Shown here one piece after another: positions 1 through 36,457 of a stretch of 36,457 bases of DNA. The stretch is from a virus. Under the pieces are notes generated by a model. The model was not told the origin of the DNA and searched no databases. It saw only the letters and a list, made by a program, of their open reading frames with translations. The stretch's first letter is position 1, and the number at the start of each line of letters is the position of its first letter. Both the position numbers and the translations under genes were made by a program. The stretch lies in the IMG/VR virus record IMGVR_UViG_3300045988_175898, one strand, 5' to 3'.

Positions 1-55
1 AGAGAAAAAACAGTTACGGGAGAGAGAAAAAACAGTTACGGGAGAGAGAAAAAAC
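1..55. repeat. terminal redundancy: nt 1-55 identical to nt 36403-36457 (overlap of a circular contig)
   Basis: Direct comparison of both window ends. The unique length is 36402 nt. Confidence 0.9.
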
Positions 56-75
56 TACCTCCCGTGACTGAAAAA
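1..75. repeat. 22-nt tandem repeat AGAGAAAAAACAGTTACGGGAG (copies at 1-22 and 23-44, partial at 45-55) with an inverted copy of its 3' part
   Basis: A6 tracts at 5-10, 27-32 and 49-54, plus an A5 tract at 71-75, give a 22-nt phasing. CAGTTACGGGAG (33-44) pairs with CTCCCGTGACTG (59-70) in 12 bp with one G-T. Confidence 0.85.
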
Positions 76-95
76 TCCCTCCCCCTATGTGGTAG

Positions 96-230
96 GGTTT
101 TGAGTTTTAAGGTTATGAGGTTATAATGTCACCTCTGCTTGCCCAAACTCTTAAAGGTTACTTTATAACCTCATAACCTCAAAACTCAAAACTCAAAACT
201 TTATAAACTTAAAACTATATCCCCACCATC
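96..230. repeat. IPE-1: intergenic palindromic element, T-type core in forward orientation, variant arms
   Basis: Core ACCTCTGCTTGCCCAAACTCTTAAAGG at 131-157. The arms are GTTTTGAGTTTTAAGGTTATGAGGTTATAA and TTATAACCTCATAACCTCAAAACTCAAAAC. They differ from the other copies but remain mutually complementary. Confidence 0.85.
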
Positions 231-530
231 ATGACAACACTCACACTCCTGCCCCTCGGCCTGCTTGCCCTCTGCCTCGCCACCGCCCTGGGCTACCAAT
301 ACGGCTGCCGCCGCACAAAGGCACAAGCCAGCGACGAACTGCGCCGCGCCACAAGCAACACACGCCTCACCGCCTACGACGAAGGCTACACCCGGGGCTA
401 CGACGACGGACACAAAGCTGGAAAAGATGAAGGCTTCAGCGACGGCCGACGCTACGAAGCCGCCACACACCACAACCAGCAAGTAATAGAGGCCGAAATA
501 GCACGACACCTCAAACACCCACGCCAATGA
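231..530 (+). CDS. hypothetical protein with N-terminal hydrophobic helix
   Basis: 99-aa ORF with N-terminus MTTLTLLPLGLLALCLATALG. It begins just after IPE-1, and its stop overlaps the next start (ATGA). Confidence 0.5.
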   Translation: MTTLTLLPLGLLALCLATALGYQYGCRRTKAQASDELRRATSNTRLTAYDEGYTRGYDDGHKAGKDEGFSDGRRYEAATHHNQQVIEAEIARHLKHPRQ

Positions 531-778
531 ACACACCCAAACTACACTCCAGCATCAGCCAGCACGACGCACTGCGCCTGCTCGAAGACGGGGAACCGCA
601 CCGCCTGCGCGTGTGGAAACTCTCAACCGGCGACATACTCACCTACGAGGGCGCACGCTGCATAGGCGGGCACAAGCGACGCGGCACACACCGCATCAGG
701 CTCCCGCAGTCGGCACTCATTCGCGAGTTCCGCGACTGCACACTCTTTGAAATAGACCATATGAGCGTATATTGGTAG
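527..778 (+). CDS. hypothetical protein
   Basis: 83-aa ORF with an ATGA overlap to the upstream ORF. It is followed directly by IPE-2. Confidence 0.5.
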   Translation: MNTPKLHSSISQHDALRLLEDGEPHRLRVWKLSTGDILTYEGARCIGGHKRRGTHRIRLPQSALIREFRDCTLFEIDHMSVYW

Positions 779-932
779 GCGAGGAGTTGAAAAGTTGAGG
801 AGTTGAAAAGTTAAGAAGTCGCTTTTAAGAGTTGGGCAAGCAGAGGTAACCTCTTAACTTTTCAACTCTTCAACTTTTCAACTTGACATTCCCCTTAACT
901 TTTCAACTCTTAAACTTATAAACTTAAAAATC
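779..932. repeat. IPE-2: T-type core in REVERSE orientation
   Basis: CTTTTAAGAGTTGGGCAAGCAGAGGT at 822-847 is the reverse complement of the canonical core. Arms are GAGTTGAAAAGTT x2 and AACTTTTCAAC x3, with TTGACATTCC at 883-892. Confidence 0.9.
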
Positions 933-1301
933 ATGCTCCCCCCCATACCCGACGAATGGCTCACCACCCAAGGCTTCAGCCGCCTCTACCGCGAGGGCGG
1001 CGATGCCTTCCGCACATTCGCCCGCCAAGTGTACGACTACCTCGAAACCATGCGCCCCGGCCGCAGCGTCACCTTCCGCCGCTACCAAGGCTCGCCAAAG
1101 CTCGAATGGTGCGTGCGCACGGCAGCCATCTTCCTGCTCGCCGCCGACCACTGGCGTAACTACGACCTCATGGACGACCGCATAACCATACGCCGACACC
1201 GCACACCACCCACACGCACGCCACCCACCAACACCCACTACCGACCCACAGCCACCATCAGCCAAGCCACCCGCCGCATGTACGGACACCACAACGACTG
1301 A
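933..1301 (+). CDS. hypothetical protein
   Basis: 122-aa ORF starting 6 nt after the CTTATAAACTTAAAAA box of IPE-2. The C-terminus is low-complexity and rich in T, P and R. Confidence 0.45.
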   Translation: MLPPIPDEWLTTQGFSRLYREGGDAFRTFARQVYDYLETMRPGRSVTFRRYQGSPKLEWCVRTAAIFLLAADHWRNYDLMDDRITIRRHRTPPTRTPPTNTHYRPTATISQATRRMYGHHND

Positions 1302-1322
1302 CAAAAAACCACACCACAAACA

Positions 1323-1354
1323 CTTGCGGTAATAAAAAAATAACCCTACCTTTG
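1323..1354 (+). promoter_or_regulatory. candidate Bacteroidota promoter (cTTG ... TACCTTTG)
   Basis: TACCTTTG at 1347-1354 fits the -7 consensus TAnnTTTG. A CTTG lies at 1323-1326, 20 nt upstream. The promoter is 43 nt before the ATG at 1397. Confidence 0.45.
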
Positions 1355-1396
1355 CCACATAGCAAAACAAACATATACACACATATATAACACACC

Positions 1397-1642
1397 ATGC
1401 CAGAAATACTCAGACTCTTCGGCCTCATATTCAGCATCTACACCCGCGACCACCAACCACCCCATGTGCACGTGCGCAACGCCGACGGCGAAGCAAAGTT
1501 CATAGTGGGAACGACCATCGAACTCGAAAAAAACTGCGGAATGAAGAACAAGGACATACGACTGGCCGAAGCCATACTCGAAGAGAACAAAGACCTCGTC
1601 ATAAGCAACTGGGTAAAGATACACGGCCGCATTGACGATTAA
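1397..1642 (+). CDS. DUF4160 family protein
   Basis: 81 aa. MPEILRLFGLIFSIYTRDHQPPHVHV matches the DUF4160 hallmark (MP..., DHxPPHxH) as recalled from memory. Confidence 0.7.
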   Translation: MPEILRLFGLIFSIYTRDHQPPHVHVRNADGEAKFIVGTTIELEKNCGMKNKDIRLAEAILEENKDLVISNWVKIHGRIDD

Positions 1643-1677
1643 CCACACACATACATAACACCAACACACACCGAGCC

Positions 1678-2085
1678 ATGAAAATAGTAAAAATAAAATT
1701 CGACACCGCCCACATCATCGGCACCACCGACGACGGCCGCGAGCTGCGGCAGTCTCTGCTATACTACCCACGGCTCTACCACGCCACACCTGAGCAGCGC
1801 AACCAATACACCATCAACGCCTTTGGCATAAGGTGGGACAACCTCGACGAGGACATGAGCTTCGACAGCTTTGAGTACGACAACCCCGAACCCACAAGCC
1901 TCTCACGCTTCTTCCTCATGCACGACGAAATCAACGCATCAGCCGTAGCGCGCAAGGCCGGCATAAGCCAAAGCCTGCTGGCACAATACGTCAAAGGCAC
2001 CAAGAACCCCTCAGCCGAACTAAAGGCCCAACTTCTCACCATCATTCACAACATCGGGCGGAACTTGCAGCAAACAAAGTTCTGA
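1678..2085 (+). CDS. DUF2442-like domain fused to a C-terminal XRE-type HTH
   Basis: 135 aa. The N-terminal region (IVKIKFD...GIRWDNLDEDMSFDSF) looks DUF2442-like. The C-terminal region (AVARKAGISQSLLAQYVKGTKNPS) looks like an HTH. The gene sits immediately after the DUF4160 gene. Confidence 0.6.
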   Translation: MKIVKIKFDTAHIIGTTDDGRELRQSLLYYPRLYHATPEQRNQYTINAFGIRWDNLDEDMSFDSFEYDNPEPTSLSRFFLMHDEINASAVARKAGISQSLLAQYVKGTKNPSAELKAQLLTIIHNIGRNLQQTKF

Positions 2086-2133
2086 CAACCACACCACAAG
2101 CCCACCACAAACCCGACACAAACCCGACACACC

Positions 2134-2166
2134 GCCCGGCACGTCCCCCCACGTGCCGGGCTTTTT
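2134..2166 (+). terminator. rho-independent terminator
   Basis: GCCCGGCACGT (2134-2144), loop CCCCCC, ACGTGCCGGGC (2151-2161), then TTTTT. Confidence 0.8.
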
Positions 2167-2269
2167 CGTGCCCGCACGCCACCTTAAATCCGTGAAATTG
2201 ACCAATCCCGAACCACTGAGCGGGCAGAAAGTTTTTACCACACCCCCTAAAATCGTACTTTTTTTTTGT

Positions 2270-2530
2270 AATTTTGTATCACACTTTGTATCAAGCAAAG
2301 AAAAGTATTGAATATCAATAAAATAAAGAAGGAAAAAAGGCGATACAAAACCCGATACAATTCTGATACAATTTTTTTCGAAAATGTATCACCCCCGTTT
2401 TGTATCAGCCCCCGCCCCCCCTGATACAATTTCATTTTGCCCGATACAAAAATGTATCAGCCAAAGATGAAAAATGTATCACTTGAAAATCAGAGAGTTA
2501 CGTTATAAAATTACGCTGATACAAAATTAC
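2270..2530. repeat. iteron field: 12 copies of TGTATCA / (T/C)GATACA in both orientations
   Basis: GTATC-orientation copies lie near 2276, 2287, 2386, 2400, 2453 and 2475. GATAC-orientation copies lie near 2342, 2354, 2365, 2423, 2442 and 2518. The field sits in an AT-rich non-coding gap of about 670 nt (2086-2758). Confidence 0.85.
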
Positions 2531-2631
2531 AGAAAAAAAATACGAAATTCGACCTCAGCCAGATTACAGGAAAAACACACCGCACGCACTACGCCACGAA
2601 CCAAGCCCGAAAAACGACAAAAAGAACAAGG

Positions 2632-2758
2632 GTAAAAGTTGAAAAGTTTAGGAGTTGAAAAGTTTAGAGGTTACCTCTGCGAGTTCAACCTCTAAAACAT
2701 TCCTCTTAACTCTTAAACTTTTCAACTCCTCAACTTTAATTTTCCCCCCTCCCCACAC
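2632..2758. repeat. IPE-3: G-type core, forward
   Basis: ACCTCTGCGAGTTCAACCTCTAAAAC at 2673-2698, with the palindrome AGAGGTTACCTCT at the arm/core junction. ACATTCCTCTTAAC follows the core. Confidence 0.9.
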
Positions 2759-3271
2759 ATGAAAGGCCTAACCGTATACCTCCGTCTTGAGCCATACCTG
2801 CGCCAATGGCTTACCCACCACTTTGGCAGCCCCGTGCGCTTCCCGCCACGCTCCTACGAGAATATGCTCCTCCACCGCCTGCTCTCACGCCCCGCAGCTG
2901 GAGCCACCACCGCCACGGGGCCAACCTGCCCGCCCGACAGCGTGGCAATAGTCATAACCGACCACGCCCAGCGGCGGCCCGAATACTGGTGCCACCTCTC
3001 ACGCAGGGCACAGGCCGAAATGGCACGCGCCGTGGCCAACCTCTTTTGCCTCGCCCTGTGGAGCGAGTGCGTGTGCCTCATACACAGCGGCACACTCAAC
3101 CGCGGCATCGACTCATGGTGTCAGGCCAACGGCATTGCACTCATCTACCGCGAGGGCGTAAGGCAGAAGTTTTACCGCATGCGGCGCCTTTATGCGCAGA
3201 ATGGCGTAATTCTTGGCAAAAAATATACCCACGCAAGTGGTAATAATCACACACACACCACCCACCCATGA
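2759..3271 (+). CDS. hypothetical protein (possible small terminase by position only)
   Basis: 170-aa ORF whose stop overlaps the TerL start (ATGA at 3268-3271). I recognise no motif. Confidence 0.4.
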   Translation: MKGLTVYLRLEPYLRQWLTHHFGSPVRFPPRSYENMLLHRLLSRPAAGATTATGPTCPPDSVAIVITDHAQRRPEYWCHLSRRAQAEMARAVANLFCLALWSECVCLIHSGTLNRGIDSWCQANGIALIYREGVRQKFYRMRRLYAQNGVILGKKYTHASGNNHTHTTHP

Positions 3272-4890
3272 GCACCCCCACACCCCAACAAATATACATG
3301 AACCGCATGCAGCGCGAAGTGTGCGCCATCGACGCCCACACCAACGTGATAGTGGCCGGCCGAGGCACAGGCAAAAGCATGCTGCACGCCTGGATCAACC
3401 TGCGCAACATGCAGGCCATGCCACGCAGCACCACCGCCTTTGTGTGCCCCACAGCCATCAGGGCAAAGACCAACACGCTGCCCTCAATGTTCGAGCACTG
3501 GGAGAAATGGGGCTACCGCCGCGGCCTGCACTGGGACATAGGCCACCGTCCGCCACGCTCGCTCGACTGGCCCGCGCCACTCGTCACACCCGACAACTGG
3601 GAAAACATCATCACCTTCTATAACGGTGCCATTGGCCAGATAGTGAGCCAGGACCGCGTGGGCACCTCCAACTCAAAGAGCTTTGACTACATAGACATTG
3701 ACGAAGCCAAGTTTGTAGACTACGAGCGGCTGAAGGACGAAACCTTCCCCGCCAACCGCGGGCAGCAGCGCGAGTTTGGCGACCTGCCCTTCCACCACGG
3801 CATGCTCATCACCTCCGACATGCCCGTGTCGCGGCGCGGCTCATGGTTCATGCGCTATGCCGACCAGTGCGACACCGAACTCATCAGCACCATCGAGGCC
3901 CTCGTGGCCGACGAGCAGCAAACCCTGCAGCGCATGGCACAGGGCGACACCACCCCCTACCTGCCCGAGCGCATCAAGCAAACGCGCCGCCTGCTCGCCT
4001 CGCTCCGCCGCCGCGCCACACTCTACCGCACCTACTCCAGCCTTACCAACATCGAAGTGCTGGGCGAGGCATGGGTGCGACAGATGCGGCGCGACCTCAC
4101 CCCCATGGTGTTCCGCACCTCCATACTGTGCCGCCCCGTCGAGGTGCTAAAGGACGGCTTCTACTCCTCAATGCGCCCCTCACACCGCTACACCTCCACC
4201 GACTACCATGTGGTCGACGCCCTGGGCTACGACTTCAAGGCACTCAGCAAGATGGCCGGCACATGCAAGGCCGATGCCGACATCAACCGCGGCCACCCCC
4301 TGTGCATAGCTTTCGACTACAACAACAATATCAACTGGCTCGTGGCAGGCCAGCCCGACGAGGACCGCCGACGCCTCAATGTGCTAAAATCTTTTTACGT
4401 AAAGTATGAGCGCAAACTGCCCGCCCTCATAGCCGACTTTTGCCAGTACTACGACCCGCTGCCCATGCACGAGGTGGTGTTCTACTACGACGCCACCGCC
4501 CTCGGCTCCAACTACGCCGTCAACGACCAGGACTTCCGCTGGGTAATCACCCACGAGCTGCAGCTGCACGGCTGGCGCGTGCGCCCCGTCTACATAGGCA
4601 CCCCCATGAAGCATCTTGAGAAGTACCAACTCATCAACCGCGGCTTCGACGGCAAGGCCCGGCTCATGCCATTCTTTAACGAACCCAACAACCCCGACCT
4701 GCTCATCTCCGTACAGACTGCCGGCGTGTACAACGGCAAGAAGGACAAGCGGCGCGAAAAGCTGGCCGAGACCGACGAGGACCGACTCGAAAGCCGCACC
4801 GACGGCTCCGACGCTTTCGACACCTTATATATAGGATGCGAACGTTTCCCCCAGCAGCCCGTGCAACTCGTCGTCACGGGCGGCGGCTGA
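3268..4890 (+). CDS. terL: terminase large subunit
   Basis: 540 aa. It has a Walker A-like VAGRGTGKS and a Walker B-like FDYIDIDEA. Size and position are typical of TerL. Confidence 0.8.
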   Translation: MSTPTPQQIYMNRMQREVCAIDAHTNVIVAGRGTGKSMLHAWINLRNMQAMPRSTTAFVCPTAIRAKTNTLPSMFEHWEKWGYRRGLHWDIGHRPPRSLDWPAPLVTPDNWENIITFYNGAIGQIVSQDRVGTSNSKSFDYIDIDEAKFVDYERLKDETFPANRGQQREFGDLPFHHGMLITSDMPVSRRGSWFMRYADQCDTELISTIEALVADEQQTLQRMAQGDTTPYLPERIKQTRRLLASLRRRATLYRTYSSLTNIEVLGEAWVRQMRRDLTPMVFRTSILCRPVEVLKDGFYSSMRPSHRYTSTDYHVVDALGYDFKALSKMAGTCKADADINRGHPLCIAFDYNNNINWLVAGQPDEDRRRLNVLKSFYVKYERKLPALIADFCQYYDPLPMHEVVFYYDATALGSNYAVNDQDFRWVITHELQLHGWRVRPVYIGTPMKHLEKYQLINRGFDGKARLMPFFNEPNNPDLLISVQTAGVYNGKKDKRREKLAETDEDRLESRTDGSDAFDTLYIGCERFPQQPVQLVVTGGG

Positions 4891-4926
4891 TGCCAATCAA
4901 ATAATACAAAAAAACTTATTACTCCC

Positions 4927-4957
4927 TTTGTTAATAAGCATATTATTATTATCTTTG
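4927..4957 (+). promoter_or_regulatory. Bacteroidota-type promoter TTTG-N19-TATCTTTG
   Basis: TTTG at 4927-4930 and TATCTTTG at 4950-4957, in an AT-rich island. Confidence 0.6.
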
Positions 4958-4994
4958 CAGTGTAATAAAAACAAAGAAAGGAGGTGTACAATGA

Positions 4995-5132
4995 ATGACT
5001 AAGAAAGAAAAAGTAACAGCAGCCAAAGCGATAGTAATGCTTGCAGAGTTGGCCAACACAACAAAGCACGACTACATCAAAGCCGAAGCATTAAGACTTA
5101 TCGAGGAACTCGCTGAAGCAATCGAAAGCTAA
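4995..5132 (+). CDS. small hypothetical protein (45 aa, helical), moron-like
   Basis: Hand translation gives MTKKEKVTAAKAIVMLAELANTTKHDYIKAEALRLIEELAEAIES. AGGAGG lies at 4979-4984, 10 nt upstream. The gene has its own promoter and terminator and is below the ORF-track size cutoff. Confidence 0.4.
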   Translation: MTKKEKVTAAKAIVMLAELANTTKHDYIKAEALRLIEELAEAIES

Positions 5133-5138
5133 AACAAA

Positions 5139-5166
5139 GGGCCCGCACAAGGGCGGGCCCATTTTA
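5139..5166 (+). terminator. terminator-like GC hairpin
   Basis: GGGCCCGC (5139-5146) pairs with GCGGGCCC (5153-5160), followed by ATTTTA. Confidence 0.55.
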
Positions 5167-5179
5167 ACCAACTACCACA

Positions 5180-5479
5180 ATGACACACACCGAAGCAACA
5201 GAAAAAGCGCGCCAGCTACTATCCACCGAAAGCGAGGGCGCAGTATGGCTCGCCATGATAGACACGAGTGAGTTTCTCAACCTCTCGGGCGTGGCCCGCA
5301 AATACTTCGACCGCTCGGGCAACTGGCTGCAGCAGCGCTTGCACGGGTACAAGGTTAACGGCAAGCCCGCCACCTTCAAGCCCACAGAGCTGCAACAACT
5401 CAGTCAGGCCCTGCGCCACATGGCCAAAGTGCTCACCACCTCGGCCGACAACATAGACAAGACCACACACAACTCTTAA
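5180..5479 (+). CDS. DUF5053-like protein (paralog of 27600..27842)
   Basis: 99 aa. The segment KYFDRSGNWLQQRLHGYKVNGKPATFKPTELQQLSQALRHMA resembles the Bacteroidales DUF5053 pattern. The same pattern occurs in the 27600 ORF. Confidence 0.5.
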   Translation: MTHTEATEKARQLLSTESEGAVWLAMIDTSEFLNLSGVARKYFDRSGNWLQQRLHGYKVNGKPATFKPTELQQLSQALRHMAKVLTTSADNIDKTTHNS

Positions 5480-5524
5480 CTCTTAGTCATTCACACCCCC
5501 ACTCATTTGTTTTTATTACACCCC

Positions 5525-5563
5525 AGCCCGCCAGCCTCACCCCGAGGCCGGCGGGCTTTTTTT
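5525..5563 (+). terminator. rho-independent terminator
   Basis: AGCCCGCCAGCCT (5525-5537) pairs with AGGCCGGCGGGCT (5545-5557) with one mismatch, followed by a T7 run. Confidence 0.8.
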
Positions 5564-5808
5564 GTCCTGCCGCTGCGCCGCCACGGCGCCACACTTTCAC
5601 GGCATATACCGCCCGCGCTCCCCCCGTCAGCCGGGCGCGGGGCGTAGGGCATTGGGGGGTCGAAAAGCTGACAAAGCGCACTATTTCGGAGGCCGCCCGG
5701 CCCTAATGCCCACTAAAATGGGACAAACTGCCGCCCCGCGTGCCGCAACAGAGCAAGGAGCGGGCCAAAGGCGGGCGGGTGTCTTTTACGAGCCTATATA
5801 TATAGGTG

Positions 5809-5816
5809 TACATTTG
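5809..5816 (+). promoter_or_regulatory. candidate -7 box TACATTTG upstream of the head-gene block
   Basis: Matches TAnnTTTG and lies 36 nt before the ATG at 5852. Only a weak TTTT(a) sits at the -33 position. Confidence 0.35.
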
Positions 5817-5851
5817 CCACAACTTTTAACCATTTAACACACACGCTACTT

Positions 5852-6988
5852 ATGCCACGCACTTACCACATCGACATCGACTCCTACATTGGCTACCCCA
5901 TAAGCAAGGGGTACATAAAGAGCAAGCTGCAGCCCATGAAGGGCAAGCCCTGCAACGTGCGCGTCAACTCCTACGGGGGCGACGTGCAGACGGCCATCGA
6001 CATCAGACAACAATTCATTGACCACGGACAGGTCACCGCCTACATCATAGGCATGACGGCCAGCGCGGCCACCATACTGGCCATGGGTGCGCGCAAGGTG
6101 GTGATGAGCCGCTACGCGCTGATGCTTGTGCACCCCTGTTCGGCCGCCGTGAGCACTTGGGGCTACTATAACAAGGAGGAACTTGCCAAGGCCATTGAGG
6201 GGCTGCGCAAGGCTCAGACCGACCTCAAGACGCTCGACCGCGTGGTGGCCTCGATATATGCCGCCAAGGTGGGCAACGGCAATGTCGACAGCATGGCGGC
6301 CCTCATGCATGAGGCGCGATGGATAGGTGCCGAGGAGGCGCTGCGCCTTGGCCTCATTGACGAGATTGACCCCGACGAAGAGCAGCCCGACCCCGCCAAG
6401 GAGCCCATGACCGACGCACAGCGCGAGCACATTGTGGCATGCGGGCTGCCTGTGCCAACTTTCGGCATGGCGGCTGGAAGCATGGCGGCCGAAAGCACTG
6501 AGGCTGGAAGCACTGAGGGCACTGCCGCCGCCACCATCACCACCACAGCCGAACAGCAAATGCGTAAGTCGATAGGCGAGGCGGTGCGCGATTTTTTTGA
6601 AACCCTTTTTGCGCGCGCCGCCAAGCCATCTTGCACCGCCAAGCCGCAGGGCGCGGCCGCTGCCACCACCGATGACAAGCCACATAACACTAACACCCCC
6701 ATAATGAACACACAAACTCTCACCCCCGCCACCCTGTGCGCCAAGCTCGGCGTGGCACACATCACCGCCACCGACGACAAGGTGACATTCACCACCGAGC
6801 AGATTGACGCGCTCGAAAAGGTGATCAAGGCTCTGGACGATGAAAAGAATGAGGCCGAAGCCAAACTCAACGCCACCGACGGCGACACTACAAACTCTGC
6901 CAAGCCAAGCACCGAGGCCGACGAAGGCACAGCACTGCCGGGTGCCGAGGCATGCGACTTTTACCGCAAGTACGGCTCCCTCATTTAA
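5852..6988 (+). CDS. ClpP/S14-like prohead protease with C-terminal scaffold-like region
   Basis: 378 aa. VRVNSYGGDVQTAIDIRQQFIDH...GMTASAATILAMGA...LMLVH fits the ClpP-type Ser/His arrangement. The C-terminal half is Ala/Thr/Glu-rich with a predicted coiled segment. Confidence 0.75.
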   Translation: MPRTYHIDIDSYIGYPISKGYIKSKLQPMKGKPCNVRVNSYGGDVQTAIDIRQQFIDHGQVTAYIIGMTASAATILAMGARKVVMSRYALMLVHPCSAAVSTWGYYNKEELAKAIEGLRKAQTDLKTLDRVVASIYAAKVGNGNVDSMAALMHEARWIGAEEALRLGLIDEIDPDEEQPDPAKEPMTDAQREHIVACGLPVPTFGMAAGSMAAESTEAGSTEGTAAATITTTAEQQMRKSIGEAVRDFFETLFARAAKPSCTAKPQGAAAATTDDKPHNTNTPIMNTQTLTPATLCAKLGVAHITATDDKVTFTTEQIDALEKVIKALDDEKNEAEAKLNATDGDTTNSAKPSTEADEGTALPGAEACDFYRKYGSLI

Positions 6989-7033
6989 CCAACTCATCAA
7001 CTCTTAAACTCTTAAACTTCTAAACTCTACACA

Positions 7034-7999
7034 ATGGCAAAAACTATCACCACCCTCGAGGCACTGCAGAAGAGTGCCACCCGCTACGAGAAGGAACTCC
7101 TCATCATGCCGGCCACATCAGCCGGTGCCACGCTGCAGCACATGACGGGCATGCCCGGCCTGCTTGGCAACGTGGTGCTCGGCCAGCTTGACGGCGATGC
7201 CGAACTTGGCCCGTACAAGAGCACACGCTCGGACGACGGCAACTTTACCATCACCCCGCGCGAACTTGAACTTTTCCTTGGCAACTGTGCCTACGGCTTC
7301 GACCCCAACGATGTGTGGGGCACCATCTACGGCTCGCTTGTGGCCCAAGGCGAGTCGCTCAAGACGGTGGACGTGAACAAGTACATTCTCATGTTCGTGG
7401 CCGGCAAACTTGGCCGCAAGCTCAACATGGCCATCTGGGGCGCAAAGCGCAACGCCGATGGCGACACCACGAAGGACTTGTTTAACGGTTTCGACACCAT
7501 CACCGCCACCGAGGCCACTGCGGGCAACATTGCCGCAGGCAAGGGCAACTACATGGAGCTGACGGCCGCCATCGACAAGACTAACGCCATCGACACATTC
7601 AACGCCATCTACGCCGCCGCCGATGACGAGCTGCAGGGCCAGAAGGCTAAAATATATGTGTCGAAGGACATTTACAACGCCTACAACCAGAACTACCAGT
7701 TGTTGCACGGCTCGCTGCCTTACAACACGGAGTTCAAGAAAACCTTCCTCGAGGGTTCGGACAACCTGTGGGAGTTCTGCCCGCTGGCATCAAAGAAGGG
7801 CTCGCAGTACATACACATTGCCCCGCAGAGCAACATGGTGTACGGCTTCGGCGCGGGCGACAACCCCGGCGAGCGTCTGGCCATCGAAAAGTACTCGTCG
7901 TGGAAACTCACCCTCGAGGCTGCCATAGCCTTCGGCGTGCAGTTCCGAAGCCTTAGCCCCGAAATGCTCATGGTGGCCAAACTCAAGGGCGGAGAATGA
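7034..7999 (+). CDS. major capsid protein (candidate, HK97-fold by position)
   Basis: 321 aa, immediately downstream of the prohead protease. I recognise no motif with certainty. Confidence 0.6.
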   Translation: MAKTITTLEALQKSATRYEKELLIMPATSAGATLQHMTGMPGLLGNVVLGQLDGDAELGPYKSTRSDDGNFTITPRELELFLGNCAYGFDPNDVWGTIYGSLVAQGESLKTVDVNKYILMFVAGKLGRKLNMAIWGAKRNADGDTTKDLFNGFDTITATEATAGNIAAGKGNYMELTAAIDKTNAIDTFNAIYAAADDELQGQKAKIYVSKDIYNAYNQNYQLLHGSLPYNTEFKKTFLEGSDNLWEFCPLASKKGSQYIHIAPQSNMVYGFGAGDNPGERLAIEKYSSWKLTLEAAIAFGVQFRSLSPEMLMVAKLKGGE

Positions 8000-8159
8000 G
8001 TTGAAAAGTTGAAAAGTTAAGAGGTCACCTCTGCGAGTTCGACCTCTAAAACTGACCTCTTAACTCTTAAACTCTTAAACTTTTCAACTTAAATCCCTCC
8101 AAGCCTGACATTCCTCTTAACTTCTCAACTCTTAAACTCTTAAACTTAAAAAACTCCCC
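8000..8159. repeat. IPE-4: G-type core, forward
   Basis: ACCTCTGCGAGTTCGACCTCTAAAAC at 8027-8052, palindrome AGAGGTCACCTCT, and CTGACATTCCTCTTAAC at 8105-8121. Confidence 0.9.
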
Positions 8160-8780
8160 ATGGCAATACAAACCACAACCACCACCCCATGCGCCAACGG
8201 CGCCCCATTCAGCTCACTGCGCTTCTGCGCCGGCCAGCGCGTCATTCCCGGCATTCGCACCGCGGTATACTACACAGCAAAGGAAAACATCACAGCATGG
8301 CCCACCCTGCCACAGCCCTCCGACAAGGACGTGACACTGGCCAAACTCGCCACCTACGACGGCAACTTCACACTCAAGGCCGACAAGAAGTGGCAGCGCA
8401 TTGACCTCGTAACAAATAAAGGCAACGTTGAATGGGAAACTCAGGGCGAGCGCCCCTCGTGCACATTTCTCAACAAGCTTACAGCCAGCCACCCCGGCAC
8501 GGCCGAGGAGGCAGCAGGCTTTTGCTCTGTGGCGCAGAACGCCGACCTCGTGTTCCTGGTGCAGCAGCGTGACGGCAAGTTCCGCGTGCTGGGCAACGAG
8601 ATGTTCGAAACGGTGGTGAAGCCCAAAGGCTCGCTCGGCGAGGGCACAAGCACCAACGCGAGCACCGACATCGAAATCGAAGCTACCGACGTGGTGCCGG
8701 CTCCCTTCTACCCCGGCGAAATCGACACCGCCGACGATGGCAAGATCAGCGGAGCAACAGGCAAGCCGGTGGCAGCGTAG
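8160..8780 (+). CDS. hypothetical virion-module protein
   Basis: 206-aa ORF flanked by IPEs. Confidence 0.5.
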   Translation: MAIQTTTTTPCANGAPFSSLRFCAGQRVIPGIRTAVYYTAKENITAWPTLPQPSDKDVTLAKLATYDGNFTLKADKKWQRIDLVTNKGNVEWETQGERPSCTFLNKLTASHPGTAEEAAGFCSVAQNADLVFLVQQRDGKFRVLGNEMFETVVKPKGSLGEGTSTNASTDIEIEATDVVPAPFYPGEIDTADDGKISGATGKPVAA

Positions 8781-8990
8781 CCGCAGGCGGCTAAGTTGAA
8801 AAGTTTATGAGTTGAAAAGTTAAGAGGTTGCTTTAAGAGTTGAAAAGTTTATGAGTTGAAAAGTTAAGAAGTTACATCTGCTTGTCCAACTCTTAAAACC
8901 GATCGCTTAACGCTTCAACTCCTAAACTTTTCAACTCTTAAAGCGACCTCTTAACTTTTCAACTCCTAAACTTATCAACTTTTTAGTACT
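8781..8990. repeat. IPE-5: compound element (truncated reverse core remnant plus full T-type forward core)
   Basis: GTTGCTTTAAGAGTTG near 8827-8842 resembles a truncated reversed core. The full core ACATCTGCTTGTCCAACTCTTAAAAC lies at 8874-8899. There are two nested sets of arms. Confidence 0.8.
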
Positions 8991-9530
8991 ATGCTCGACC
9001 ACGAATTCACCAAACAACTGCAGGCCTACCTTGCCAAGCCGTCAGATGAACGCGACGTGAGGCAAGGGGCCATGCTCCTGTTGCGCATCAACTCCAACCG
9101 CTACCTCTACGCCTGTGCCTGTGCCGCCCCCGCGCGCTACGCCGACACCATAGCCTACGAACTGAACAAGTACCTGCGCATACGCCTCGACGGCCTCACG
9201 CGCCACGACGTGGCCACCATGGAGCAAGAGGCCCTGCCGCGCATTGAGCAATCACTGCAACAGGGCGCGCCCGTCATCAGCACCGACGCCGACCACCCCA
9301 AGGGCCAGTACCGCGGCCGCCGCCCCGACCACGACAAACTGCCCGACCACATAAAGAAGCTGTACGACGATAACGGCGAGCTTTACTTCAAGATGAAGCA
9401 AACCTTTGAAACGCTCAAGACCATGGCCGACAAGGAGCCGTGCGACCGCTACGAACTGCTCAAACTGCTCAAAAAGGCTGATGAGAGGTACAGGCTGAAT
9501 TGGGAGGCATACGACGAATTTAGAAGTTGA
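8991..9530 (+). CDS. hypothetical protein
   Basis: 179-aa ORF flanked by IPEs. Confidence 0.5.
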   Translation: MLDHEFTKQLQAYLAKPSDERDVRQGAMLLLRINSNRYLYACACAAPARYADTIAYELNKYLRIRLDGLTRHDVATMEQEALPRIEQSLQQGAPVISTDADHPKGQYRGRRPDHDKLPDHIKKLYDDNGELYFKMKQTFETLKTMADKEPCDRYELLKLLKKADERYRLNWEAYDEFRS

Positions 9531-9676
9531 AAAGTTTATGAGTTTAAGAGTTTAGAGGACGCCTCTGCGAGTTCAACTCTAAAAAGCGACCTCATAAACT
9601 TATCAACTTCTAAACTTCTCAACTTATAAAACCGTCCTCTTAACTTCTAAACTTTTCAACTTCTCAACTTATTAAA
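9531..9676. repeat. IPE-6: G-type core variant, forward
   Basis: GCCTCTGCGAGTTCAACTCTAAAAAG at 9561-9586. Confidence 0.85.
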
Positions 9677-10246
9677 ATGACCGACACCCTCGCCGACCGC
9701 GCGCAACGCTACCTCATGGCCTCTGCCGAAGAAATGCAGAAAGCCGGACTGCCGCAATACATGCAGGCCCGCCTGCTACGCCTCAGGGAGATGTATGCCT
9801 ACTGGCTGCAGAACCCCCGCATGGTGGACAAGGACATTGTGGGCGTGCTGCGCCAAAAGTACGGGCTCGGCCTGTCGCAAGCCTACGAGGACGTGCGCTG
9901 CATCAAGATATGCCTGGGCAACCTCGGGCGCATCACCAAGGACTACGACCGCTGGCTCTTCCGCGAACGGTGCGAGGAGGGGTGGCAGATGGCACGCGAG
10001 GCGGGCGACGCCAAGGCCTTTGCCGCCATGACGGCCACCTACCTCAAGGGCACGCAGCTCGACAAGGAGGACTCAGCCGCCCCCGACTACTCGAGCATCA
10101 CCCCGCAGCAGTTCGTCATATCGGCCGACCCCGCCGTGGCTGGCTTCAAGGTGGTGCCCGGCATCATCGAAAAGGCAAAGAAGCTCGAGGCGCGCTACGT
10201 GCAGGAGTTTGAAGAGGTTGACAACCACACCCCACCCACACCATGA
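9677..10246 (+). CDS. hypothetical protein
   Basis: 189-aa ORF whose stop overlaps the next start. Confidence 0.5.
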   Translation: MTDTLADRAQRYLMASAEEMQKAGLPQYMQARLLRLREMYAYWLQNPRMVDKDIVGVLRQKYGLGLSQAYEDVRCIKICLGNLGRITKDYDRWLFRERCEEGWQMAREAGDAKAFAAMTATYLKGTQLDKEDSAAPDYSSITPQQFVISADPAVAGFKVVPGIIEKAKKLEARYVQEFEEVDNHTPPTP

Positions 10247-10653
10247 CACGCTACATCACCCACCTGAGCCTTGCCCCCGCCGCCAGCATGGGCCAGCTCA
10301 CCCTCGGCCCCGACGGGCACACGGCAGCCCTCAACACCGAGGGCGCACAGTGGCACACAGTGCCCACCACGGGCCTTGCGGCCATGGAGGTGAGCGACGA
10401 GGTGGCCGACGGCCGCCACACCGTCAGCACCAAGCTCACCGCCACGCTGCGCGGCCGCTACACCCCCATGGCCGGCCCTGTGGCCGTGCTGCTCACCTGT
10501 GCCGACGGCACACGCCTGCTCCTTGGCACGGGCGAAAGGCCCATGCCCGCCGTCACACTGCCCGACACGCTGCCCGGCAAGGCGGCCGAACGCTCGGCGC
10601 AAACGCTGAGCATTAGTTATTCATCAAGGCCGCTGGCCTTGATAAATAACTAA
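10243..10653 (+). CDS. hypothetical protein
   Basis: 136-aa ORF with an ATGA overlap to the upstream gene. Confidence 0.45.
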   Translation: MTRYITHLSLAPAASMGQLTLGPDGHTAALNTEGAQWHTVPTTGLAAMEVSDEVADGRHTVSTKLTATLRGRYTPMAGPVAVLLTCADGTRLLLGTGERPMPAVTLPDTLPGKAAERSAQTLSISYSSRPLALINN

Positions 10654-10769
10654 TGAGTTGAAAAGTTTAAGAGTTGAAAAGTTAAGAAGTTACCTCTGCT
10701 TGCTCAACTCTTAAAGGCGTTCTCCTAACTTTTCAACTCATCAACTTATAAACTTTAATCCCCTCCCCC
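10654..10769. repeat. IPE-7: T-type core, forward
   Basis: ACCTCTGCTTGCTCAACTCTTAAAGG at 10692-10717. Confidence 0.9.
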
Positions 10770-11180
10770 ATGATCACCCTCAAAGTAAGAGGCTTGAAAA
10801 ACTTCAAGCTCGACAAAAAGCAGTACTTCCCCCAGGTGGCCCCCACCACCCCCATCGGCCTTAACGACGTGGCCTCACAAATTGAGAAACAAAGCACCGT
10901 GAGCCTGGCCGACATCAAGGGCGTGCTCGACGCCCTGCAAGAAGTGGTGCTCGAAGCCATGGCCGACGGCTACTCCGTGCGCCTGGGCGACCTTGGCTCG
11001 TTCCGACTCACATGCACCACCACCCATGGCGAGGACGACCCAAAACTCGTCACCGCCAAGCAGGTAAAAAAGCTGCGTGTGCGCTTCACTCCTTCGGGTG
11101 CCATGCAGCAAAAGCTCGGCACGGCCGATGCACGCACCCGCAGCGTGACGTTCAGCAAGATAGCCACACCCGAGGCATAG
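10770..11180 (+). CDS. HU-like DNA-binding protein (Bacteroidota HU_HIG type)
   Basis: 136 aa. The segment QIEKQSTVSLADIKGVLDALQEVVLEAMADGYSVRLGDLGSFRLTC...VRFTPSGAMQ follows the pattern of Bacteroidales HU-domain proteins as I recall it. Confidence 0.65.
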   Translation: MITLKVRGLKNFKLDKKQYFPQVAPTTPIGLNDVASQIEKQSTVSLADIKGVLDALQEVVLEAMADGYSVRLGDLGSFRLTCTTTHGEDDPKLVTAKQVKKLRVRFTPSGAMQQKLGTADARTRSVTFSKIATPEA

Positions 11181-11181
11181 C

Positions 11182-11252
11182 AAAAACAGTTGTGCCGAAG
11201 AGAAAAAACAGTTGTGCCTGCGAGAAAAAACGCGCAGGCACAACCGAAAAAA
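11182..11252. repeat. 22-nt-phased A-tract / CAGTT repeat locus with a 12-bp hairpin (paralog of nt 1-75)
   Basis: AAAAACAGTTGTGCC occurs at 11182-11196 and 11204-11218. GTTGTGCCTGCG (11211-11222) pairs with CGCAGGCACAAC (11233-11244). A-tracts lie near 11182, 11203, 11224 and 11247. Confidence 0.85.
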
Positions 11253-11265
11253 GCGCGTAGTGAAG

Positions 11266-11400
11266 CCATGAAGTTGCCCAAGCTCTAATGGGGGCGACGC
11301 GTCCCGCGCCGGGAAAAAGATGCAGCCATGGCTTCACACCCTCCCGCCCATCACCGACGCGGGACGCGTCGCCCCCATTAGAGCTTGGGCAACTTCATGG
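11266..11400. repeat. perfect 43-bp inverted repeat with a 49-nt spacer
   Basis: 11266-11308 is the exact reverse complement of 11358-11400. A competing pairing exists between GTGAAGCCATG (11260-11270) and CATGGCTTCAC (11327-11337). Confidence 0.9.
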
Positions 11401-11457
11401 TCTCTAAAAGCGACCTCTTAACTTCTAAATTTTTCAACTCATCAACTCAAAACCCCC
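11401..11457. repeat. IPE-8: core-less right arm only
   Basis: TCTCTAAAAGCGACCTCTTAACTTCTAAATTTTTCAACTCATCAAC. There is no ACCTCTGC core and no left arm. Confidence 0.7.
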
Positions 11458-12834
11458 ATGAACATATCCCCCCTCCTCTCCACGGCCACCACCATACGCT
11501 ACGAGAAGGCACGCTACGCCAACACCGCCGAACGTGTGGGCTCACTGCTCTACAACATGTGCCAGGCCATGGCCGACACCGATGCCACCGCATCGGCCGC
11601 CAACACCATAGCGCAGGGCCTGAACCAGTGGCTCACCACCCACGACAACCTGACCACCCTCGACGCCCTGAACGCCGCGCTCGACGCCATGAACGTGGAC
11701 TCCCCCCAGGGCCTGCACTGCTTCAAGTGCCTCGGCATACCGGTGCTCACCTACTTCGGCGTGCTCGTGAAGGACACCAAGCGCTATGTGCAGATAGCGG
11801 TGGGGGCTTTCACCCTCAACTCGCATGGCACCGCGCTGGCCTCGATCAACGACACAGCATCAACGCGCAACGTGATAGTGCGCTACTTTAACGGCACCAA
11901 GTGGCAGGCATGGCAGCCCCTGCAGCCGCAAAAGCAAACGTCGTACTCGGGCTTCAACGGCAACTATGTATACTCCGAAGGCACGACCGACAACACGCGC
12001 ACCATACTGAGCAGCAAAATGTGGACTTATACACACACCGACCGCAACTTGTTTTTACGCTTCAAGCACTGGGGCGCAGAGAACAACACTGATACAAGCC
12101 AATACAGTCAAGTGCTGCTATGCTATTTGGTGAACAGGAACCAAGACGGGCTGATGGATAAGTATGTGTTTGCCCGCATTCTGAATAACAATCTTGCAGA
12201 AGGGCTGAGCACTACGGACAGCGTAATTGTTAACTACACAAACTTTGCCGATAGTGGCAACAAGCAACTTGTACTCACCAAGGCCACAAGCGCCAAGGCG
12301 GGCGTCATGACGGCCGCACAGGCCACGCAGCTGAGTGCGCTGGACGAAGGCATAAAGCAAGTGAGCCTGAACGGCGGCAAAAAGTGGGAGTTCCGCACCC
12401 TCGGGGGCGAAAAGGTGTTGGAAACGCTCTCCGACGTAATGGGCGAGGAGGTAAGCCACTCCGACTTCGAGAACGCCGAACTCGCCACCTACATGGAGGG
12501 CAACCCCATCGAGGTGTACCAAACGCAGGGTGCCTACGGTGTGCCCGCACAAAAGTACATGATATGGTTCGGCCACCGCATCAAGGGCGCCAGCGGCGCC
12601 AGCGGCACACTGCAGCGCTACGACTTCAAGACCATTGCCGGCATGGAGCCGCTCGCGTTGTACAACAGAGTGACACAGGGCACCGCGATGCACTTCTGGA
12701 CTCTGACCAATGGCCATGCCATTGCCTACAAAGGCTCGGGGGGCCTCACGGCGCAACTGAGAACCGCGCCCTACATCATGAACACCGACGACAAGGCATT
12801 GCTCGAAAAGTTGAGAGGGCAGTTGAAAAGTTGA
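11458..12834 (+). CDS. hypothetical virion-module protein (function unassigned)
   Basis: 458-aa ORF between IPE-8 and IPE-9. Confidence 0.5.
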   Translation: MNISPLLSTATTIRYEKARYANTAERVGSLLYNMCQAMADTDATASAANTIAQGLNQWLTTHDNLTTLDALNAALDAMNVDSPQGLHCFKCLGIPVLTYFGVLVKDTKRYVQIAVGAFTLNSHGTALASINDTASTRNVIVRYFNGTKWQAWQPLQPQKQTSYSGFNGNYVYSEGTTDNTRTILSSKMWTYTHTDRNLFLRFKHWGAENNTDTSQYSQVLLCYLVNRNQDGLMDKYVFARILNNNLAEGLSTTDSVIVNYTNFADSGNKQLVLTKATSAKAGVMTAAQATQLSALDEGIKQVSLNGGKKWEFRTLGGEKVLETLSDVMGEEVSHSDFENAELATYMEGNPIEVYQTQGAYGVPAQKYMIWFGHRIKGASGASGTLQRYDFKTIAGMEPLALYNRVTQGTAMHFWTLTNGHAIAYKGSGGLTAQLRTAPYIMNTDDKALLEKLRGQLKS

Positions 12835-12935
12835 AAAGTTGAAAAGTTAAGAGGTAACCTCTGCTTGCCCCAACTCTTAAAACCGACATCTTAACTCTTA
12901 AACTCTTAAACTCATAACCTTAAAAAGCCTCCTCT
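12835..12935. repeat. IPE-9: T-type core, forward
   Basis: ACCTCTGCTTGCCCCAACTCTTAAAAC at 12857-12883, with palindrome AGAGGTAACCTCT. Confidence 0.9.
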
Positions 12936-13187
12936 ATGACCAAAGAAGACCGTACAAAATACCAAGTTTACTCGGCCCTGGCCATGCTCCTTGCGGGTGT
13001 GGCACTGAGTGTGGCGGGGTTCCTGGTGCCCCCGGTGGGCGAGATCAGCGACTCGGTGCTGTGGTTCTTTGCCCAGTGCCTCATTTATGCCGGCTCAATA
13101 TTCGGCGTGAGCATCTACGTGCAAAGCAAGTTCACCGAGCTGAAAGAAGAAATAAACAACCGCAAAAACATTGACAAGAGTAGTTGA
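12936..13187 (+). CDS. holin candidate (two transmembrane helices)
   Basis: 83 aa. It has two hydrophobic segments (ALAMLLAGVALSVAGFLV and VLWFFAQCLIYAGSIFGVSIYV) and a charged C-terminal tail. It lies directly upstream of the amidase gene. Confidence 0.55.
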   Translation: MTKEDRTKYQVYSALAMLLAGVALSVAGFLVPPVGEISDSVLWFFAQCLIYAGSIFGVSIYVQSKFTELKEEINNRKNIDKSS

Positions 13188-13362
13188 AAAGTTGAGTGGA
13201 AAGTTGAAAAGTTGAAGAGTTGAAAAGTTAAGAAGTCACCTCTGCTTGTCCAACCACTGAAACCGACCTCCCAACTCTTAAACTCTTAAACTTTTCAACT
13301 CTCAAAACCGACCTCATAAACTTCTCAACTTTTCAACTCATCAACTTAAACCCCCGACCAAC
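13188..13362. repeat. IPE-10: T-type core variant, forward
   Basis: ACCTCTGCTTGTCCAACCACTGAAAC at 13238-13263. The left arm carries four GTTGAAAAGTT-like units. Confidence 0.9.
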
Positions 13363-13788
13363 ATGAAACTAGACCCCCGACAAATCAAATACCTCATAGT
13401 GCACTGCACGGCCACCGCCCGCGGCAAGGACTTCACCGCCGCCGACGTGGACCGCTGGCACCGCCAGCAGGGGTGGGACATGATAGGCTACCACTACCTG
13501 GTGCGACTCGACGGCACCATCGAGCCCGGCCGCCCCGAAACCATGCAGGGCGCACACTGCAAGGGCTACAACCACCAGAGCCTGGGCATATGCTACGTGG
13601 GAGGGCTCGACGCCCAGGGCCGCCGCCCCGAGGACACCCGCACCACGGCACAAGTGGCTGCCCTTGGAGCACTGCTCAAACGGCTGCACCGCAAGTACCC
13701 CAAAGCCCGCATCGTGGGCCACCACAACCTTAACCCCGGCAAGGCGTGCCCATCGTTCGACGCCCGTGCCGAATATGCCGACCTATGA
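13363..13788 (+). CDS. N-acetylmuramoyl-L-alanine amidase (Amidase_2 / T7-lysozyme-like endolysin)
   Basis: 141 aa. The motifs IVHCTAT, GYHYLV, GAHCKGYN, ICYVGG and GHHNLNPGKACPSFD are typical of the PGRP/amidase_2 fold. Confidence 0.9.
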   Translation: MKLDPRQIKYLIVHCTATARGKDFTAADVDRWHRQQGWDMIGYHYLVRLDGTIEPGRPETMQGAHCKGYNHQSLGICYVGGLDAQGRRPEDTRTTAQVAALGALLKRLHRKYPKARIVGHHNLNPGKACPSFDARAEYADL

Positions 13789-14267
13789 CCCACACCCCAC
13801 ACCCCAACCCATTAAGGCGGCTTACACTCGTAACCCTTGGCCGCGTGGCCACCATGGCGGCCCTGCTCGCCCTGCTTGCCTTCACGGCCACAAGTTGCCG
13901 CCAAGTGCACTACATCACCACCAACCGCACCACCCACACCACCGACACGGTGGAGCGCTGGCACGTGAGGCTCGACTCTGTGCTCGTGGCCGACTCGGTG
14001 AGCCTCACTCAGTGGCAGCGGGACGACACCGTATATGTCGAAAAAACGCGCCTCAAAATTCGTAACCGTGTAACTCTGCAGCACGACACGCTGTGGCGCA
14101 CTGCCATCAGGCACGACACCATCAGCACCGAGGCCAAGCCCGCCAAGGCCGGCACGGGGGGCGGAATTCTACAAAATCGGTCGAATTTTGCCAACACCCT
14201 CAAACTGCTCATCGTACTGGCGGCGCTCGTGTTGCTCTGCGTGTATATGAAGAAACGCAAGCTCTAA
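13785..14267 (+). CDS. unimolecular-spanin-like lipoprotein (N-terminal lipobox plus C-terminal TM helix)
   Basis: The ORF track frame begins at 13746. I prefer the ATG at 13785, which overlaps the amidase stop (ATGA). It has a lipobox-like LLAFTATSC and a C-terminal LKLLIVLAALVLLCVYMKKRKL. Confidence 0.5.
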   Translation: MTHTPHPNPLRRLTLVTLGRVATMAALLALLAFTATSCRQVHYITTNRTTHTTDTVERWHVRLDSVLVADSVSLTQWQRDDTVYVEKTRLKIRNRVTLQHDTLWRTAIRHDTISTEAKPAKAGTGGGILQNRSNFANTLKLLIVLAALVLLCVYMKKRKL

Positions 14268-14437
14268 TGGGGGCGTTTGGGTGAAAGTTGATAAGTTTAG
14301 AAGTTGAAAAGTTAAGAAGATACCTCTGCTTGCTCAACTCTTAAAAGCGACCTCTTAACTTTTCAACTCATCAACTCCTCAACTCTTAAAAGCGCCCTCT
14401 TAACTTTTCAACTCCTCAACTTATAAACTTAAAACTC
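14268..14437. repeat. IPE-11: T-type core, forward
   Basis: ACCTCTGCTTGCTCAACTCTTAAAAG at 14322-14347. There are two tandem right arms of the form (AAAAGCG[A/C]CCTCTTAACTTTTCAACTC). Confidence 0.9.
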
Positions 14438-15520
14438 ATGCTCCGTCTCACCACCACACTGCCCACCCTGGCCTTTGCCACCGAGATACAGGACCTCGGC
14501 TTCAGCGGCGGCACCCCCGGCACTCCCTGCCGCATAAGGCTCACGCTCGGCACGTCCGCAGTGCTCGACACCAGCCTCACTCCCGACACCCACGGCGACT
14601 TTGCCCTGCACGACCTTGGCTGGCTGCTCAGCACGCACGCCATAGCCCTGGCGGAGCAAGGCAAATGGACCAACAACCTGCGCATAGAGGCCGAAGGCAC
14701 GCTGGTGGGCACCGTGAGCATCATGCCCTGCCGCCAGCGGCTCTACATCAACGGGGCCGACTTTGTGCAGCGTTCCTTCCTCACCCTCTCGGGCGGCGGC
14801 TGCAAGGTGGTGCCCGCGCTGGCCACGGAGCGGCTTGTGTGGCTGCCCTCGGACGAGGAGCGCAAGCAGGAGCGGCCCGTGAGCGTGCGCGTCACGTATC
14901 TCGACATGAGCACGGGCCAGACAAGGCGCATCGGCTCCGAGTTCAGGGCCGAGGAGTACAACGACTCCCTGCTCTGCTACAACGCCTCGCCCTCAGCCAT
15001 AGTCGACATGCAGGCCATAGGCCCTTATTCGGGGCGCACAAGTCTGCCCGTGGCCTACGATGTGACGGTGGGCCAGCGCACCATGCGCTACCGCCTTGCA
15101 CCGTGGGACACTGACGCCGCACCCGTCACCACGCTCGACTTTACCAACGTGTTTGCCCTGCCCGACACCTTATATATATATGGCGAGGTGGAGGAAACGC
15201 TCAAGCCCACCTACACGCAGGTGGTTGTGGGCGGCTCGGCCTACAACGCCAACGTGGAGGCGCAAGCCGAGTTCAAGGCTGCCACGGGCGCACTCAGCGC
15301 GGCCGAAATGGCACTGCTCAAGGACGTGGCCACGGCGCGCCATGTGTGGCACGACGACACGCCCGTAACCATAACCGCGGCCGAACTCAAAGGCTCCAAC
15401 GCCTACAACACGGCCGACTCGGCCACGCTGACGTGGCGCGAGAGCCGGGCCGGGCTGGCGGTGCTCACGCCGCTGCCCGTGCGCACGTTCGACCGCACGT
15501 TCGATGAAACGTTTTTATAA
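14438..15520 (+). CDS. hypothetical virion-module protein
   Basis: 360-aa ORF flanked by IPEs. Confidence 0.5.
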   Translation: MLRLTTTLPTLAFATEIQDLGFSGGTPGTPCRIRLTLGTSAVLDTSLTPDTHGDFALHDLGWLLSTHAIALAEQGKWTNNLRIEAEGTLVGTVSIMPCRQRLYINGADFVQRSFLTLSGGGCKVVPALATERLVWLPSDEERKQERPVSVRVTYLDMSTGQTRRIGSEFRAEEYNDSLLCYNASPSAIVDMQAIGPYSGRTSLPVAYDVTVGQRTMRYRLAPWDTDAAPVTTLDFTNVFALPDTLYIYGEVEETLKPTYTQVVVGGSAYNANVEAQAEFKAATGALSAAEMALLKDVATARHVWHDDTPVTITAAELKGSNAYNTADSATLTWRESRAGLAVLTPLPVRTFDRTFDETFL

Positions 15521-15693
15521 GTTGAAAAGTTTAGGAGTTGAAAGGTTAAGAGGATACCTCTGCGAGTTCAACTCTTAAAAGCGACCGCTTAACTCTTAAA
15601 CTCTTCAACTTCTCAACTTAAAATTCCTCCTCGCCAGACATTCCTCTTAACTCTTCAACTTCTAAACTTTTCAACTTAAAACCCCCTCCCCCT
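15521..15693. repeat. IPE-12: G-type core, forward
   Basis: ACCTCTGCGAGTTCAACTCTTAAAAG at 15556-15581, and CAGACATTCCTCTTAAC at 15635-15651. Confidence 0.9.
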
Positions 15694-17037
15694 ATGGAAT
15701 ACTTCGCCATACCCCAAACCCAATTTGCCGCCGTCATGGCCGAGGTGGAGGACACCACCACCGTGTTCGACACCCCGGGCGGCACCATCATCACACGCCC
15801 CGTGCCGGGCTACCCCAGCGAGGCCTACGTGCCCTACGGATCAGACAACCAGCTGCCCTACGACCTTGTGCGCCTTGTGGCCTCAGACGAGGTGACGGCA
15901 CAAAACAAACTCTTTAACGTGCTCACATGCTACGGCGCAGGCCTCAGGCTCACCGACACCAACACGCACCAGCCCACCACCGACCCCGAGGTGCGCGCAT
16001 GGCTCCGCAGGCAGAACATGCCGGCCTACATGCTGGACCAAATGACGGACATGAAGTACTTCTACTTCTCCGTGGCCGTCATCATACTCTCACGCGACGG
16101 GCGGCGCATAAACCGGCTTGTGCACAAGGAGGCTTGCCACTGCCGCCTCGAGAAGGCCGACCGCCGCGGACGCATCAACCACCTTTACTACGCCAACTGG
16201 CAGGACTGGCAGGAGGGCATTAACGGCGTGGAGCGCATCGAGCTGCTATCGCTCGCCGACCCCTACGCCGACCTTTGCCGCCGCATGGCCATCGACCCCG
16301 ACACGCACCAGCCCACAGGGCGCACACCTACACGCACACGCAAGTTTGCCGTAGTGATGCGGTTCCCCACAGCGGGCGCGCAGTACTACCCCGTGCCCTA
16401 CTGGAGCGCCGTGCTGCGCGGCGGCTCCTACGACGAGAAACGCCTCATAAGCACCGGCAAGCGGGCCAAACTGCGCAACACCACCAGCGTGAAATACCAA
16501 ATTGAGATTGAGCGCTCATACTGGCAGCGCATCTGCATGGAGGAGAACATTACCGACCCCGTGGAGATGCAGAAACGCGTCACACGCGAGAAGCAGAACA
16601 TCAAGGACTTTCTTTGCGGTGTGGAGAACTCGGGCAAGGCATGGATCAGCGGTTACTATGTGAACCCCGACGGACACGAGGTGCGCGACATTCGCATCGT
16701 CAACATTGAGGGGGCCAAGGAGGGCGGCGACTGGAACGAGGACGTGCAGGCCGCTGCCAACACCATTTGCTATGCCGACAATGTGCACCCTAACCTGGTG
16801 GGGGCTGTGCCGGGCAAAACGCAGACTAACAACTCGGGCTCCGACAAGCGCGAACTCTTTACCATGAAGCAGGCGCTCGAAATAGCCTTCCACGACATGT
16901 TGCTCACACCCGTCAACATGGTGCTGTGGTACAACCAGTGGACGCACATCGAGCCCACCATTCCGATGATACAACTCACCACGCTCGACGAACACGCCGA
17001 CGCGAAAAAAGTTTCGACAAATGGAAATAATAATTGA
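15694..17037 (+). CDS. candidate portal protein
   Basis: 447 aa. The size and an N-terminal YGSDNQLPYDLVRLV...CYGAGL segment are reminiscent of portal N-termini. This is unverified, and the 458-aa ORF at 11458 is an alternative. Confidence 0.4.
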   Translation: MEYFAIPQTQFAAVMAEVEDTTTVFDTPGGTIITRPVPGYPSEAYVPYGSDNQLPYDLVRLVASDEVTAQNKLFNVLTCYGAGLRLTDTNTHQPTTDPEVRAWLRRQNMPAYMLDQMTDMKYFYFSVAVIILSRDGRRINRLVHKEACHCRLEKADRRGRINHLYYANWQDWQEGINGVERIELLSLADPYADLCRRMAIDPDTHQPTGRTPTRTRKFAVVMRFPTAGAQYYPVPYWSAVLRGGSYDEKRLISTGKRAKLRNTTSVKYQIEIERSYWQRICMEENITDPVEMQKRVTREKQNIKDFLCGVENSGKAWISGYYVNPDGHEVRDIRIVNIEGAKEGGDWNEDVQAAANTICYADNVHPNLVGAVPGKTQTNNSGSDKRELFTMKQALEIAFHDMLLTPVNMVLWYNQWTHIEPTIPMIQLTTLDEHADAKKVSTNGNNN

Positions 17038-17854
17038 ACGCACCGACTTTGAGCGCGCCGTGCCGGCCTTCCGCTCGCCCACGCCCGAGGTGTGGAACAA
17101 GGTGCAGCGCTATGTGGAGGGCTGCACGGCTGCCTGGCAGGCCCTCATCACCACCGACGCCACGCTGCCCGACCATGTGGCCGCCACGCTGGCCACGGCC
17201 ATCTGCCTGCGCGCGGCCTATGACGCCGTGCCGCAAATGGACCTCGTGCTCACGCCCACGGGCTTTGGCATTGTGAGCAACCAGAACACGGCACCCGCCA
17301 GCCGCGAGCGTGTGGACGCCCTGCGCCTGCAGCTGCGCCGCGATGCTTGCCAGCTTGAGGACCACGTGCTCCTCTACCTGGCCGCGCACAACCTTATGAC
17401 CATGCTGCGCTCGCGGGCCGGCTCCTTGCTGTGGACGCCCTCGCTGTGCACCCTTTACGGCATACGCACGCCCGAGGGCCGCGAGGTGCTGCGCGAGGAA
17501 TTCGACGCCATGGCCACCGCGCTGCACGCGGCAAGCGCACGGGTGGTGGACGTGATCTCGCCCGAACTCTATGCCGCACTCGTCACGCGACAGTATGCGG
17601 CCGATGCCGCCCCCACGCCCAACCCCTCGCCCAAGGAGGAGGCCTACGGCTCGGCATTGCTCATGGCCCGCCAGCTCATGGCGGCGCACGTGATGCACGG
17701 GCCGGGCATTGCCACCCACACACGCCACATCATCAACTTTATTGAGGCGCACGCCGACCAGCTGGACGAGTACAGGCTGAGCCCCACCTACCAAGCACGA
17801 CACGCCACGCTTTATGAAAACAAACAAGCAGACCCCTCCTTCTTTTTCGGCTAA
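17021..17854 (+). CDS. hypothetical protein
   Basis: 277-aa ORF with a 17-nt overlap to the upstream gene. Confidence 0.5.
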   Translation: MEIIIERTDFERAVPAFRSPTPEVWNKVQRYVEGCTAAWQALITTDATLPDHVAATLATAICLRAAYDAVPQMDLVLTPTGFGIVSNQNTAPASRERVDALRLQLRRDACQLEDHVLLYLAAHNLMTMLRSRAGSLLWTPSLCTLYGIRTPEGREVLREEFDAMATALHAASARVVDVISPELYAALVTRQYAADAAPTPNPSPKEEAYGSALLMARQLMAAHVMHGPGIATHTRHIINFIEAHADQLDEYRLSPTYQARHATLYENKQADPSFFFG

Positions 17855-18539
17855 AAGGGTGCGCTCATCTATCAGGGCGCACATTCCGCAGTCGTGGCTG
17901 GCCCTTACCAACGAGCAACGCCACTACCTGTGCGCGCTGATGGCTCAGGGCGAATGGACACCCGACGAGATGCAGGCCTTGTTCCTTGCACGCATCATCG
18001 GCCAGAGCCACCGCGTGCTGCTCCAGCTCAAGGACGACATTGCAGAACTCATGCCCCTGGTGGACTTTATAGGCCAGCCGCCCGCCGAACCGTCGCGCAT
18101 GAGCCACATTGCGGGCCATGCCGCGGTGGACGCCATGCTCGACGGGGTGCCCTTCCGCACCTACCTGGAGGTGGAGAACTACTACCAGGGCTACCTCAAG
18201 GTGCAAAGCCCCGAGGCACTCGACGCCATAGGCATGGCGCTCTACCCCGGCACCACGGCGGCCGACTTTGACAACGCGCACCGCGTGATGCTGCTCATAT
18301 GGCTCGTGGGGCTGAAGGCGCAGTATGCGGGCCTGTTCCCCCACCTGTTCGGCGCGCCCGGCTCGGCCGACCCCGACAGCACGCCGCCCGACCCGCGCGC
18401 GGTGATGATCACCTGCCTGCGCGCCCTGACTGGCGGCGACATCACCAAGCAGCCGGCAGTGCTCAGCACACCCACCCTCGACGCGCTGACCGAACTTGAC
18501 GCCAAGGCAGAAGAAATGAAAGCTTTGAAGCTTTCATGA
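17814..18539 (+). CDS. hypothetical protein (start uncertain)
   Basis: 241-aa ORF with a 41-nt overlap to the upstream gene. An alternative in-frame ATG lies at 17939. Confidence 0.45.
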   Translation: MKTNKQTPPSFSAKRVRSSIRAHIPQSWLALTNEQRHYLCALMAQGEWTPDEMQALFLARIIGQSHRVLLQLKDDIAELMPLVDFIGQPPAEPSRMSHIAGHAAVDAMLDGVPFRTYLEVENYYQGYLKVQSPEALDAIGMALYPGTTAADFDNAHRVMLLIWLVGLKAQYAGLFPHLFGAPGSADPDSTPPDPRAVMITCLRALTGGDITKQPAVLSTPTLDALTELDAKAEEMKALKLS

Positions 18540-18703
18540 TAGTTGAAAAGTTGAAGAGTTGAAAAGTTAAGAGGTTACCTCTGCGAGTTCAACCGCTAAA
18601 ACATTCCTCTTAACTTCTAAACTCCTAAACTTTTCAACTCTAAAAAACCGCCCTCTTAACTCTTCAACTCATAAACTTCTAAACTTAAAAACTCCCCCCT
18701 CCC
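18540..18703. repeat. IPE-13: G-type core, forward
   Basis: ACCTCTGCGAGTTCAACCGCTAAAAC at 18577-18602, followed by ACATTCCTCTTAAC. Confidence 0.9.
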
Positions 18704-19489
18704 ATGAAGAAAACAGACAAGCTAAACGACTACGTCGGCTTCGTAGAGAAATTCAAGCCCAAGCGCACCACCGATGACTGCTACACCCCGCCTGCCGTGT
18801 ACGAGGCCGTAAAGGGCTGGGCTATAAAAAAATTCAACATCGCCCCCGACCGCCCCATAGTGCGCCCCTTCTACCCCGGCGGCGACTTTGAGCATTACGA
18901 CTACCCGCAGGGCTGCGTGGTGATAGACAACCCGCCGTTCAGCATTTTGGCCAAGATTAAAAGGTTCTACCTCGAGCGCGGTATTCACTTTTTCCTGTTC
19001 GCCCCATCGCTCACCTTATTCTCGAGCTGCATCGAAGAGATTACCCACATACTCACCGGCAGCACTATCACCTACGAGAACGGCACCAAGGTTAACACGG
19101 CTTTCGTGACCAACCTGCCAAGCCCCAACGTGCTCATGACCGCCCCCGACCTGGCTCAGCTCATCAAGGAGGCCGACGCACAAAGGCCCAAGGCAGAGTT
19201 ACCGGTGCTCGACTTCCCGGCAAACGTCATCACCTCCGCGAGACTCAACAATATAGCCTCGCTCGTGAGCTTTGAGGTGCCGCGCACCGAGGCCCGATTT
19301 GTGCGGACAATAGGCGCGGCGCGCAAAGTCCTATATGGAGGCGGGCTGCTCATATCCTCAGCCAAAGCCGCCAAAGCCGCCAAAGCCGCCAAAGCCGCCA
19401 AAGCCGCCAAAGCCGCCAAATACGAGCTTACCCCCGAAGAGCAAGCCATCGTGGCCGATTTGGACAAGCAGAGGGGAATTTTAAGTTGA
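18704..19489 (+). CDS. orphan N6-adenine DNA methyltransferase (EcoRI-methylase-like) with C-terminal (AKA)n tail
   Basis: 261 aa. It has DDCYTPP near the N-terminus and VVIDNPPFS (motif IV, NPPF). No adjacent restriction endonuclease gene is present. Confidence 0.55.
   Translation: MKKTDKLNDYVGFVEKFKPKRTTDDCYTPPAVYEAVKGWAIKKFNIAPDRPIVRPFYPGGDFEHYDYPQGCVVIDNPPFSILAKIKRFYLERGIHFFLFAPSLTLFSSCIEEITHILTGSTITYENGTKVNTAFVTNLPSPNVLMTAPDLAQLIKEADAQRPKAELPVLDFPANVITSARLNNIASLVSFEVPRTEARFVRTIGAARKVLYGGGLLISSAKAAKAAKAAKAAKAAKAAKYELTPEEQAIVADLDKQRGILS
19361..19420 (+). repeat. in-frame 9-nt tandem repeat GCCAAAGCC x6.7 encoding (AKA)6AK
   Basis: Perfect copies read directly from the sequence, inside CDS 18704..19489. 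Confidence 0.95.
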
Positions 19490-19730
19490 TGAGTTTATAA
19501 GTTGAAAAGTTTATGGGGGAACCTTTAAGTTGATGAGTTTATGAGTTGAGAAGTTAAGAATATACCTCTGCGAGTTCAACTCTTAAAAGCGACCGCTCAA
19601 CTCTTCAACTTATCAACTCATCAACTTTACTATCCTCTTAACTCTTAAACTCCTCAACTTATCAACTCCCCCCTCCAAGCTTGACATTCCTCTTAACTCC
19701 TCAACTTATAAACTTTTCAACTCTAAAAGT
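19490..19730. repeat. IPE-14: G-type core, forward; longest copy
   Basis: ACCTCTGCGAGTTCAACTCTTAAAAG at 19564-19589. The arms use GTTGATGAGTTTAT variants. TTGACATTCCTCTTAAC lies at 19681-19697. Confidence 0.9.
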
Positions 19731-20249
19731 ATGTTTGACTTTTGCACCTACATGAGCCAGCTCACCGGGCAGAACAACATGGCCCGCGCATGGCAGTTTG
19801 AGCACACCACCTGTTCGGGCCTTGGATACCTTGAGGGCATGCTCGAGCAATACCAGAGCACAGCCAACTTTGTGTGCACCTCCGACGTGTGCCAGGAGAG
19901 CCTCTACGCACAGAGCGGCGGGTGGTTCAAACGGCGGGTGTACACCATCTTCATACTCGCCCGCTACGAGTATGGCAACCAGGCCGACTACGCCGTCAAG
20001 ATGGACCGCTGCCGCGAGCTCGCCCGACAGTTCACCGCACGCATGCTGCACGACTCGCTGCAGCTGCAAGCCGAAATGCTCTACCTCGACACCGACAACA
20101 TAAAGTGCTCCGAGCTGGGCGGCATTTTCCTTAACGGCTGCACGGGCCTCTACCTGATGGTGGGCATGGACGAACCCACCGACCTCACCTATAACCCCGA
20201 CCTCTGGGCCGCCAACACCACCAGCCATGAGCCACAACAGCAGCCGTGA
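19731..20249 (+). CDS. hypothetical protein
   Basis: 172-aa ORF. Confidence 0.5.
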   Translation: MFDFCTYMSQLTGQNNMARAWQFEHTTCSGLGYLEGMLEQYQSTANFVCTSDVCQESLYAQSGGWFKRRVYTIFILARYEYGNQADYAVKMDRCRELARQFTARMLHDSLQLQAEMLYLDTDNIKCSELGGIFLNGCTGLYLMVGMDEPTDLTYNPDLWAANTTSHEPQQQP

Positions 20250-20661
20250 CGACCGCGTGCAATACCTGCGCGCATGGCGCGCCAAGATGGTGCAGATATG
20301 GCAGGACCGGCTCGACCTCATGGGCATTCACCACACGGGCGCGCTGCGCCGCTCTGTCAAGGCGGGGGCGGCAGCAATAGCGGGGCGCGAGGCGGTGATG
20401 GCCTTCAACTATCTGGAGTATGGCATTTATGTGGACCTCGGTGTGGGCAACGGTTACCGCCCGGGCAATGGGGGCGACCTCCACTTCCTTGGCAAGGCCT
20501 ACCGCAAGTTGCACAACCTTGGCGAACCGCGAAAGCGCCGCCCGTGGTTCAACAAGTCGTGGTACATCAGCGTCGAGGTGCTGAAAGACCACATGGCGCG
20601 CATCATGGGCGACGAGTTCAGCGGTGCCTTTGACACGCTGACGGAGCGAGAGAGGGGGTGA
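20227..20661 (+). CDS. HK97-gp10-like head-tail joining / tail completion protein (tentative)
   Basis: 144 aa. The segment HHTGALRRSVKAG resembles the TGxLRxS motif of gp10-like proteins. It lies upstream of the tape measure gene. Confidence 0.4.
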   Translation: MSHNSSRDDRVQYLRAWRAKMVQIWQDRLDLMGIHHTGALRRSVKAGAAAIAGREAVMAFNYLEYGIYVDLGVGNGYRPGNGGDLHFLGKAYRKLHNLGEPRKRRPWFNKSWYISVEVLKDHMARIMGDEFSGAFDTLTERERG

Positions 20662-20685
20662 CCATTGGGCACTTTAAGCCCTCAG

Positions 20686-20720
20686 TTTGTTGCGCGGTAG
20701 TGATTAAAGCCATATCTTTG
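20686..20720 (+). promoter_or_regulatory. Bacteroidota-type promoter TTTG-N23-TATCTTTG
   Basis: TTTG at 20686-20689 and TATCTTTG at 20713-20720. The -7 region TATCTTTGCA is identical to those at 4950 and 27341. Confidence 0.6.
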
Positions 20721-20748
20721 CAAAAAGAATATATACACACTACACATC

Positions 20749-21003
20749 ATGCTCATCATTTTCTGGTTAATAGTTGCATTTATTATATGTTTCTTTCTCT
20801 GCGCTTTCGTAATAGGTATCATTAAAGGTATTGAAATGACGCCCGATGAGTGGCGCGACTTTGTGGAGGACTACCGACGGGAAAAAAAGCAAAGGAAGGA
20901 GAGCAAGCAACTATATAGGAGCATTAAAAGCCGAGCCATTGCCAAATACCCCGGGCCGCACAACTACTCAAAAAGGGAAGCCTACATCAAAAAGCACACA
21001 TAA
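20749..21003 (+). CDS. small membrane protein (moron)
   Basis: 84 aa. It has an N-terminal TM helix (MLIIFWLIVAFIICFFLCAFVIGII) and a Lys/Arg-rich tail. The gene is AT-rich relative to its neighbours and has its own promoter and terminator. Confidence 0.55.
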   Translation: MLIIFWLIVAFIICFFLCAFVIGIIKGIEMTPDEWRDFVEDYRREKKQRKESKQLYRSIKSRAIAKYPGPHNYSKREAYIKKHT

Positions 21004-21036
21004 CCGTGCCGCGTGTCTTTTAACACCCCATCAAGC

Positions 21037-21084
21037 CGTGTTACTTTTGGAACATCGCACACCAAAAGTAACACGCTTTTTTTT
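21037..21084 (+). terminator. rho-independent terminator
   Basis: A 14-bp stem pairs CGTGTTACTTTTGG (21037-21050) with CCAAAAGTAACACG (21062-21075), followed by a T8 run (21077-21084). Confidence 0.85.
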
Positions 21085-24000
21085 ATGAACAACAACGACA
21101 TCAAAACCGTCACACTCACCATCAACTCGGAGCAGGCGCAACGCAAGCTCGACGACATAAACCGCCGCCTCGAGCAGGCACGCATCAAGCGGCAAGACGC
21201 CTTTGACCGCGGCGACGGCAAGGCTCTGCAAGCCTACGCCAAGGAGATTAAAAGCCTCGAGACGCAAGCCACAAGGCTCTCATCACGTGCACAAACCGTG
21301 GAGAAGGTGCTGCGCTCACTCGACTCGGCCACGCCGAAGGAACTGAAAGCTACCATTAAGGAGATTAACCACGAGCTTAACAGCGGCAACGTGGAGCGAG
21401 GCTCGGAGCAATGGCAGGCACTCACACGCTCGCTGCAAGAGGCTAACAAGGAACTACAAAAGATAAAGAACGAGCAAAAGGCGGCAAGCGACGCCAATTT
21501 CCTGACAAACATTGGCGGCAAGTGGCAAGGCGTGGCCGTAGTGTTCGACAGCATCGCCAGCAAATTCAGCGCCCTCAAACAGGCCATGGCCGAATATGTG
21601 AATGAGTATGCCGACATGGCTGAGCACATGAGCGGGGTGAAAAAGTATACTGGCCTGGCCGACGAAGCCGTGCAACAACTCAACGACGACTTTATGAAGA
21701 TGGACACGCGCACGGCCCGGGAAAAACTCAACGACCTGGCGGGCGATGCGGGGCGCCTTGGCATACAGAGCAAGCAGCAGATACTCGACTTTGTGCAAGC
21801 GGCCGACCAAATAAACGTGGCACTCGGCGAGGACCTTGGCGAGGACGCTGTAAAGAACATTGGCAAACTGGCGCAACTATTTGGCGATGCCGACAAAATG
21901 GGACTGAAGCAAGCCATGCTCTCATCGGCATCAGTCATCAACGAACTGGCACAAAGCTCATCGGCAAGCGAAGGCTACCTCATGGACTTTACTGCACGAC
22001 TGGCGGGCGTGGGCAAGCAGGCGGGCATGACGCAGGCACAGGTGATGGCCTTCGGTTCTGTGCTCGACCAAAACATGGTGAACGTGGAGAAGGGGGCCAC
22101 AGCCTTGCAAAACGTCATCACCGCGCTCTATGCCAAACCGGCAGCGATGGCCAAGGTGGCGGGGCTCAACGTTAAGGAATTCACACAACTGCTCAAGACT
22201 GATGGCAACGCGGCCTTGCTGCAATTTGTGGACGCTCTGCGCAAGGCTGGCAAAATGGACGCGCTCGCGCCAATGCTGACGGACATGAAACTGAGCGGCG
22301 CAGGCGTCACGCAAACGCTCTCCACACTGGCTGCAAACATCGACACGCTGAAACAAACCCAACAGCAGGCCACACAAGCCTTTACCCAAGGCACAAGCGT
22401 GACCAACGAGTTTAACACCGCCAACAACACGGCGCAAGCCCAACTTGAAAAGGCGCAGAAAAAGGCGCACGACATGGCCGTACAACTGGGCGAACAGCTT
22501 TTCCCGGCATACATGCAGGTGGTGGGCGCGGGCAACAGTTTTTTGCTTTTCCTTACCAAGGTGCTGCCTTTCATTGCCTCACACGCCAAGCAAATTATTG
22601 TGGTGACGGCTGCCATCGTGTCTTACACCGCGGCCGTTAAGTTGGCTGCTGCCATGCAGAAGGCTTTCAATGTCACAATAGCTGCCACACAAGCCATTGT
22701 GGGAATTGTCAAGGGACTCGGGCTCGCCCTGTCGCTCATGTACTACAACATGACGGGGAACATTGTGAAGGCGCGCGCGGCACAAATCGCGCTCAACCGC
22801 ACACTCATATCCAACCCTTATGCAGCGGTGGCGGCGGCTGTGATAGCCGTGGCGGCGGCCGTGTATCTTTGGTGCACGCGCGAAAAACAACTCACACAAG
22901 CACAAAAGGACCGCATCGCCATCAAGAAGGACGGTCTGCAACTTGAGCAAAAGGCCAACGAAGCCACTGCCGCCACGCAGAGCCGCATCTACACACTCAC
23001 GGCCATCATTCACGACAACAACCGCAAACTCTCTGACCGCCATGCAGCCATCAAGGCGCTGCAACGTATTGTGCCAGAATATAACGCGCAGATTAGCGCG
23101 TCGGGACGCATCACACGCGAAAACACAAGAGCAATAACAGACTACATAGCCGAACTCAAAAAGAAGGCGCTGCTCGAAGCCGCACAAAAAAAGTTGAATG
23201 AACTCATGGAGGCGAAGATTAACCATGAGGATCGACTGAAGCACATGAACAACGCCGTGTCAATACGCGCGCAGAGATTGCGAGACTTTGAAAAGAGTCA
23301 TGCAAGTTTTGCAAAGCTATACAACAGCGTAGAACGTCAAGTAGGCCAGGGCGTTTATGGTGCTGCTACCACGCTTGCCAGCTTGGGGGTCACAAGCGAG
23401 GGCAGGGAATACGCCACCCTCAAGAAACTATACGCAGAGGCTCAAGGCTGGGTGGAGAACGTCAACGGCGACCTCACCACAACCGACTCACGGCTTAACT
23501 CCATTATACGTACCGTGCAAAAGATGGGCGGCAACATCGACGAAATACTCAACCTCGGCACCGTCACCACCCCCACCACTACCACCACCGAGGGCACAGG
23601 GTACTCGGGCGGTGGCAAAGACGACACCGATGCCGAACGGCGCAAGGAAATACGCAAGCAAACAGCAGCGCTCGACGAACAACAACGACAGGAGCAAGCC
23701 ACACTCTTGGTACGATATGCAGCAAGGGACATAAAAACCTACTATGAGTATCAGCAACTCAAACTGCAAAGCGACAAGAAGTTTCTCGAAAAGAAGCGCG
23801 ACCTCTACAAAGCGGGCGACTCAGAAATCAACACGCTGAACGAACAAATAGCCAACACCGCCAAGCAAATTGATGCCTCACGCACCGACTGGAGTCTGCA
23901 CCAAATTGACGTGGAGACGGAGGAACGCACCCAAGCCCTCAACCTGCGGCACGAGAAGGAGCAAATGAGCGAGGAGCAATATCAGCGAGAACTCAACGCC

Positions 24001-25296
24001 ATACAAATTCAAGCCCTCACACGACGGCTTAACTACTTGCGCGACCCTAAAAACAAAGCCACGGCCGAACAAATACACGAGGCCGAGGAAGCCCTGGACA
24101 AGAAAAAGAAACAAGCCGCATACGACGAGGACCTGCGTTTCCTGCAAAAGGTGAACCAAATGCGCCAGGAATATGAACTGAAGAGCGCAGAGGAACGGAA
24201 GGCCGACGAACTGGCTTTCCTTGAAGAGGTGCACAAAAAAGGCCTCCTGTCAGAAGAGGAATATCAAAAGGCTAAAAAGGCCATCGATGATAAATATAAA
24301 AAGGAGAATAAGAACGGCGAGGACGGCGATGACGACAAAGAGGATAAACCTAAAGACCTCGGACAGCCCACCGACGCCATGAGCCAAGGCGTCATCAACC
24401 TGGCACAAGACCTCTCCAACATGTCGCAAAAACTCAAAGACGGCAAAGCACAGTGGCAGGACTATGCCGCAGTGGCCATGGCGGCCATGAACCTGGTGAT
24501 GGCCACCATGAGCCAAGCCACGCAACTCTTCCAGGCACAAAGCCAGCTCGAACAGGCCGAAGTAACCAAAAAATACGACGCACAAATCAAAGCCGCTGGC
24601 AAAAACACCAAACGCACCAAAAAACTTGAAGAACAAAAGCAGGCCGAACTCGCCAAAATCAAAAGCAAATACAACCGCAAGCAAATGAAGGTGCAACTGG
24701 CACAGGCCGTGGCTCAAACTGCCATGAACGCCATCATGGCATACGGTTCAGTGGTGAACATACCCTTCGTGGGCCCCATCATGGCGCCCATAGCCGCTGC
24801 AGCAGCCATCGCAGCCGGTGCCCTACAGATTGCCGCCATCAAAAAACAACACCAGGCCGAAGCCGAGGGCTACTACATTGGTGGCTTCACTGGCGGCAGG
24901 CAGTACCGCCGACAGGCTGGCATCGTGCACGAAGGGGAATTCGTGGCCAACCACCAAGCCGTCAACAACCCCCACCTCATGCCCGTACTCCAACTCATCG
25001 ACCACGCACAACGCACCAACACCGTGGCACGACTCACAGCCGACGACGTGAGCCGCGTCATCACTGCACCACAAACCACCGCCAGCCTCGCAGGGCAAGC
25101 CATCGCCTCTGCCGCCACCGCCGCCAACAACACACCCTCCCTGCAAGTGGTGGACACTGCCACACCTGCACAGACCGAAGCCATTAACCAGCTAAACCAA
25201 CAACTCGCCAAGGGCATCAAGGCATACGTCGTAATGAGCGGACCCGACGGACTCGACCAACAATATACCCACTACAAAAAACTCACCAACCCATGA
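21085..25296 (+). CDS. tail tape measure protein
   Basis: 1403 aa from the ATG at 21085. The ORF-track start at 21013 would read through the terminator hairpin. The protein has long coiled-coil regions, central hydrophobic helices and a TP901-type TMP core-like segment (ASEGYLMDFTARLAGVGKQAGMTQAQVMAFGSVL). Confidence 0.9.
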   Translation: MNNNDIKTVTLTINSEQAQRKLDDINRRLEQARIKRQDAFDRGDGKALQAYAKEIKSLETQATRLSSRAQTVEKVLRSLDSATPKELKATIKEINHELNSGNVERGSEQWQALTRSLQEANKELQKIKNEQKAASDANFLTNIGGKWQGVAVVFDSIASKFSALKQAMAEYVNEYADMAEHMSGVKKYTGLADEAVQQLNDDFMKMDTRTAREKLNDLAGDAGRLGIQSKQQILDFVQAADQINVALGEDLGEDAVKNIGKLAQLFGDADKMGLKQAMLSSASVINELAQSSSASEGYLMDFTARLAGVGKQAGMTQAQVMAFGSVLDQNMVNVEKGATALQNVITALYAKPAAMAKVAGLNVKEFTQLLKTDGNAALLQFVDALRKAGKMDALAPMLTDMKLSGAGVTQTLSTLAANIDTLKQTQQQATQAFTQGTSVTNEFNTANNTAQAQLEKAQKKAHDMAVQLGEQLFPAYMQVVGAGNSFLLFLTKVLPFIASHAKQIIVVTAAIVSYTAAVKLAAAMQKAFNVTIAATQAIVGIVKGLGLALSLMYYNMTGNIVKARAAQIALNRTLISNPYAAVAAAVIAVAAAVYLWCTREKQLTQAQKDRIAIKKDGLQLEQKANEATAATQSRIYTLTAIIHDNNRKLSDRHAAIKALQRIVPEYNAQISASGRITRENTRAITDYIAELKKKALLEAAQKKLNELMEAKINHEDRLKHMNNAVSIRAQRLRDFEKSHASFAKLYNSVERQVGQGVYGAATTLASLGVTSEGREYATLKKLYAEAQGWVENVNGDLTTTDSRLNSIIRTVQKMGGNIDEILNLGTVTTPTTTTTEGTGYSGGGKDDTDAERRKEIRKQTAALDEQQRQEQATLLVRYAARDIKTYYEYQQLKLQSDKKFLEKKRDLYKAGDSEINTLNEQIANTAKQIDASRTDWSLHQIDVETEERTQALNLRHEKEQMSEEQYQRELNAIQIQALTRRLNYLRDPKNKATAEQIHEAEEALDKKKKQAAYDEDLRFLQKVNQMRQEYELKSAEERKADELAFLEEVHKKGLLSEEEYQKAKKAIDDKYKKENKNGEDGDDDKEDKPKDLGQPTDAMSQGVINLAQDLSNMSQKLKDGKAQWQDYAAVAMAAMNLVMATMSQATQLFQAQSQLEQAEVTKKYDAQIKAAGKNTKRTKKLEEQKQAELAKIKSKYNRKQMKVQLAQAVAQTAMNAIMAYGSVVNIPFVGPIMAPIAAAAAIAAGALQIAAIKKQHQAEAEGYYIGGFTGGRQYRRQAGIVHEGEFVANHQAVNNPHLMPVLQLIDHAQRTNTVARLTADDVSRVITAPQTTASLAGQAIASAATAANNTPSLQVVDTATPAQTEAINQLNQQLAKGIKAYVVMSGPDGLDQQYTHYKKLTNP

Positions 25297-27242
25297 TGCA
25301 ACTCACCATCAACAACCAAATAGCCGAAATTAAAAATGGCACCACCATCAAACTCACACGCGTCAACCCTTACTTTGCCGACCAAGGCGACTACACCCTC
25401 GAGGTGCAGTTGCCCTTGAGGGGCTGCCCGACGAACCTCGCCATATTCGGACCACGCAACCACCCCGCCCTGGCGCAATACCCCCACATAGGCGAACAAT
25501 ATACCATGCAGCTCATCGCACCACCGCTGCAACTCGAAGGCACCGCCACCGTCACCTCAATCACCGAGGCCGAAATAAAAGCGCAACTCAAAGCCGGTGT
25601 CAAAGCATCACCACTCAACAACGACACCACCTATATTGACGAGCTACCACTCGGCAACGTGTGGGACGGCTTCGGCTCCGTGCAATACTCCAGCAGCGAA
25701 GTGCTCGAAAGTGGAACCGACGTGCGCACCCAAATTAAAATATTCAGCAGCTGCATCGGCCAAAAATTCCTGCGCACCACCACACCCGTGCGGCAAGCAG
25801 CCTACGGCACCTACGGACAAACCGACGCTATATGCCTGCCCATATACAGCTCCACCGACGACATCATAGCCAACCCTGCGAACATGATAACCACCACGCC
25901 CGGCCTCGACGGCGACTCAATAGACAGCATCACACTCGCACCCTGCCCCTACCTGCTCGACATCACCGCGCGCATATTCAAGTGCCTCGGCTTCACCCCC
26001 GGCGACTGGAACCAATACACCAAAAACCCGCTCACACGCGCCATCTACATAGCCAACACACGGCAGACACTGCAACGGACCAAAATCCTCCCGCACTGGA
26101 CCGTAAAAGAATACCTCAACGAACTGCAAAACCTGCTCGGCTGCGTGTTCACCTTCAAGGGGCAATACGTCGACATGTACACCCGCCAAGACTACTACAC
26201 CCAAAACCGCAAACCCATCACCATCACACAAGTATCCGACACACACACCATCAACATATCAACCGACCCCGAAGCCGAAACCACAGCCAACGGCAATGTC
26301 GACTACGACTACCCCAACATAAGCCCCATGCTGCGCCTGCCCGACGAAGTATGGGAAAACGCCACCATACTGCCCACCGCCACATACGAAGAAGCCAAGA
26401 ACCACTACGACAAACTAACCGACTACTACAAGAAGCAAAGCCCCAACCTCTACACCGTCACACCCACCAACCGCGCATACGCCATACTCATCACCGATCT
26501 CGACACACCCGTCCTCCGCGAGGTAGACCAATTCGCACCACTCATGCGCACCACCAACCGCGAGCAAATGACCAAGCTGCGCATCACACCAGCCAACATG
26601 CTCATCACCGACCCATTCATCGGCACCAACAACGGGCAACTCAAAGACCCCACCACCACCGGGCGGCGCTACCCCATCATAGCCGTGGCCGACACCATAC
26701 TCACCAAAAGCAACGTCTACTCCGTCAACAACGCCATCAACCCACCCGACACCGACACCACCGACACCACCACCGAAGCCAAAGACCACATAGACATAGC
26801 CTGGTACAACGGCGAGTACGACACCTTTTATGAAGAATACTTTCCAGGCCCCGACGGTTCCCCCAGCAAAAACCCAACCATCTCGCTCTGCCCCATCGCC
26901 ATACCCTACACCATAGCCTCCGACGGCCCCCGCCACATACCCGCAACACTCGTAACAAAGGCCTACACCTTCCCCACACCAGAAGGCCCATTCGCCCTCA
27001 CCACCAAAGGCCCCATCAACACCCTCGCCACCTACGGCAACATAGGCCAACTGCTCACCACAGCCCCCACCATCGACACACGCATCGAACTACAAGTACA
27101 ATTCACCGACTCAATCAACCCCGACCCCACACAACCCTACCTCATAGGCTCCCGCCGCTACGCCTGCGCCCGCCTCGAAATCACCATCGACCAAAACGGC
27201 ATACAACCACTCAAGCAAGCCTACCTCTACGAGATACAATGA
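25293..27242 (+). CDS. tail protein (distal tail / baseplate / receptor-binding, by position)
   Basis: 649 aa with an ATGA overlap to the tape measure gene. Confidence 0.5.
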   Translation: MMQLTINNQIAEIKNGTTIKLTRVNPYFADQGDYTLEVQLPLRGCPTNLAIFGPRNHPALAQYPHIGEQYTMQLIAPPLQLEGTATVTSITEAEIKAQLKAGVKASPLNNDTTYIDELPLGNVWDGFGSVQYSSSEVLESGTDVRTQIKIFSSCIGQKFLRTTTPVRQAAYGTYGQTDAICLPIYSSTDDIIANPANMITTTPGLDGDSIDSITLAPCPYLLDITARIFKCLGFTPGDWNQYTKNPLTRAIYIANTRQTLQRTKILPHWTVKEYLNELQNLLGCVFTFKGQYVDMYTRQDYYTQNRKPITITQVSDTHTINISTDPEAETTANGNVDYDYPNISPMLRLPDEVWENATILPTATYEEAKNHYDKLTDYYKKQSPNLYTVTPTNRAYAILITDLDTPVLREVDQFAPLMRTTNREQMTKLRITPANMLITDPFIGTNNGQLKDPTTTGRRYPIIAVADTILTKSNVYSVNNAINPPDTDTTDTTTEAKDHIDIAWYNGEYDTFYEEYFPGPDGSPSKNPTISLCPIAIPYTIASDGPRHIPATLVTKAYTFPTPEGPFALTTKGPINTLATYGNIGQLLTTAPTIDTRIELQVQFTDSINPDPTQPYLIGSRRYACARLEITIDQNGIQPLKQAYLYEIQ

Positions 27243-27316
27243 CAACGCCACACACATCAGCCCGCCCAACCCACAATTCTAAAACGCTGAAAATCAACAA
27301 AAAAGTACACAGATAA

Positions 27317-27348
27317 TTTGGCAAATACGAATTATTGTAGTATCTTTG
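27317..27348 (+). promoter_or_regulatory. Bacteroidota-type promoter TTTG-N20-TATCTTTG
   Basis: TTTG at 27317-27320 and TATCTTTG at 27341-27348. Confidence 0.6.
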
Positions 27349-27371
27349 CATTGTCAAAAACAAAAAACAAT

Positions 27372-27527
27372 ATGAAACAGAAAACATTCAAAATCGCAGT
27401 TTCCGAAAAAGAGTACGAACTGCTCGAAGCCATTCGCAACTACAACAAAAGTTTCCCCGATGGCTATCCACAACTACTTTGGTACGCGCAAGAACTCTTC
27501 GACCAAATGCTAAGGCAACCCAACTAA
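27372..27527 (+). CDS. small hypothetical protein (51 aa)
   Basis: I chose the ATG at 27372 because the ORF-track start at 27318 lies upstream of the -7 box. Translation: MKQKTFKIAVSEKEYELLEAIRNYNKSFPDGYPQLLWYAQELFDQMLRQPN. Confidence 0.45.
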   Translation: MKQKTFKIAVSEKEYELLEAIRNYNKSFPDGYPQLLWYAQELFDQMLRQPN

Positions 27528-27531
27528 CACA

Positions 27532-27565
27532 AAGAGCCCCGTCACAAGCGGGCGGGGCTCTTTAC
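27532..27565 (+). terminator. terminator-like hairpin (weak T run)
   Basis: AAGAGCCCCG (27532-27541) pairs with CGGGGCTCTT (27553-27562). Confidence 0.45.
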
Positions 27566-27599
27566 ACTATATCAAACACAACCCACAACACCATACATC

Positions 27600-27842
27600 A
27601 TGGACAACACCCAACCCATCACCAATATGAGGGAGCGTCTACAAGACATACAACTCATCATATCATGGCGCGAAGTCGCCAACCAATACTTTCACAAGTC
27701 ATCATCATGGCTCTACCACAAGCTCAACGGCATCGACGGCAACGGAGGCACAGGCGGCTTCACCCCTGCCGAACGGGAGCAACTTCGTCAAAGCCTGCGC
27801 GACCTCGCGCAGCGCATCAACCATTGCGCAGACAACATATAG
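27600..27842 (+). CDS. DUF5053-like protein (paralog of 5180..5479)
   Basis: 80 aa. The segment QYFHKSSSWLYHKLNGIDGNGGTGGFTPAEREQLRQSLRDLAQRI matches the pattern seen in the 5180 ORF. Confidence 0.5.
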   Translation: MDNTQPITNMRERLQDIQLIISWREVANQYFHKSSSWLYHKLNGIDGNGGTGGFTPAEREQLRQSLRDLAQRINHCADNI

Positions 27843-28003
27843 CCCTCCAACCGTGCAGCCGCCACAAACCGTCCGCCCACAAAGAGCGGTGCAGCCCACA
27901 ATGAGCGGCACAACAGCCACACCACATACATCAGCCGGGGTTTTACTTTCATACGTTTCCCCTTTGACACAAGCCGCCTGCGGCTGACAGGCGCACCCAC
28001 CTG

Positions 28004-28033
28004 GCCTGGCCCCACGTGGCCAGGCTTTTTTTT
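28004..28033 (+). terminator. rho-independent terminator
   Basis: GCCTGGCC (28004-28011) pairs with GGCCAGGC (28018-28025), followed by a T8 run. Confidence 0.8.
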
Positions 28034-28039
28034 GCATAC

Positions 28040-28094
28040 GCTTGTGGTGTTTATGCGCGCACCACAAGCACCGTATACGCGCACCACAAGCACC
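28040..28094. repeat. attP left-arm repeats: GCTTGTGGTG (inverted) plus 2x GCGCACCACAAGCACC
   Basis: The 10-mer CACCACAAGC occurs at 28060-28069 and 28082-28091. Its complement lies at 28040-28049. Confidence 0.8.
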
Positions 28095-28097
28095 TTT

Positions 28098-28119
28098 TTG
28101 TGAGCATATTGTGAGCACT
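28098..28119. repeat. attP left-arm: 2 tandem 11-nt units TTGTGAGCA(T/C)(A/T)
   Basis: Units at 28098-28108 and 28109-28119. Confidence 0.85.
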
Positions 28120-28174
28120 CACGTTCAGTCACCCGCTCAACCTGTTGTATATCAATGATTTAGGCCTCCTATTT

Positions 28175-28223
28175 CCCCTGCTTTGGGAGCAGGGGGTCGT
28201 GGGTTCGAATCCCGTCGCCCCGA
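28175..28223 (+). other. attP core: 3' portion of a tRNA-Pro(UGG) gene (anticodon arm to discriminator); 5' half absent
   Basis: The anticodon stem-loop is CCTGC-TTTGGGA-GCAGG (28177-28193) with anticodon TGG. The T arm is GTGGG-TTCGAAT-CCCGT, followed by the acceptor 3' strand CGCCCCG and discriminator A. No complementary 5' acceptor or D arm lies upstream. Confidence 0.75.
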
Positions 28224-28232
28224 CATTTACTT

Positions 28233-28278
28233 AAACCGCTGATTATCAAGTAATTAAACTTGATAATCGGCGGTTTTT
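28233..28278 (+). terminator. rho-independent terminator following the tRNA fragment
   Basis: AAACCGCTGATTATCAAG (28233-28250) pairs with CTTGATAATCGGCGGTTT (28259-28276) with one G-T. The T5 run (28274-28278) overlaps the 3' end of the stem. Confidence 0.8.
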
Positions 28279-28353
28279 GCGTTGTGTTAATACTACTGCT
28301 TAAGCCTTTTTTATGGCTCATTTGGGTCTATTTTGCGATATTTTGGCGCAATT

Positions 28354-28386
28354 TTGTGAGCATATTGTGAGCATATTGTGAGCAAT
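28354..28386. repeat. attP right-arm: 3 tandem 11-nt units TTGTGAGCA(T/A)(A/T)
   Basis: Units at 28354-28364, 28365-28375 and 28376-28386, ending 35 nt before the integrase ATG. Confidence 0.85.
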
Positions 28387-28420
28387 CGGACTGCGGGACG
28401 AAATGCAATAGGAACAAAAA

Positions 28421-29713
28421 ATGGCATACAAAATAAAATGGTATCTGGATTTGAGACGCACAAGCACTGAGGGCAAAGGGCGGCTATACATGGTGATATA
28501 CAACAATGGTACGGCGGCGCAAATTGCCACCGGGCTGATGCTGCATAAGAATGAATTTGAAGCCGGCAAGGTGGTGGGCGTGCCTATGGCCGGAAAACTG
28601 ACGCAAATGCTCGGTATTAAAAGGGCTAAGCTGCAGCTTGATATTGAAGAACTTGCTGTGGGCGGGTACGAGGTGGACAAGATGAAAGCGGCGGAGATTA
28701 AAAAGGCTGTGCTGGCTAAACGCGGGAATGATGACGAGGAAGGGAACGGCGAAGGTAAAGGGACCAGGAATGAGACGGCGTTTGGCACGTTTGCCGAGAA
28801 GTTTATAGCCCGAAGGGGCAAGGAGAAAACAAGGCAGGTGTATGAAATGACGCTGCGCAAGATGGGGGGATACTGTGATGTGGGGCGCCTGAGGTTTGCG
28901 GACATCAGTGTGGGGTGGCTGCGAGACTTTGAGCAGTGGCTGGGGGCGACGTGCAGCGTGAACACGCGGGGCATTCATTTGCGCAACATTCGCGCGGTGA
29001 TGAATGCGGCTATTGATGAGGGGGTGGTGCCGGCTGACTTGTACCCTTTCAGACGGTTTAAGATTAAGAAGGAGGAGACGATGAAGCGGTCGCTCTCGGT
29101 GGGTGACTTGAGGCGGCTGAGGGATTACCCGTGTGAGGGGTGGCAGCGGAAGTATGTTGATGTGTTTATGCTGTCGTTCTACCTGGCGGGTATTAACTTG
29201 GTGGACTTGATGGGGCTGCCGCCGTTGGGGGCGGACGGTGTCATAAGGTACAGGAGGAGCAAGACGGGGGTGCTGTGCCAGCTGTCGGTGCCGCCTGAGG
29301 CCCGGGCTATTATTGAGCGTTACAAGGGGGAGCGGCATTTGCTGTGGTTTGGGGAGCGGCTGAAGCCTGGCGCGGAGGGGTGGCATGACTGGCTGCACAG
29401 GTTTAACGAGGGGTTGCAGAAGGTGGGGCCGTCGGGTTATATGTATGTGCGCCGCAAGGGGCAGTGTGGCGGCAAGCAGCGGGTGAAGGTGTATAATGCT
29501 TTGTTTCCGGAACTTACATCGTACTGGGCGCGGCACACGTGGGCTACGCTGGCGGCTGAAATTGATGTGCCTGACGCGGTGATTGATGCTGCGCTGGGGC
29601 ACAGGTCGGTGTGCCGCATGGCGGACATATACATAAGGCGTGATGCGCGCAAGGTGGACGAGGCGGTGAGGCGGGTGATTGAGTATGTGAATGGCGGGGC
29701 AGATGGGAGTTGA
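28421..29713 (+). CDS. int: tyrosine integrase (Bacteroidales phage-integrase type with N-terminal arm-binding region)
   Basis: 430 aa. The C-terminal catalytic pattern is ARHTWAT...LGHRS...ADIYIRR (R, H-x-x-R, Y). The N-terminus is KIKWYLDLRR...GRLYMVI. The gene lies adjacent to the tRNA fragment. Confidence 0.9.
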   Translation: MAYKIKWYLDLRRTSTEGKGRLYMVIYNNGTAAQIATGLMLHKNEFEAGKVVGVPMAGKLTQMLGIKRAKLQLDIEELAVGGYEVDKMKAAEIKKAVLAKRGNDDEEGNGEGKGTRNETAFGTFAEKFIARRGKEKTRQVYEMTLRKMGGYCDVGRLRFADISVGWLRDFEQWLGATCSVNTRGIHLRNIRAVMNAAIDEGVVPADLYPFRRFKIKKEETMKRSLSVGDLRRLRDYPCEGWQRKYVDVFMLSFYLAGINLVDLMGLPPLGADGVIRYRRSKTGVLCQLSVPPEARAIIERYKGERHLLWFGERLKPGAEGWHDWLHRFNEGLQKVGPSGYMYVRRKGQCGGKQRVKVYNALFPELTSYWARHTWATLAAEIDVPDAVIDAALGHRSVCRMADIYIRRDARKVDEAVRRVIEYVNGGADGS

Positions 29714-29748
29714 AAGGTAAAATATATCATACTTTTTCAAAGAAAATA

Positions 29749-29780
29749 TTTGGCAAGGAGTAAATTATTTCATACCTTGC
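29749..29780 (+). promoter_or_regulatory. candidate promoter TTTG-N20-TACCTTGC (imperfect -7)
   Basis: TTTG at 29749-29752 and TACCTTGCA at 29773-29781. The latter resembles TATCTTTGCA with one T missing. Confidence 0.35.
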
Positions 29781-29818
29781 ATTGCTAAGCACAAAGAGAA
29801 ATAATACAGAGATATAAT

Positions 29819-30220
29819 ATGGAACAGATTAAGATTAAGGTGAATTGGTGTGATAAGAATTATGCAGCGGTGTCTGATGATGAGTGCTTGCATGGTGTGG
29901 TGGTTGCCACTGCCAGGAGTTACGATGAGTTGCTTGTTGAAGTGCGCCGTGCCATAGCCGAACATGCGGGCGACATGGAGGAGGTGGCGCCGTGGGTCAA
30001 GGCTGGCGAGTATGGGTTGGACGTGGAAATGGGGGCGGCGGCCCTCATTCGTTTGGCCGAGAATTATACGTCGCTTAAAATCATATCTCGTGTGTCGGGT
30101 ATCAACCAGGCTTTGCTGACTCATTATGCCACGGGGCTTAAAGTGCCGCGCGACGGGCAACGGGCGCGCATAGTTGATGCCTTGCACGCTATTGGCGAGG
30201 CTTTGGCTGGCATGCGGTAG
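29819..30220 (+). CDS. HicB-like fold with C-terminal HTH (tentative)
   Basis: 133 aa. The N-terminal region (IKIKVNWCDKNYAAV...GVVVATARSYDELLVEVRRAIAEH) resembles HicB/UPF0150 proteins. The C-terminal region (ISRVSGINQALLTHYATGLKVP) is similar to the HTH of CDS 1678..2085. No HicA-sized partner ORF is adjacent. Confidence 0.45.
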   Translation: MEQIKIKVNWCDKNYAAVSDDECLHGVVVATARSYDELLVEVRRAIAEHAGDMEEVAPWVKAGEYGLDVEMGAAALIRLAENYTSLKIISRVSGINQALLTHYATGLKVPRDGQRARIVDALHAIGEALAGMR

Positions 30221-30332
30221 GCACATTCGCGGGCCGTCTCTTTGTTTTGACTGCTGCCCGGGGCATGCGGGCGGCATTATGGGGCTTCCCTCTGTTATGG
30301 GGGAGGCCCTTTTTTTGTGTGTTTATAAAGCG

Positions 30333-30371
30333 TTTACGCCCCTTTTGCGGTTGTGGCAAAAGGGGCGTAAA
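30333..30371. terminator. hairpin between convergent genes (bidirectional terminator candidate)
   Basis: TTTACGCCCCTTTTGC (30333-30348) pairs with GCAAAAGGGGCGTAAA (30356-30371) in a perfect 16-bp stem. Confidence 0.65.
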
Positions 30372-30405
30372 TGCGCGCGTGTATTAAACATATCATGTAT
30401 TCGTT

Positions 30406-30819
30406 TCAGCCTTTGTCGAGCAGCACCTTAATGAGGCGTTCCTTTTCGTCGAGGAGGGCGTGCAGGGCGGCATTATCTTTTTGCAGGAGTTCGATGGTGT
30501 GCTGTAGCGTTATAACCTCATTATCACTGCTTTTGGTTGTCTCTATATTGCCTGTGGAGTTTATTTGCGTTGTGTTGTGGTGGCCGCCTACTTGTATGCT
30601 GCCTTGCTCGTCGGGCAGTAGCATCTCGCCCTCGCCGGTTAGGAGCCAGTTGCCGTCGACTTGAGGGAATGCACGCTTTATTCGTTCGGGGTCGAAGGTC
30701 TTGCGGGATATCCAAGTACCAATTGTACCCTGACTTGTATTCATAGCTTTTGCGAATTTCGACTGATTTCCTTTTGCAAAAGCAATAATGAGCTGTTCTA
30801 ATTGTCCTATATCTTTCAT
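30406..30819 (-). CDS. CI-like HTH repressor
   Basis: 137 aa and the only minus-strand gene. The HTH is QSKFAKAMNTSQGTIGTWISRK, followed by NWLLTGEGEM, typical of Bacteroidales XRE-like regulators. It is divergent from the early rightward genes and has a C-terminal coiled segment. Confidence 0.7.
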   Translation of the reverse strand: MKDIGQLEQLIIAFAKGNQSKFAKAMNTSQGTIGTWISRKTFDPERIKRAFPQVDGNWLLTGEGEMLLPDEQGSIQVGGHHNTTQINSTGNIETTKSSDNEVITLQHTIELLQKDNAALHALLDEKERLIKVLLDKG

Positions 30820-30874
30820 TTTGTTGGTCTATATGTCCTATTTTATAACAATTGCGATATTTTGTATTATTTCA

Positions 30875-30907
30875 TTTGTTGTTATTAAATTGCATTTGCT
30901 ATATTTG
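30875..30907 (+). promoter_or_regulatory. rightward early promoter TTTG-N21-TATATTTG
   Basis: TTTG at 30875-30878 and TATATTTG at 30900-30907. ACATAAC repeats lie at 30913-30919 and 30925-30931, with an inverted GTTATGT at 30963-30969 just downstream. These are operator candidates. Confidence 0.5.
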
Positions 30908-30979
30908 CACCACATAACAACGTTACATAACCGCGTTACGCATACAAATGTAAAGAATACATGTTATGTTTACAAGCAA

Positions 30980-31261
30980 ATGGAAGCAAAAAACAGGATA
31001 CTGCGCAGCATCAGCCCGACGGCCACGCTGCGCTCAATGAAGCCGGGCAGCGGCATTGAAATACCTTGCAGTGCAATGAGTTTTTCGGCGCTGATTATGG
31101 CAAAAGCCAGGTTGAACCGCCAGAGCGGGCGCAACGAGTGGCAAGTGAGAGTGAAGAAGGACGCCGCACGCGGCAAGTGCTACCTGGTGGAGCGCGCGCA
31201 GGGCGAAGTGACAAACAACAACAAACAGCAGGAGGACAACAACCATGATGACGGAGACTGA
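30980..31261 (+). CDS. hypothetical early protein
   Basis: 93 aa from the ATG at 30980. The ORF-track start at 30788 lies inside the repressor gene and promoter region. Confidence 0.4.
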   Translation: MEAKNRILRSISPTATLRSMKPGSGIEIPCSAMSFSALIMAKARLNRQSGRNEWQVRVKKDAARGKCYLVERAQGEVTNNNKQQEDNNHDDGD

Positions 31262-31445
31262 ACCCCAGGTGCCCGACACGGGGCGTTACCCCATGTGCCG
31301 TGCGGCAGAGCTGCTCGGTGTGTCGCGCTCCACCATCAAGCGATGGGTGACGAGCGGGCGCATAACCTGCGGCTGGAGCAAGGTGAACTGCAGAAAGTTC
31401 ATAACCGGTGCCGAGATTAAGCGCGTGTGGCGTGAGTACTATTAA
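31245..31445 (+). CDS. xis: excisionase-family HTH DNA-binding protein
   Basis: 66 aa. The segment MCRAAELLGVSRSTIKRWVTSGRI...KFITGAEIKRV fits the HTH_17 / AlpA-Xis pattern. Confidence 0.65.
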   Translation: MMTETEPQVPDTGRYPMCRAAELLGVSRSTIKRWVTSGRITCGWSKVNCRKFITGAEIKRVWREYY

Positions 31446-31589
31446 GTGCCATTGCACACACGTGGCGGCAACGGTGAGAGAGTGACACGATGCCCCGAGG
31501 GGGCATGCGGTGTGTGTGCGGCGGCACATGCGGGCGGCGCGAGCGGTTTGCGCCATATAAATATATAGGTATAACTACCATGCAGTGTT

Positions 31590-31646
31590 GCTCACACACA
31601 CCTCACACACAAGGCGGCTCACACAACGGCTCACACATGGCTCACG
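31590..31646. repeat. five ~11-12-nt-phased copies of GCTCACA (complement of the attP arm motif TGTGAGC)
   Basis: GCTCACA at 31590, CCTCACA at 31601, GCTCACA at 31617 and 31629, and GCTCACG at 31640. Confidence 0.8.
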
Positions 31647-31765
31647 CAAGGCGGGGGCTGCAAAGATGGCTTATAACGCAACAACAACCCATATTAACAA
31701 CAACCCATGCACGCTGCGGCACCGGACGCCTGCGGCTGTGCGCACTAACGAAAAAGCATACAATT

Positions 31766-31981
31766 ATGAAAAAGACTGTTATACGACTCATGACCCTTAC
31801 AAAGTGGGCCTTGGTGGGCGCGGCACTGTTTGCAGCCTTTGCCTGGGCTGGCAAGAGCGACTTTGTAGACTCCACTGTGGTGGAGATGAAGAACAACGGC
31901 ACGTACTATGCGCTGAGCGAGCGTTTCCCCGACTACTCTGACGCCGACCTGGTGCACTACTATGTGGAGCACTGCAAATAA
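31766..31981 (+). CDS. small protein with N-terminal signal/TM helix
   Basis: 71 aa from the ATG at 31766 (MKKTVIRLMTLTKWALVGAALFAAFAWAG...). The upstream part of the track ORF (31490-) is GC-rich non-coding-looking sequence that contains the GCTCACA repeats. Confidence 0.45.
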   Translation: MKKTVIRLMTLTKWALVGAALFAAFAWAGKSDFVDSTVVEMKNNGTYYALSERFPDYSDADLVHYYVEHCK

Positions 31982-32012
31982 TGAATAATAACCAACTAAA
32001 AAAAGAACAATT

Positions 32013-32318
32013 ATGGAAAGCGTAAAAATGGAGCAGAAATTTAGTGTAAAAATCAAGTACAAGCTGACAGCGGACGAGAGCTTTGCCGAGGTGGAGGTGT
32101 CGTTCGACAAGGGCAGCCATGAGTGGACGCTGGAGGCCAACTTTGTGCCGCTCGAGCAGCGCGAGTTTGTCGACGCGCTCGACCGAGCTCTGCCCTTTGA
32201 GCTGATAGTCAAGAACGGCCACGGCGGCTGCATCATTCAAGGCCCCATGCCCGAGGGCATGACACGGGCCGGGGTAATGGAGCGCATCGAGGCGGTGTTT
32301 GCCGACACGATAGTTTGA
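32013..32318 (+). CDS. hypothetical protein
   Basis: 101-aa ORF with an alternative ATG at 32028. Confidence 0.45.
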   Translation: MESVKMEQKFSVKIKYKLTADESFAEVEVSFDKGSHEWTLEANFVPLEQREFVDALDRALPFELIVKNGHGGCIIQGPMPEGMTRAGVMERIEAVFADTIV

Positions 32319-32628
32319 CGGGTGAATGGTTGACCTGTTACCCCGTCAACCGAAAAAAAATAATAGATAGGAGTTAGAAATCACACACGATGGCCGGGGG
32401 GGCTTGACGTGTATATTCTTCATCACTTTGTTTTGGTTTTTGCTTTTCCCCCGGCCATCATCAGGCTGCCGCAGTCCGCGACGGATAGCGGCAGCCACCC
32501 CGCAGGCGATAGGCCGCTAAACGGATAGGCGGCAAGAAGATAGCACGCCGGGGCCAGTCATCAGCACAGACGCTGGATAGCCCGCTTGATGGTGCCCCCC
32601 GGTCTTGAGCAACAACGTTAGGACATTA

Positions 32629-32656
32629 ACGGGTTCGACTCCCGCCGCCTGCGCCA
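32629..32656 (+). other. tRNA/tmRNA-like 3' module (T arm, acceptor 3' strand, encoded GCCA)
   Basis: ACGGG-TTCGACT-CCCGC followed by CGCCTGC-G-CCA. The exact complement GCAGGCG lies at 32502-32508. Confidence 0.4.
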
Positions 32657-32659
32657 CGC

Positions 32660-32817
32660 TTTAAGTTTGGTTCCAAGTTGATGAGTTTATGAGTTGAAAA
32701 GTTTATGTGGTCACCTCTGCAAGTTCGAACTCTTAAAAGCGACCTCTTAACTCTTCAACTCCTAAACTTATAAACTTAAAAAAACTCCAAACTCCTACTC
32801 TAACTCCAAAAGACCAT
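32660..32817. repeat. IPE-15: G-type core variant, forward
   Basis: ACCTCTGCAAGTTCGAACTCTTAAAAG at 32713-32739. Confidence 0.9.
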
Positions 32818-35727
32818 ATGATAAGAATTGAAAACCTATATCGTGCCACCAACGAGGGGCTCGATATCATACTGCACTACTACCCGCAGGCCCGCGAGGT
32901 GGTGGGCACCAAAAACAAGTTCAGGGTGCGCCCCGCCGACAAAACGCCCTCGGCCTGCCTCTACCTGTGCCACACACAGGGGGGCGAGGGTGTGTGGAAG
33001 GTTACCGACTTTGGCGATGAGGGCCACGCCCAGAGCCCGCTCGACATCTGCATGAGAGAGGAGGGCATCGACCGCCCCTATGAGGCAGTGCTCAAGCTGG
33101 CCGCCATGTTCGACGTGAGTGACGAGCTGAACCGCTCCATCAACAAGCCCGACATAAAGCACCGCCCCGCCACGGCCGACGAGAAGGACGGCACACGCAT
33201 CTTTGCCCTGCTTGAGCGCATACCCGAGGGCCACCTCAAAGTGCTTGGCCCGAGGGTGACGCACGCCGACACCGATGCGCTGCACTGGTACGAGGCGGAG
33301 TATGTGGGCTATGTCAAGAACCGCGAGGTGACGCTCAAGTACTCCACCGACAACTACCCCATATTCATGCGCGAGTGTGTGGTGGAGGAGGGCGGCGGCG
33401 AGAAGGCCGAGGTAAAGTTTTACAAAATATATGAGCCATTGAACCCCGACAAGGGTTTTCGCTTCAGCTATCACCCCGCAGGGGGCAAGCCCAAGGCCTA
33501 CATCAACGGGCTGCACGAGCTAAAGCAGCTGTGGCGCAAGCTGAACGCCGACGAGGAAGCGGCCTTTTACCGCGACCCCGCCAACGAGGGCAAGCCCTAC
33601 CGGGAGCAAAAGCTGAAGGAGGCCTTCATTTGTTCGGGCGAGCGCGACTCGCTGTGCTGCCACTCCATGGGCTACAGCCCGCTGTGGTTCAACTCCGAAA
33701 CGTACCGCCTGAGCGAGGCAGAGTACAAGGAGGTGATGAAGTATGTGGAGGTGCTCTACAACATTCCCGACCTCGACAGCACAGGCGTGCGCAAGGGGCG
33801 CGAGCTTGCGCTGCGCTTCATAGACATACACACCATGTGGCTGCCGCAGAGCCTCACGGGCTACCGCGACAACCGCGGCCGCCCGCGCAAGGACCTGCGC
33901 GACTGGCAGGAGCTGCGCGACAGGCGGAGCGACTTTGCGGGCCTGATGGCGCTGGCCATGCCTGCCAAGTTCTGGACGGAGCGCACCAACCGCAAGACGG
34001 GGGCCGTGACGTATGACATCGACACGGAGTGCCTGTACAACTTCCTCAGGCTGAACGGCTTTTACACCCTGCACGACGACAACATAAAGGAGGCGCGCTA
34101 CATACACGTGCAGGGCAACATTGTGCGCGAGGTGAAGGCCAAGGACCTGCGCCGCTTCATAAGCGAGTGGGCCGAGGAGCGGTGCCTGCCGCGTCCCGTG
34201 CGCAACCTCATTCACAACTCGCCAAGGCTGAGCGACTCGGCCCTTGACAACATGCGCGAGGTTACGCTCGACTTTACCAACTACACGCCCACCACGCAGC
34301 TGTTCTTTTTCCCCGGCAAAACGATTGAGGCCACCCCCACGGGTCTTGTGGAGCACTCAGGCGGGGAAGGTCTTGACCGCTATGTGTGGCAGGAGAATGT
34401 GCTGGAGCACCGCGTCACGCTCATGCCCCCCATGTTCGAGGTGGAGCGCAGCGTCACGCCCACGGGCGAGGCGCGCTTCGGGGTGAAGGTGATTGACAGC
34501 GAGAGCAGCCCCCTGTTTGGCTACGTAATCAACACGAGCCGCGTGCACTGGCGCAAGGAGCTGGAGTACAACTTTGCCGAGCGCGACGCCTCGGAGGCCG
34601 AAGCCTACCACCGCGCCCACAAGTTCTGCATCGACGGCGAGGGCCTCACGCCCGACGAGCGGCACGAGCAGGAGCAGAACCTTGTCAGCAAACTCTTTGC
34701 CATAGGCTACATGCTGCACCACTACAAAAGCCCCTCGCGGGCGTGGGCCCCCATGGCCATGGACAACAAGATTGGCGAGGACGGCGAGTGCAACGGCCGC
34801 AGCGGCAAGTCGTTCCTGTTCAAAGCCCTCAGCCTCTTTATGAAAACGGTGAAGCTGAGCGGCCGCAACGCCAAGTTGATGGACAACCCCCACGTGTTCG
34901 ACCAAGTGACGCAGCACACCGACTTTGTGCTGGTTGACGACTGCGACCGCCACCTCGACACGGGGGCATTTTACGACCTCATAACCTCGGACATGACCGT
35001 CAACCCCAAGAACAACCAGAGCTACACCATACCCTTTGAGCAAAGCCCGAAGTTTGGCTTTACCACCAACTATGTGCCGCGCGACTTCAGCCCCAGCACC
35101 GAGGCGCGCCTGCTTTACCTTGTGTTCAGCGACTACTACCACCAGCGCACCGAGGGCAACGACTACCTTGAGAGCCGCAGCATACGCGACGACTTCGGGC
35201 GCGACCTCATAAGCTCCTCGTACAAGGAGGAGGATTGGAACGCGGACATAAACTTCTTTATGCAGTGCTGCCAGTTCTACCTGTCGATGTGCCAGGAGAG
35301 CGTCAAGCCCATGCCGCCCATGGGCAACATACTTAAGCGCAAGTTCAAGGCCGACATGGGCACCAACTTTGAGGAATGGGCCAACGTGTACTTTGCCGAG
35401 GAGGGCGACAACCTCGACACCTTCATCGTTCGCCGCGAGGCCTACGACGCCTTTATAGACGATGCCAAGGTGAACAAGAACTTTTACACCATGAACAAGT
35501 TCACCAAGGCCTTGCGCTCCTTTGCCGCCCTCTGCCCCTACGTGTACGACTACAACCCCGCCGACTTGCTCAACTCGCAGGGCCGCATCTCGCGCCGCAT
35601 CGACGGCAAGAGCGAGGACATGATATATCTGCGCTCCACCAAGAGCCAGGCCAACCGCGAAAGCCTCGACACGGGGGCGCACCTCGACCCCGGGGCGGGA
35701 TTTGTGCCGGACGAGAGCGAAGGCTAA
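32818..35727 (+). CDS. bifunctional DNA primase (Toprim-like) / SF3-type helicase
   Basis: 969 aa. It has a Toprim-like CSGERDSLCC...NIPDLDSTG, a Walker A motif NGRSGKSF and a Walker B motif FVLVDDCD. Confidence 0.75.
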   Translation: MIRIENLYRATNEGLDIILHYYPQAREVVGTKNKFRVRPADKTPSACLYLCHTQGGEGVWKVTDFGDEGHAQSPLDICMREEGIDRPYEAVLKLAAMFDVSDELNRSINKPDIKHRPATADEKDGTRIFALLERIPEGHLKVLGPRVTHADTDALHWYEAEYVGYVKNREVTLKYSTDNYPIFMRECVVEEGGGEKAEVKFYKIYEPLNPDKGFRFSYHPAGGKPKAYINGLHELKQLWRKLNADEEAAFYRDPANEGKPYREQKLKEAFICSGERDSLCCHSMGYSPLWFNSETYRLSEAEYKEVMKYVEVLYNIPDLDSTGVRKGRELALRFIDIHTMWLPQSLTGYRDNRGRPRKDLRDWQELRDRRSDFAGLMALAMPAKFWTERTNRKTGAVTYDIDTECLYNFLRLNGFYTLHDDNIKEARYIHVQGNIVREVKAKDLRRFISEWAEERCLPRPVRNLIHNSPRLSDSALDNMREVTLDFTNYTPTTQLFFFPGKTIEATPTGLVEHSGGEGLDRYVWQENVLEHRVTLMPPMFEVERSVTPTGEARFGVKVIDSESSPLFGYVINTSRVHWRKELEYNFAERDASEAEAYHRAHKFCIDGEGLTPDERHEQEQNLVSKLFAIGYMLHHYKSPSRAWAPMAMDNKIGEDGECNGRSGKSFLFKALSLFMKTVKLSGRNAKLMDNPHVFDQVTQHTDFVLVDDCDRHLDTGAFYDLITSDMTVNPKNNQSYTIPFEQSPKFGFTTNYVPRDFSPSTEARLLYLVFSDYYHQRTEGNDYLESRSIRDDFGRDLISSSYKEEDWNADINFFMQCCQFYLSMCQESVKPMPPMGNILKRKFKADMGTNFEEWANVYFAEEGDNLDTFIVRREAYDAFIDDAKVNKNFYTMNKFTKALRSFAALCPYVYDYNPADLLNSQGRISRRIDGKSEDMIYLRSTKSQANRESLDTGAHLDPGAGFVPDESEG

Positions 35728-35961
35728 AAGATTCAAGTTGAAGAGTTTAGGAGTTGAAAAGTCAAGATACGAGTTGAAAAGTTCAAGAGTTGAAAAGCTA
35801 AGAGGTTACCTCTGCTTGTCCAACTCTTAAAAGCGACCGCTGAACTCTTCAACTCATCAACTTTTCAACTTGACATTCCAACTTTTCAACTTGACATTCC
35901 TCTTAACTTTTCAACTCATCAACTTTTCAACTTATAAACTCCTAAACTTATAAACTTAAAA
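35728..35961. repeat. IPE-16: T-type core, forward
   Basis: ACCTCTGCTTGTCCAACTCTTAAAAG at 35808-35833. TTGACATTCC occurs twice (35870-35879 and 35891-35900) and CTTATAAACT occurs twice. Confidence 0.9.
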
Positions 35962-36390
35962 ATGATGCAAAAAGAACACCTCGTACCCCCGGGCAGCGTG
36001 CCCGACGCCACACGCATACTTACGAATGTGGCCTACCTCATGGGCGATGTGACCAACACCCTCATGATGGACGCACAAAGCCGCGTGGAGCGGCTCGGCT
36101 TCGACCTCAAGCACGACTGCAAGCAACGCTGGCGCATGGCCATGCGACAAACCGAACTGGCCAAAAGAGCCTGGGCCAGCTTTGCCCGCGAAATGTACAC
36201 CCTCGAAGATGCCGCACAGGCCTGCGACGACAGCGACTACTTTGCCGACCTAATCCTCCTCATTGCCGACCGCGTGGGCGACAACCACCGCCGGCAACAA
36301 ATGGTGCGCAACATGATTAAACGCCTCAAAAGCGAAGCACACATCTACGACGAACTCAACCAAGGACACCGCCCCGGCGAAGACTTTTAA
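35962..36390 (+). CDS. hypothetical protein
   Basis: 142-aa ORF starting right after the CTTATAAACTTAAAA box. Confidence 0.5.
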   Translation: MMQKEHLVPPGSVPDATRILTNVAYLMGDVTNTLMMDAQSRVERLGFDLKHDCKQRWRMAMRQTELAKRAWASFAREMYTLEDAAQACDDSDYFADLILLIADRVGDNHRRQQMVRNMIKRLKSEAHIYDELNQGHRPGEDF

Positions 36391-36457
36391 CCACATAGGC
36401 GAAGAGAAAAAACAGTTACGGGAGAGAGAAAAAACAGTTACGGGAGAGAGAAAAAAC

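Follow-up and report, generated by a model that had tools for sequence, protein, structure and literature searches.

In Enterobacteria and Pseudomonas, REP and BIME elements consist of short extragenic palindromic units that are arranged in mosaics. The units occur in both orientations with few linker types, are located after genes and vary between strains. To our knowledge, REP mosaics have neither a strict helical-turn period nor an A-tract, and we know of no REPs in phage genomes. A second kind of short repeat, the iterons of theta-type replicons (R6K, pPS10, and the ori and crr of P4), co-vary with their initiator and are indispensable. Within the Bacteroidales, BrickBuilt is a minisatellite/MITE of P. 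gingivalis that is strictly intergenic and has a 23-nt unit present in up to ~23 copies; it combines one repeat consensus with defined leader and tail segments that carry terminal inverted repeats, and reports of it are confined to the chromosomes of P. gingivalis (Klein et al., 2015; PMC4596501). Beyond BrickBuilt, our literature search returned no description of A-tract arrays with a 22-bp period from Bacteroidales or from phages that infect them.

The window, by which we mean the whole 36,457-nt stretch of DNA that was analyzed (IMG/VR record IMGVR_UViG_3300045988_175898), is the circular genome of a temperate phage (~36.4 kb); almost all of its genes are on the + strand. A megablast search with 12 kb found no similar phage records. 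The genes that bear on the two loci described below are as follows.

2759-3271, open reading frame (ORF) upstream of TerL
3268-4890, TerL
10770-11180, + strand, gene for an HU-HIG DNA-binding protein (PF18291, 4.2e-25), directly upstream of locus B
28421-29713, Bacteroidetes-type integrase
32818-35727, 969-aa protein with a Walker A/B helicase part (GRSGKS ... VLVDDCD)
35962-36390, + strand, 142-aa gene, after the 969-aa protein gene and directly upstream of locus A

The 969-aa protein has no Pfam or PDB sequence match and matches a single PHROG, of unknown function; it is probably a divergent primase-helicase. The product of the 142-aa gene matched no Pfam or PHROG family. The promoter consensus of Bacteroidetes, TTTG-N17-23-TAnnTTTG, is matched four times on the + strand (4927-4957, 20686-20720, 27317-27348, and 30875-30907); chance alone would yield 0.78 matches. 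These matches, none of which is near the arrays, may define transcription units of the phage that are read by the host polymerase.

Several other features of the genome were recorded. Adjacent DUF4160 and DUF2442+HTH genes (1397-1642 and 1678-2085) lie between lysis-like genes and the terminase region. Within ORF 18704-19489, a 9-nt unit is repeated in tandem without a mismatch (GCCAAAGCC x6.7; 19361-19420) and encodes an Ala/Lys-rich protein repeat, and contig G006 begins in a similar GGC-rich repeat. Cassettes of ~150 nt, containing AGTTGAAA-type 8-mers, a core (AGAGGTTACCTCTGC) and complementary AACTTTTC 8-mers, are found at almost every gene junction between 96 and 35961 (e.g., 781-932, 8793-8981, and 35728-35962) and form hairpins of up to 76 bp (I12). 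A related lineage, L394, has neither these cassettes nor the arrays described below.

Two loci, A and B, occupy the untranslated gaps after two + strand genes. We propose that both are short, hypervariable, minisatellite-like arrays of 22-bp bricks and are the phage members of a class of 21/22-bp (two-helical-turn) phased intergenic repeats dispersed in the chromosomes of many Bacteroidales, the group to which the hosts of this phage belong. On this reading, to which we assign a probability of a little under 0.6, they are accessory and serve neither as pac/cos sites nor as attP nor as an iteron origin. As in the rest of that class, the arrays hold an exact 21/22-nt register and are non-coding, their words vary while the frame is kept, and their copy number differs between relatives. 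The components of the two loci are the following.

36390-36399, + strand, left arm of the outer stem of locus A (ACCACATAGG), with 10 Watson-Crick pairs to 84-93 (CCTATGTGGT)
36403-36457, + strand, end copy of the 55-nt array (AGAGAAAAAACAGTTACGGGAG x2.5; repeat family D9), identical to 1-55 and the same DNA in the circle
1-55, + strand, two and a half a-type bricks (AGAGAAAAAAC + AGTTACGGGAG) with a period of exactly 22 nt
56-77, + strand, one b-type brick (TACCTCCCGTGACTG + AAAAATC)
78-99, + strand, last 22-nt brick of locus A (CCTCCCCCTATGTGGTAGGGTT), which holds the right arm of the outer stem (84-93)
11182-11253, + strand, locus B, an A5C run followed by three bricks in 22-nt register
11188-11209, + strand, locus B brick 1 (AGTTGTGCCGA+AGAGAAAAAAC)
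11210-11231, + strand, locus B brick 2 (AGTTGTGCCTGCG+AGAAAAAAC)
11232-11253, + strand, locus B brick 3 (GCGCAGGCACAACCG+AAAAAAG)

A first-pass annotation had described repeats and hairpins at both loci, and all of its coordinates for them check out. At locus A, AGAGAAAAAACAGTTACGGGAG is repeated 2.5 times at 1-55 with a period of 22 (TRF score 110, 100% matches). The 12-position stem between 33-44 (CAGTTACGGGAG) and 59-70 (CTCCCGTGACTG) consists of 11 Watson-Crick pairs and one T.G; its right arm, which is preceded by TAC and followed by A5 at 71-75, can pair with either 33-44 or 11-22. The word of the b-type brick (56-77) is the inverted complement of the a-type word, with the A-run remaining on the + strand. 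The 10-bp outer stem surrounds the entire locus. Its left arm begins with the base that completes the stop codon in the 142-aa gene and corresponds to the first CATAGG word, which opens the array in all relatives. On the other side, a small hairpin followed by T-rich sequence (83-97 plus TTTTGAGTTT) runs into an ordinary intergenic palindrome (96-230). At locus B, AAAAACAGTTGTGCC occurs at 11182 and 11204, 22 nt apart, and a perfect 12-bp stem joins 11211-11222 to 11233-11244 around AGAAAAAACG, with A6 at 11247-11252.

The two loci share more than a period. The 11-mer AAAAAACAGTT, with at most one mismatch, has seven matches, compared to 0.57 expected, and none of 100 shuffles reached seven; GAAAAAAC is present only at both loci and at one coding site. 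That loci A and B follow one grammar and form one class, as had been suggested, is borne out by the relatives, which draw on the same word vocabulary at both. The "conserved AGAAAAAACAGTT box" ascribed to them stands only for its A-run part (AGAGAAAAAAC), which is conserved; the CAGTT part varies in relatives.

Approximately 12 close relatives carry an array at these two gene junctions, with two array loci and no more in each phage genome. At the locus-A junction, an array was present in all 10 recovered relatives whose 142-aa homolog is 94-98% identical. When units were defined by cutting after each A-run, every unit was exactly 22 nt, both at locus A of the window and its 10 relatives and at locus B. 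Each unit consists of an 11-16-nt GC-rich word followed by A4-6C on the + strand. Bricks of the a-type have an 11-nt word plus AGAGAAAAAAC, while in those of the b-type TTAAAAC or TAAAAAC follows a word of 15-16 nt. Frequently, a b-type word is the inverted complement of an a-type word, with the + polarity of the A-run and the register kept.

The vocabulary across relatives includes GATTGTGCCGA, AGTTACGGGAG, TACCTCCCGTGACTG, GCGTCGCCTATACAAT, TATCCCCCTATGTCG, GATATCGACTG, and GCTCCGCCCATTCCG. These words are reshuffled between the genomes, with one to three occurrences each, and copy numbers also differ. Median identity is 95.6% for the DNA of the upstream flanking gene and 92.2% for the downstream gene, compared to 56% for the intergenic region. 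Two relatives, L021 and L022, are exactly one brick apart, a copy-number change of the slippage type, and a brick found once in the window is present in at least three copies in L319. The locus-B arrays of G006, G007, and L319 contain different bricks from the same vocabulary. Between genomes, whole bricks are gained, lost, or replaced, and the 22-nt register is kept.

We rejected two CRISPR-related readings of these sequences. The motifs GTTGTG...CACAAC at locus B and UCUAC...GUAG in L024 have what we take to be a resemblance to Cas13b or Cas12a repeats; mimicry of such repeats was discarded, as the motif is not common to other bricks or relatives. A CRISPR mini-array would have repeats of at least 23 nt and unique spacers of at least 26 nt, whereas the constant part here is 7-11 nt, the variable part is 11-16 nt, and the variable parts are themselves repeated.

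Some relatives have no array at one of these junctions. In G001, the HU gene, locus B, and the 43-bp inverted repeat are jointly absent, and locus A is kept. In L394, in which the neighboring protein is 90% identical and the gene order is the same (972, 133, 99, 82, and 120 aa), the locus-A position is a plain 52-nt gap. Relatives at 55-67% identity have no gap at this junction, as the 142-aa homolog directly abuts the next gene. The arrays are dispensable in related phages.

A-tracts at this spacing had been predicted to bend the DNA, and a curvature model agrees. We used a dinucleotide wedge model with Bolshoy-type parameters, and its values are indicative only; in controls, A6 runs bent at periods of 10/11 and 21/22 but not 16 or 26. 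Locus A ranked 12 among 7281 windows and is the third most curved region of the genome, while locus B was moderately curved (rank 280 of 7281). Two more curved regions are a putative attP arm at ~28.26-28.41 kb (28261-28410) and the non-coding gap upstream of the terminase at ~2.2-2.33 kb. The relative and host arrays that we tested gave values of 0.72-0.90 in the same model, compared to a genome median of 0.977. As curvature follows almost automatically from A-runs 22 bp apart, it is not independent evidence of selection. The model points to better candidates than locus A for two functions. The repeat field at 2.2-2.5 kb, directly upstream of the terminase genes, is predicted to be more curved and would be a better pac/cos candidate, and the ~28.26-28.41 kb region, next to the integrase, would be a better-placed attP. 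We rejected attP at the arrays themselves: the integrase is at 28421-29713, and the contigs of relatives break in a tRNA fragment.

Pac/cos recognition, a replication origin, and the binding of partition proteins had been named as candidate roles for the two loci. None is supported, given that L394 lacks the locus-A array, G001 lacks locus B, the words vary, and arrays of this kind occupy dozens of host chromosomal sites. Absence of the loci from close relatives had been part of the condition set beforehand for disfavoring a packaging or origin role. For an origin or cis-acting replication region, the idea would be that the 969-aa primase-helicase binds the 22-bp repeats as iterons and that locus B is a second site, as in the ori and crr of P4. 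Locus A lies two genes downstream of this Walker A/B protein, 22 bp is the classical spacing of iterons, and only the attP and terminase-upstream regions are more curved. However, over its C-terminal ~440 residues the primase-helicase shows 97.3-99.3% identity in relatives whose array words differ considerably, and L394 encodes a 972-aa homolog in the same gene order with no array. The absence of locus B from G001 and the presence of the class at dozens of chromosomal loci also argue against an origin, as does GC skew, which had been put forward as a check and follows gene orientation only. We consider an origin very unlikely.

The contig ends fall in locus A, which could suggest a packaging site. 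The first and last 55 nt are identical, and 55 is the only length at which prefix and suffix agree. This overlap spans the array exactly, from the first array base to the end of the third A-run; were the break placed at random, it would match the array bounds in ~1 of 36,400 cases. The terminal identity is an assembly overlap with k = 55 and does not mark genome termini. Since the overlap coincides exactly with the array, the repeat is the most likely cause of the break: an array of period 22 that is longer than k, or that varies in copy number, gives exactly such a break in a de Bruijn graph. If so, the true array has 2.5 + n copies or is variable in the population. The overlap thus suggests that the 2.5 copies at locus A are probably a lower bound, collapsed by the assembler. 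Many contigs of the host metagenome-assembled genome (MAG) G002 likewise terminate in arrays, and the relative L319 terminates inside its locus-B array; that contig (G308) has its other end outside locus A. In a third parallel, the contigs of G001 and G007 are interrupted in an attP tRNA fragment that is common to the host. Their "direct terminal repeats" in IMG/VR (L263 and L266) lie in this tRNA-Pro-like fragment; rather than virion termini, they mark branch points in the assembly graph, the sequence there being common to phage and host. As arrays break short-read assemblies, the "terminal repeats" of viral contigs may be repeat artifacts rather than termini.

A role in packaging, with locus A as a pac or accessory cos site at which the small terminase would act on bent DNA, is therefore deprived of the contig ends as an argument, although repeats and intrinsic bending are typical of pac/cos regions. 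Locus A is also ~2.7 kb upstream of ORF 2759-3271 and TerL, locus B is among virion genes, and the more curved repeat field is immediately next to these genes on their upstream side. With the array absent or wholly different in relatives, we regard packaging as extremely unlikely.

The same grammar occurs in host chromosomes. With one genome per species, the pattern AGAAAAAAC-N13-AGAAAAAAC matched on several contigs of single Bacteroidales MAGs. Counting three A-runs at a 22-nt period against a control, we obtained 104 matches in G002 (control 0), nine in G003 (control 0), and five in G004 (control 1). The arrays of G002 occupy at least 46 places, in either orientation; dispersal over many loci is thus a property of the hosts and not of the phage, with its two loci. 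Across 301 genomes of G004's family, hand sums from the tables gave 216 matches in 35 genomes at period 22 (control 44), 101 matches in 30 genomes at period 21 (control 38), and four matches in three genomes at period 26 (control 1). Such counts can be inflated by sub-multiples (11-mers for 22, 7-mers for 21); these were few, and most listed matches were true 21/22-nt units.

Host words are genome-specific, and some are phage-like, including CTACATAGGC... and CTACCTC... in G003 and AAAAACAGTACGGAGAGG in G138. Arrays in G003 and G304 terminate in a hairpin plus T-run, and in G138 whole arrays are palindromic. With rough gene calls for the host MAGs (long ORFs, GC3 filter), 21 arrays in G002 were distributed over seven convergent, five divergent, four same-strand, and five opposite-strand contexts, and the eight arrays in G304 were split evenly, with two in each. 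Host arrays have no preferred orientation or gene context. TerL relatives were present in 22 of the 301 genomes of the family of G004, which is recorded as "uncultured Prevotellaceae bacterium." This family provides the hosts of the phage group.

Other observations concern individual host genomes. An element of the G304 type, with TGAAACAT word arms, ACTGTGGGAGCGATTCAAAAAC bricks, and a terminator hairpin, is located at 5341-5500 on a 49-kb viral contig, L292 (IMG/VR 3300029828_000159). Thus, carriage of this repeat class by phages is not confined to the lineage of the window. In G003, a Bacteroidaceae MAG, a promoter-like box (TAnnTTTG, with TTTG ~20 nt upstream in L260) lies 60-90 nt downstream of the arrays in L258-L261 (e.g., ~1330-1350 in L259). 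As the box is on the opposite strand and faces the array, it could give rise to a short transcript that ends in the array hairpin and T-run. We also asked about HU-HIG as a cognate protein and rejected the arrays as its site: none of the eight HU-HIG matches in G002 was on a contig with a listed array, and G001 retains locus A with no HU gene.

The hairpins raise the question of an RNA element. Stem-loops with A-rich loops between cistrons could stabilize or delimit the upstream mRNA on the + strand, while hairpins followed by T6 could stop antisense transcription on the - strand. Both loci begin right after the stop codons of + strand genes, and both fold better than shuffles (locus A, z = -6.7 on the + strand and -7.1 on the - strand; locus B, z = -4.2 and -4.9). 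A T6 follows each hairpin on the - strand, a canonical hairpin and T-run closes the G003 and G304 arrays, and at least five different stems still pair around the same A-run loop. However, A-runs, and no T/U tract, come after the hairpins on the transcribed + strand. The - strand alone has the terminator feature (hairpin plus U-tract), and no known gene on that strand reads toward the arrays. A terminator scan called none at either hairpin, the loops of 10-14 nt exceeding its limit.

Other data also fit poorly with an RNA element. Wobble pairs show no strand bias, as the G.T pairs of all arrays were readable in seven cases on the + strand and 12 on the - strand; this count led us to reject a G.U bias as a sign of + strand RNA, an impression that had come from one pair. 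The arrays of L020 and L023 have direct repeats and no stem of 9 bp or more, and host arrays occur in either orientation, also between divergent genes. Known RNA families and tRNAs gave no match at gathering score at either locus, the permissive Rfam matches being generic hairpins far below threshold. An RNA element would also leave the strict 21/22-nt period unexplained. We therefore consider it unlikely.

A further alternative is that the arrays are a neutral or selfish by-product, in which a slippage-prone repeat was seeded by a repeat-generating process of the host or by a small mobile element and is tolerated in two gaps with no role in the phage. The extreme turnover, the absence of arrays from related phages with the same gene order, and the context independence of host arrays are all consistent with this idea, as is the MITE-like arrangement of the G304 copies, which lie between inverted TGAAACAT word arrays. 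It is less clear why unrelated words in many genomes should keep a period of 21/22 and not 26. Nor would it explain how inverted words keep A-run polarity and register, or why ~12 relatives have kept arrays at the same two junctions despite the turnover. Although a pure by-product has a real chance of being correct, we think it improbable.

We thus return to accessory arrays of a phased Bacteroidales repeat class. Across the arrays, period and A-tract polarity appear to stay constant, and with them the predicted curvature; the words, the hairpins, and the orientation with respect to genes vary. As only period, polarity, and curvature are kept, it is the form of the DNA that matters, if anything is selected. 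Possibly, a curved array presents one face and could dock an architectural protein or buffer neighboring transcription units, and slippage together with exchange between arrays would drive the turnover. The constant A-run polarity could simply reflect the genome-wide A>T skew of the phage's + strand, and the arrays may have no function.

One version of the docking idea goes further. In it, the bricks would hold a candidate architectural protein that reads DNA in steps of two turns and is either common to host and phage or phage-encoded (e.g., HU-HIG), making the arrays functional nucleoprotein sites, such as a structure-specified origin plus cis-replication region like the ori and crr of P4, or a genome-organizing site. 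We find this quite doubtful.

If the accessory-array reading is correct, temperate phages of the Bacteroidales carry a repeat class that also fills intergenic DNA in many uncultured members of this group from gut and rumen. A dozen near-identical phage genomes, in which whole bricks are gained, lost, and swapped at one fixed junction, make its evolution watchable. With two arrays in a 36-kb prophage, the system is also small and tractable for asking what measures two-turn DNA steps and what a curved array does.

How do the phage arrays compare with the systems described at the outset? Like REP and BIME elements, they are clustered palindromic units that occur in both orientations with few linker types, are located after genes, and vary between strains. 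In contrast to REPs, no GTAG-type conserved head was seen in the phage arrays, and a scan of selected phage proteins gave no match to a RAYT/HUH transposase. The likeness to iterons lies in direct repeats 22 bp apart, intrinsic bending, a nearby replication gene, and two loci as in P4. Unlike iterons, the phage words change although the primase-helicase hardly does, and L394 has no locus-A array. Iteron-like repeats near replication genes should therefore not be annotated as origins unless comparative data support it.

The likeness to BrickBuilt is closer. Both are intergenic elements of Bacteroidales in which tandem units of about two helical turns follow one another with no spacer; both vary in copy number between strains at a conserved locus, have dyad symmetry and predicted long stem-loops, and lack an Rfam match. 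They differ in that the phage unit is 22 nt rather than 23, each array mixes many word types with an A-run spacer in only three to nine units, and the element resides in a phage. The flanks differ too, since the phage arrays are bracketed by a CATAGG/CCTATG inverted pair and arms that are the phage's own 8-mer palindromes (the BrickBuilt sequence itself was not part of this comparison). The host 21/22-bp arrays resemble the phage arrays in their exact register, in their genome- or locus-specific and often palindromic words, in their variability, and in breaking assemblies. What sets the phage copies apart is that they are found at two loci per genome, mix word types within each array, and always carry the A-run on the + (coding) strand.

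Follow-up and report, generated by a model that had tools for sequence, protein, structure and literature searches.

Palindromic mosaic repeats between the co-directional genes of a Prevotellaceae gut phage

Position and architecture of the elements

The window analysed here (36,457 nt; IMG/VR record IMGVR_UViG_3300045988_175898) belongs to a temperate siphovirus of about 36.4 kb, a gut phage whose host clade is the Prevotellaceae. Its co-directional genes leave 25 gaps of at least 40 nt, of which 14 hold a full palindromic element, with the wrap-around junction providing a fifteenth; two more hold only a right array of repeat units (6997–7026 and 11418–11447), and the remaining nine are taken up by ordinary Bacteroidota promoters, by T-run terminators or by other sequence. 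The initial annotation had placed elements at almost every non-overlapping junction, which is true of the head–tail operon (5852–20661; 13 of 13 gaps of at least 40 nt) but not of the whole genome, and had counted 15 junctions plus one core-less copy; the 15 full copies stand, but there are two right-array-only junctions rather than one. Its tally of roughly 2.5 kb, or 7% of the genome, agrees with the 2,666 nt (7–8%) that we obtain for 14 full-element junctions, a sum that leaves out the variant copy at 96–230. No element contains a strong T-run terminator and, because the right arrays are entirely free of G, no TTTG box can occur there, as had been reported. Canonical TTTG/TAnnTTTG promoters and T-run terminators do occur in the window, exclusively outside the elements, so that the lack of standard Bacteroidota promoters applies to the elements and not to the phage.

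The octamer ACCTCTGC is present in 13 exact copies, 12 on the + strand and one on the − strand (840–847, the reversed copy noted previously), against a chance expectation of 1.37; this number was reached in 0 of 100 shuffles. Single-nucleotide variants of the core lie at 8874 (ACATCTGC) and 9561 (GCCTCTGC), and the division into eight TTG-type and seven GAG-type cores was reproduced. The arms consist of units of strictly 8 nt (left, AGTTNANN; right, NNTNAACT), which replaces the earlier period of about 16 nt. A two-unit arm pattern, AGTTNANNAGTTNA, matches 126 times (0.01 expected), in junctions only, with 46 matches in left-arm and 80 in right-arm orientation. The AGAGGT-N-ACCTCT palindrome described at the arm/core junction is present as a perfect 13-bp dyad, AGAGGTNACCTCT. 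The elements are modular: a right module comprises ACCTCTTAAC, 8-nt NNTNAACT units and TTAAAA(GCG), the left side of the element is the reverse complement of the right module, and one diverged module, the ‘core’, adjoins the dyad in each copy. The most fitting reading of the core is a right-arm module that has diverged, which places the dyad axis at AGAGGT-N-ACCTCT.

The copies occupy the stretch that separates the stop codon of one gene from the start codon of the next gene in the same direction. Among the 14 scored copies of the window, the first left unit starts at most 14 nt ahead of the end of the upstream stop codon and at most 30 nt beyond it (11 scorable copies), and the last right unit ends 5–41 nt before the ATG; across all 56 scorable elements from the retrieved loci, the corresponding medians are 2 nt on the stop-codon side and 16 nt on the ATG side. 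Left units total 66 and right units 105, the surplus modules always being on the ATG side, and core orientation is biased 14:1 in the window and 12:1 in contig 175129.

All copies are given here on the + strand. The wrap-around copy (96–230), after gene 35962–36390 and before gene 231–530, has a TTG-type core (131–156) like those elsewhere but variant arm units (AGGTTATG / CATAACCT) in 38-nt arms that are 92% complementary. At 779–932 lies the sole inverted core of the window, between a left array (785–816) and right arrays (854–924) that include a TTGACATTCC head. The copy at 2636–2758 (GAG-type core, 2673) is upstream of a putative small terminase gene (2759–3271), and the right-array-only copy at 6989–7033, with four units (6997–7026) and neither left arm nor core, adjoins the downstream capsid-like gene (7034–7999), its array being kept in four of four relatives. 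Three left and eight right units surround the GAG-type core (8027) of 8000–8159, one counted left unit overlapping the stop codon at 7999; a second right module there has the head CTGACATTCCTCTTAAC, and orthologues carry an inverted TTG-type core. The copy at 8781–8990 is a nested double palindrome with two left modules, the core at 8874 and two right modules; that at 9531–9676, with the GAG-type core at 9561, occupies a junction that spans 94–246 nt in relatives. Further on, 10654–10769 (TTG-type core, 10692) precedes an HU-HIG gene (10770–11180), and a half-core, CTCTAAAAGCGACCTCTTAAC, with a right array only (11401–11457) precedes gene 11458–12834 and follows an unrelated palindrome with 47-bp arms. 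The left array of the next copy (12815–12935; TTG-type core, 12857) begins within that open reading frame, its third unit containing the stop codon of the frame. The TTG-type copy at 13188–13362 (core, 13238) is upstream of an amidase gene (13363–13788); that at 14268–14437 (core, 14322) has two right modules, three relatives having the head and right array alone; and that at 15521–15693 (GAG-type core, 15556) has an inverted core in L006, L011 and L070. Two GAG-type copies, at 18540–18703 (core, 18577) and 19490–19730 (core, 19564; the largest copy, 251 nt as folded, 19480–19730), form the left and right edges of a variable cassette (18704–19489). The last two lie at 32670–32817, with the core variant ACCTCTGCAAG at 32713, upstream of a 969-aa gene (32818–35727), and at 35728–35961, with a TTG-type core (35808), six left and 12 right units and two TTGACATTCC heads.

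Turnover and distribution

In relatives at 85–93% identity the same junctions are again occupied by an element, but orthologous elements differ in how many units they have, in length, in core subtype and in the direction of the core. Identity is 72% in the junctions compared with 93% in the 300-nt flanks, the junction being lower in 45 of 49 comparisons; none of the orthologous junctions compared lacks a right array, and the left arm and core are lost in three relatives at one junction. The elements thus change much faster than the genes while the family consensus is kept, that is, they evolve in concert. In lineages 1 and 2, none of the relatives examined leaves any element junction empty. 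At one site with flanks about 98% identical, full, partial and empty versions coexist, and one junction of a sister flavour measures 0, 45, 77, 109, 127–170 or 236 nt between flanks that are 93–99% identical. Such a range, 0–236 nt at single junctions with near-identical flanks, indicates that individual copies are dispensable and, as the genes adjoining empty sites appear intact, any function of the elements would be modulatory at most. One gene cassette is found, is missing or gives way to another exactly between two elements, the joint being a chimeric element: L006 has a single chimeric element where the window has element–gene–element, and L004 has a different cassette at the position of 18704–19489. 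Recombination at module boundaries, one of the roles proposed initially, is therefore supported, as a consequence of the repeats.

The core of the window is also found in two other phage lineages with few or no recognisable proteins in common. Contig 175129 carries 14 copies with the same core and homologues of eight of the 42 window proteins; a third lineage (GC 48–50%) has the core as well, with one copy at a convergent junction, before a terminator and without a downstream gene. Sister flavours with other units and other cores were also found. Among 185,579 species genomes, the only real match was a Prevotellamassilia timonensis prophage. No family in Rfam and none of 50,697 GenBank phage records matched the elements, and the literature search returned neither the motif nor a description of such elements; across these sources, the view that they are not any described phage element holds.

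Predicted folding and the downstream leader

The arms were expected to form stems, and hairpins are predicted for most copies, with 30–79 pairs and −31 to −102 kcal/mol in 14 of 15 (z = −10.6 at 96–230, −7.7 at 2636–2758, −6.2 at 10654–10769 and −4.9 at 32670–32817). The predicted 79-bp hairpin at 8781–8990 reaches −102 kcal/mol, compared with −36 in shuffles; the exception is 12815–12935, which has no stable + strand hairpin (z = −0.1). The initial annotation had made compensatory arm changes a test of functional RNA structure, and the outcome is negative: paired cells amount to 86.6% (87.1% in shuffles) and the arms score 0.052 for covariation (0.058 in shuffles), with no excess in either. 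Sixteen of 27 pairs are invariant (AGTT.A / T.AACT). As every left unit can pair with every right unit, pairing of the arms appears generic rather than element-specific. A:C mismatches in the arms (67) outnumber G:T mismatches (30), and the antisense strand accordingly folds better in 45 of the 48 junction sequences. Three junctions tolerate an inverted core, which argues against a sequence-specific RNA loop.

On the ATG side, all 26 right arrays lack ATG, GTG and TTG, G makes up 1% of positions −30 to −1 versus 13.5% at other genes, and the mean pairing probability is 0.29 in the initiation region and 0.60 in the rest of the junction. These properties fit the published rules of Bacteroidetes initiation, namely low structure and AUG depletion near the start (PMC6847099). 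Compared with other genes, A shows no enrichment at −3, −6, −12 or −13; eight of the 17 leaders have a C-run at their end instead. A search of 1.17 Mb returned no canonical promoter with a right array behind it. Right arrays of sister flavours contain G and one flavour has a 9-nt period, so a G-free leader is not a rule of the superfamily.

Interpretation

We suggest, with a probability of roughly 0.45, that the elements are a phage-borne, interspersed and hypervariable family of palindromic mosaic repeats that evolves concertedly, is co-transcribed and acts as a joint for cassette recombination. This reading is favoured by counts far above chance, stop-to-start placement, fast turnover at fixed positions, generic arm pairing, spread across lineages, dispensable copies, cassette exchange, leader properties in line with Bacteroidetes initiation, and a core orientation and module surplus that follow the direction of transcription. 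Weighed against it are the lack of compensatory change, the antisense-favouring mismatches, the copy at 12815–12935 without a stable sense-strand hairpin, the tolerated core inversions, the G in right arrays of sister flavours and the lineage 3 copy at a convergent junction; the invariance of AGTT.A across flavours could also mean protein recognition. Copies would spread through slippage, through recombination or gene conversion among themselves and through inversion of the loop mediated by the arms, rather than with the help of a dedicated transposase. We infer co-transcription, cleavage and an effect on expression: transcribed within long operons, paired arrays would form a long imperfect hairpin right behind the stop codon, at once double-stranded RNA for RNase III to cut and a structure protecting the 3′ end, and the surplus right modules would supply a G-free, start-codon-free and poorly structured leader before the next ATG. 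The most likely effect would be punctuation of polycistronic mRNA, uncoupling or tuning the translation of neighbouring cistrons in a host without Shine–Dalgarno pairing, while repeated copies would supply homology for cassette exchange. Sequence conservation would then reflect many-to-many pairing and concerted evolution rather than selection on element-specific base pairs.

Two alternatives place the function in the transcript. Stems of 30–79 pairs would be RNase III substrates, and the elements may be dedicated processing or stabilising hairpins under direct selection, comparable to the RNase III sites between T7 genes, each cleaved to leave a protective 3′ hairpin; long stems (z down to −10.6), sites right behind stop codons in long operons and a core orientation strongly biased relative to transcription agree with this. 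We nonetheless consider it unlikely, given arms without covariation, an excess of A:C over G:U mismatches that leaves the sense strand less stable in 45 of 48 sequences, the unfolded copy at 12815–12935, close relatives with copies absent or cut to right arrays, and tolerated core inversions. The right arrays might instead be the functional part, as an unstructured leader without G or start codons, used as a ribosome standby or re-initiation track for Shine–Dalgarno-independent internal cistrons, with left arms and cores accessory or by-products. Arrays always retained at orthologous junctions where left arms and cores are sometimes lost, right-only arrays upstream of genes 7034 and 11458, the absence of start codons (0 of 26 arrays), 1% G at −30 to −1 with low initiation-region pairing, and agreement with Bacteroidetes initiation rules (PMC6847099) all point this way. 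This possibility seems slightly more doubtful still, as the A positions are unenriched and 8 of 17 leaders have C-run ends instead, sister right arrays contain G and TTG, the gene that follows the empty site in the flavour-B lineage does without an array because it has a purine-rich leader itself, no canonical promoter is paired with a right array in 1.17 Mb, and the conserved AACT unit and core are left unexplained.

Two further readings concern DNA. IHF sites occur inside REP-type and Correia repeats, and the 8-bp units, the AGAGGTNACCTCT dyad or the core could be sites in double-stranded DNA at which a phage protein, either an HU-HIG pair acting like IHF or a stoperator-like repressor, organises, silences or packages the genome. 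AGTT.A is invariant in every unit of all flavours while other positions drift, the 13-bp dyad is perfect, core inversion is tolerated as expected of double-stranded reading, an HU-HIG gene lies amid the elements, and relatives have two tandem HU-HIG paralogues, as in heterodimeric IHF. Co-occurrence of HU homologues and arrays gave the earlier stoperator/HU proposal no support, however: in many phages an HU homologue has no array within 10 kb, the element-bearing lineage 3 is not among the HU matches, and the resemblance of HU in lineages 1 and 2 has the look of a recent recombination (90% nucleotide identity over the 5′ half). With coexisting 8- and 9-nt periods, a 29–39-nt spacer that would make cruciform extrusion unlikely, and the ATG-side asymmetry and 26:2 core orientation bias unexplained, we regard protein sites as improbable. 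Lower again we place purely selfish, non-autonomous transposable elements of MITE/REPIN type, useless to the phage and dependent on a transposase supplied in trans by host or phage, even though empty and partial sites with near-identical flanks, a common element in otherwise unrelated phages, inverted terminal arms and the ‘vMITEs’ reported from Prevotella phages by an automated survey (PMC11602168) support in part the MITE-like selfish DNA considered initially. The one clean empty site lacks a target-site duplication, Pfam and PHROGs identify no transposase or RAYT-like gene in the window, the single match beyond phages among 185,579 genomes is a prophage, element junctions in lineages 1 and 2 are fully occupied, the graded length series at one site resembles slippage rather than cut-and-paste, and a 7–8% load in a size-limited capsid would argue against pure parasitism.

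Read as a concertedly evolving mosaic repeat family, the elements would be a phage counterpart of bacterial REP/BOX-type repeats, similar in kind to the interspersed palindromic REP/BIME, BOX and Correia elements of bacteria and to the PeSL cassettes of T4-type phages.

The carrier phage and its modules

The window is a complete, circularly assembled temperate siphovirus genome of about 36.4 kb and ~56% G+C, its completeness following from the recurrence of its first 55 bases at its end (1-55 and 36400-36457). The coding strand is G-poor along the entire window. Annotation of its proteins with PHROGs and Pfam identified a large terminase (3268-4890), a head maturation protease (5852-6988), an HU-HIG protein (10770-11180), an amidase (13363-13788), a tape measure protein of 1403 aa (21085-25296), a tyrosine integrase on the + strand (28421-29713) and a CI-like repressor on the - strand (30406-30819). 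No close GenBank phage was found for the window at the DNA level and its capsid protein yields matches of only ~24% identity, so there is no cultured relative among GenBank phages. A tRNA scan of the window found nothing.

Several regions of the genome stand out on their own. GC skew turns positive across the integrase-repressor region (28000-30800) despite the + strand orientation of the integrase gene, a reversal that suggests a module of different origin. The early region carries a DUF4160 / DUF2442-HTH gene pair (1397-2085), of a type that often occurs as toxin-antitoxin-like modules. HTH proteins are encoded at 1678-2085 and at 31245-31445. The motif TGTATCA/TGATACA is present in 11 copies (2.3 expected), nine of which cluster in both orientations at 2250-2525, across a 388-nt gap and a small ORF that precede the terminase genes; judged by sequence, the cluster is probably a packaging site (pac, bound by the small terminase) or an origin. 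In an AT-rich moron (4900-5165), a 45-aa ORF (4995-5132) has a canonical Bacteroidota promoter to itself (TTTG...TATCTTTG), together with a Shine-Dalgarno-like AAAGGAGGTG, which is unusual in Bacteroidota, and a bidirectional terminator at 5139-5160. Directly before the tape-measure start, a strong hairpin and T8 run (GTGTTACTTTTGG...CCAAAAGTAACAC TTTTTTTT; 21040-21084) occupies the place at which tail-chaperone frameshifting is expected, and is a candidate terminator or frameshift stimulator. The last bases of a ~350-nt non-coding stretch (32320-32665), GGGTTCGACTCCCGCCGCCTGCGCCA, align with positions 348-362 of the tmRNA model, at its 3' end (E = 0.003, short of the gathering score); they are possibly the attP core for integration into an ssrA or tRNA gene, even though the integrase is encoded 3 kb away.

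Architecture and placement of the junction elements

The composite palindromes at gene junctions far exceed chance expectation: the octamer ACCTCTGC occurs 13 times in the window against 1.37 expected, and a two-unit arm pattern gives 126 matches against 0.01 expected, all in gene junctions, 46 in left and 80 in right orientation. The 1-nt core variants at 8874 and 9561 and the division into eight TTG-type and seven GAG-type cores are as the initial annotation gave them. In a census of the 25 co-directional gaps of at least 40 nt, 14 hold a full element and 2 a right array only (a run of right-arm units); the wrap-around junction is the 15th full copy, with the same core and different arm units. 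The first description of elements at almost every junction is thus accurate for the head-tail operon (5852-20661), in which all 13 gaps of at least 40 nt are filled, and too broad for the genome as a whole. Gaps without an element display, in their sequence, canonical Bacteroidota promoters (TTTG...TAnnTTTG) and T-run terminators. The 14 full-element junctions of the census total 2666 nt, and the element load of 7-8% of window length agrees with the ~7% tallied at first. Among the 14 copies scored in the window, left arms begin between 14 nt before and 30 nt after the end of the preceding stop codon, and right arms finish 5-41 nt short of the ATG; over 56 scorable elements in all fetched loci, the medians are 2 nt on the stop side and 16 nt on the ATG side.

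The arms have a strict period of 8 nt (AGTTNANN on the left, NNTNAACT on the right). The right-hand block is a module composed of a head, (A/T)CCTCTTAAC, two to five units and a tail, TTAAAA(GCG), and the left block is its reverse complement. The core (ACCTCT-GCTTGYC-CAACTCTTAAAAGCG) can itself be read as a single diverged right module, which would place the dyad axis at AGAGGT-N-ACCTCT. Around the core, arrays of 2-14 units run in both orientations, with the right side exceeding the left by at least one module in every case (66 left against 105 right units in the window, about 170 altogether); AGTTGAAA makes up 44% of left units and 19% of right units. The units abut without spacers in inverted blocks, bearing out the view that they are not CRISPR-like. 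The inverted arms noted at the outset are real: of 18-79 bp, they are terminal inverted repeats in the MITE sense, but generic unit arrays rather than unique termini. TAAGAGGT and ACCTCTTAA may resemble Shine-Dalgarno and anti-Shine-Dalgarno sequences, CCTCTTAAC boxA, TTAACTTTT the T7 epsilon enhancer and ATCAACNNNNTAA the IHF consensus; none of these possible likenesses enters the argument.

Right arrays contain no G and none of the triplets ATG, GTG and TTG (0/26). The 30 nt before element-preceded genes contain 1% G compared with 13.5% at other genes, and the mean pairing probability is 0.29 in the initiation region compared with 0.60 in the remaining junction. Directly before the start of about half of the element-preceded genes lies a C-run such as CCCCTCCCCC, with an anti-Shine-Dalgarno-like core CCTCC, within the 10-15 nt that precede the ATGs at 2759, 8160, 10770, 11458, 13363, 15694 and 18704; the expectation in Bacteroidota at this position is an A-rich stretch.

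Other repeats lie beside the elements. Junctions also hold an element of a second type, in which 22-nt direct repeats (AGAGAAAAAACAGTTACGGGAG in two or three copies; AGCAAAAACAGTTGTGCC in two) precede one inverted arm; it is found at 1-75 and 36400-36457, at 11179-11244, after the HU gene in the fetched viral loci L011 and L006, and in L014. Read on the antisense strand, each copy is a hairpin followed by a T-run, that is, tandem terminators facing the + operons; in relatives, the other arm is repeated five times in tandem. Between the HU gene and gene 11458 sits a G+C-rich palindrome (11266-11400) whose 47-nt arms are 98% complementary, and a related palindrome of ~90 nt (TGGGGGCGACGCGTCCCGCG...CGCGGGACGCGTCGCCCCCA) directly follows the stop codon TAATGGGGGCG at junction 14267 in some relatives (L070 and L010), not in the window. 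From its sequence, this looks like a second, unrelated mobile palindrome.

Turnover among relatives and spread between lineages

A core scan of IMG/VR recovered nine contigs 85-93% identical to the window, in which all of the window's element junctions are occupied. The relatives differ from the window in the number of units, in the subtype and orientation of the core and in element length, which spans 94-246 nt at one junction; junction identity is 72% compared with 93% in the adjoining 300 nt of coding sequence, the junction being lower in 45 of 49 comparisons. The right array is present at every orthologous junction; three relatives are without the left arm and core at junction 14267. The cassette gene 18704-19489 sits between two elements. 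It is missing from one relative (L006), in which its neighbours are joined by one chimeric element, and replaced in another (L004) by a different, reverse-oriented cassette.

The same core occurs in two other phage lineages. In lineage 2, contig 175129 (31.9 kb recovered) carries 14 elements, 12 forward and 1 inverted, and has homologues of only 8 of 42 window proteins. Lineage 3 (contigs 119370, 090724, 064330 and 087279; GC 48-50%) has few copies, and by tblastn the genes near them have no homologues among the window proteins except for one short 39-residue match. One lineage 3 site, with flanks ~98% identical, is full in L041 and L061, partial with an inverted core in L025 and empty in L051; no target-site duplication separates occupied from empty (L041 compared with L051, a single clean site). 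Among 185,579 species-representative bacterial genomes, the sole real match to the arm-core pattern is a prophage of Prevotellamassilia timonensis, the other two matches having been rejected as chance occurrences inside genes.

A wider-family scan for four consecutive units revealed the same layout in other gut-phage contigs with other unit flavours and cores, including AGTTGACG / AGTTAACA units with an 8-nt period and AGTTTAATR units with a 9-nt period; one genome can hold two flavours. At a single junction in a two-flavour lineage, the intergenic length is 0 nt (seven contigs), 45, 77 (no core), 109, 127-170 or 236 nt between flanks 93-99% identical; single copies can thus be dispensed with, and their behaviour is that of palindromic minisatellites. 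The elements form a high-copy, junction-specific family of mosaic palindromes with concerted evolution and fast turnover, are spread over unrelated phage genomes of a single host clade and are used as recombination joints, all of which typify interspersed repeats of the REP/BIME, BOX and Correia kind.

Possible roles and likeness to known elements

The initial annotation recognised no described phage element here, and our searches concur. Rfam was compared at gathering and at E-value thresholds: the whole window has no match at the gathering score, and the region 32250-32830 gave only sub-threshold chance matches over the palindrome, to plant and animal miRNA precursors. Comparison of the genome and two elements with GenBank phages by megablast and blastn was empty, to which the low-complexity filter may contribute, and literature searches by motif string and by description gave no match. 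That the elements lack a T-run and are not ordinary terminators is upheld by the strong terminator-like sites (2134, 5139, 5544, 28003 and 30281), all outside elements; inside them, only the weak 5-bp dyad AGAGGTNACCTCT + TAACTTTTCA scores, mostly antisense. Nor do they contain TTTG/TAnnTTTG boxes, as first stated, the right arrays being G-free; canonical promoter boxes were seen by eye only outside elements, at ~4930-4965, ~5815, ~20725 and ~27335. The idea that a right array is the 5' UTR of a canonical promoter was rejected, as a systematic search of 1.17 Mb found no -7 box within 40 nt upstream of a right array; one apparent case (1044-1084 of viral locus L079) was discarded because the repeat period there is 7 nt. 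Sigma-70-type promoters in the TTGACATTCC heads were also rejected, with ~36 nt to any TATAAA and no enrichment of sigma-70-type matches (7 against 6.9 expected; 12 against 8.8 expected).

The earlier proposal that the arms pair as stems holds for most copies, whose predicted folds beat those of shuffled sequences (z = -10.6, -7.7, -6.2 and -4.9), and fails for the copy at 12815-12935 (z = -0.1); the largest predicted fold has 79 pairs and -102 kcal/mol. Antisense RNA folds better than sense in 45 of 48 junction sequences (mean 10.6 kcal/mol; Wilcoxon p = 5e-9) because A:C or C:A arm mismatches outnumber G:T or T:G (67 against 30). In a set of 37 distinct inner hairpins, 16 of 27 pairs are invariant and the varying pairs do not covary (score 0.052 against 0.058; 424 of 500 shuffles score no lower). 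The covariance check proposed at the outset revealed no compensatory arm substitutions, paired cells amounting to 86.6% compared with 87.1% in shuffles, and a separate permutation test agrees (0.548 against 0.575). The two arms of an element thus complement each other no better than they do the arms of other elements, and their pairing is generic, borne by the invariant AGTT.A / T.AACT. Together with the excess of A:C mismatches, the copy that does not fold and the tolerance of inversion, this gives no positive evidence for selected RNA structure.

Core orientation is nevertheless 26:2 over the window and contig 175129, every surplus module is on the side of the ATG, loss of a right array is never seen and, in the window, elements are confined to co-directional operons, from which we infer that they act, if at all, in the transcript. 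There, each would form a long imperfect hairpin ending one cistron and would supply a poorly structured, start-codon-free leader for the next. Such a leader fits the published rules of Bacteroidetes initiation, namely low structure and AUG depletion (PMC6847099). We tentatively favour over four rivals, at a probability of roughly 0.45, a composite reading in which an interspersed palindromic repeat family provides transcript hairpins and leaders and serves as a recombination joint. A bolder version, which we regard as improbable, makes the elements an intercistronic expression device of Bacteroidota phages: a post-stop hairpin followed by a G-free, start-codon-free track along which terminating or standby ribosomes would be guided to the next AUG without Shine-Dalgarno pairing, in which rapid unit gain and loss would be a heritable rheostat of virion-protein stoichiometry and shared modules would permit plug-and-play cassette swaps.

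Alternatively, the elements may act at the level of DNA, with a protein recognising AGTT.A or the dyad. HU-HIG is the best-conserved protein between lineages 1 (the window and its close relatives) and 2, and the two tandem HU-HIG paralogues of six loci (L008, L011, L003, L014, L044 and L068) recall heterodimeric IHF; in the single gene of the window, a chimera, the N-terminal half of one paralogue is joined to the C-terminal half of the other, and L010 encodes a 186-aa fusion. The similarity between the lineages includes a 285-nt tract of 90% nucleotide identity, however, and so reflects recent exchange. HU homologues were recovered by a profile scan at 38 viral loci, and at many of these no array lies within 10 kb. 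Given the recombinant tract, these HU phages without arrays and the lack of a detectable HU in lineage 3, HU-HIG as an obligatory partner was rejected, and no other DNA- or RNA-binding protein was found to be common to all element carriers.

The family and its sister flavours, which occur in other uncultivated gut Bacteroidales phages, mark phage lineages with a common host, their repeat-bounded cassettes are a visible mechanism for mosaic gene exchange, and they are a possible window on the punctuation and translation of long polycistronic messages in a phylum without Shine-Dalgarno use. A carrier prophage resides in a cultured strain, P. timonensis Marseille-P2831 (contig NZ_LT629841.1), so these questions are experimentally testable. 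In practice, short-read assemblies will break at the repeats, MITE finders will be misled by them, and the divergence of close gut phages will look larger than it is. Although interspersed palindromes are familiar from bacterial chromosomes, no phage genome known to us has been described as giving 7-8% of its length to one palindromic repeat family that fills every gap of a 15-kb structural operon. An automated survey reported 'vMITEs' in Prevotella phages and may have counted elements of this family among them (PMC11602168).

The elements bear comparison with several known systems. Like them, the REP/BIME and REPIN sequences of Enterobacteria and Pseudomonas are intergenic, mostly transcribed imperfect palindromes with mosaic motifs in alternating orientation, present in many copies per genome, evolving in concert and placed after stop codons within operons; their proposed roles are mRNA stabilisation and protein binding (IHF, gyrase). 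The likeness is one of organisation. The elements have no sequence similarity to these repeats, and where REP is a single palindrome of ~35 bp, with a 5' GTAG foot and a RAYT gene in the REP/REPIN layout, they are tandem arrays of 8-nt units without the foot or a RAYT transposase nearby; PHROGs and Pfam scans of window proteins detected neither a transposase domain nor a RAYT-like protein. The elements are at home in phage genomes, with about one copy every 2 kb; the only bacterial occurrence seen is within a prophage. The BOX elements of Streptococcus pneumoniae (boxA-boxB(n)-boxC) are similarly modular and intergenic, with internal tandem modules that vary in number from copy to copy and predicted stable hairpins, but their modules are 45-59 bp rather than 8 nt, the sequences are unrelated, and BOX is chromosomal rather than phage-borne; to our knowledge, no inverted-core polymorphism has been described for it. 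Correia (NEMIS) elements of Neisseria share the intergenic inverted repeats and presence/absence polymorphism; these chromosomal elements of 100-160 bp are co-transcribed, form hairpins cut by RNase III and have a central IHF site, 26-bp terminal repeats and a TA duplication, whereas our arms are unit arrays and no duplication was seen.

Among phage systems, the RNase III sites of T7 are conserved hairpins at about ten gene junctions of one long transcript, which recalls the hairpins predicted here, but are ~50 nt with a defined internal loop and stable sequence, whereas the elements are 100-250 nt, modular and hypervariable without covariation. Stoperators (Cluster A) and SAS/ESAS (Cluster K) are comparable in recurring, as brief conserved motifs aligned with transcription, between many genes of temperate mycobacteriophages, where SAS sit a few bases ahead of start codons; they are single sites of 13-17 bp, the stoperators being asymmetric and repressor-bound, compared with ~170 units in two-orientation arrays around a core. 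The PeSL cassettes of the T4-type phages RB49 and phi1 are repeated intergenic stem-loops that flank variable genes and recombine between copies, each combining a strong sigma-70-type promoter with an effective terminator (PMC2839356). The elements do not have this layout of a sigma-70-like promoter and terminator stem-loop in one cassette, showing no promoter consensus (sigma-70 or Bacteroidota TAnnTTTG) and no T-run, and occupy late structural operons rather than hyperplastic early regions; as with PeSL, for which circular cassette by-products are seen, two elements form the exact limits between which a cassette has been gained, lost or replaced. What is notable in the family is its density in a phage, its construction from 8-nt units and the superfamily of flavours to which it belongs.

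Follow-up and report, generated by a model that had tools for sequence, protein, structure and literature searches.

Introduction

Close to the start of the window, by which we mean the whole 36.4-kb stretch of viral DNA analysed here, an intergenic palindrome named IPE-1 shares a conserved core with other elements of the same DNA. An earlier note had proposed that both of its arms were replaced together with preservation of pairing, the signature expected if the stem is selected as a hairpin or cruciform. This raises the question of whether the pairing of the arms is selected, or whether such an element can come about in another way.

The window looks like a complete phage contig. Positions 1-55 recur at 36403-36457, the GC content is ~56%, almost all genes lie on the plus strand, and a large terminase, a head protease, a tape-measure protein and an integrase are encoded. 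The large terminase subunit (TerL) is 80% identical to that of an Alloprevotella MAG contig and 58-61% identical to those of prophage-like regions in Bacteroides congonensis (58%) and another Alloprevotella MAG. These matches make the host a member of the Bacteroidales, and the phage is one of a clade of temperate Bacteroidales (Alloprevotella-type) siphophages. Ribosomes of Bacteroidia ignore Shine-Dalgarno sequences; low mRNA structure and upstream bases tune initiation, and sequences close to starts avoid AUG (PMC6847099, PMC7797042). A megablast search of the window and two type-2 loci (defined below) against 50,697 GenBank phage records gave no match. A full-text literature search for the arm sequences and for such repeats in Bacteroidales/Prevotella phages returned nothing relevant.

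Results

Sequence and predicted fold of IPE-1

IPE-1 consists of a left arm, GGGTTTTGAGTTTTAAGGTTATGAGGTTATAA, a right arm, TTATAACCTCATAACCTCAAAACTCAAAACTC, and between them the conserved core ACCTCTGCTTGCCCAAACTCTTAAAGG, which agrees with the consensus of 14 other elements (coordinates in Table 1). The left arm and the reverse-complemented right arm are identical at 30 of 32 positions, which confirms the near-perfect complementarity over about 30 nt described in the earlier note. Positions 96-230 were folded as RNA and as single-stranded DNA, as that note had proposed. A strong stem was predicted both ways, with -44.8 kcal/mol for RNA (z = -10.6; equalled by 0 of 200 shuffles) and -28.5 kcal/mol for ssDNA (z = -8.9). 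The predicted stem comprises 36 bp (96-134 / 155-193) with a loop of 20 nt, and is interrupted three times by 1 nt per strand.

The arms had also been described as unlike those used elsewhere, and this holds. Without mismatch, GGTTATRAGGTTAT occurs in the window only in the two arms of IPE-1. The arm-to-arm duplex of IPE-1 was calculated at -40.8 kcal/mol, compared to about -12 to -15 kcal/mol with the arms of the 14 other elements. The 8-nt GTT/AAC phase of all other arms is also present in the IPE-1 arms, which represent a type-2 variant with A instead of T two bases before AAC. Judged by sequence, the arms of IPE-1 are a variant of the family array and not of unrelated sequence. The right-arm array is also found solitary 5′ of ATGs in other contigs. 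The repeat block upstream of IPE-1 lies outside the palindrome and its position beside IPE-1 is conserved; relatives carry an identical loop at this place, with different stems.

A family of intergenic elements

Besides IPE-1, 14 intergenic elements of the window have the core, 13 in the same orientation and one inverted (784-884). The cores anchored by CCTCTGC start at 840 (inverted), 2674, 8028, 8875, 9562, 10693, 12858, 13239, 14323, 15557, 18578, 19565, 32714 and 35809. CCTCTGC is exact in 14 of the 15 core copies, and conservation of the core is far above that of the arm units. Every arm is an array of 8-nt units. The left unit, GTTNNNNN, has no C, and the right unit, NNNNNAAC, is essentially without G (6 of 832 bases in right arrays). 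In total, 27 right-type and 18 left-type arrays were counted in the window, where shuffled sequence leads one to expect about none, and the commonest array length is four units. Type 1 (TYTTMAAC) is used 43 times in the window. Type 2 (TTATAACC / TCATAACC) is used only in both arms of IPE-1.

The arrangement of the arms follows the genes. Right arrays are invariably on the gene side and terminate with AACTTAAAA, followed by a short C-rich run and then the ATG. Left arms are always upstream of the right arm and downstream in none, and in 12 of 15 elements they start -12 to +20 nt from the upstream stop codon, so that the element spans the gap from stop to start. In nine elements the right modules outnumber the left ones by one, and IPE-3, 5, 7, 8 and 14 have equal numbers of both. 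The right half of the core, AACTCTTAAAAGCGAC, doubles as the linker 5′ of each extra right module; the unique part of the core therefore amounts to only ~17 nt, namely GTNACCTCTGC plus six bases. Across the elements, arms measure 24-76 nt, loops 17-35 nt and predicted stems 27-79 bp, and the predicted hairpins extend from -18 to -102 kcal/mol. The module at 11402..11457 is preceded by a distinct 39-bp GC-rich palindrome instead of an octamer left arm. A milder version of the IPE-1 replacement, with GTTGATGA / TCATCAAC units, had been noted as well. It was found in the element at 19,483-19,730, but the element at 32,675 lacks the TCATCAAC partner; TCATCAAC units are frequent among right arms in general. 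Searches of the elements with Rfam covariance models gave nothing that reached the gathering threshold, and at E <= 1 only sub-threshold matches of long hairpins to plant microRNA precursor models.

Table 1. Positions of IPE-1, its surroundings and the other elements and arrays of the window
Feature	Position	Strand	Description
Upstream neighbour of IPE-1	1..94	+	three 22-nt direct repeats AGAGAAAAAACAGTTACGGGAG, closing with a hairpin whose loop is AGAAAAAAC, then CCCTATGTGGTAGGG
IPE-1 left (distal) arm	95..126	+	type-2 octamers GTTTTGA / GTTTTAAG / GTTATGAG / GTTATAA; without C
IPE-1 core	127..162	+	conserved part 131-157; predicted unpaired at 135-154 only
IPE-1 right (gene-proximal) arm	163..194	+	type-2, G-free: TTATAACC / TCATAACC / TCAAAACT / CAAAACTC
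G-free leader	195..230	+	AAAACTTTATAAACTTAAAACTATATCCCCACCATC, unpaired in the predicted fold; up to the ATG at 231; 0 G in -40..-1
Gene downstream of IPE-1	231..530	+	99 aa
IPE-2	779..932	+	type-1 arms, inverted core, second right-arm module
IPE-3	2636..2758	+	type-1
Solitary right-type array	6986..7033	+	without core or left arm; directly 5′ of the gene at 7034
IPE-4	8000..8159	+	type-1; two right modules
IPE-5	8781..8990	+	nested double palindrome; 76-nt arms 92% complementary; -102 kcal/mol
IPE-6	9526..9676	+	type-1; two right modules
IPE-7	10654..10769	+	type-1
Right-type module	11402..11457	+	AAAAGCGACC prefix; 5′ of the gene at 11458
IPE-8	12822..12935	+	type-1; weakest predicted hairpin, -17.9 kcal/mol
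IPE-9	13188..13362	+	type-1; two right modules
IPE-10	14268..14437	+	type-1; two right modules
IPE-11	15521..15693	+	type-1; two right modules
IPE-12	18540..18703	+	type-1; two right modules
IPE-13	19485..19730	+	two left and three right modules; has GTTGATGA / TCATCAAC units
IPE-14	32675..32817	+	type-1; GTTGATGA in left arm only, without TCATCAAC partner
IPE-15	35735..35961	+	two left modules; long right array

Position relative to start codons, promoters and terminators

For each solitary array we looked up to 70 nt away for an ORF that starts with ATG and spans 60 codons or more. Among 122 distinct solitary arrays, such an ORF was found in the sense direction in 93 and in the antisense direction in 10, at a median distance of 17 nt. 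Within the window, an array is located upstream of 17 of the 39 listed genes. In the region -25..-1 of 13 array-less genes, G amounts to 8.9% vs 24.5% in the background (p < 1e-4). These starts are preceded by G-poor, C/A-rich sequence even where they overlap the upstream ORF. The depletion of G at array-less starts speaks for a constraint at the level of the mRNA and not of a promoter.

Canonical Bacteroidetes promoters (TTTG-N17-23-TAnnTTTG) were searched with a sigma-A criterion of -33 TTTG and -7 TAnnTTTG at a spacing of 17-23 nt. Four were found at 4927, 20686, 27317 and 30875, all on the plus strand, compared to 0.78 expected by chance; four matches were reached in 0 of 100 shuffles. None of the four falls inside an IPE, and in the right arrays this motif is impossible because they are G-free. 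A sigma-70 scan of the window gave matches at chance level. IPEs were therefore rejected as promoters, since neither type of motif is present inside the elements. As all predicted promoters are outside the IPEs, the elements appear to be intra-operonic. They sit between co-directional genes 3′ of the promoters predicted at 4927 and 30875, from which we infer co-transcription.

Intrinsic terminators are not enriched in the window (27 found vs 29.7 expected). Near IPEs, the only plus-strand calls are at 842-854 in IPE-2 and at 83-97 upstream of IPE-1; a canonical terminator is located elsewhere, at 2134-2161. What comes after the right arms is either AACTTAAAA or a C-rich stretch. The IPE hairpin is thus not a canonical terminator, because no U-tract comes after it, and this role was also rejected.

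Arm dialects in related phages

The arm 16-mer GGTTATGAGGTTATAA of IPE-1 is present in 96 IMG/VR contig stretches. At least one full array (at least three units) was found in 58 of 95 new type-2 loci, and at least two such arrays in 45. Related phages of Bacteroidales (Alloprevotella-type) carry this dialect in dozens of contigs. The type-2 contigs tested for homology are distant relatives of the window (terminase ~50%, product of 7034-7999 ~39% identical). These distant relatives and an intermediate group (~80% identity) use type 2 only, and type 1 is dominant only in the immediate group of the window. Type 2 is accordingly the dialect in general use, and type 1 has expanded locally. A compensatory double replacement of the IPE-1 arms in situ is not borne out, as the 16-mer of these arms is what a wider clade uses as its standard array. 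About 75% of the type-2 sites are solitary, i.e. without an inverted partner within 130 nt. No palindromes comparable to IPEs were found in distant array-less relatives (L020-L022).

In contig 157159, matched palindromes occur in type 2, type 3 (TCGTTAAC) and type 4 (CACATTYB), each with a predicted energy of -39 to -44 kcal/mol. Type-3 and type-4 units of this contig contain one G each, so that freedom from G is not universal. The same contig carries two composites of a type-1-like left array and a non-complementary type-4 right array (-5 and -7 kcal/mol). Left-type arrays of other dialects are retained even where pairing is impossible, as judged on the homology-oriented junctions of contig 157159. 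Since matched palindromes exist in several dialects, palindromy is recurrent. The solitary arrays and the unpaired composites indicate that pairing is frequent and not obligatory. Among complete elements, with a detector that sees only GTT/AAC-phased arrays, 125 strand readings were type-1/type-1, 38 type-2/type-2 and none mixed. One clear hybrid of a type-2 left and a type-1 right arm was observed in contig 174060, and its right arm is decayed.

Exchange of cassettes between sister genomes

The earlier note had also suggested aligning IPE-1 to homologous junctions in related genomes. At the IPE-1 junction, contigs 174060 and 172432 carry ordinary type-1 elements, and contig 178118 lacks the left arm while keeping the core and a type-2 right arm; a joint replacement in place did not emerge from this alignment. 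Contig 174060 is the closest sister, with flanking genes 94-98% identical to those of the window. Its IPE5 and IPE6 junctions hold type-2 cassettes, in contrast to type 1 in the window. The presence of type-2 cassettes at other junctions of this sister identifies the arm swap as cassette exchange. The core orientation differs among sister genomes at the orthologous IPE2 and IPE4 junctions, and the number of modules varies at most junctions, with flanking genes 90-100% identical. In the intermediate group, the junction orthologous to IPE-9 has type-2 arms around an unrelated loop. IPE-9 was also considered as an ortholog of the type-2 element of the distant phages; this was rejected because the gene order differs there. 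None of the sister genomes compared had an empty orthologous junction, and no target-site duplications were seen in an unsystematic look.

The compared genomes show that whole cassettes are swapped, duplicated and flipped. By this comparison, IPE-1 took up or kept its type-2 arms as a whole cassette, via recombination among co-circulating genomes.

Tests for selection on pairing

To examine pairing element by element, we compared each left arm of the 14 type-1 elements with its own right arm and with the right arms of the others. In-register identity at variable positions was 0.681 for the own arm vs 0.704 for others' (permutation p = 0.89), and the duplex energy was -26.3 vs -27.8 kcal/mol (p = 0.92). 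The best own-arm matches were those of IPE-1 (0.87) and IPE-2 (0.90), and the remaining elements lay at the family average. The ~81% complementarity of the arms arises because one consensus unit makes up the arrays on both sides. Transition mismatches in the arms comprise 33 A.C and 12 G.U. This excess of A.C over G.U is the reverse of the signature of a selected plus-strand RNA stem. The match of the arms consists of two copies of one dialect per palindrome and not of compensation pair by pair.

Because cassettes are exchanged reciprocally between near-identical genomes, the swap at IPE-1 counts as at most one event, which does not discriminate selection from common origin. Cassette exchange makes IPE-1 only weak evidence for selection on the hairpin, and the single event cited as covariation does not separate selection from shared origin. 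The matched dialects likewise do not tell selection apart from an origin of the left arms by, for example, inverted duplication of the adjacent array.

Discussion

Our preferred explanation, to which we give an even chance, is that the right arrays are Shine-Dalgarno-independent leaders within operons under canonical Bacteroidetes promoters, that they are exchanged as cassettes, and that an upstream inverted copy adds an optional intercistronic hairpin. The basic unit is the sense-strand, essentially G-free array, usually of four 8-nt units NNNNNAAC, at a median of 17 nt 5′ of the start codon. On the mRNA, such an array would most likely serve as an unstructured leader devoid of potential start codons, a landing pad for initiation. 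We read the right array as an initiation leader because the ribosomes take no notice of Shine-Dalgarno sequences and because a leader without G can neither fold on itself by G-C or G-U pairs nor contain AUG, GUG or UUG. Many cassettes also have an inverted array that starts at or near the upstream stop codon, with the 17-35-nt core between the two copies. In a polycistronic transcript, these copies could form a hairpin of about 27-80 bp. The hairpin would probably serve RNA processing, stability or insulation, or the coupling of termination to initiation, which is the weakest step of the explanation. As candidates we see a structure for processing or stabilisation of the RNase III type, an insulator and a coupling device.

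Some features fit this explanation less well. An unstructured leader accounts neither for the strict 8-nt period nor for the preferred number of four units or the discrete dialects, features that look more like repeated binding sites. A leader also gives the well-conserved core no specific role. In elements with equal numbers of left and right modules (IPE-3, 5, 7, 8 and 14), the hairpin would sequester the array, leaving ~11-42 nt of leader free. The matched palindromes in four dialects could still mean real selection for pairing.

A more specific variant is possible, though we hold it doubtful: the elements may be an undescribed class of exchangeable initiation cassettes of Bacteroidota phages, in which the periodicity is read by the 30S subunit or bS1, the inverted copy ties initiation to upstream termination or to RNase III, and the dialects prevent cross-pairing or recombination.

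We consider it unlikely that the stem itself is the selected unit, be it an RNA hairpin or a DNA cruciform, with IPE-1 as a compensatory replacement of both arms around a functional core. The 36-bp stem of IPE-1 with its low z-score would be in line with this, and so would the matching dialects in all complete GTT/AAC-phased elements, the strong type-2, type-3 and type-4 palindromes of contig 157159 and the decayed right arm of the sole clear type-2/type-1 hybrid. In contrast, own and other arms are equally complementary in the 14 type-1 elements, A.C mismatches outnumber G.U, and hairpin energies are widely spread. Furthermore, the sister contig 178118 does without the left arm, most type-2 arrays elsewhere are solitary, and two composites have non-complementary arms. 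Of the original argument, it stands that palindromy recurs with unrelated arms and that complete GTT/AAC elements are matched in dialect; the step from the joint replacement of the arms to selection on the stem is undercut by cassette exchange, the lack of element-specific matching, the mismatch pattern and the solitary arrays.

Quite improbable in our view is a role as DNA operators, in which the 8-bp units would be cooperative sites for a phage or host protein, the dialect its specificity, and direct or inverted order the architecture. MetJ met-boxes, ParG and omega provide precedents of cooperative arrays with 2-10 units and a 7-8-bp period, direct or inverted. The strict 8 bp period, the modal four units and the discrete dialects would suit such proteins, as would the existence of both direct and inverted arrangements and the flipping of the core without loss of the element. 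However, ribbon-helix-helix operator arrays lie at promoters and are read as duplex DNA without strand polarity, whereas the IPE arrays are strand-specific and G-free, G being avoided even at variable positions. Their strand bias relative to the downstream gene is strong (93 vs 10), the canonical promoters lie elsewhere, and one genome can hold two dialects, which near-identical genomes trade with each other. Against Pfam and PHROGs, 25 further proteins gave generic HTH matches only and no ribbon-helix-helix or array-specific regulator. The small conserved protein encoded at 527-778 was rejected as a trans-acting factor since it is also present in array-less relatives.

Equally improbable are selfish or mechanistic palindromes, with left arms as tolerated by-products of inverted duplication (template switching) or of MITE-like elements and only the right arrays functional: fast gain, loss and inversion of modules between genomes with 90-100% identical flanking genes, a few high own-arm matches (IPE-1, IPE-2) beside average ones, as for young and old duplications, and array-less relatives with the same structural genes would agree with this, but the left arms are placed near the upstream stop (-12 to +20 nt in 12/15) and always upstream of the right arm, the core is conserved, target-site duplications and empty sites were not seen, and left-type arrays of other dialects are kept where they are unable to pair.

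Known elements of comparable kind can be set beside the IPEs. REP/BIME, ERIC and Neisseria Correia elements are many imperfect palindromes in transcribed intergenic DNA and plastic between strains; their central part occurs in either orientation, and some of them are cut by RNase III or influence how stable the mRNA is. They reside on chromosomes, where they insert both ways round, and MITEs are bounded by terminal inverted repeats with target duplications. The IPE core is likewise found in either orientation. In contrast to REP and MITEs, IPEs have an arm polarity that is fixed to the genes, fill the full gap from stop to start and reside in phage genomes. T7-type RNase III sites are long, imperfect hairpins that separate co-directional genes in extended phage operons, with ~20 bp or more of dsRNA, usually with an internal loop. 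After cleavage, the upstream message would keep a stem that protects its 3′ end, and the downstream initiation region would be free. IPEs would resemble them in being intercistronic in a presumed operon with predicted stems of 27-79 bp. T7-type sites are not known to be made of periodic repeats, nor is their right half known to occur alone, and there is no sequence or Rfam relationship. The TMV omega leader has short direct repeats in a nearly G-free A/C/U leader immediately 5′ of the AUG. It is a Shine-Dalgarno-independent translation enhancer in E. coli (PMC13577412). Unlike the IPEs, it is the 5′-end leader of a eukaryotic virus without an inverted partner, and nothing argues for homology. 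T7 sites, REP/ERIC/Correia elements, TMV omega and ribbon-helix-helix operators each share features with the IPEs, and each differs from them in at least one defining respect.

Among described phenomena, the SAS/ESAS system of Cluster K mycobacteriophages comes nearest, and the likeness is one of architecture only. SAS is a single 13-bp motif, repeated in one orientation immediately 5′ of many start codons. In about half of its copies, an imperfect inverted repeat with variable spacer lengthens the motif on the upstream side (ESAS; arms 17 bp, spacers 4-13 bp). The SAS consensus varies by subcluster and a translation-related role is suspected (PMC3203893). The IPE arrays are similarly placed in one orientation 5′ of starts (93 of 122 solitary arrays, median 17 nt). 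They share no sequence similarity with SAS, whose host uses Shine-Dalgarno sequences. Where SAS is a single motif, the IPEs have a four-fold 8-nt G-free array, arms of 24-76 nt and 17-35-nt loops with a conserved core, and several dialects occur within one genome.

As a whole, the IPE family looks undescribed and like a candidate module for initiation and processing in phages of Shine-Dalgarno-blind hosts. A methodological lesson from IPE-1 is that a lone case of both arms having changed in a repeat family is not covariation before cassette exchange has been excluded. In abundant, poorly annotated human-associated phages, the elements are useful to annotation as markers of gene starts and operon structure. 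If the arrays are initiation elements as we propose, they would be compact natural parts that may be used for gene expression in Bacteroides or Prevotella. The arrays bear on how Bacteroidia and their phages choose start codons without Shine-Dalgarno sequences.

Promoter matches and the surroundings of genes

The full Bacteroidetes promoter consensus is matched four times in the window, compared to 0.78 matches expected by chance. All four matches lie on the plus strand and outside the repeat elements. Their placement suggests the operon layout of the phage. No octamer arrays were found in the tail-gene block (20.7-27.2 kb of the window).

Features located in the window and in related contigs
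Feature	Sequence	Position	Strand	Remark
Promoter consensus, full match	window	4927-4957	+	
Promoter consensus, full match	window	20686-20720	+	
Promoter consensus, full match	window	27317-27348	+	
Promoter consensus, full match	window	30875-30907	+	
Canonical intrinsic terminator	window	2134-2161	+	11-bp GC-rich stem, then TTTTT
Conserved core in either orientation, orthologous junctions	window; L018; L006; L013	784-884; 6494; 425; 2464		
Tandem 22-nt repeats ending in hairpins	window	1-94 and 36381-36457		
Tandem 22-nt repeats ending in hairpins	window	11155-11253		
Tandem 22-nt repeats ending in hairpins	L016; L017; L018	5700-5820; 5420-5550; 5640-5800		sister genomes
Intergenic regions	L019	760-1000 and 2920-3190		Alloprevotella MAG contig

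CA-rich, nearly G-free tracts (e.g. ACACACACCACCCACCC) were observed at positions -25 to -1 of the starts at 1397, 1678, 3268, 5852, 10243, 20749 and 25293, even where the tract falls within upstream coding sequence. In the early-gene region, a DUF4160 / DUF2442 pair lies side by side (1397-1642 and 1678-2085), the second gene carrying an HTH_3 tail, and is surrounded by repeat elements. The intrinsic terminator sits within the 388-nt gap upstream of the gene at 2474. Immediately before IPE-13, one of the intergenic palindromic elements, the gene at 18704-19489 contains seven tandem copies of GCCAAAGCC (19361-19423) that encode an Ala-Lys-Ala repeat.

Arrays and palindromes at related junctions

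A single related genome (L061, contig 157159, reverse strand; ~80% protein identity) combines no fewer than four 8-nt array dialects, namely TTATAACC, TCGTTAAC and CACATTYB, plus left arrays of the GTTTAATA type. There, a long GC-rich palindrome separates the genes homologous to 7034 and 8160. In the intergenic regions of the Alloprevotella contig, C-free 7-nt GTAATAA/GTAAGAA arrays are followed by a short GC-rich hairpin and then by G-free CTAACC / TTATAACC arrays that extend to the ATG. Both halves, one purine-rich and one pyrimidine-rich, are retained here despite their non-complementarity.

The window itself carries a near-perfect GC-rich inverted repeat of 39 bp with a loop of ~50 nt (11270-11397), after which come an ordinary module of the right type and the start codon, ATG, at 11458. 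This is another kind of palindrome, standing where the left arm would be. At the orthologous IPE2 and IPE4 junctions, the orientation of the core differs among sister genomes, as would be expected if the arms mediated DNA inversion.

Hairpins beside IPE-1

In the hairpins that end the 22-nt repeats, the loop AGAAAAAAC is constant and the stems vary: the window has CAGTTACGGGAG and, at 11.2 kb, GTTGTGCCTGCG, and the sister genomes have CATAGGGGGATAG. These changes around a constant loop look like genuine stem covariation. On the minus strand, the hairpin is followed by a T-run. IPE-1 lies directly downstream of these hairpins in the window and its sisters (four of four genomes). The hairpins could represent a packaging site, a replication site or antisense terminators.

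Follow-up and report, generated by a model that had tools for sequence, protein, structure and literature searches.

A long inverted repeat in a temperate Bacteroidota phage is very probably a passenger REP doublet of the Prevotellamassilia timonensis family

A long inverted repeat between two phage genes raises the question of whether it is a signal that the phage uses or a sequence that the phage has picked up. The repeat considered here lies in IMG/VR virus record IMGVR_UViG_3300045988_175898, which we analyzed over its whole stretch of 36,457 nt (the "window"). The window comes from a phage of Bacteroidota type that is classed as temperate because of an integrase gene at 28421-29713 whose product has a Phage_int_SAM_5 domain. 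A tail tape-measure-like gene and an amidase endolysin gene are also present, and the genes of the window are on the plus strand. The repeat starts 86 nt downstream of the end of a gene for an HU-HIG family DNA-binding protein, and the next gene starts at 11458 (Table 1).

A repeat search of the window returned two arms of 47 nt that are 98% complementary and separated by a 41-nt gap, which gives an element of 135 bp in all (11266-11400). A preliminary description had placed a perfect 43-bp stem at 11266-11308 with 11358-11400, and these coordinates are right. Beyond the perfect stem come a single C·A mismatch (C11309 opposite A11357) and three further pairs, which complete the 47-bp stem. The preliminary description offered several readings of this structure: a recombinase or resolvase target, an origin hairpin, an RNA processing or termination site, or a conformational switch.

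Table 1. Coordinates of the doublet, its parts and its neighbours in the window, and of the RAYT-like gene in the host
Feature	Coordinates	Strand	Sequence or size	Basis or remark
HU-HIG family DNA-binding protein gene	10770-11180	+		Pfam PF18291, 88.6 bits; PHROG 379
22-nt-period A-tract repeats	11179-11265	+	cores CAGTTGTGCC and GGCACAAC	repeat search
Alternative stem, 5' half	11260-11270	+	GTGAAGCCATG, 11 nt	pairs with 11327-11337
Doublet left arm	11266-11312	+		repeat search, comparison with host consensus
Outer extension of left arm	11266-11278		CCATGAAGTTGCC, 13 nt	outside host consensus
REP unit, forward orientation, inside left arm	11279-11312		CAAGCTCTAATGGGGGCGACGCGTCCCGCGCCGG	matches host consensus at 33 of 34 positions
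Doublet loop (spacer)	11313-11353	+		ends similar to commonest host loop class
Alternative stem, 3' half, within loop	11327-11337	+	CATGGCTTCAC	
Doublet right arm	11354-11400	-		inverted REP unit (11354-11387) and inverted 13-nt extension (11388-11400)
Surviving right arm of IPE-8 (AT-rich intergenic palindrome)	11401-11457	+		aligns with right half of complete IPE in L013
Stump of second REP doublet	14253-14275	+	AAACGCAAGCTCTAATGGGGGCG, 23 nt	complete in relatives
RAYT-like protein gene (host)	L139:1399-2019	-	206-aa open frame	PF01797, NCBIfam REP_Tyr_transpos

The predicted fold of the element is very stable. As RNA, 11260-11406 reaches -108.5 kcal/mol (z = -14.2), and as single-stranded DNA it reaches -67 kcal/mol on the plus strand and -69.4 kcal/mol on the minus strand (z about -15). 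In neither form did any of 200 shuffles fold as well. The 11-nt pairing between 11260-11270 and 11327-11337, from which the idea of a conformational switch had been drawn, is present in the sequence. It enters the best fold only if the right arm is omitted (11258-11345, at -36.3 kcal/mol, z = -3.3) and falls short of the long hairpin by about 70 kcal/mol, so that a switch is unsupported. At most, the alternative stem could be a folding intermediate, perhaps a transient one formed during transcription.

Searches for a known phage or RNA element gave nothing that would name the hairpin. Neither the region nor the 135-nt element had a match among GenBank phages (near and distant search modes) or PLSDB plasmids, and a scan for sigma-70 promoters and intrinsic terminators called nothing at the doublet, whose stem has no downstream T-run. 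Rfam returned only sub-threshold matches to microRNA precursors for the phage element and nothing for four host loci. Models of microRNA precursors attract any long hairpin.

Bacterial genomes gave a different result. The preliminary description had proposed a database search with the repeat; run with the arm 21-mer CTCTAATGGGGGCGACGCGTC, it returned at least 120 matching bacterial genome stretches, nearly all from Prevotellamassilia timonensis Marseille-P2831T. In the 3.5-Mb genome of that strain (G002), the 18-mer core of the repeat, counted with up to two mismatches allowed, occurs 258 times in forward and 254 times in reverse orientation, 512 in all, against one match for a reversed control pattern. 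A sample of 150 further genomes from the same family yielded no core, and variants of the repeat are abundant in only three of 60 sampled congeners (125-169 copies each), with a handful of copies in a few others. The congener variants carry the heads TACTGGGGG or AATTGGGGG instead of TAATGGGGG; the phage copy has the P. timonensis head.

Alignment of 406 distinct host copies yielded the consensus AAACGCWASCWCTAATGGGGGCGACGCGTCYCGCGTCGG, with conservation over about 40 nt (-15 to +24 around the core), and it is this unit that the inner 34 nt of the phage arms match. When both arms are counted from CAAGCTC inwards, the right-arm unit equals the consensus at all 34 positions, and the one departure in the left arm is C11309, where the host consensus has a T that is 92% conserved. 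Each host unit has a small hairpin of its own, CGACGCG-TCY-CGCGTCG, with a 7-bp stem and a 3-nt loop. C11309 therefore disrupts two structures at once, the long stem of the doublet and the small hairpin of the left unit, which it weakens. The loop of the doublet also has a host counterpart, in that both of its ends are similar to those of the commonest host loop class, GGGAAAAGATGCAGC...CCTCC...ATC(C)CCGACGCG.

The arrangement of units is likewise that of the host. Neighbouring host cores no more than 300 nt apart form 165 convergent, 61 divergent and 8 same-strand pairs, and the core-to-core spacing has its peak at 80-90 nt in the host and is 74 nt in the phage. The arms of host doublets, measured from the core with no more than one mismatch tolerated either way, have a median length of 34 nt; since 21 of the 165 pairs reach 45 nt or more, the near-perfect 47-nt arm of the phage is long for the family and not exceptional. 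Solo units and tandem clusters with a 249-nt period are also found in the host, and the outer flanks of host copies are often runs of the 13-nt unit AAACGCTACCACC. Only 37 of 377 host cores (10%) lie in open frames of at least 150 codons, although such frames make up 74% of the sampled DNA. At the level of the whole element (window 11279-11387), the best matches in G002 are only 74-79% identical because the loops differ. A chromosomal copy with the outer 13 nt of the phage type (CCATGAAGTTGCC) was not found, and in a metagenome scan with a 27-mer the sole other exact match to the version with these outer 13 nt was a related phage contig, OIXA01000513.1. We conclude that the inverted repeat is very probably a host REP doublet (of the kind called REPIN or BIME) from the P. 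timonensis family, acquired as a passenger by a temperate phage.

Only one match to PF01797, the Y1 transposase family, was found in the P. timonensis genome (32-33 bits; cut-off 23). The best NCBIfam family for its product is the REP-associated tyrosine transposase NF047646, with 69.5 bits as compared to 29.4 for IS200. Because 69.5 bits lies below the curated cut-off of 80, we file the protein as RAYT-like and not as an equivalog. Its gene is flanked by five doublets, two on one side and three on the other, at distances of 58-482 nt, the nearest being 58 and 69 nt away. The NHVH (HUH), WQ and YIA(R/Q/K)NP motifs are kept in six orthologues of the genus. A profile built from the six had E. 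coli TnpArep (4ER8) as its best PDB match, a weak one (E = 0.015) in which the motifs are aligned; a PDB search with the single RAYT-like sequence returned no match. The orthologues are flanked by their own repeat variants on both sides in two genomes (G179 and G199) and on one side in two more (G159 and G173), and the orthologue in G168 has no flanking repeat at one mismatch or fewer.

Repeat and transposase also occur together across the genus. Among 61 genomes, eight have both, one has only the repeat, three have only the transposase and 49 have neither (Fisher p = 5e-7, the species being non-independent samples). From sequence, the family is presumed to be the substrate of this host HUH tyrosine transposase and of no phage enzyme, and a tblastn search found no RAYT in the window (best E-value 0.71). 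The earlier reading of the repeat as a recombinase target thus holds loosely, for a presumed substrate of a host RAYT, and fails where it would have the phage supply the enzyme.

A RAYT gene flanked by REPs is the layout described as a REPtron (PMC2817692, PMC3116915). The host family resembles the REPIN/RAYT system of Pseudomonas fluorescens SBW25 and the BIMEs with TnpA_REP of E. coli (PMC3116915, PMC2817692, PMC3479197, bioRxiv 10.1101/2021.07.10.451892) in (i) a short hairpin unit with hundreds of intergenic copies, (ii) a predominance of inverted pairs around a spacer, along with some tandem clusters, and (iii) a single-copy HUH tyrosine transposase gene among the repeats, with species-specific variants that track the transposase. 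Unlike those systems, it belongs to a gut anaerobe of the Bacteroidota, its units have the TAATGGGGG head, a 7-bp stem and a 3-nt loop and lack a GTAG head, and its outer arms are built of 13-nt tandem units. The copy in the window differs from the REPINs of these papers in that it resides in a phage genome; there, RAYTs are reported to be absent from horizontally transferred elements and REPINs to be almost exclusively vertical (PMC3116915, PMC2817692, PMC3479197, bioRxiv 10.1101/2021.07.10.451892).

Two broader surveys help to place the family. REP units have been described as carrying a GTAG or a CGTC tag at one end, and the CGTC families as having 8-9-bp stems that start with A/T pairs, loops of 4-5 nt and no associated transposase (Di Nocera 2013, PMC3733652); the stem of the host unit ends in CGTCG, and the description otherwise does not fit it. 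Subclasses 2.4, 2.6 and 2.7 of TnpA_REP include members from Bacteroidetes (Quentin et al. 2018, PMC6006769). Like them, the host protein has NHVH (HUH), WQ and YIxxNP motifs and is flanked by repeats with secondary structure that recur elsewhere in the genome, although its Y motif, YIARNP, is no exact fit to any of the three printed consensus strings.

Related phages include some that have the doublet and some that do not. The same doublet, in the same place and with the same 13-nt extension, is present in three IMG/VR contigs (L009, L010 and L012, with L014 and L015 as further stretches of the L010 and L012 contigs) and in a metagenome contig (L178), all about 85-92% identical to the window. 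Six doublet copies were counted, the window's included, and they are nearly identical across the stem region. The nearest relative found (G001; 34.9 kb, with terminal repeats) is 92-96% identical to the window on both sides and lacks window 10755-11480, so that the HU-HIG gene, the A-tract units and the doublet are all missing. An empty site is seen in L013 (IMG/VR contig 178118), where the HU-HIG gene is followed by four A-tract units, a complete IPE and the same downstream gene, and there is no doublet. L018 and the prophage-like region of the host genome (G002:C13) also have the gene, the A-tract units and a complete IPE without a doublet.

Comparison of filled sites (window, L010) with the empty one (L013) shows what the doublet did to the locus. 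Together with its outer 13 nt, it takes the place of about 54 nt, made up of the end of the last A-tract unit, which is truncated, and the left arm and core of the IPE; the sequence resumes at CCTCTAAAA. The relatives with a complete IPE at the same place bear out the earlier claim that the left arm and core of IPE-8 had been replaced. No target-site duplication was found in this alignment. With about 54 nt replaced, the filled site is no clean insertion.

The flank to the left of the doublet has features of its own. The A-tract repeats contain a 12-bp hairpin (11211-11222 with 11233-11244) that is conserved at the 3' side of the HU-HIG gene. Two motifs of this flank, TGAAGCCATG and CAGTTGTGCC, may be related to the linker of the host tandem arrays, in which their order differs. 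Among the matches listed for G002, no place covers window 11189-11278.

The doublet has diverged little between filled sites. The window and L010 are 96.6% identical in the doublet, as compared to 75% over the whole HU-HIG gene and 75-91% over the next gene. At 11020-11199, the 3' end of the HU-HIG gene, the two also reach 95-100% identity, so that high conservation of the doublet was rejected as proof of selection: its neighbour is equally conserved. Since the conserved block of about 11020-11440 is wider than the hairpin, it looks like a mosaic piece that was recently exchanged. The left arm of the window differs from that of its relatives at two positions, both C/T. At 11304 the relatives have T opposite G, a G·U pairing that exists only in the plus-strand RNA, and at 11309 they keep the consensus T, which pairs with A, in place of the mismatched C of the window. 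Two differences are too few to argue for selection at the RNA level.

A second site accounts for another part of the preliminary description, which had noted that an 18-mer of the arm, CAAGCTCTAATGGGGGCG, is shared with the end of the spanin-like gene. All three occurrences were located, at 11279 and 14258 on the plus strand and at 11370 on the minus strand, as compared to 0.01 expected in the window. At the third site the similarity begins further upstream, at 14247 (ATGAAGnnnnnCAAGCTCTAATGGGGGCG), and the 23 nt of repeat that remain there supply the last three codons of the spanin-like gene (R, K, L) and its TAA stop (14265-14267). Four relatives (L009, L010, L012 and L175) have a complete second doublet that begins within the last codons of the gene. 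The gene then ends in KKRKL-stop or KKRYH-stop, its last two codons falling within the variable hexamer of the unit and its stop being the TAA of CTAATGG. In L178 the second site has no repeat, and the gene continues into the IPE and ends in KKVDKFRS-stop. The 18-mer is thus the stump of a collapsed second doublet and not a shared signal. The TAA within the unit terminates host genes in only 3 of 329 copies, so that the case of the spanin-like gene is unusual and reflects no general habit of the repeat.

In both the window and G001, AAACGCAAGCTCTAATGGGGGCG is directly followed by TTT, which makes a junction GGGGGCG/TTT in two different right-hand contexts, and the same junction occurs once more in a host copy (L101). 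There are two candidate causes for its recurrence: slippage across the hairpin at the short repeat GCG, or a footprint of the transposase. At two sites, presence of the element thus varies among close relatives, and the recent origin that the preliminary description proposed is a fair reading.

These observations can be put together as follows. In P. timonensis and a few sister species, the family fills intergenic spaces, with the repeats presumably copied by a single chromosomal gene of the RAYT or TnpA_REP type, whose product would be an HUH enzyme acting on single-stranded DNA. Most likely, the phage was a prophage in such a host when it gained its doublet, which would have landed in the core of the IPE downstream of the HU-HIG gene, at the cost of the left half of that palindrome. 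A second one would have landed at the end of the spanin-like gene, where it would since have collapsed to the stump now seen in the window. Having no transposase for the repeats, the phage carries doublets as passengers. In a late transcript, the doublet would be bound to fold as a 47-bp RNA hairpin, which, by analogy with the REPs of E. coli, could stabilize or attenuate the mRNA or attract RNase III.

Such a hairpin leads to the alternative that fares best, in which the doublet came from the host and is now an RNA element of the phage that ends, protects or processes a transcript, for example as an RNase III site or as a barrier to 3' exonucleases. A 47-bp hairpin of -108.5 kcal/mol on the coding strand, between two genes of the same orientation, would suit this role; yet no T-run follows the stem, nothing like a terminator is called there, and the HU-HIG gene already has a conserved 3' hairpin in its A-tract repeats. 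Six related contigs, counting the window, have the doublet, with 96.6% identity between the window and L010, and the C-to-T difference at 11304 keeps a G·U pair in the plus-strand RNA only. However, the conserved block of about 11020-11440 appears to reflect mosaic exchange rather than selection on the stem, and the window copy is mismatched at a highly conserved position. The second doublet begins at the spanin stop codon in relatives, and E. coli REPs at a stop codon reduce translation of the upstream gene. On the other side, L013 manages the same two genes with no doublet, and G001 does without the whole module. We regard a present role as a phage RNA element as possible, though unlikely.

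The 135-bp size, long terminal inverted repeats, many copies and intergenic placement of the doublet would also suit a classical MITE, in which case it would be a shortened DDE-type transposon moved by an IS transposase and not by a RAYT. What is conserved here, however, is the inner hairpin unit and not the termini, since the outer ends are variable and consist of 13-nt tandem units. Also, filled and empty sites differ by a replacement instead of a target-site duplication; as in BIMEs, some units are solo, some pairs are divergent and some arrays are tandem, with a period of 249 nt; and the repeats surround, and co-occur with, a Y1 transposase gene that is present in one copy. A MITE is therefore very improbable.

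The Correia or NEMIS elements of Neisseria are another intergenic family, about 100-150 bp in size with long inverted ends, whose transcripts form hairpins that are cut by RNase III, altering the expression of neighbouring genes. By this description, the phage doublet is like them in its intergenic location, size range and long inverted ends. It is unlike them in two respects: a TA target duplication accompanies Correia elements and none was seen at the phage site, and the host here has a RAYT-like gene, whereas Correia elements are not known to have an associated RAYT.

The least credible alternative is a site used by the phage at the DNA level, a cruciform or hairpin serving as replication origin, recombination site or target of the HU-like protein: HU-family proteins favour distorted and cruciform DNA, and the doublet borders on phased A-tract repeats and starts 86 nt after the HU-HIG gene, but L013, L018 and the prophage-like region of G002 have that gene and those repeats without the doublet, the host chromosome has about 500 copies of the unit, and no initiator-like or resolvase-like gene adjoins the doublet. 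The same count, together with the absence of the unit from relatives with the same neighbouring genes, leaves the readings as a phage origin hairpin, a resolvase site or a dedicated processing signal unsupported.

Cores of the family are present in other IMG/VR contigs as well. The 18-mer was located in 23 stretches, which belong to about 19 contigs, and about 15 of these contigs have no nucleotide similarity to the window. Many of these cores lie deep within contigs of 27-84 kb, with host flanks possible in some. No core was found in two prophage-like relatives of the window, G002:C13:1-40000 and the 28.7-kb contig G168:C108; the density of the host chromosome predicts 5.9 cores per 40 kb, with a probability of 0.003 for finding none. 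A bolder proposal is that temperate Prevotellamassilia phages routinely ferry intact REP doublets, thereby reseeding REPINs among strains or species with a compatible RAYT, and that they also put the repeats to use. We give it only a small chance. If it is true, REPIN populations that have been described as vertical would be reseeded, and the repeats would serve the phage as the stop and last residues of a spanin-like gene and as a 47-bp hairpin behind the gene of an HU-like protein.

Identification of the repeat as a very probable host REP doublet removes a tempting but wrong reading, in which a long perfect palindrome in a phage is an origin, a resolvase site or a riboswitch-like switch. It also assigns a likely host to an uncultured phage: among the genomes searched, the TAATGGGGG head is abundant only in P. 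timonensis, which is therefore the likely host. The family itself, which numbers about 500 copies per genome, looks like an undescribed REP/RAYT system of a genus of gut Bacteroidota. That such repeats can rewrite the 3' end of a gene is shown by the spanin-like gene, whose last codons and stop come from the repeat. Finally, the phage doublet is a further case of REP repeats travelling in phage genomes, and it is relevant to the view that transmission of REPINs is only from mother to daughter cell.

Both arms of the REP doublet (two inverted REP units) carry an identical outer extension of 13 nt, CCATGAAGTTGCC, which occupies window positions 11266-11278 and 11388-11400 and lies outside the host consensus. 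Because the left copy is similar to the IPE (AT-rich intergenic palindrome) sequence TTATGAAGTCACC found at the empty site of the phage relative L013, part of the target appears, from this sequence comparison, to have been copied in inverted orientation to the other side of the doublet.

At the second site, the end of the spanin-like gene, the window's doublet has collapsed to a stump. The collapse junction, TAATGGGGGCG abutting TTT, is common to the window, the 34.9-kb near relative G001 and one chromosomal copy in P. timonensis, and the right flank in G001 differs from that in the window. This junction is a putative footprint of a recurrent site-specific deletion or excision. The C-terminus of the spanin-like protein also depends on the repeat, as a comparison of window 14253-14267 with the ends of the homologous genes in the phage relatives L010, L175 and L178 shows: genes with a doublet or stump end in KKRKL* or KKRYH*, and those with neither end in KKVDKFRS*. 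In the host, the TAA of the repeat closes an open frame of at least 100 codons in only 3 of 329 copies.

In the host, tandem arrays of 4-5 doublets with a 249-nt period occur (L066:1009-2163; L025), their doublets connected by a conserved 60-nt linker (beginning TTGACAGGTTAAAAAGCGGATTTGAAGCCATGTAAAG) that is found again at other loci. L035 and L048, which were assigned to 'Oscillibacter sp.' and 'Clostridia bacterium' (H07640-L1 bins), also contain the Prevotellamassilia repeat in exact copies with typical flanks; they are probably mis-binned Prevotellamassilia contigs.

Directly 3' of each HU-HIG gene examined is an array with a 22-nt period, made up of about four units that each open with an A5-6 tract. 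Within the array, two direct copies of the core precede two inverted ones, and the core sequence varies among relatives (CAGTTGTGCC, TATAGGCGA, ACATAGGGCGATAG). This looks like either a set of protein-binding sites that changes in step with the gene or a 3' hairpin under conservation. The P. timonensis chromosome contains a prophage-like region rich in IPEs (L155, G002:C13:20001-40000), whose tandem HU-HIG genes are 81-82% identical to that of the window.

Coordinates of the arrays, junctions, genes and palindromes
Feature	Location	Strand or remark
22-nt-period A-tract array	window 11179-11265	
22-nt-period A-tract array	L013:3555-3660	
22-nt-period A-tract array	L018:3420-3520	
22-nt-period A-tract array	L155 2380-2270	reverse strand
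Two tandem HU-HIG genes, then amidase gene	L155 3180-2360	reverse strand
Collapse junction	window 14270-14278	
Collapse junction	L011 (G001) near 3572	
Collapse junction	L101	host
IPE-1, AT-rich palindrome	window 97-216	
IPE-1-like host copy	G002:C15:259043-259149	one of many host places

The IPE-1 palindrome is also present outside phages. Searching with window 90-235 returned 42 matches in P. timonensis (G002), and 82 and 110 in the congeners G159 and G168, at 73-98% identity; the same search gave no match in a further congener, G179. The distance from one IPE-1-like copy to the RAYT (REP-associated tyrosine transposase) locus is about 300 bp. Given these matches, the IPEs may constitute a second interspersed repeat family that is common to host and phage.
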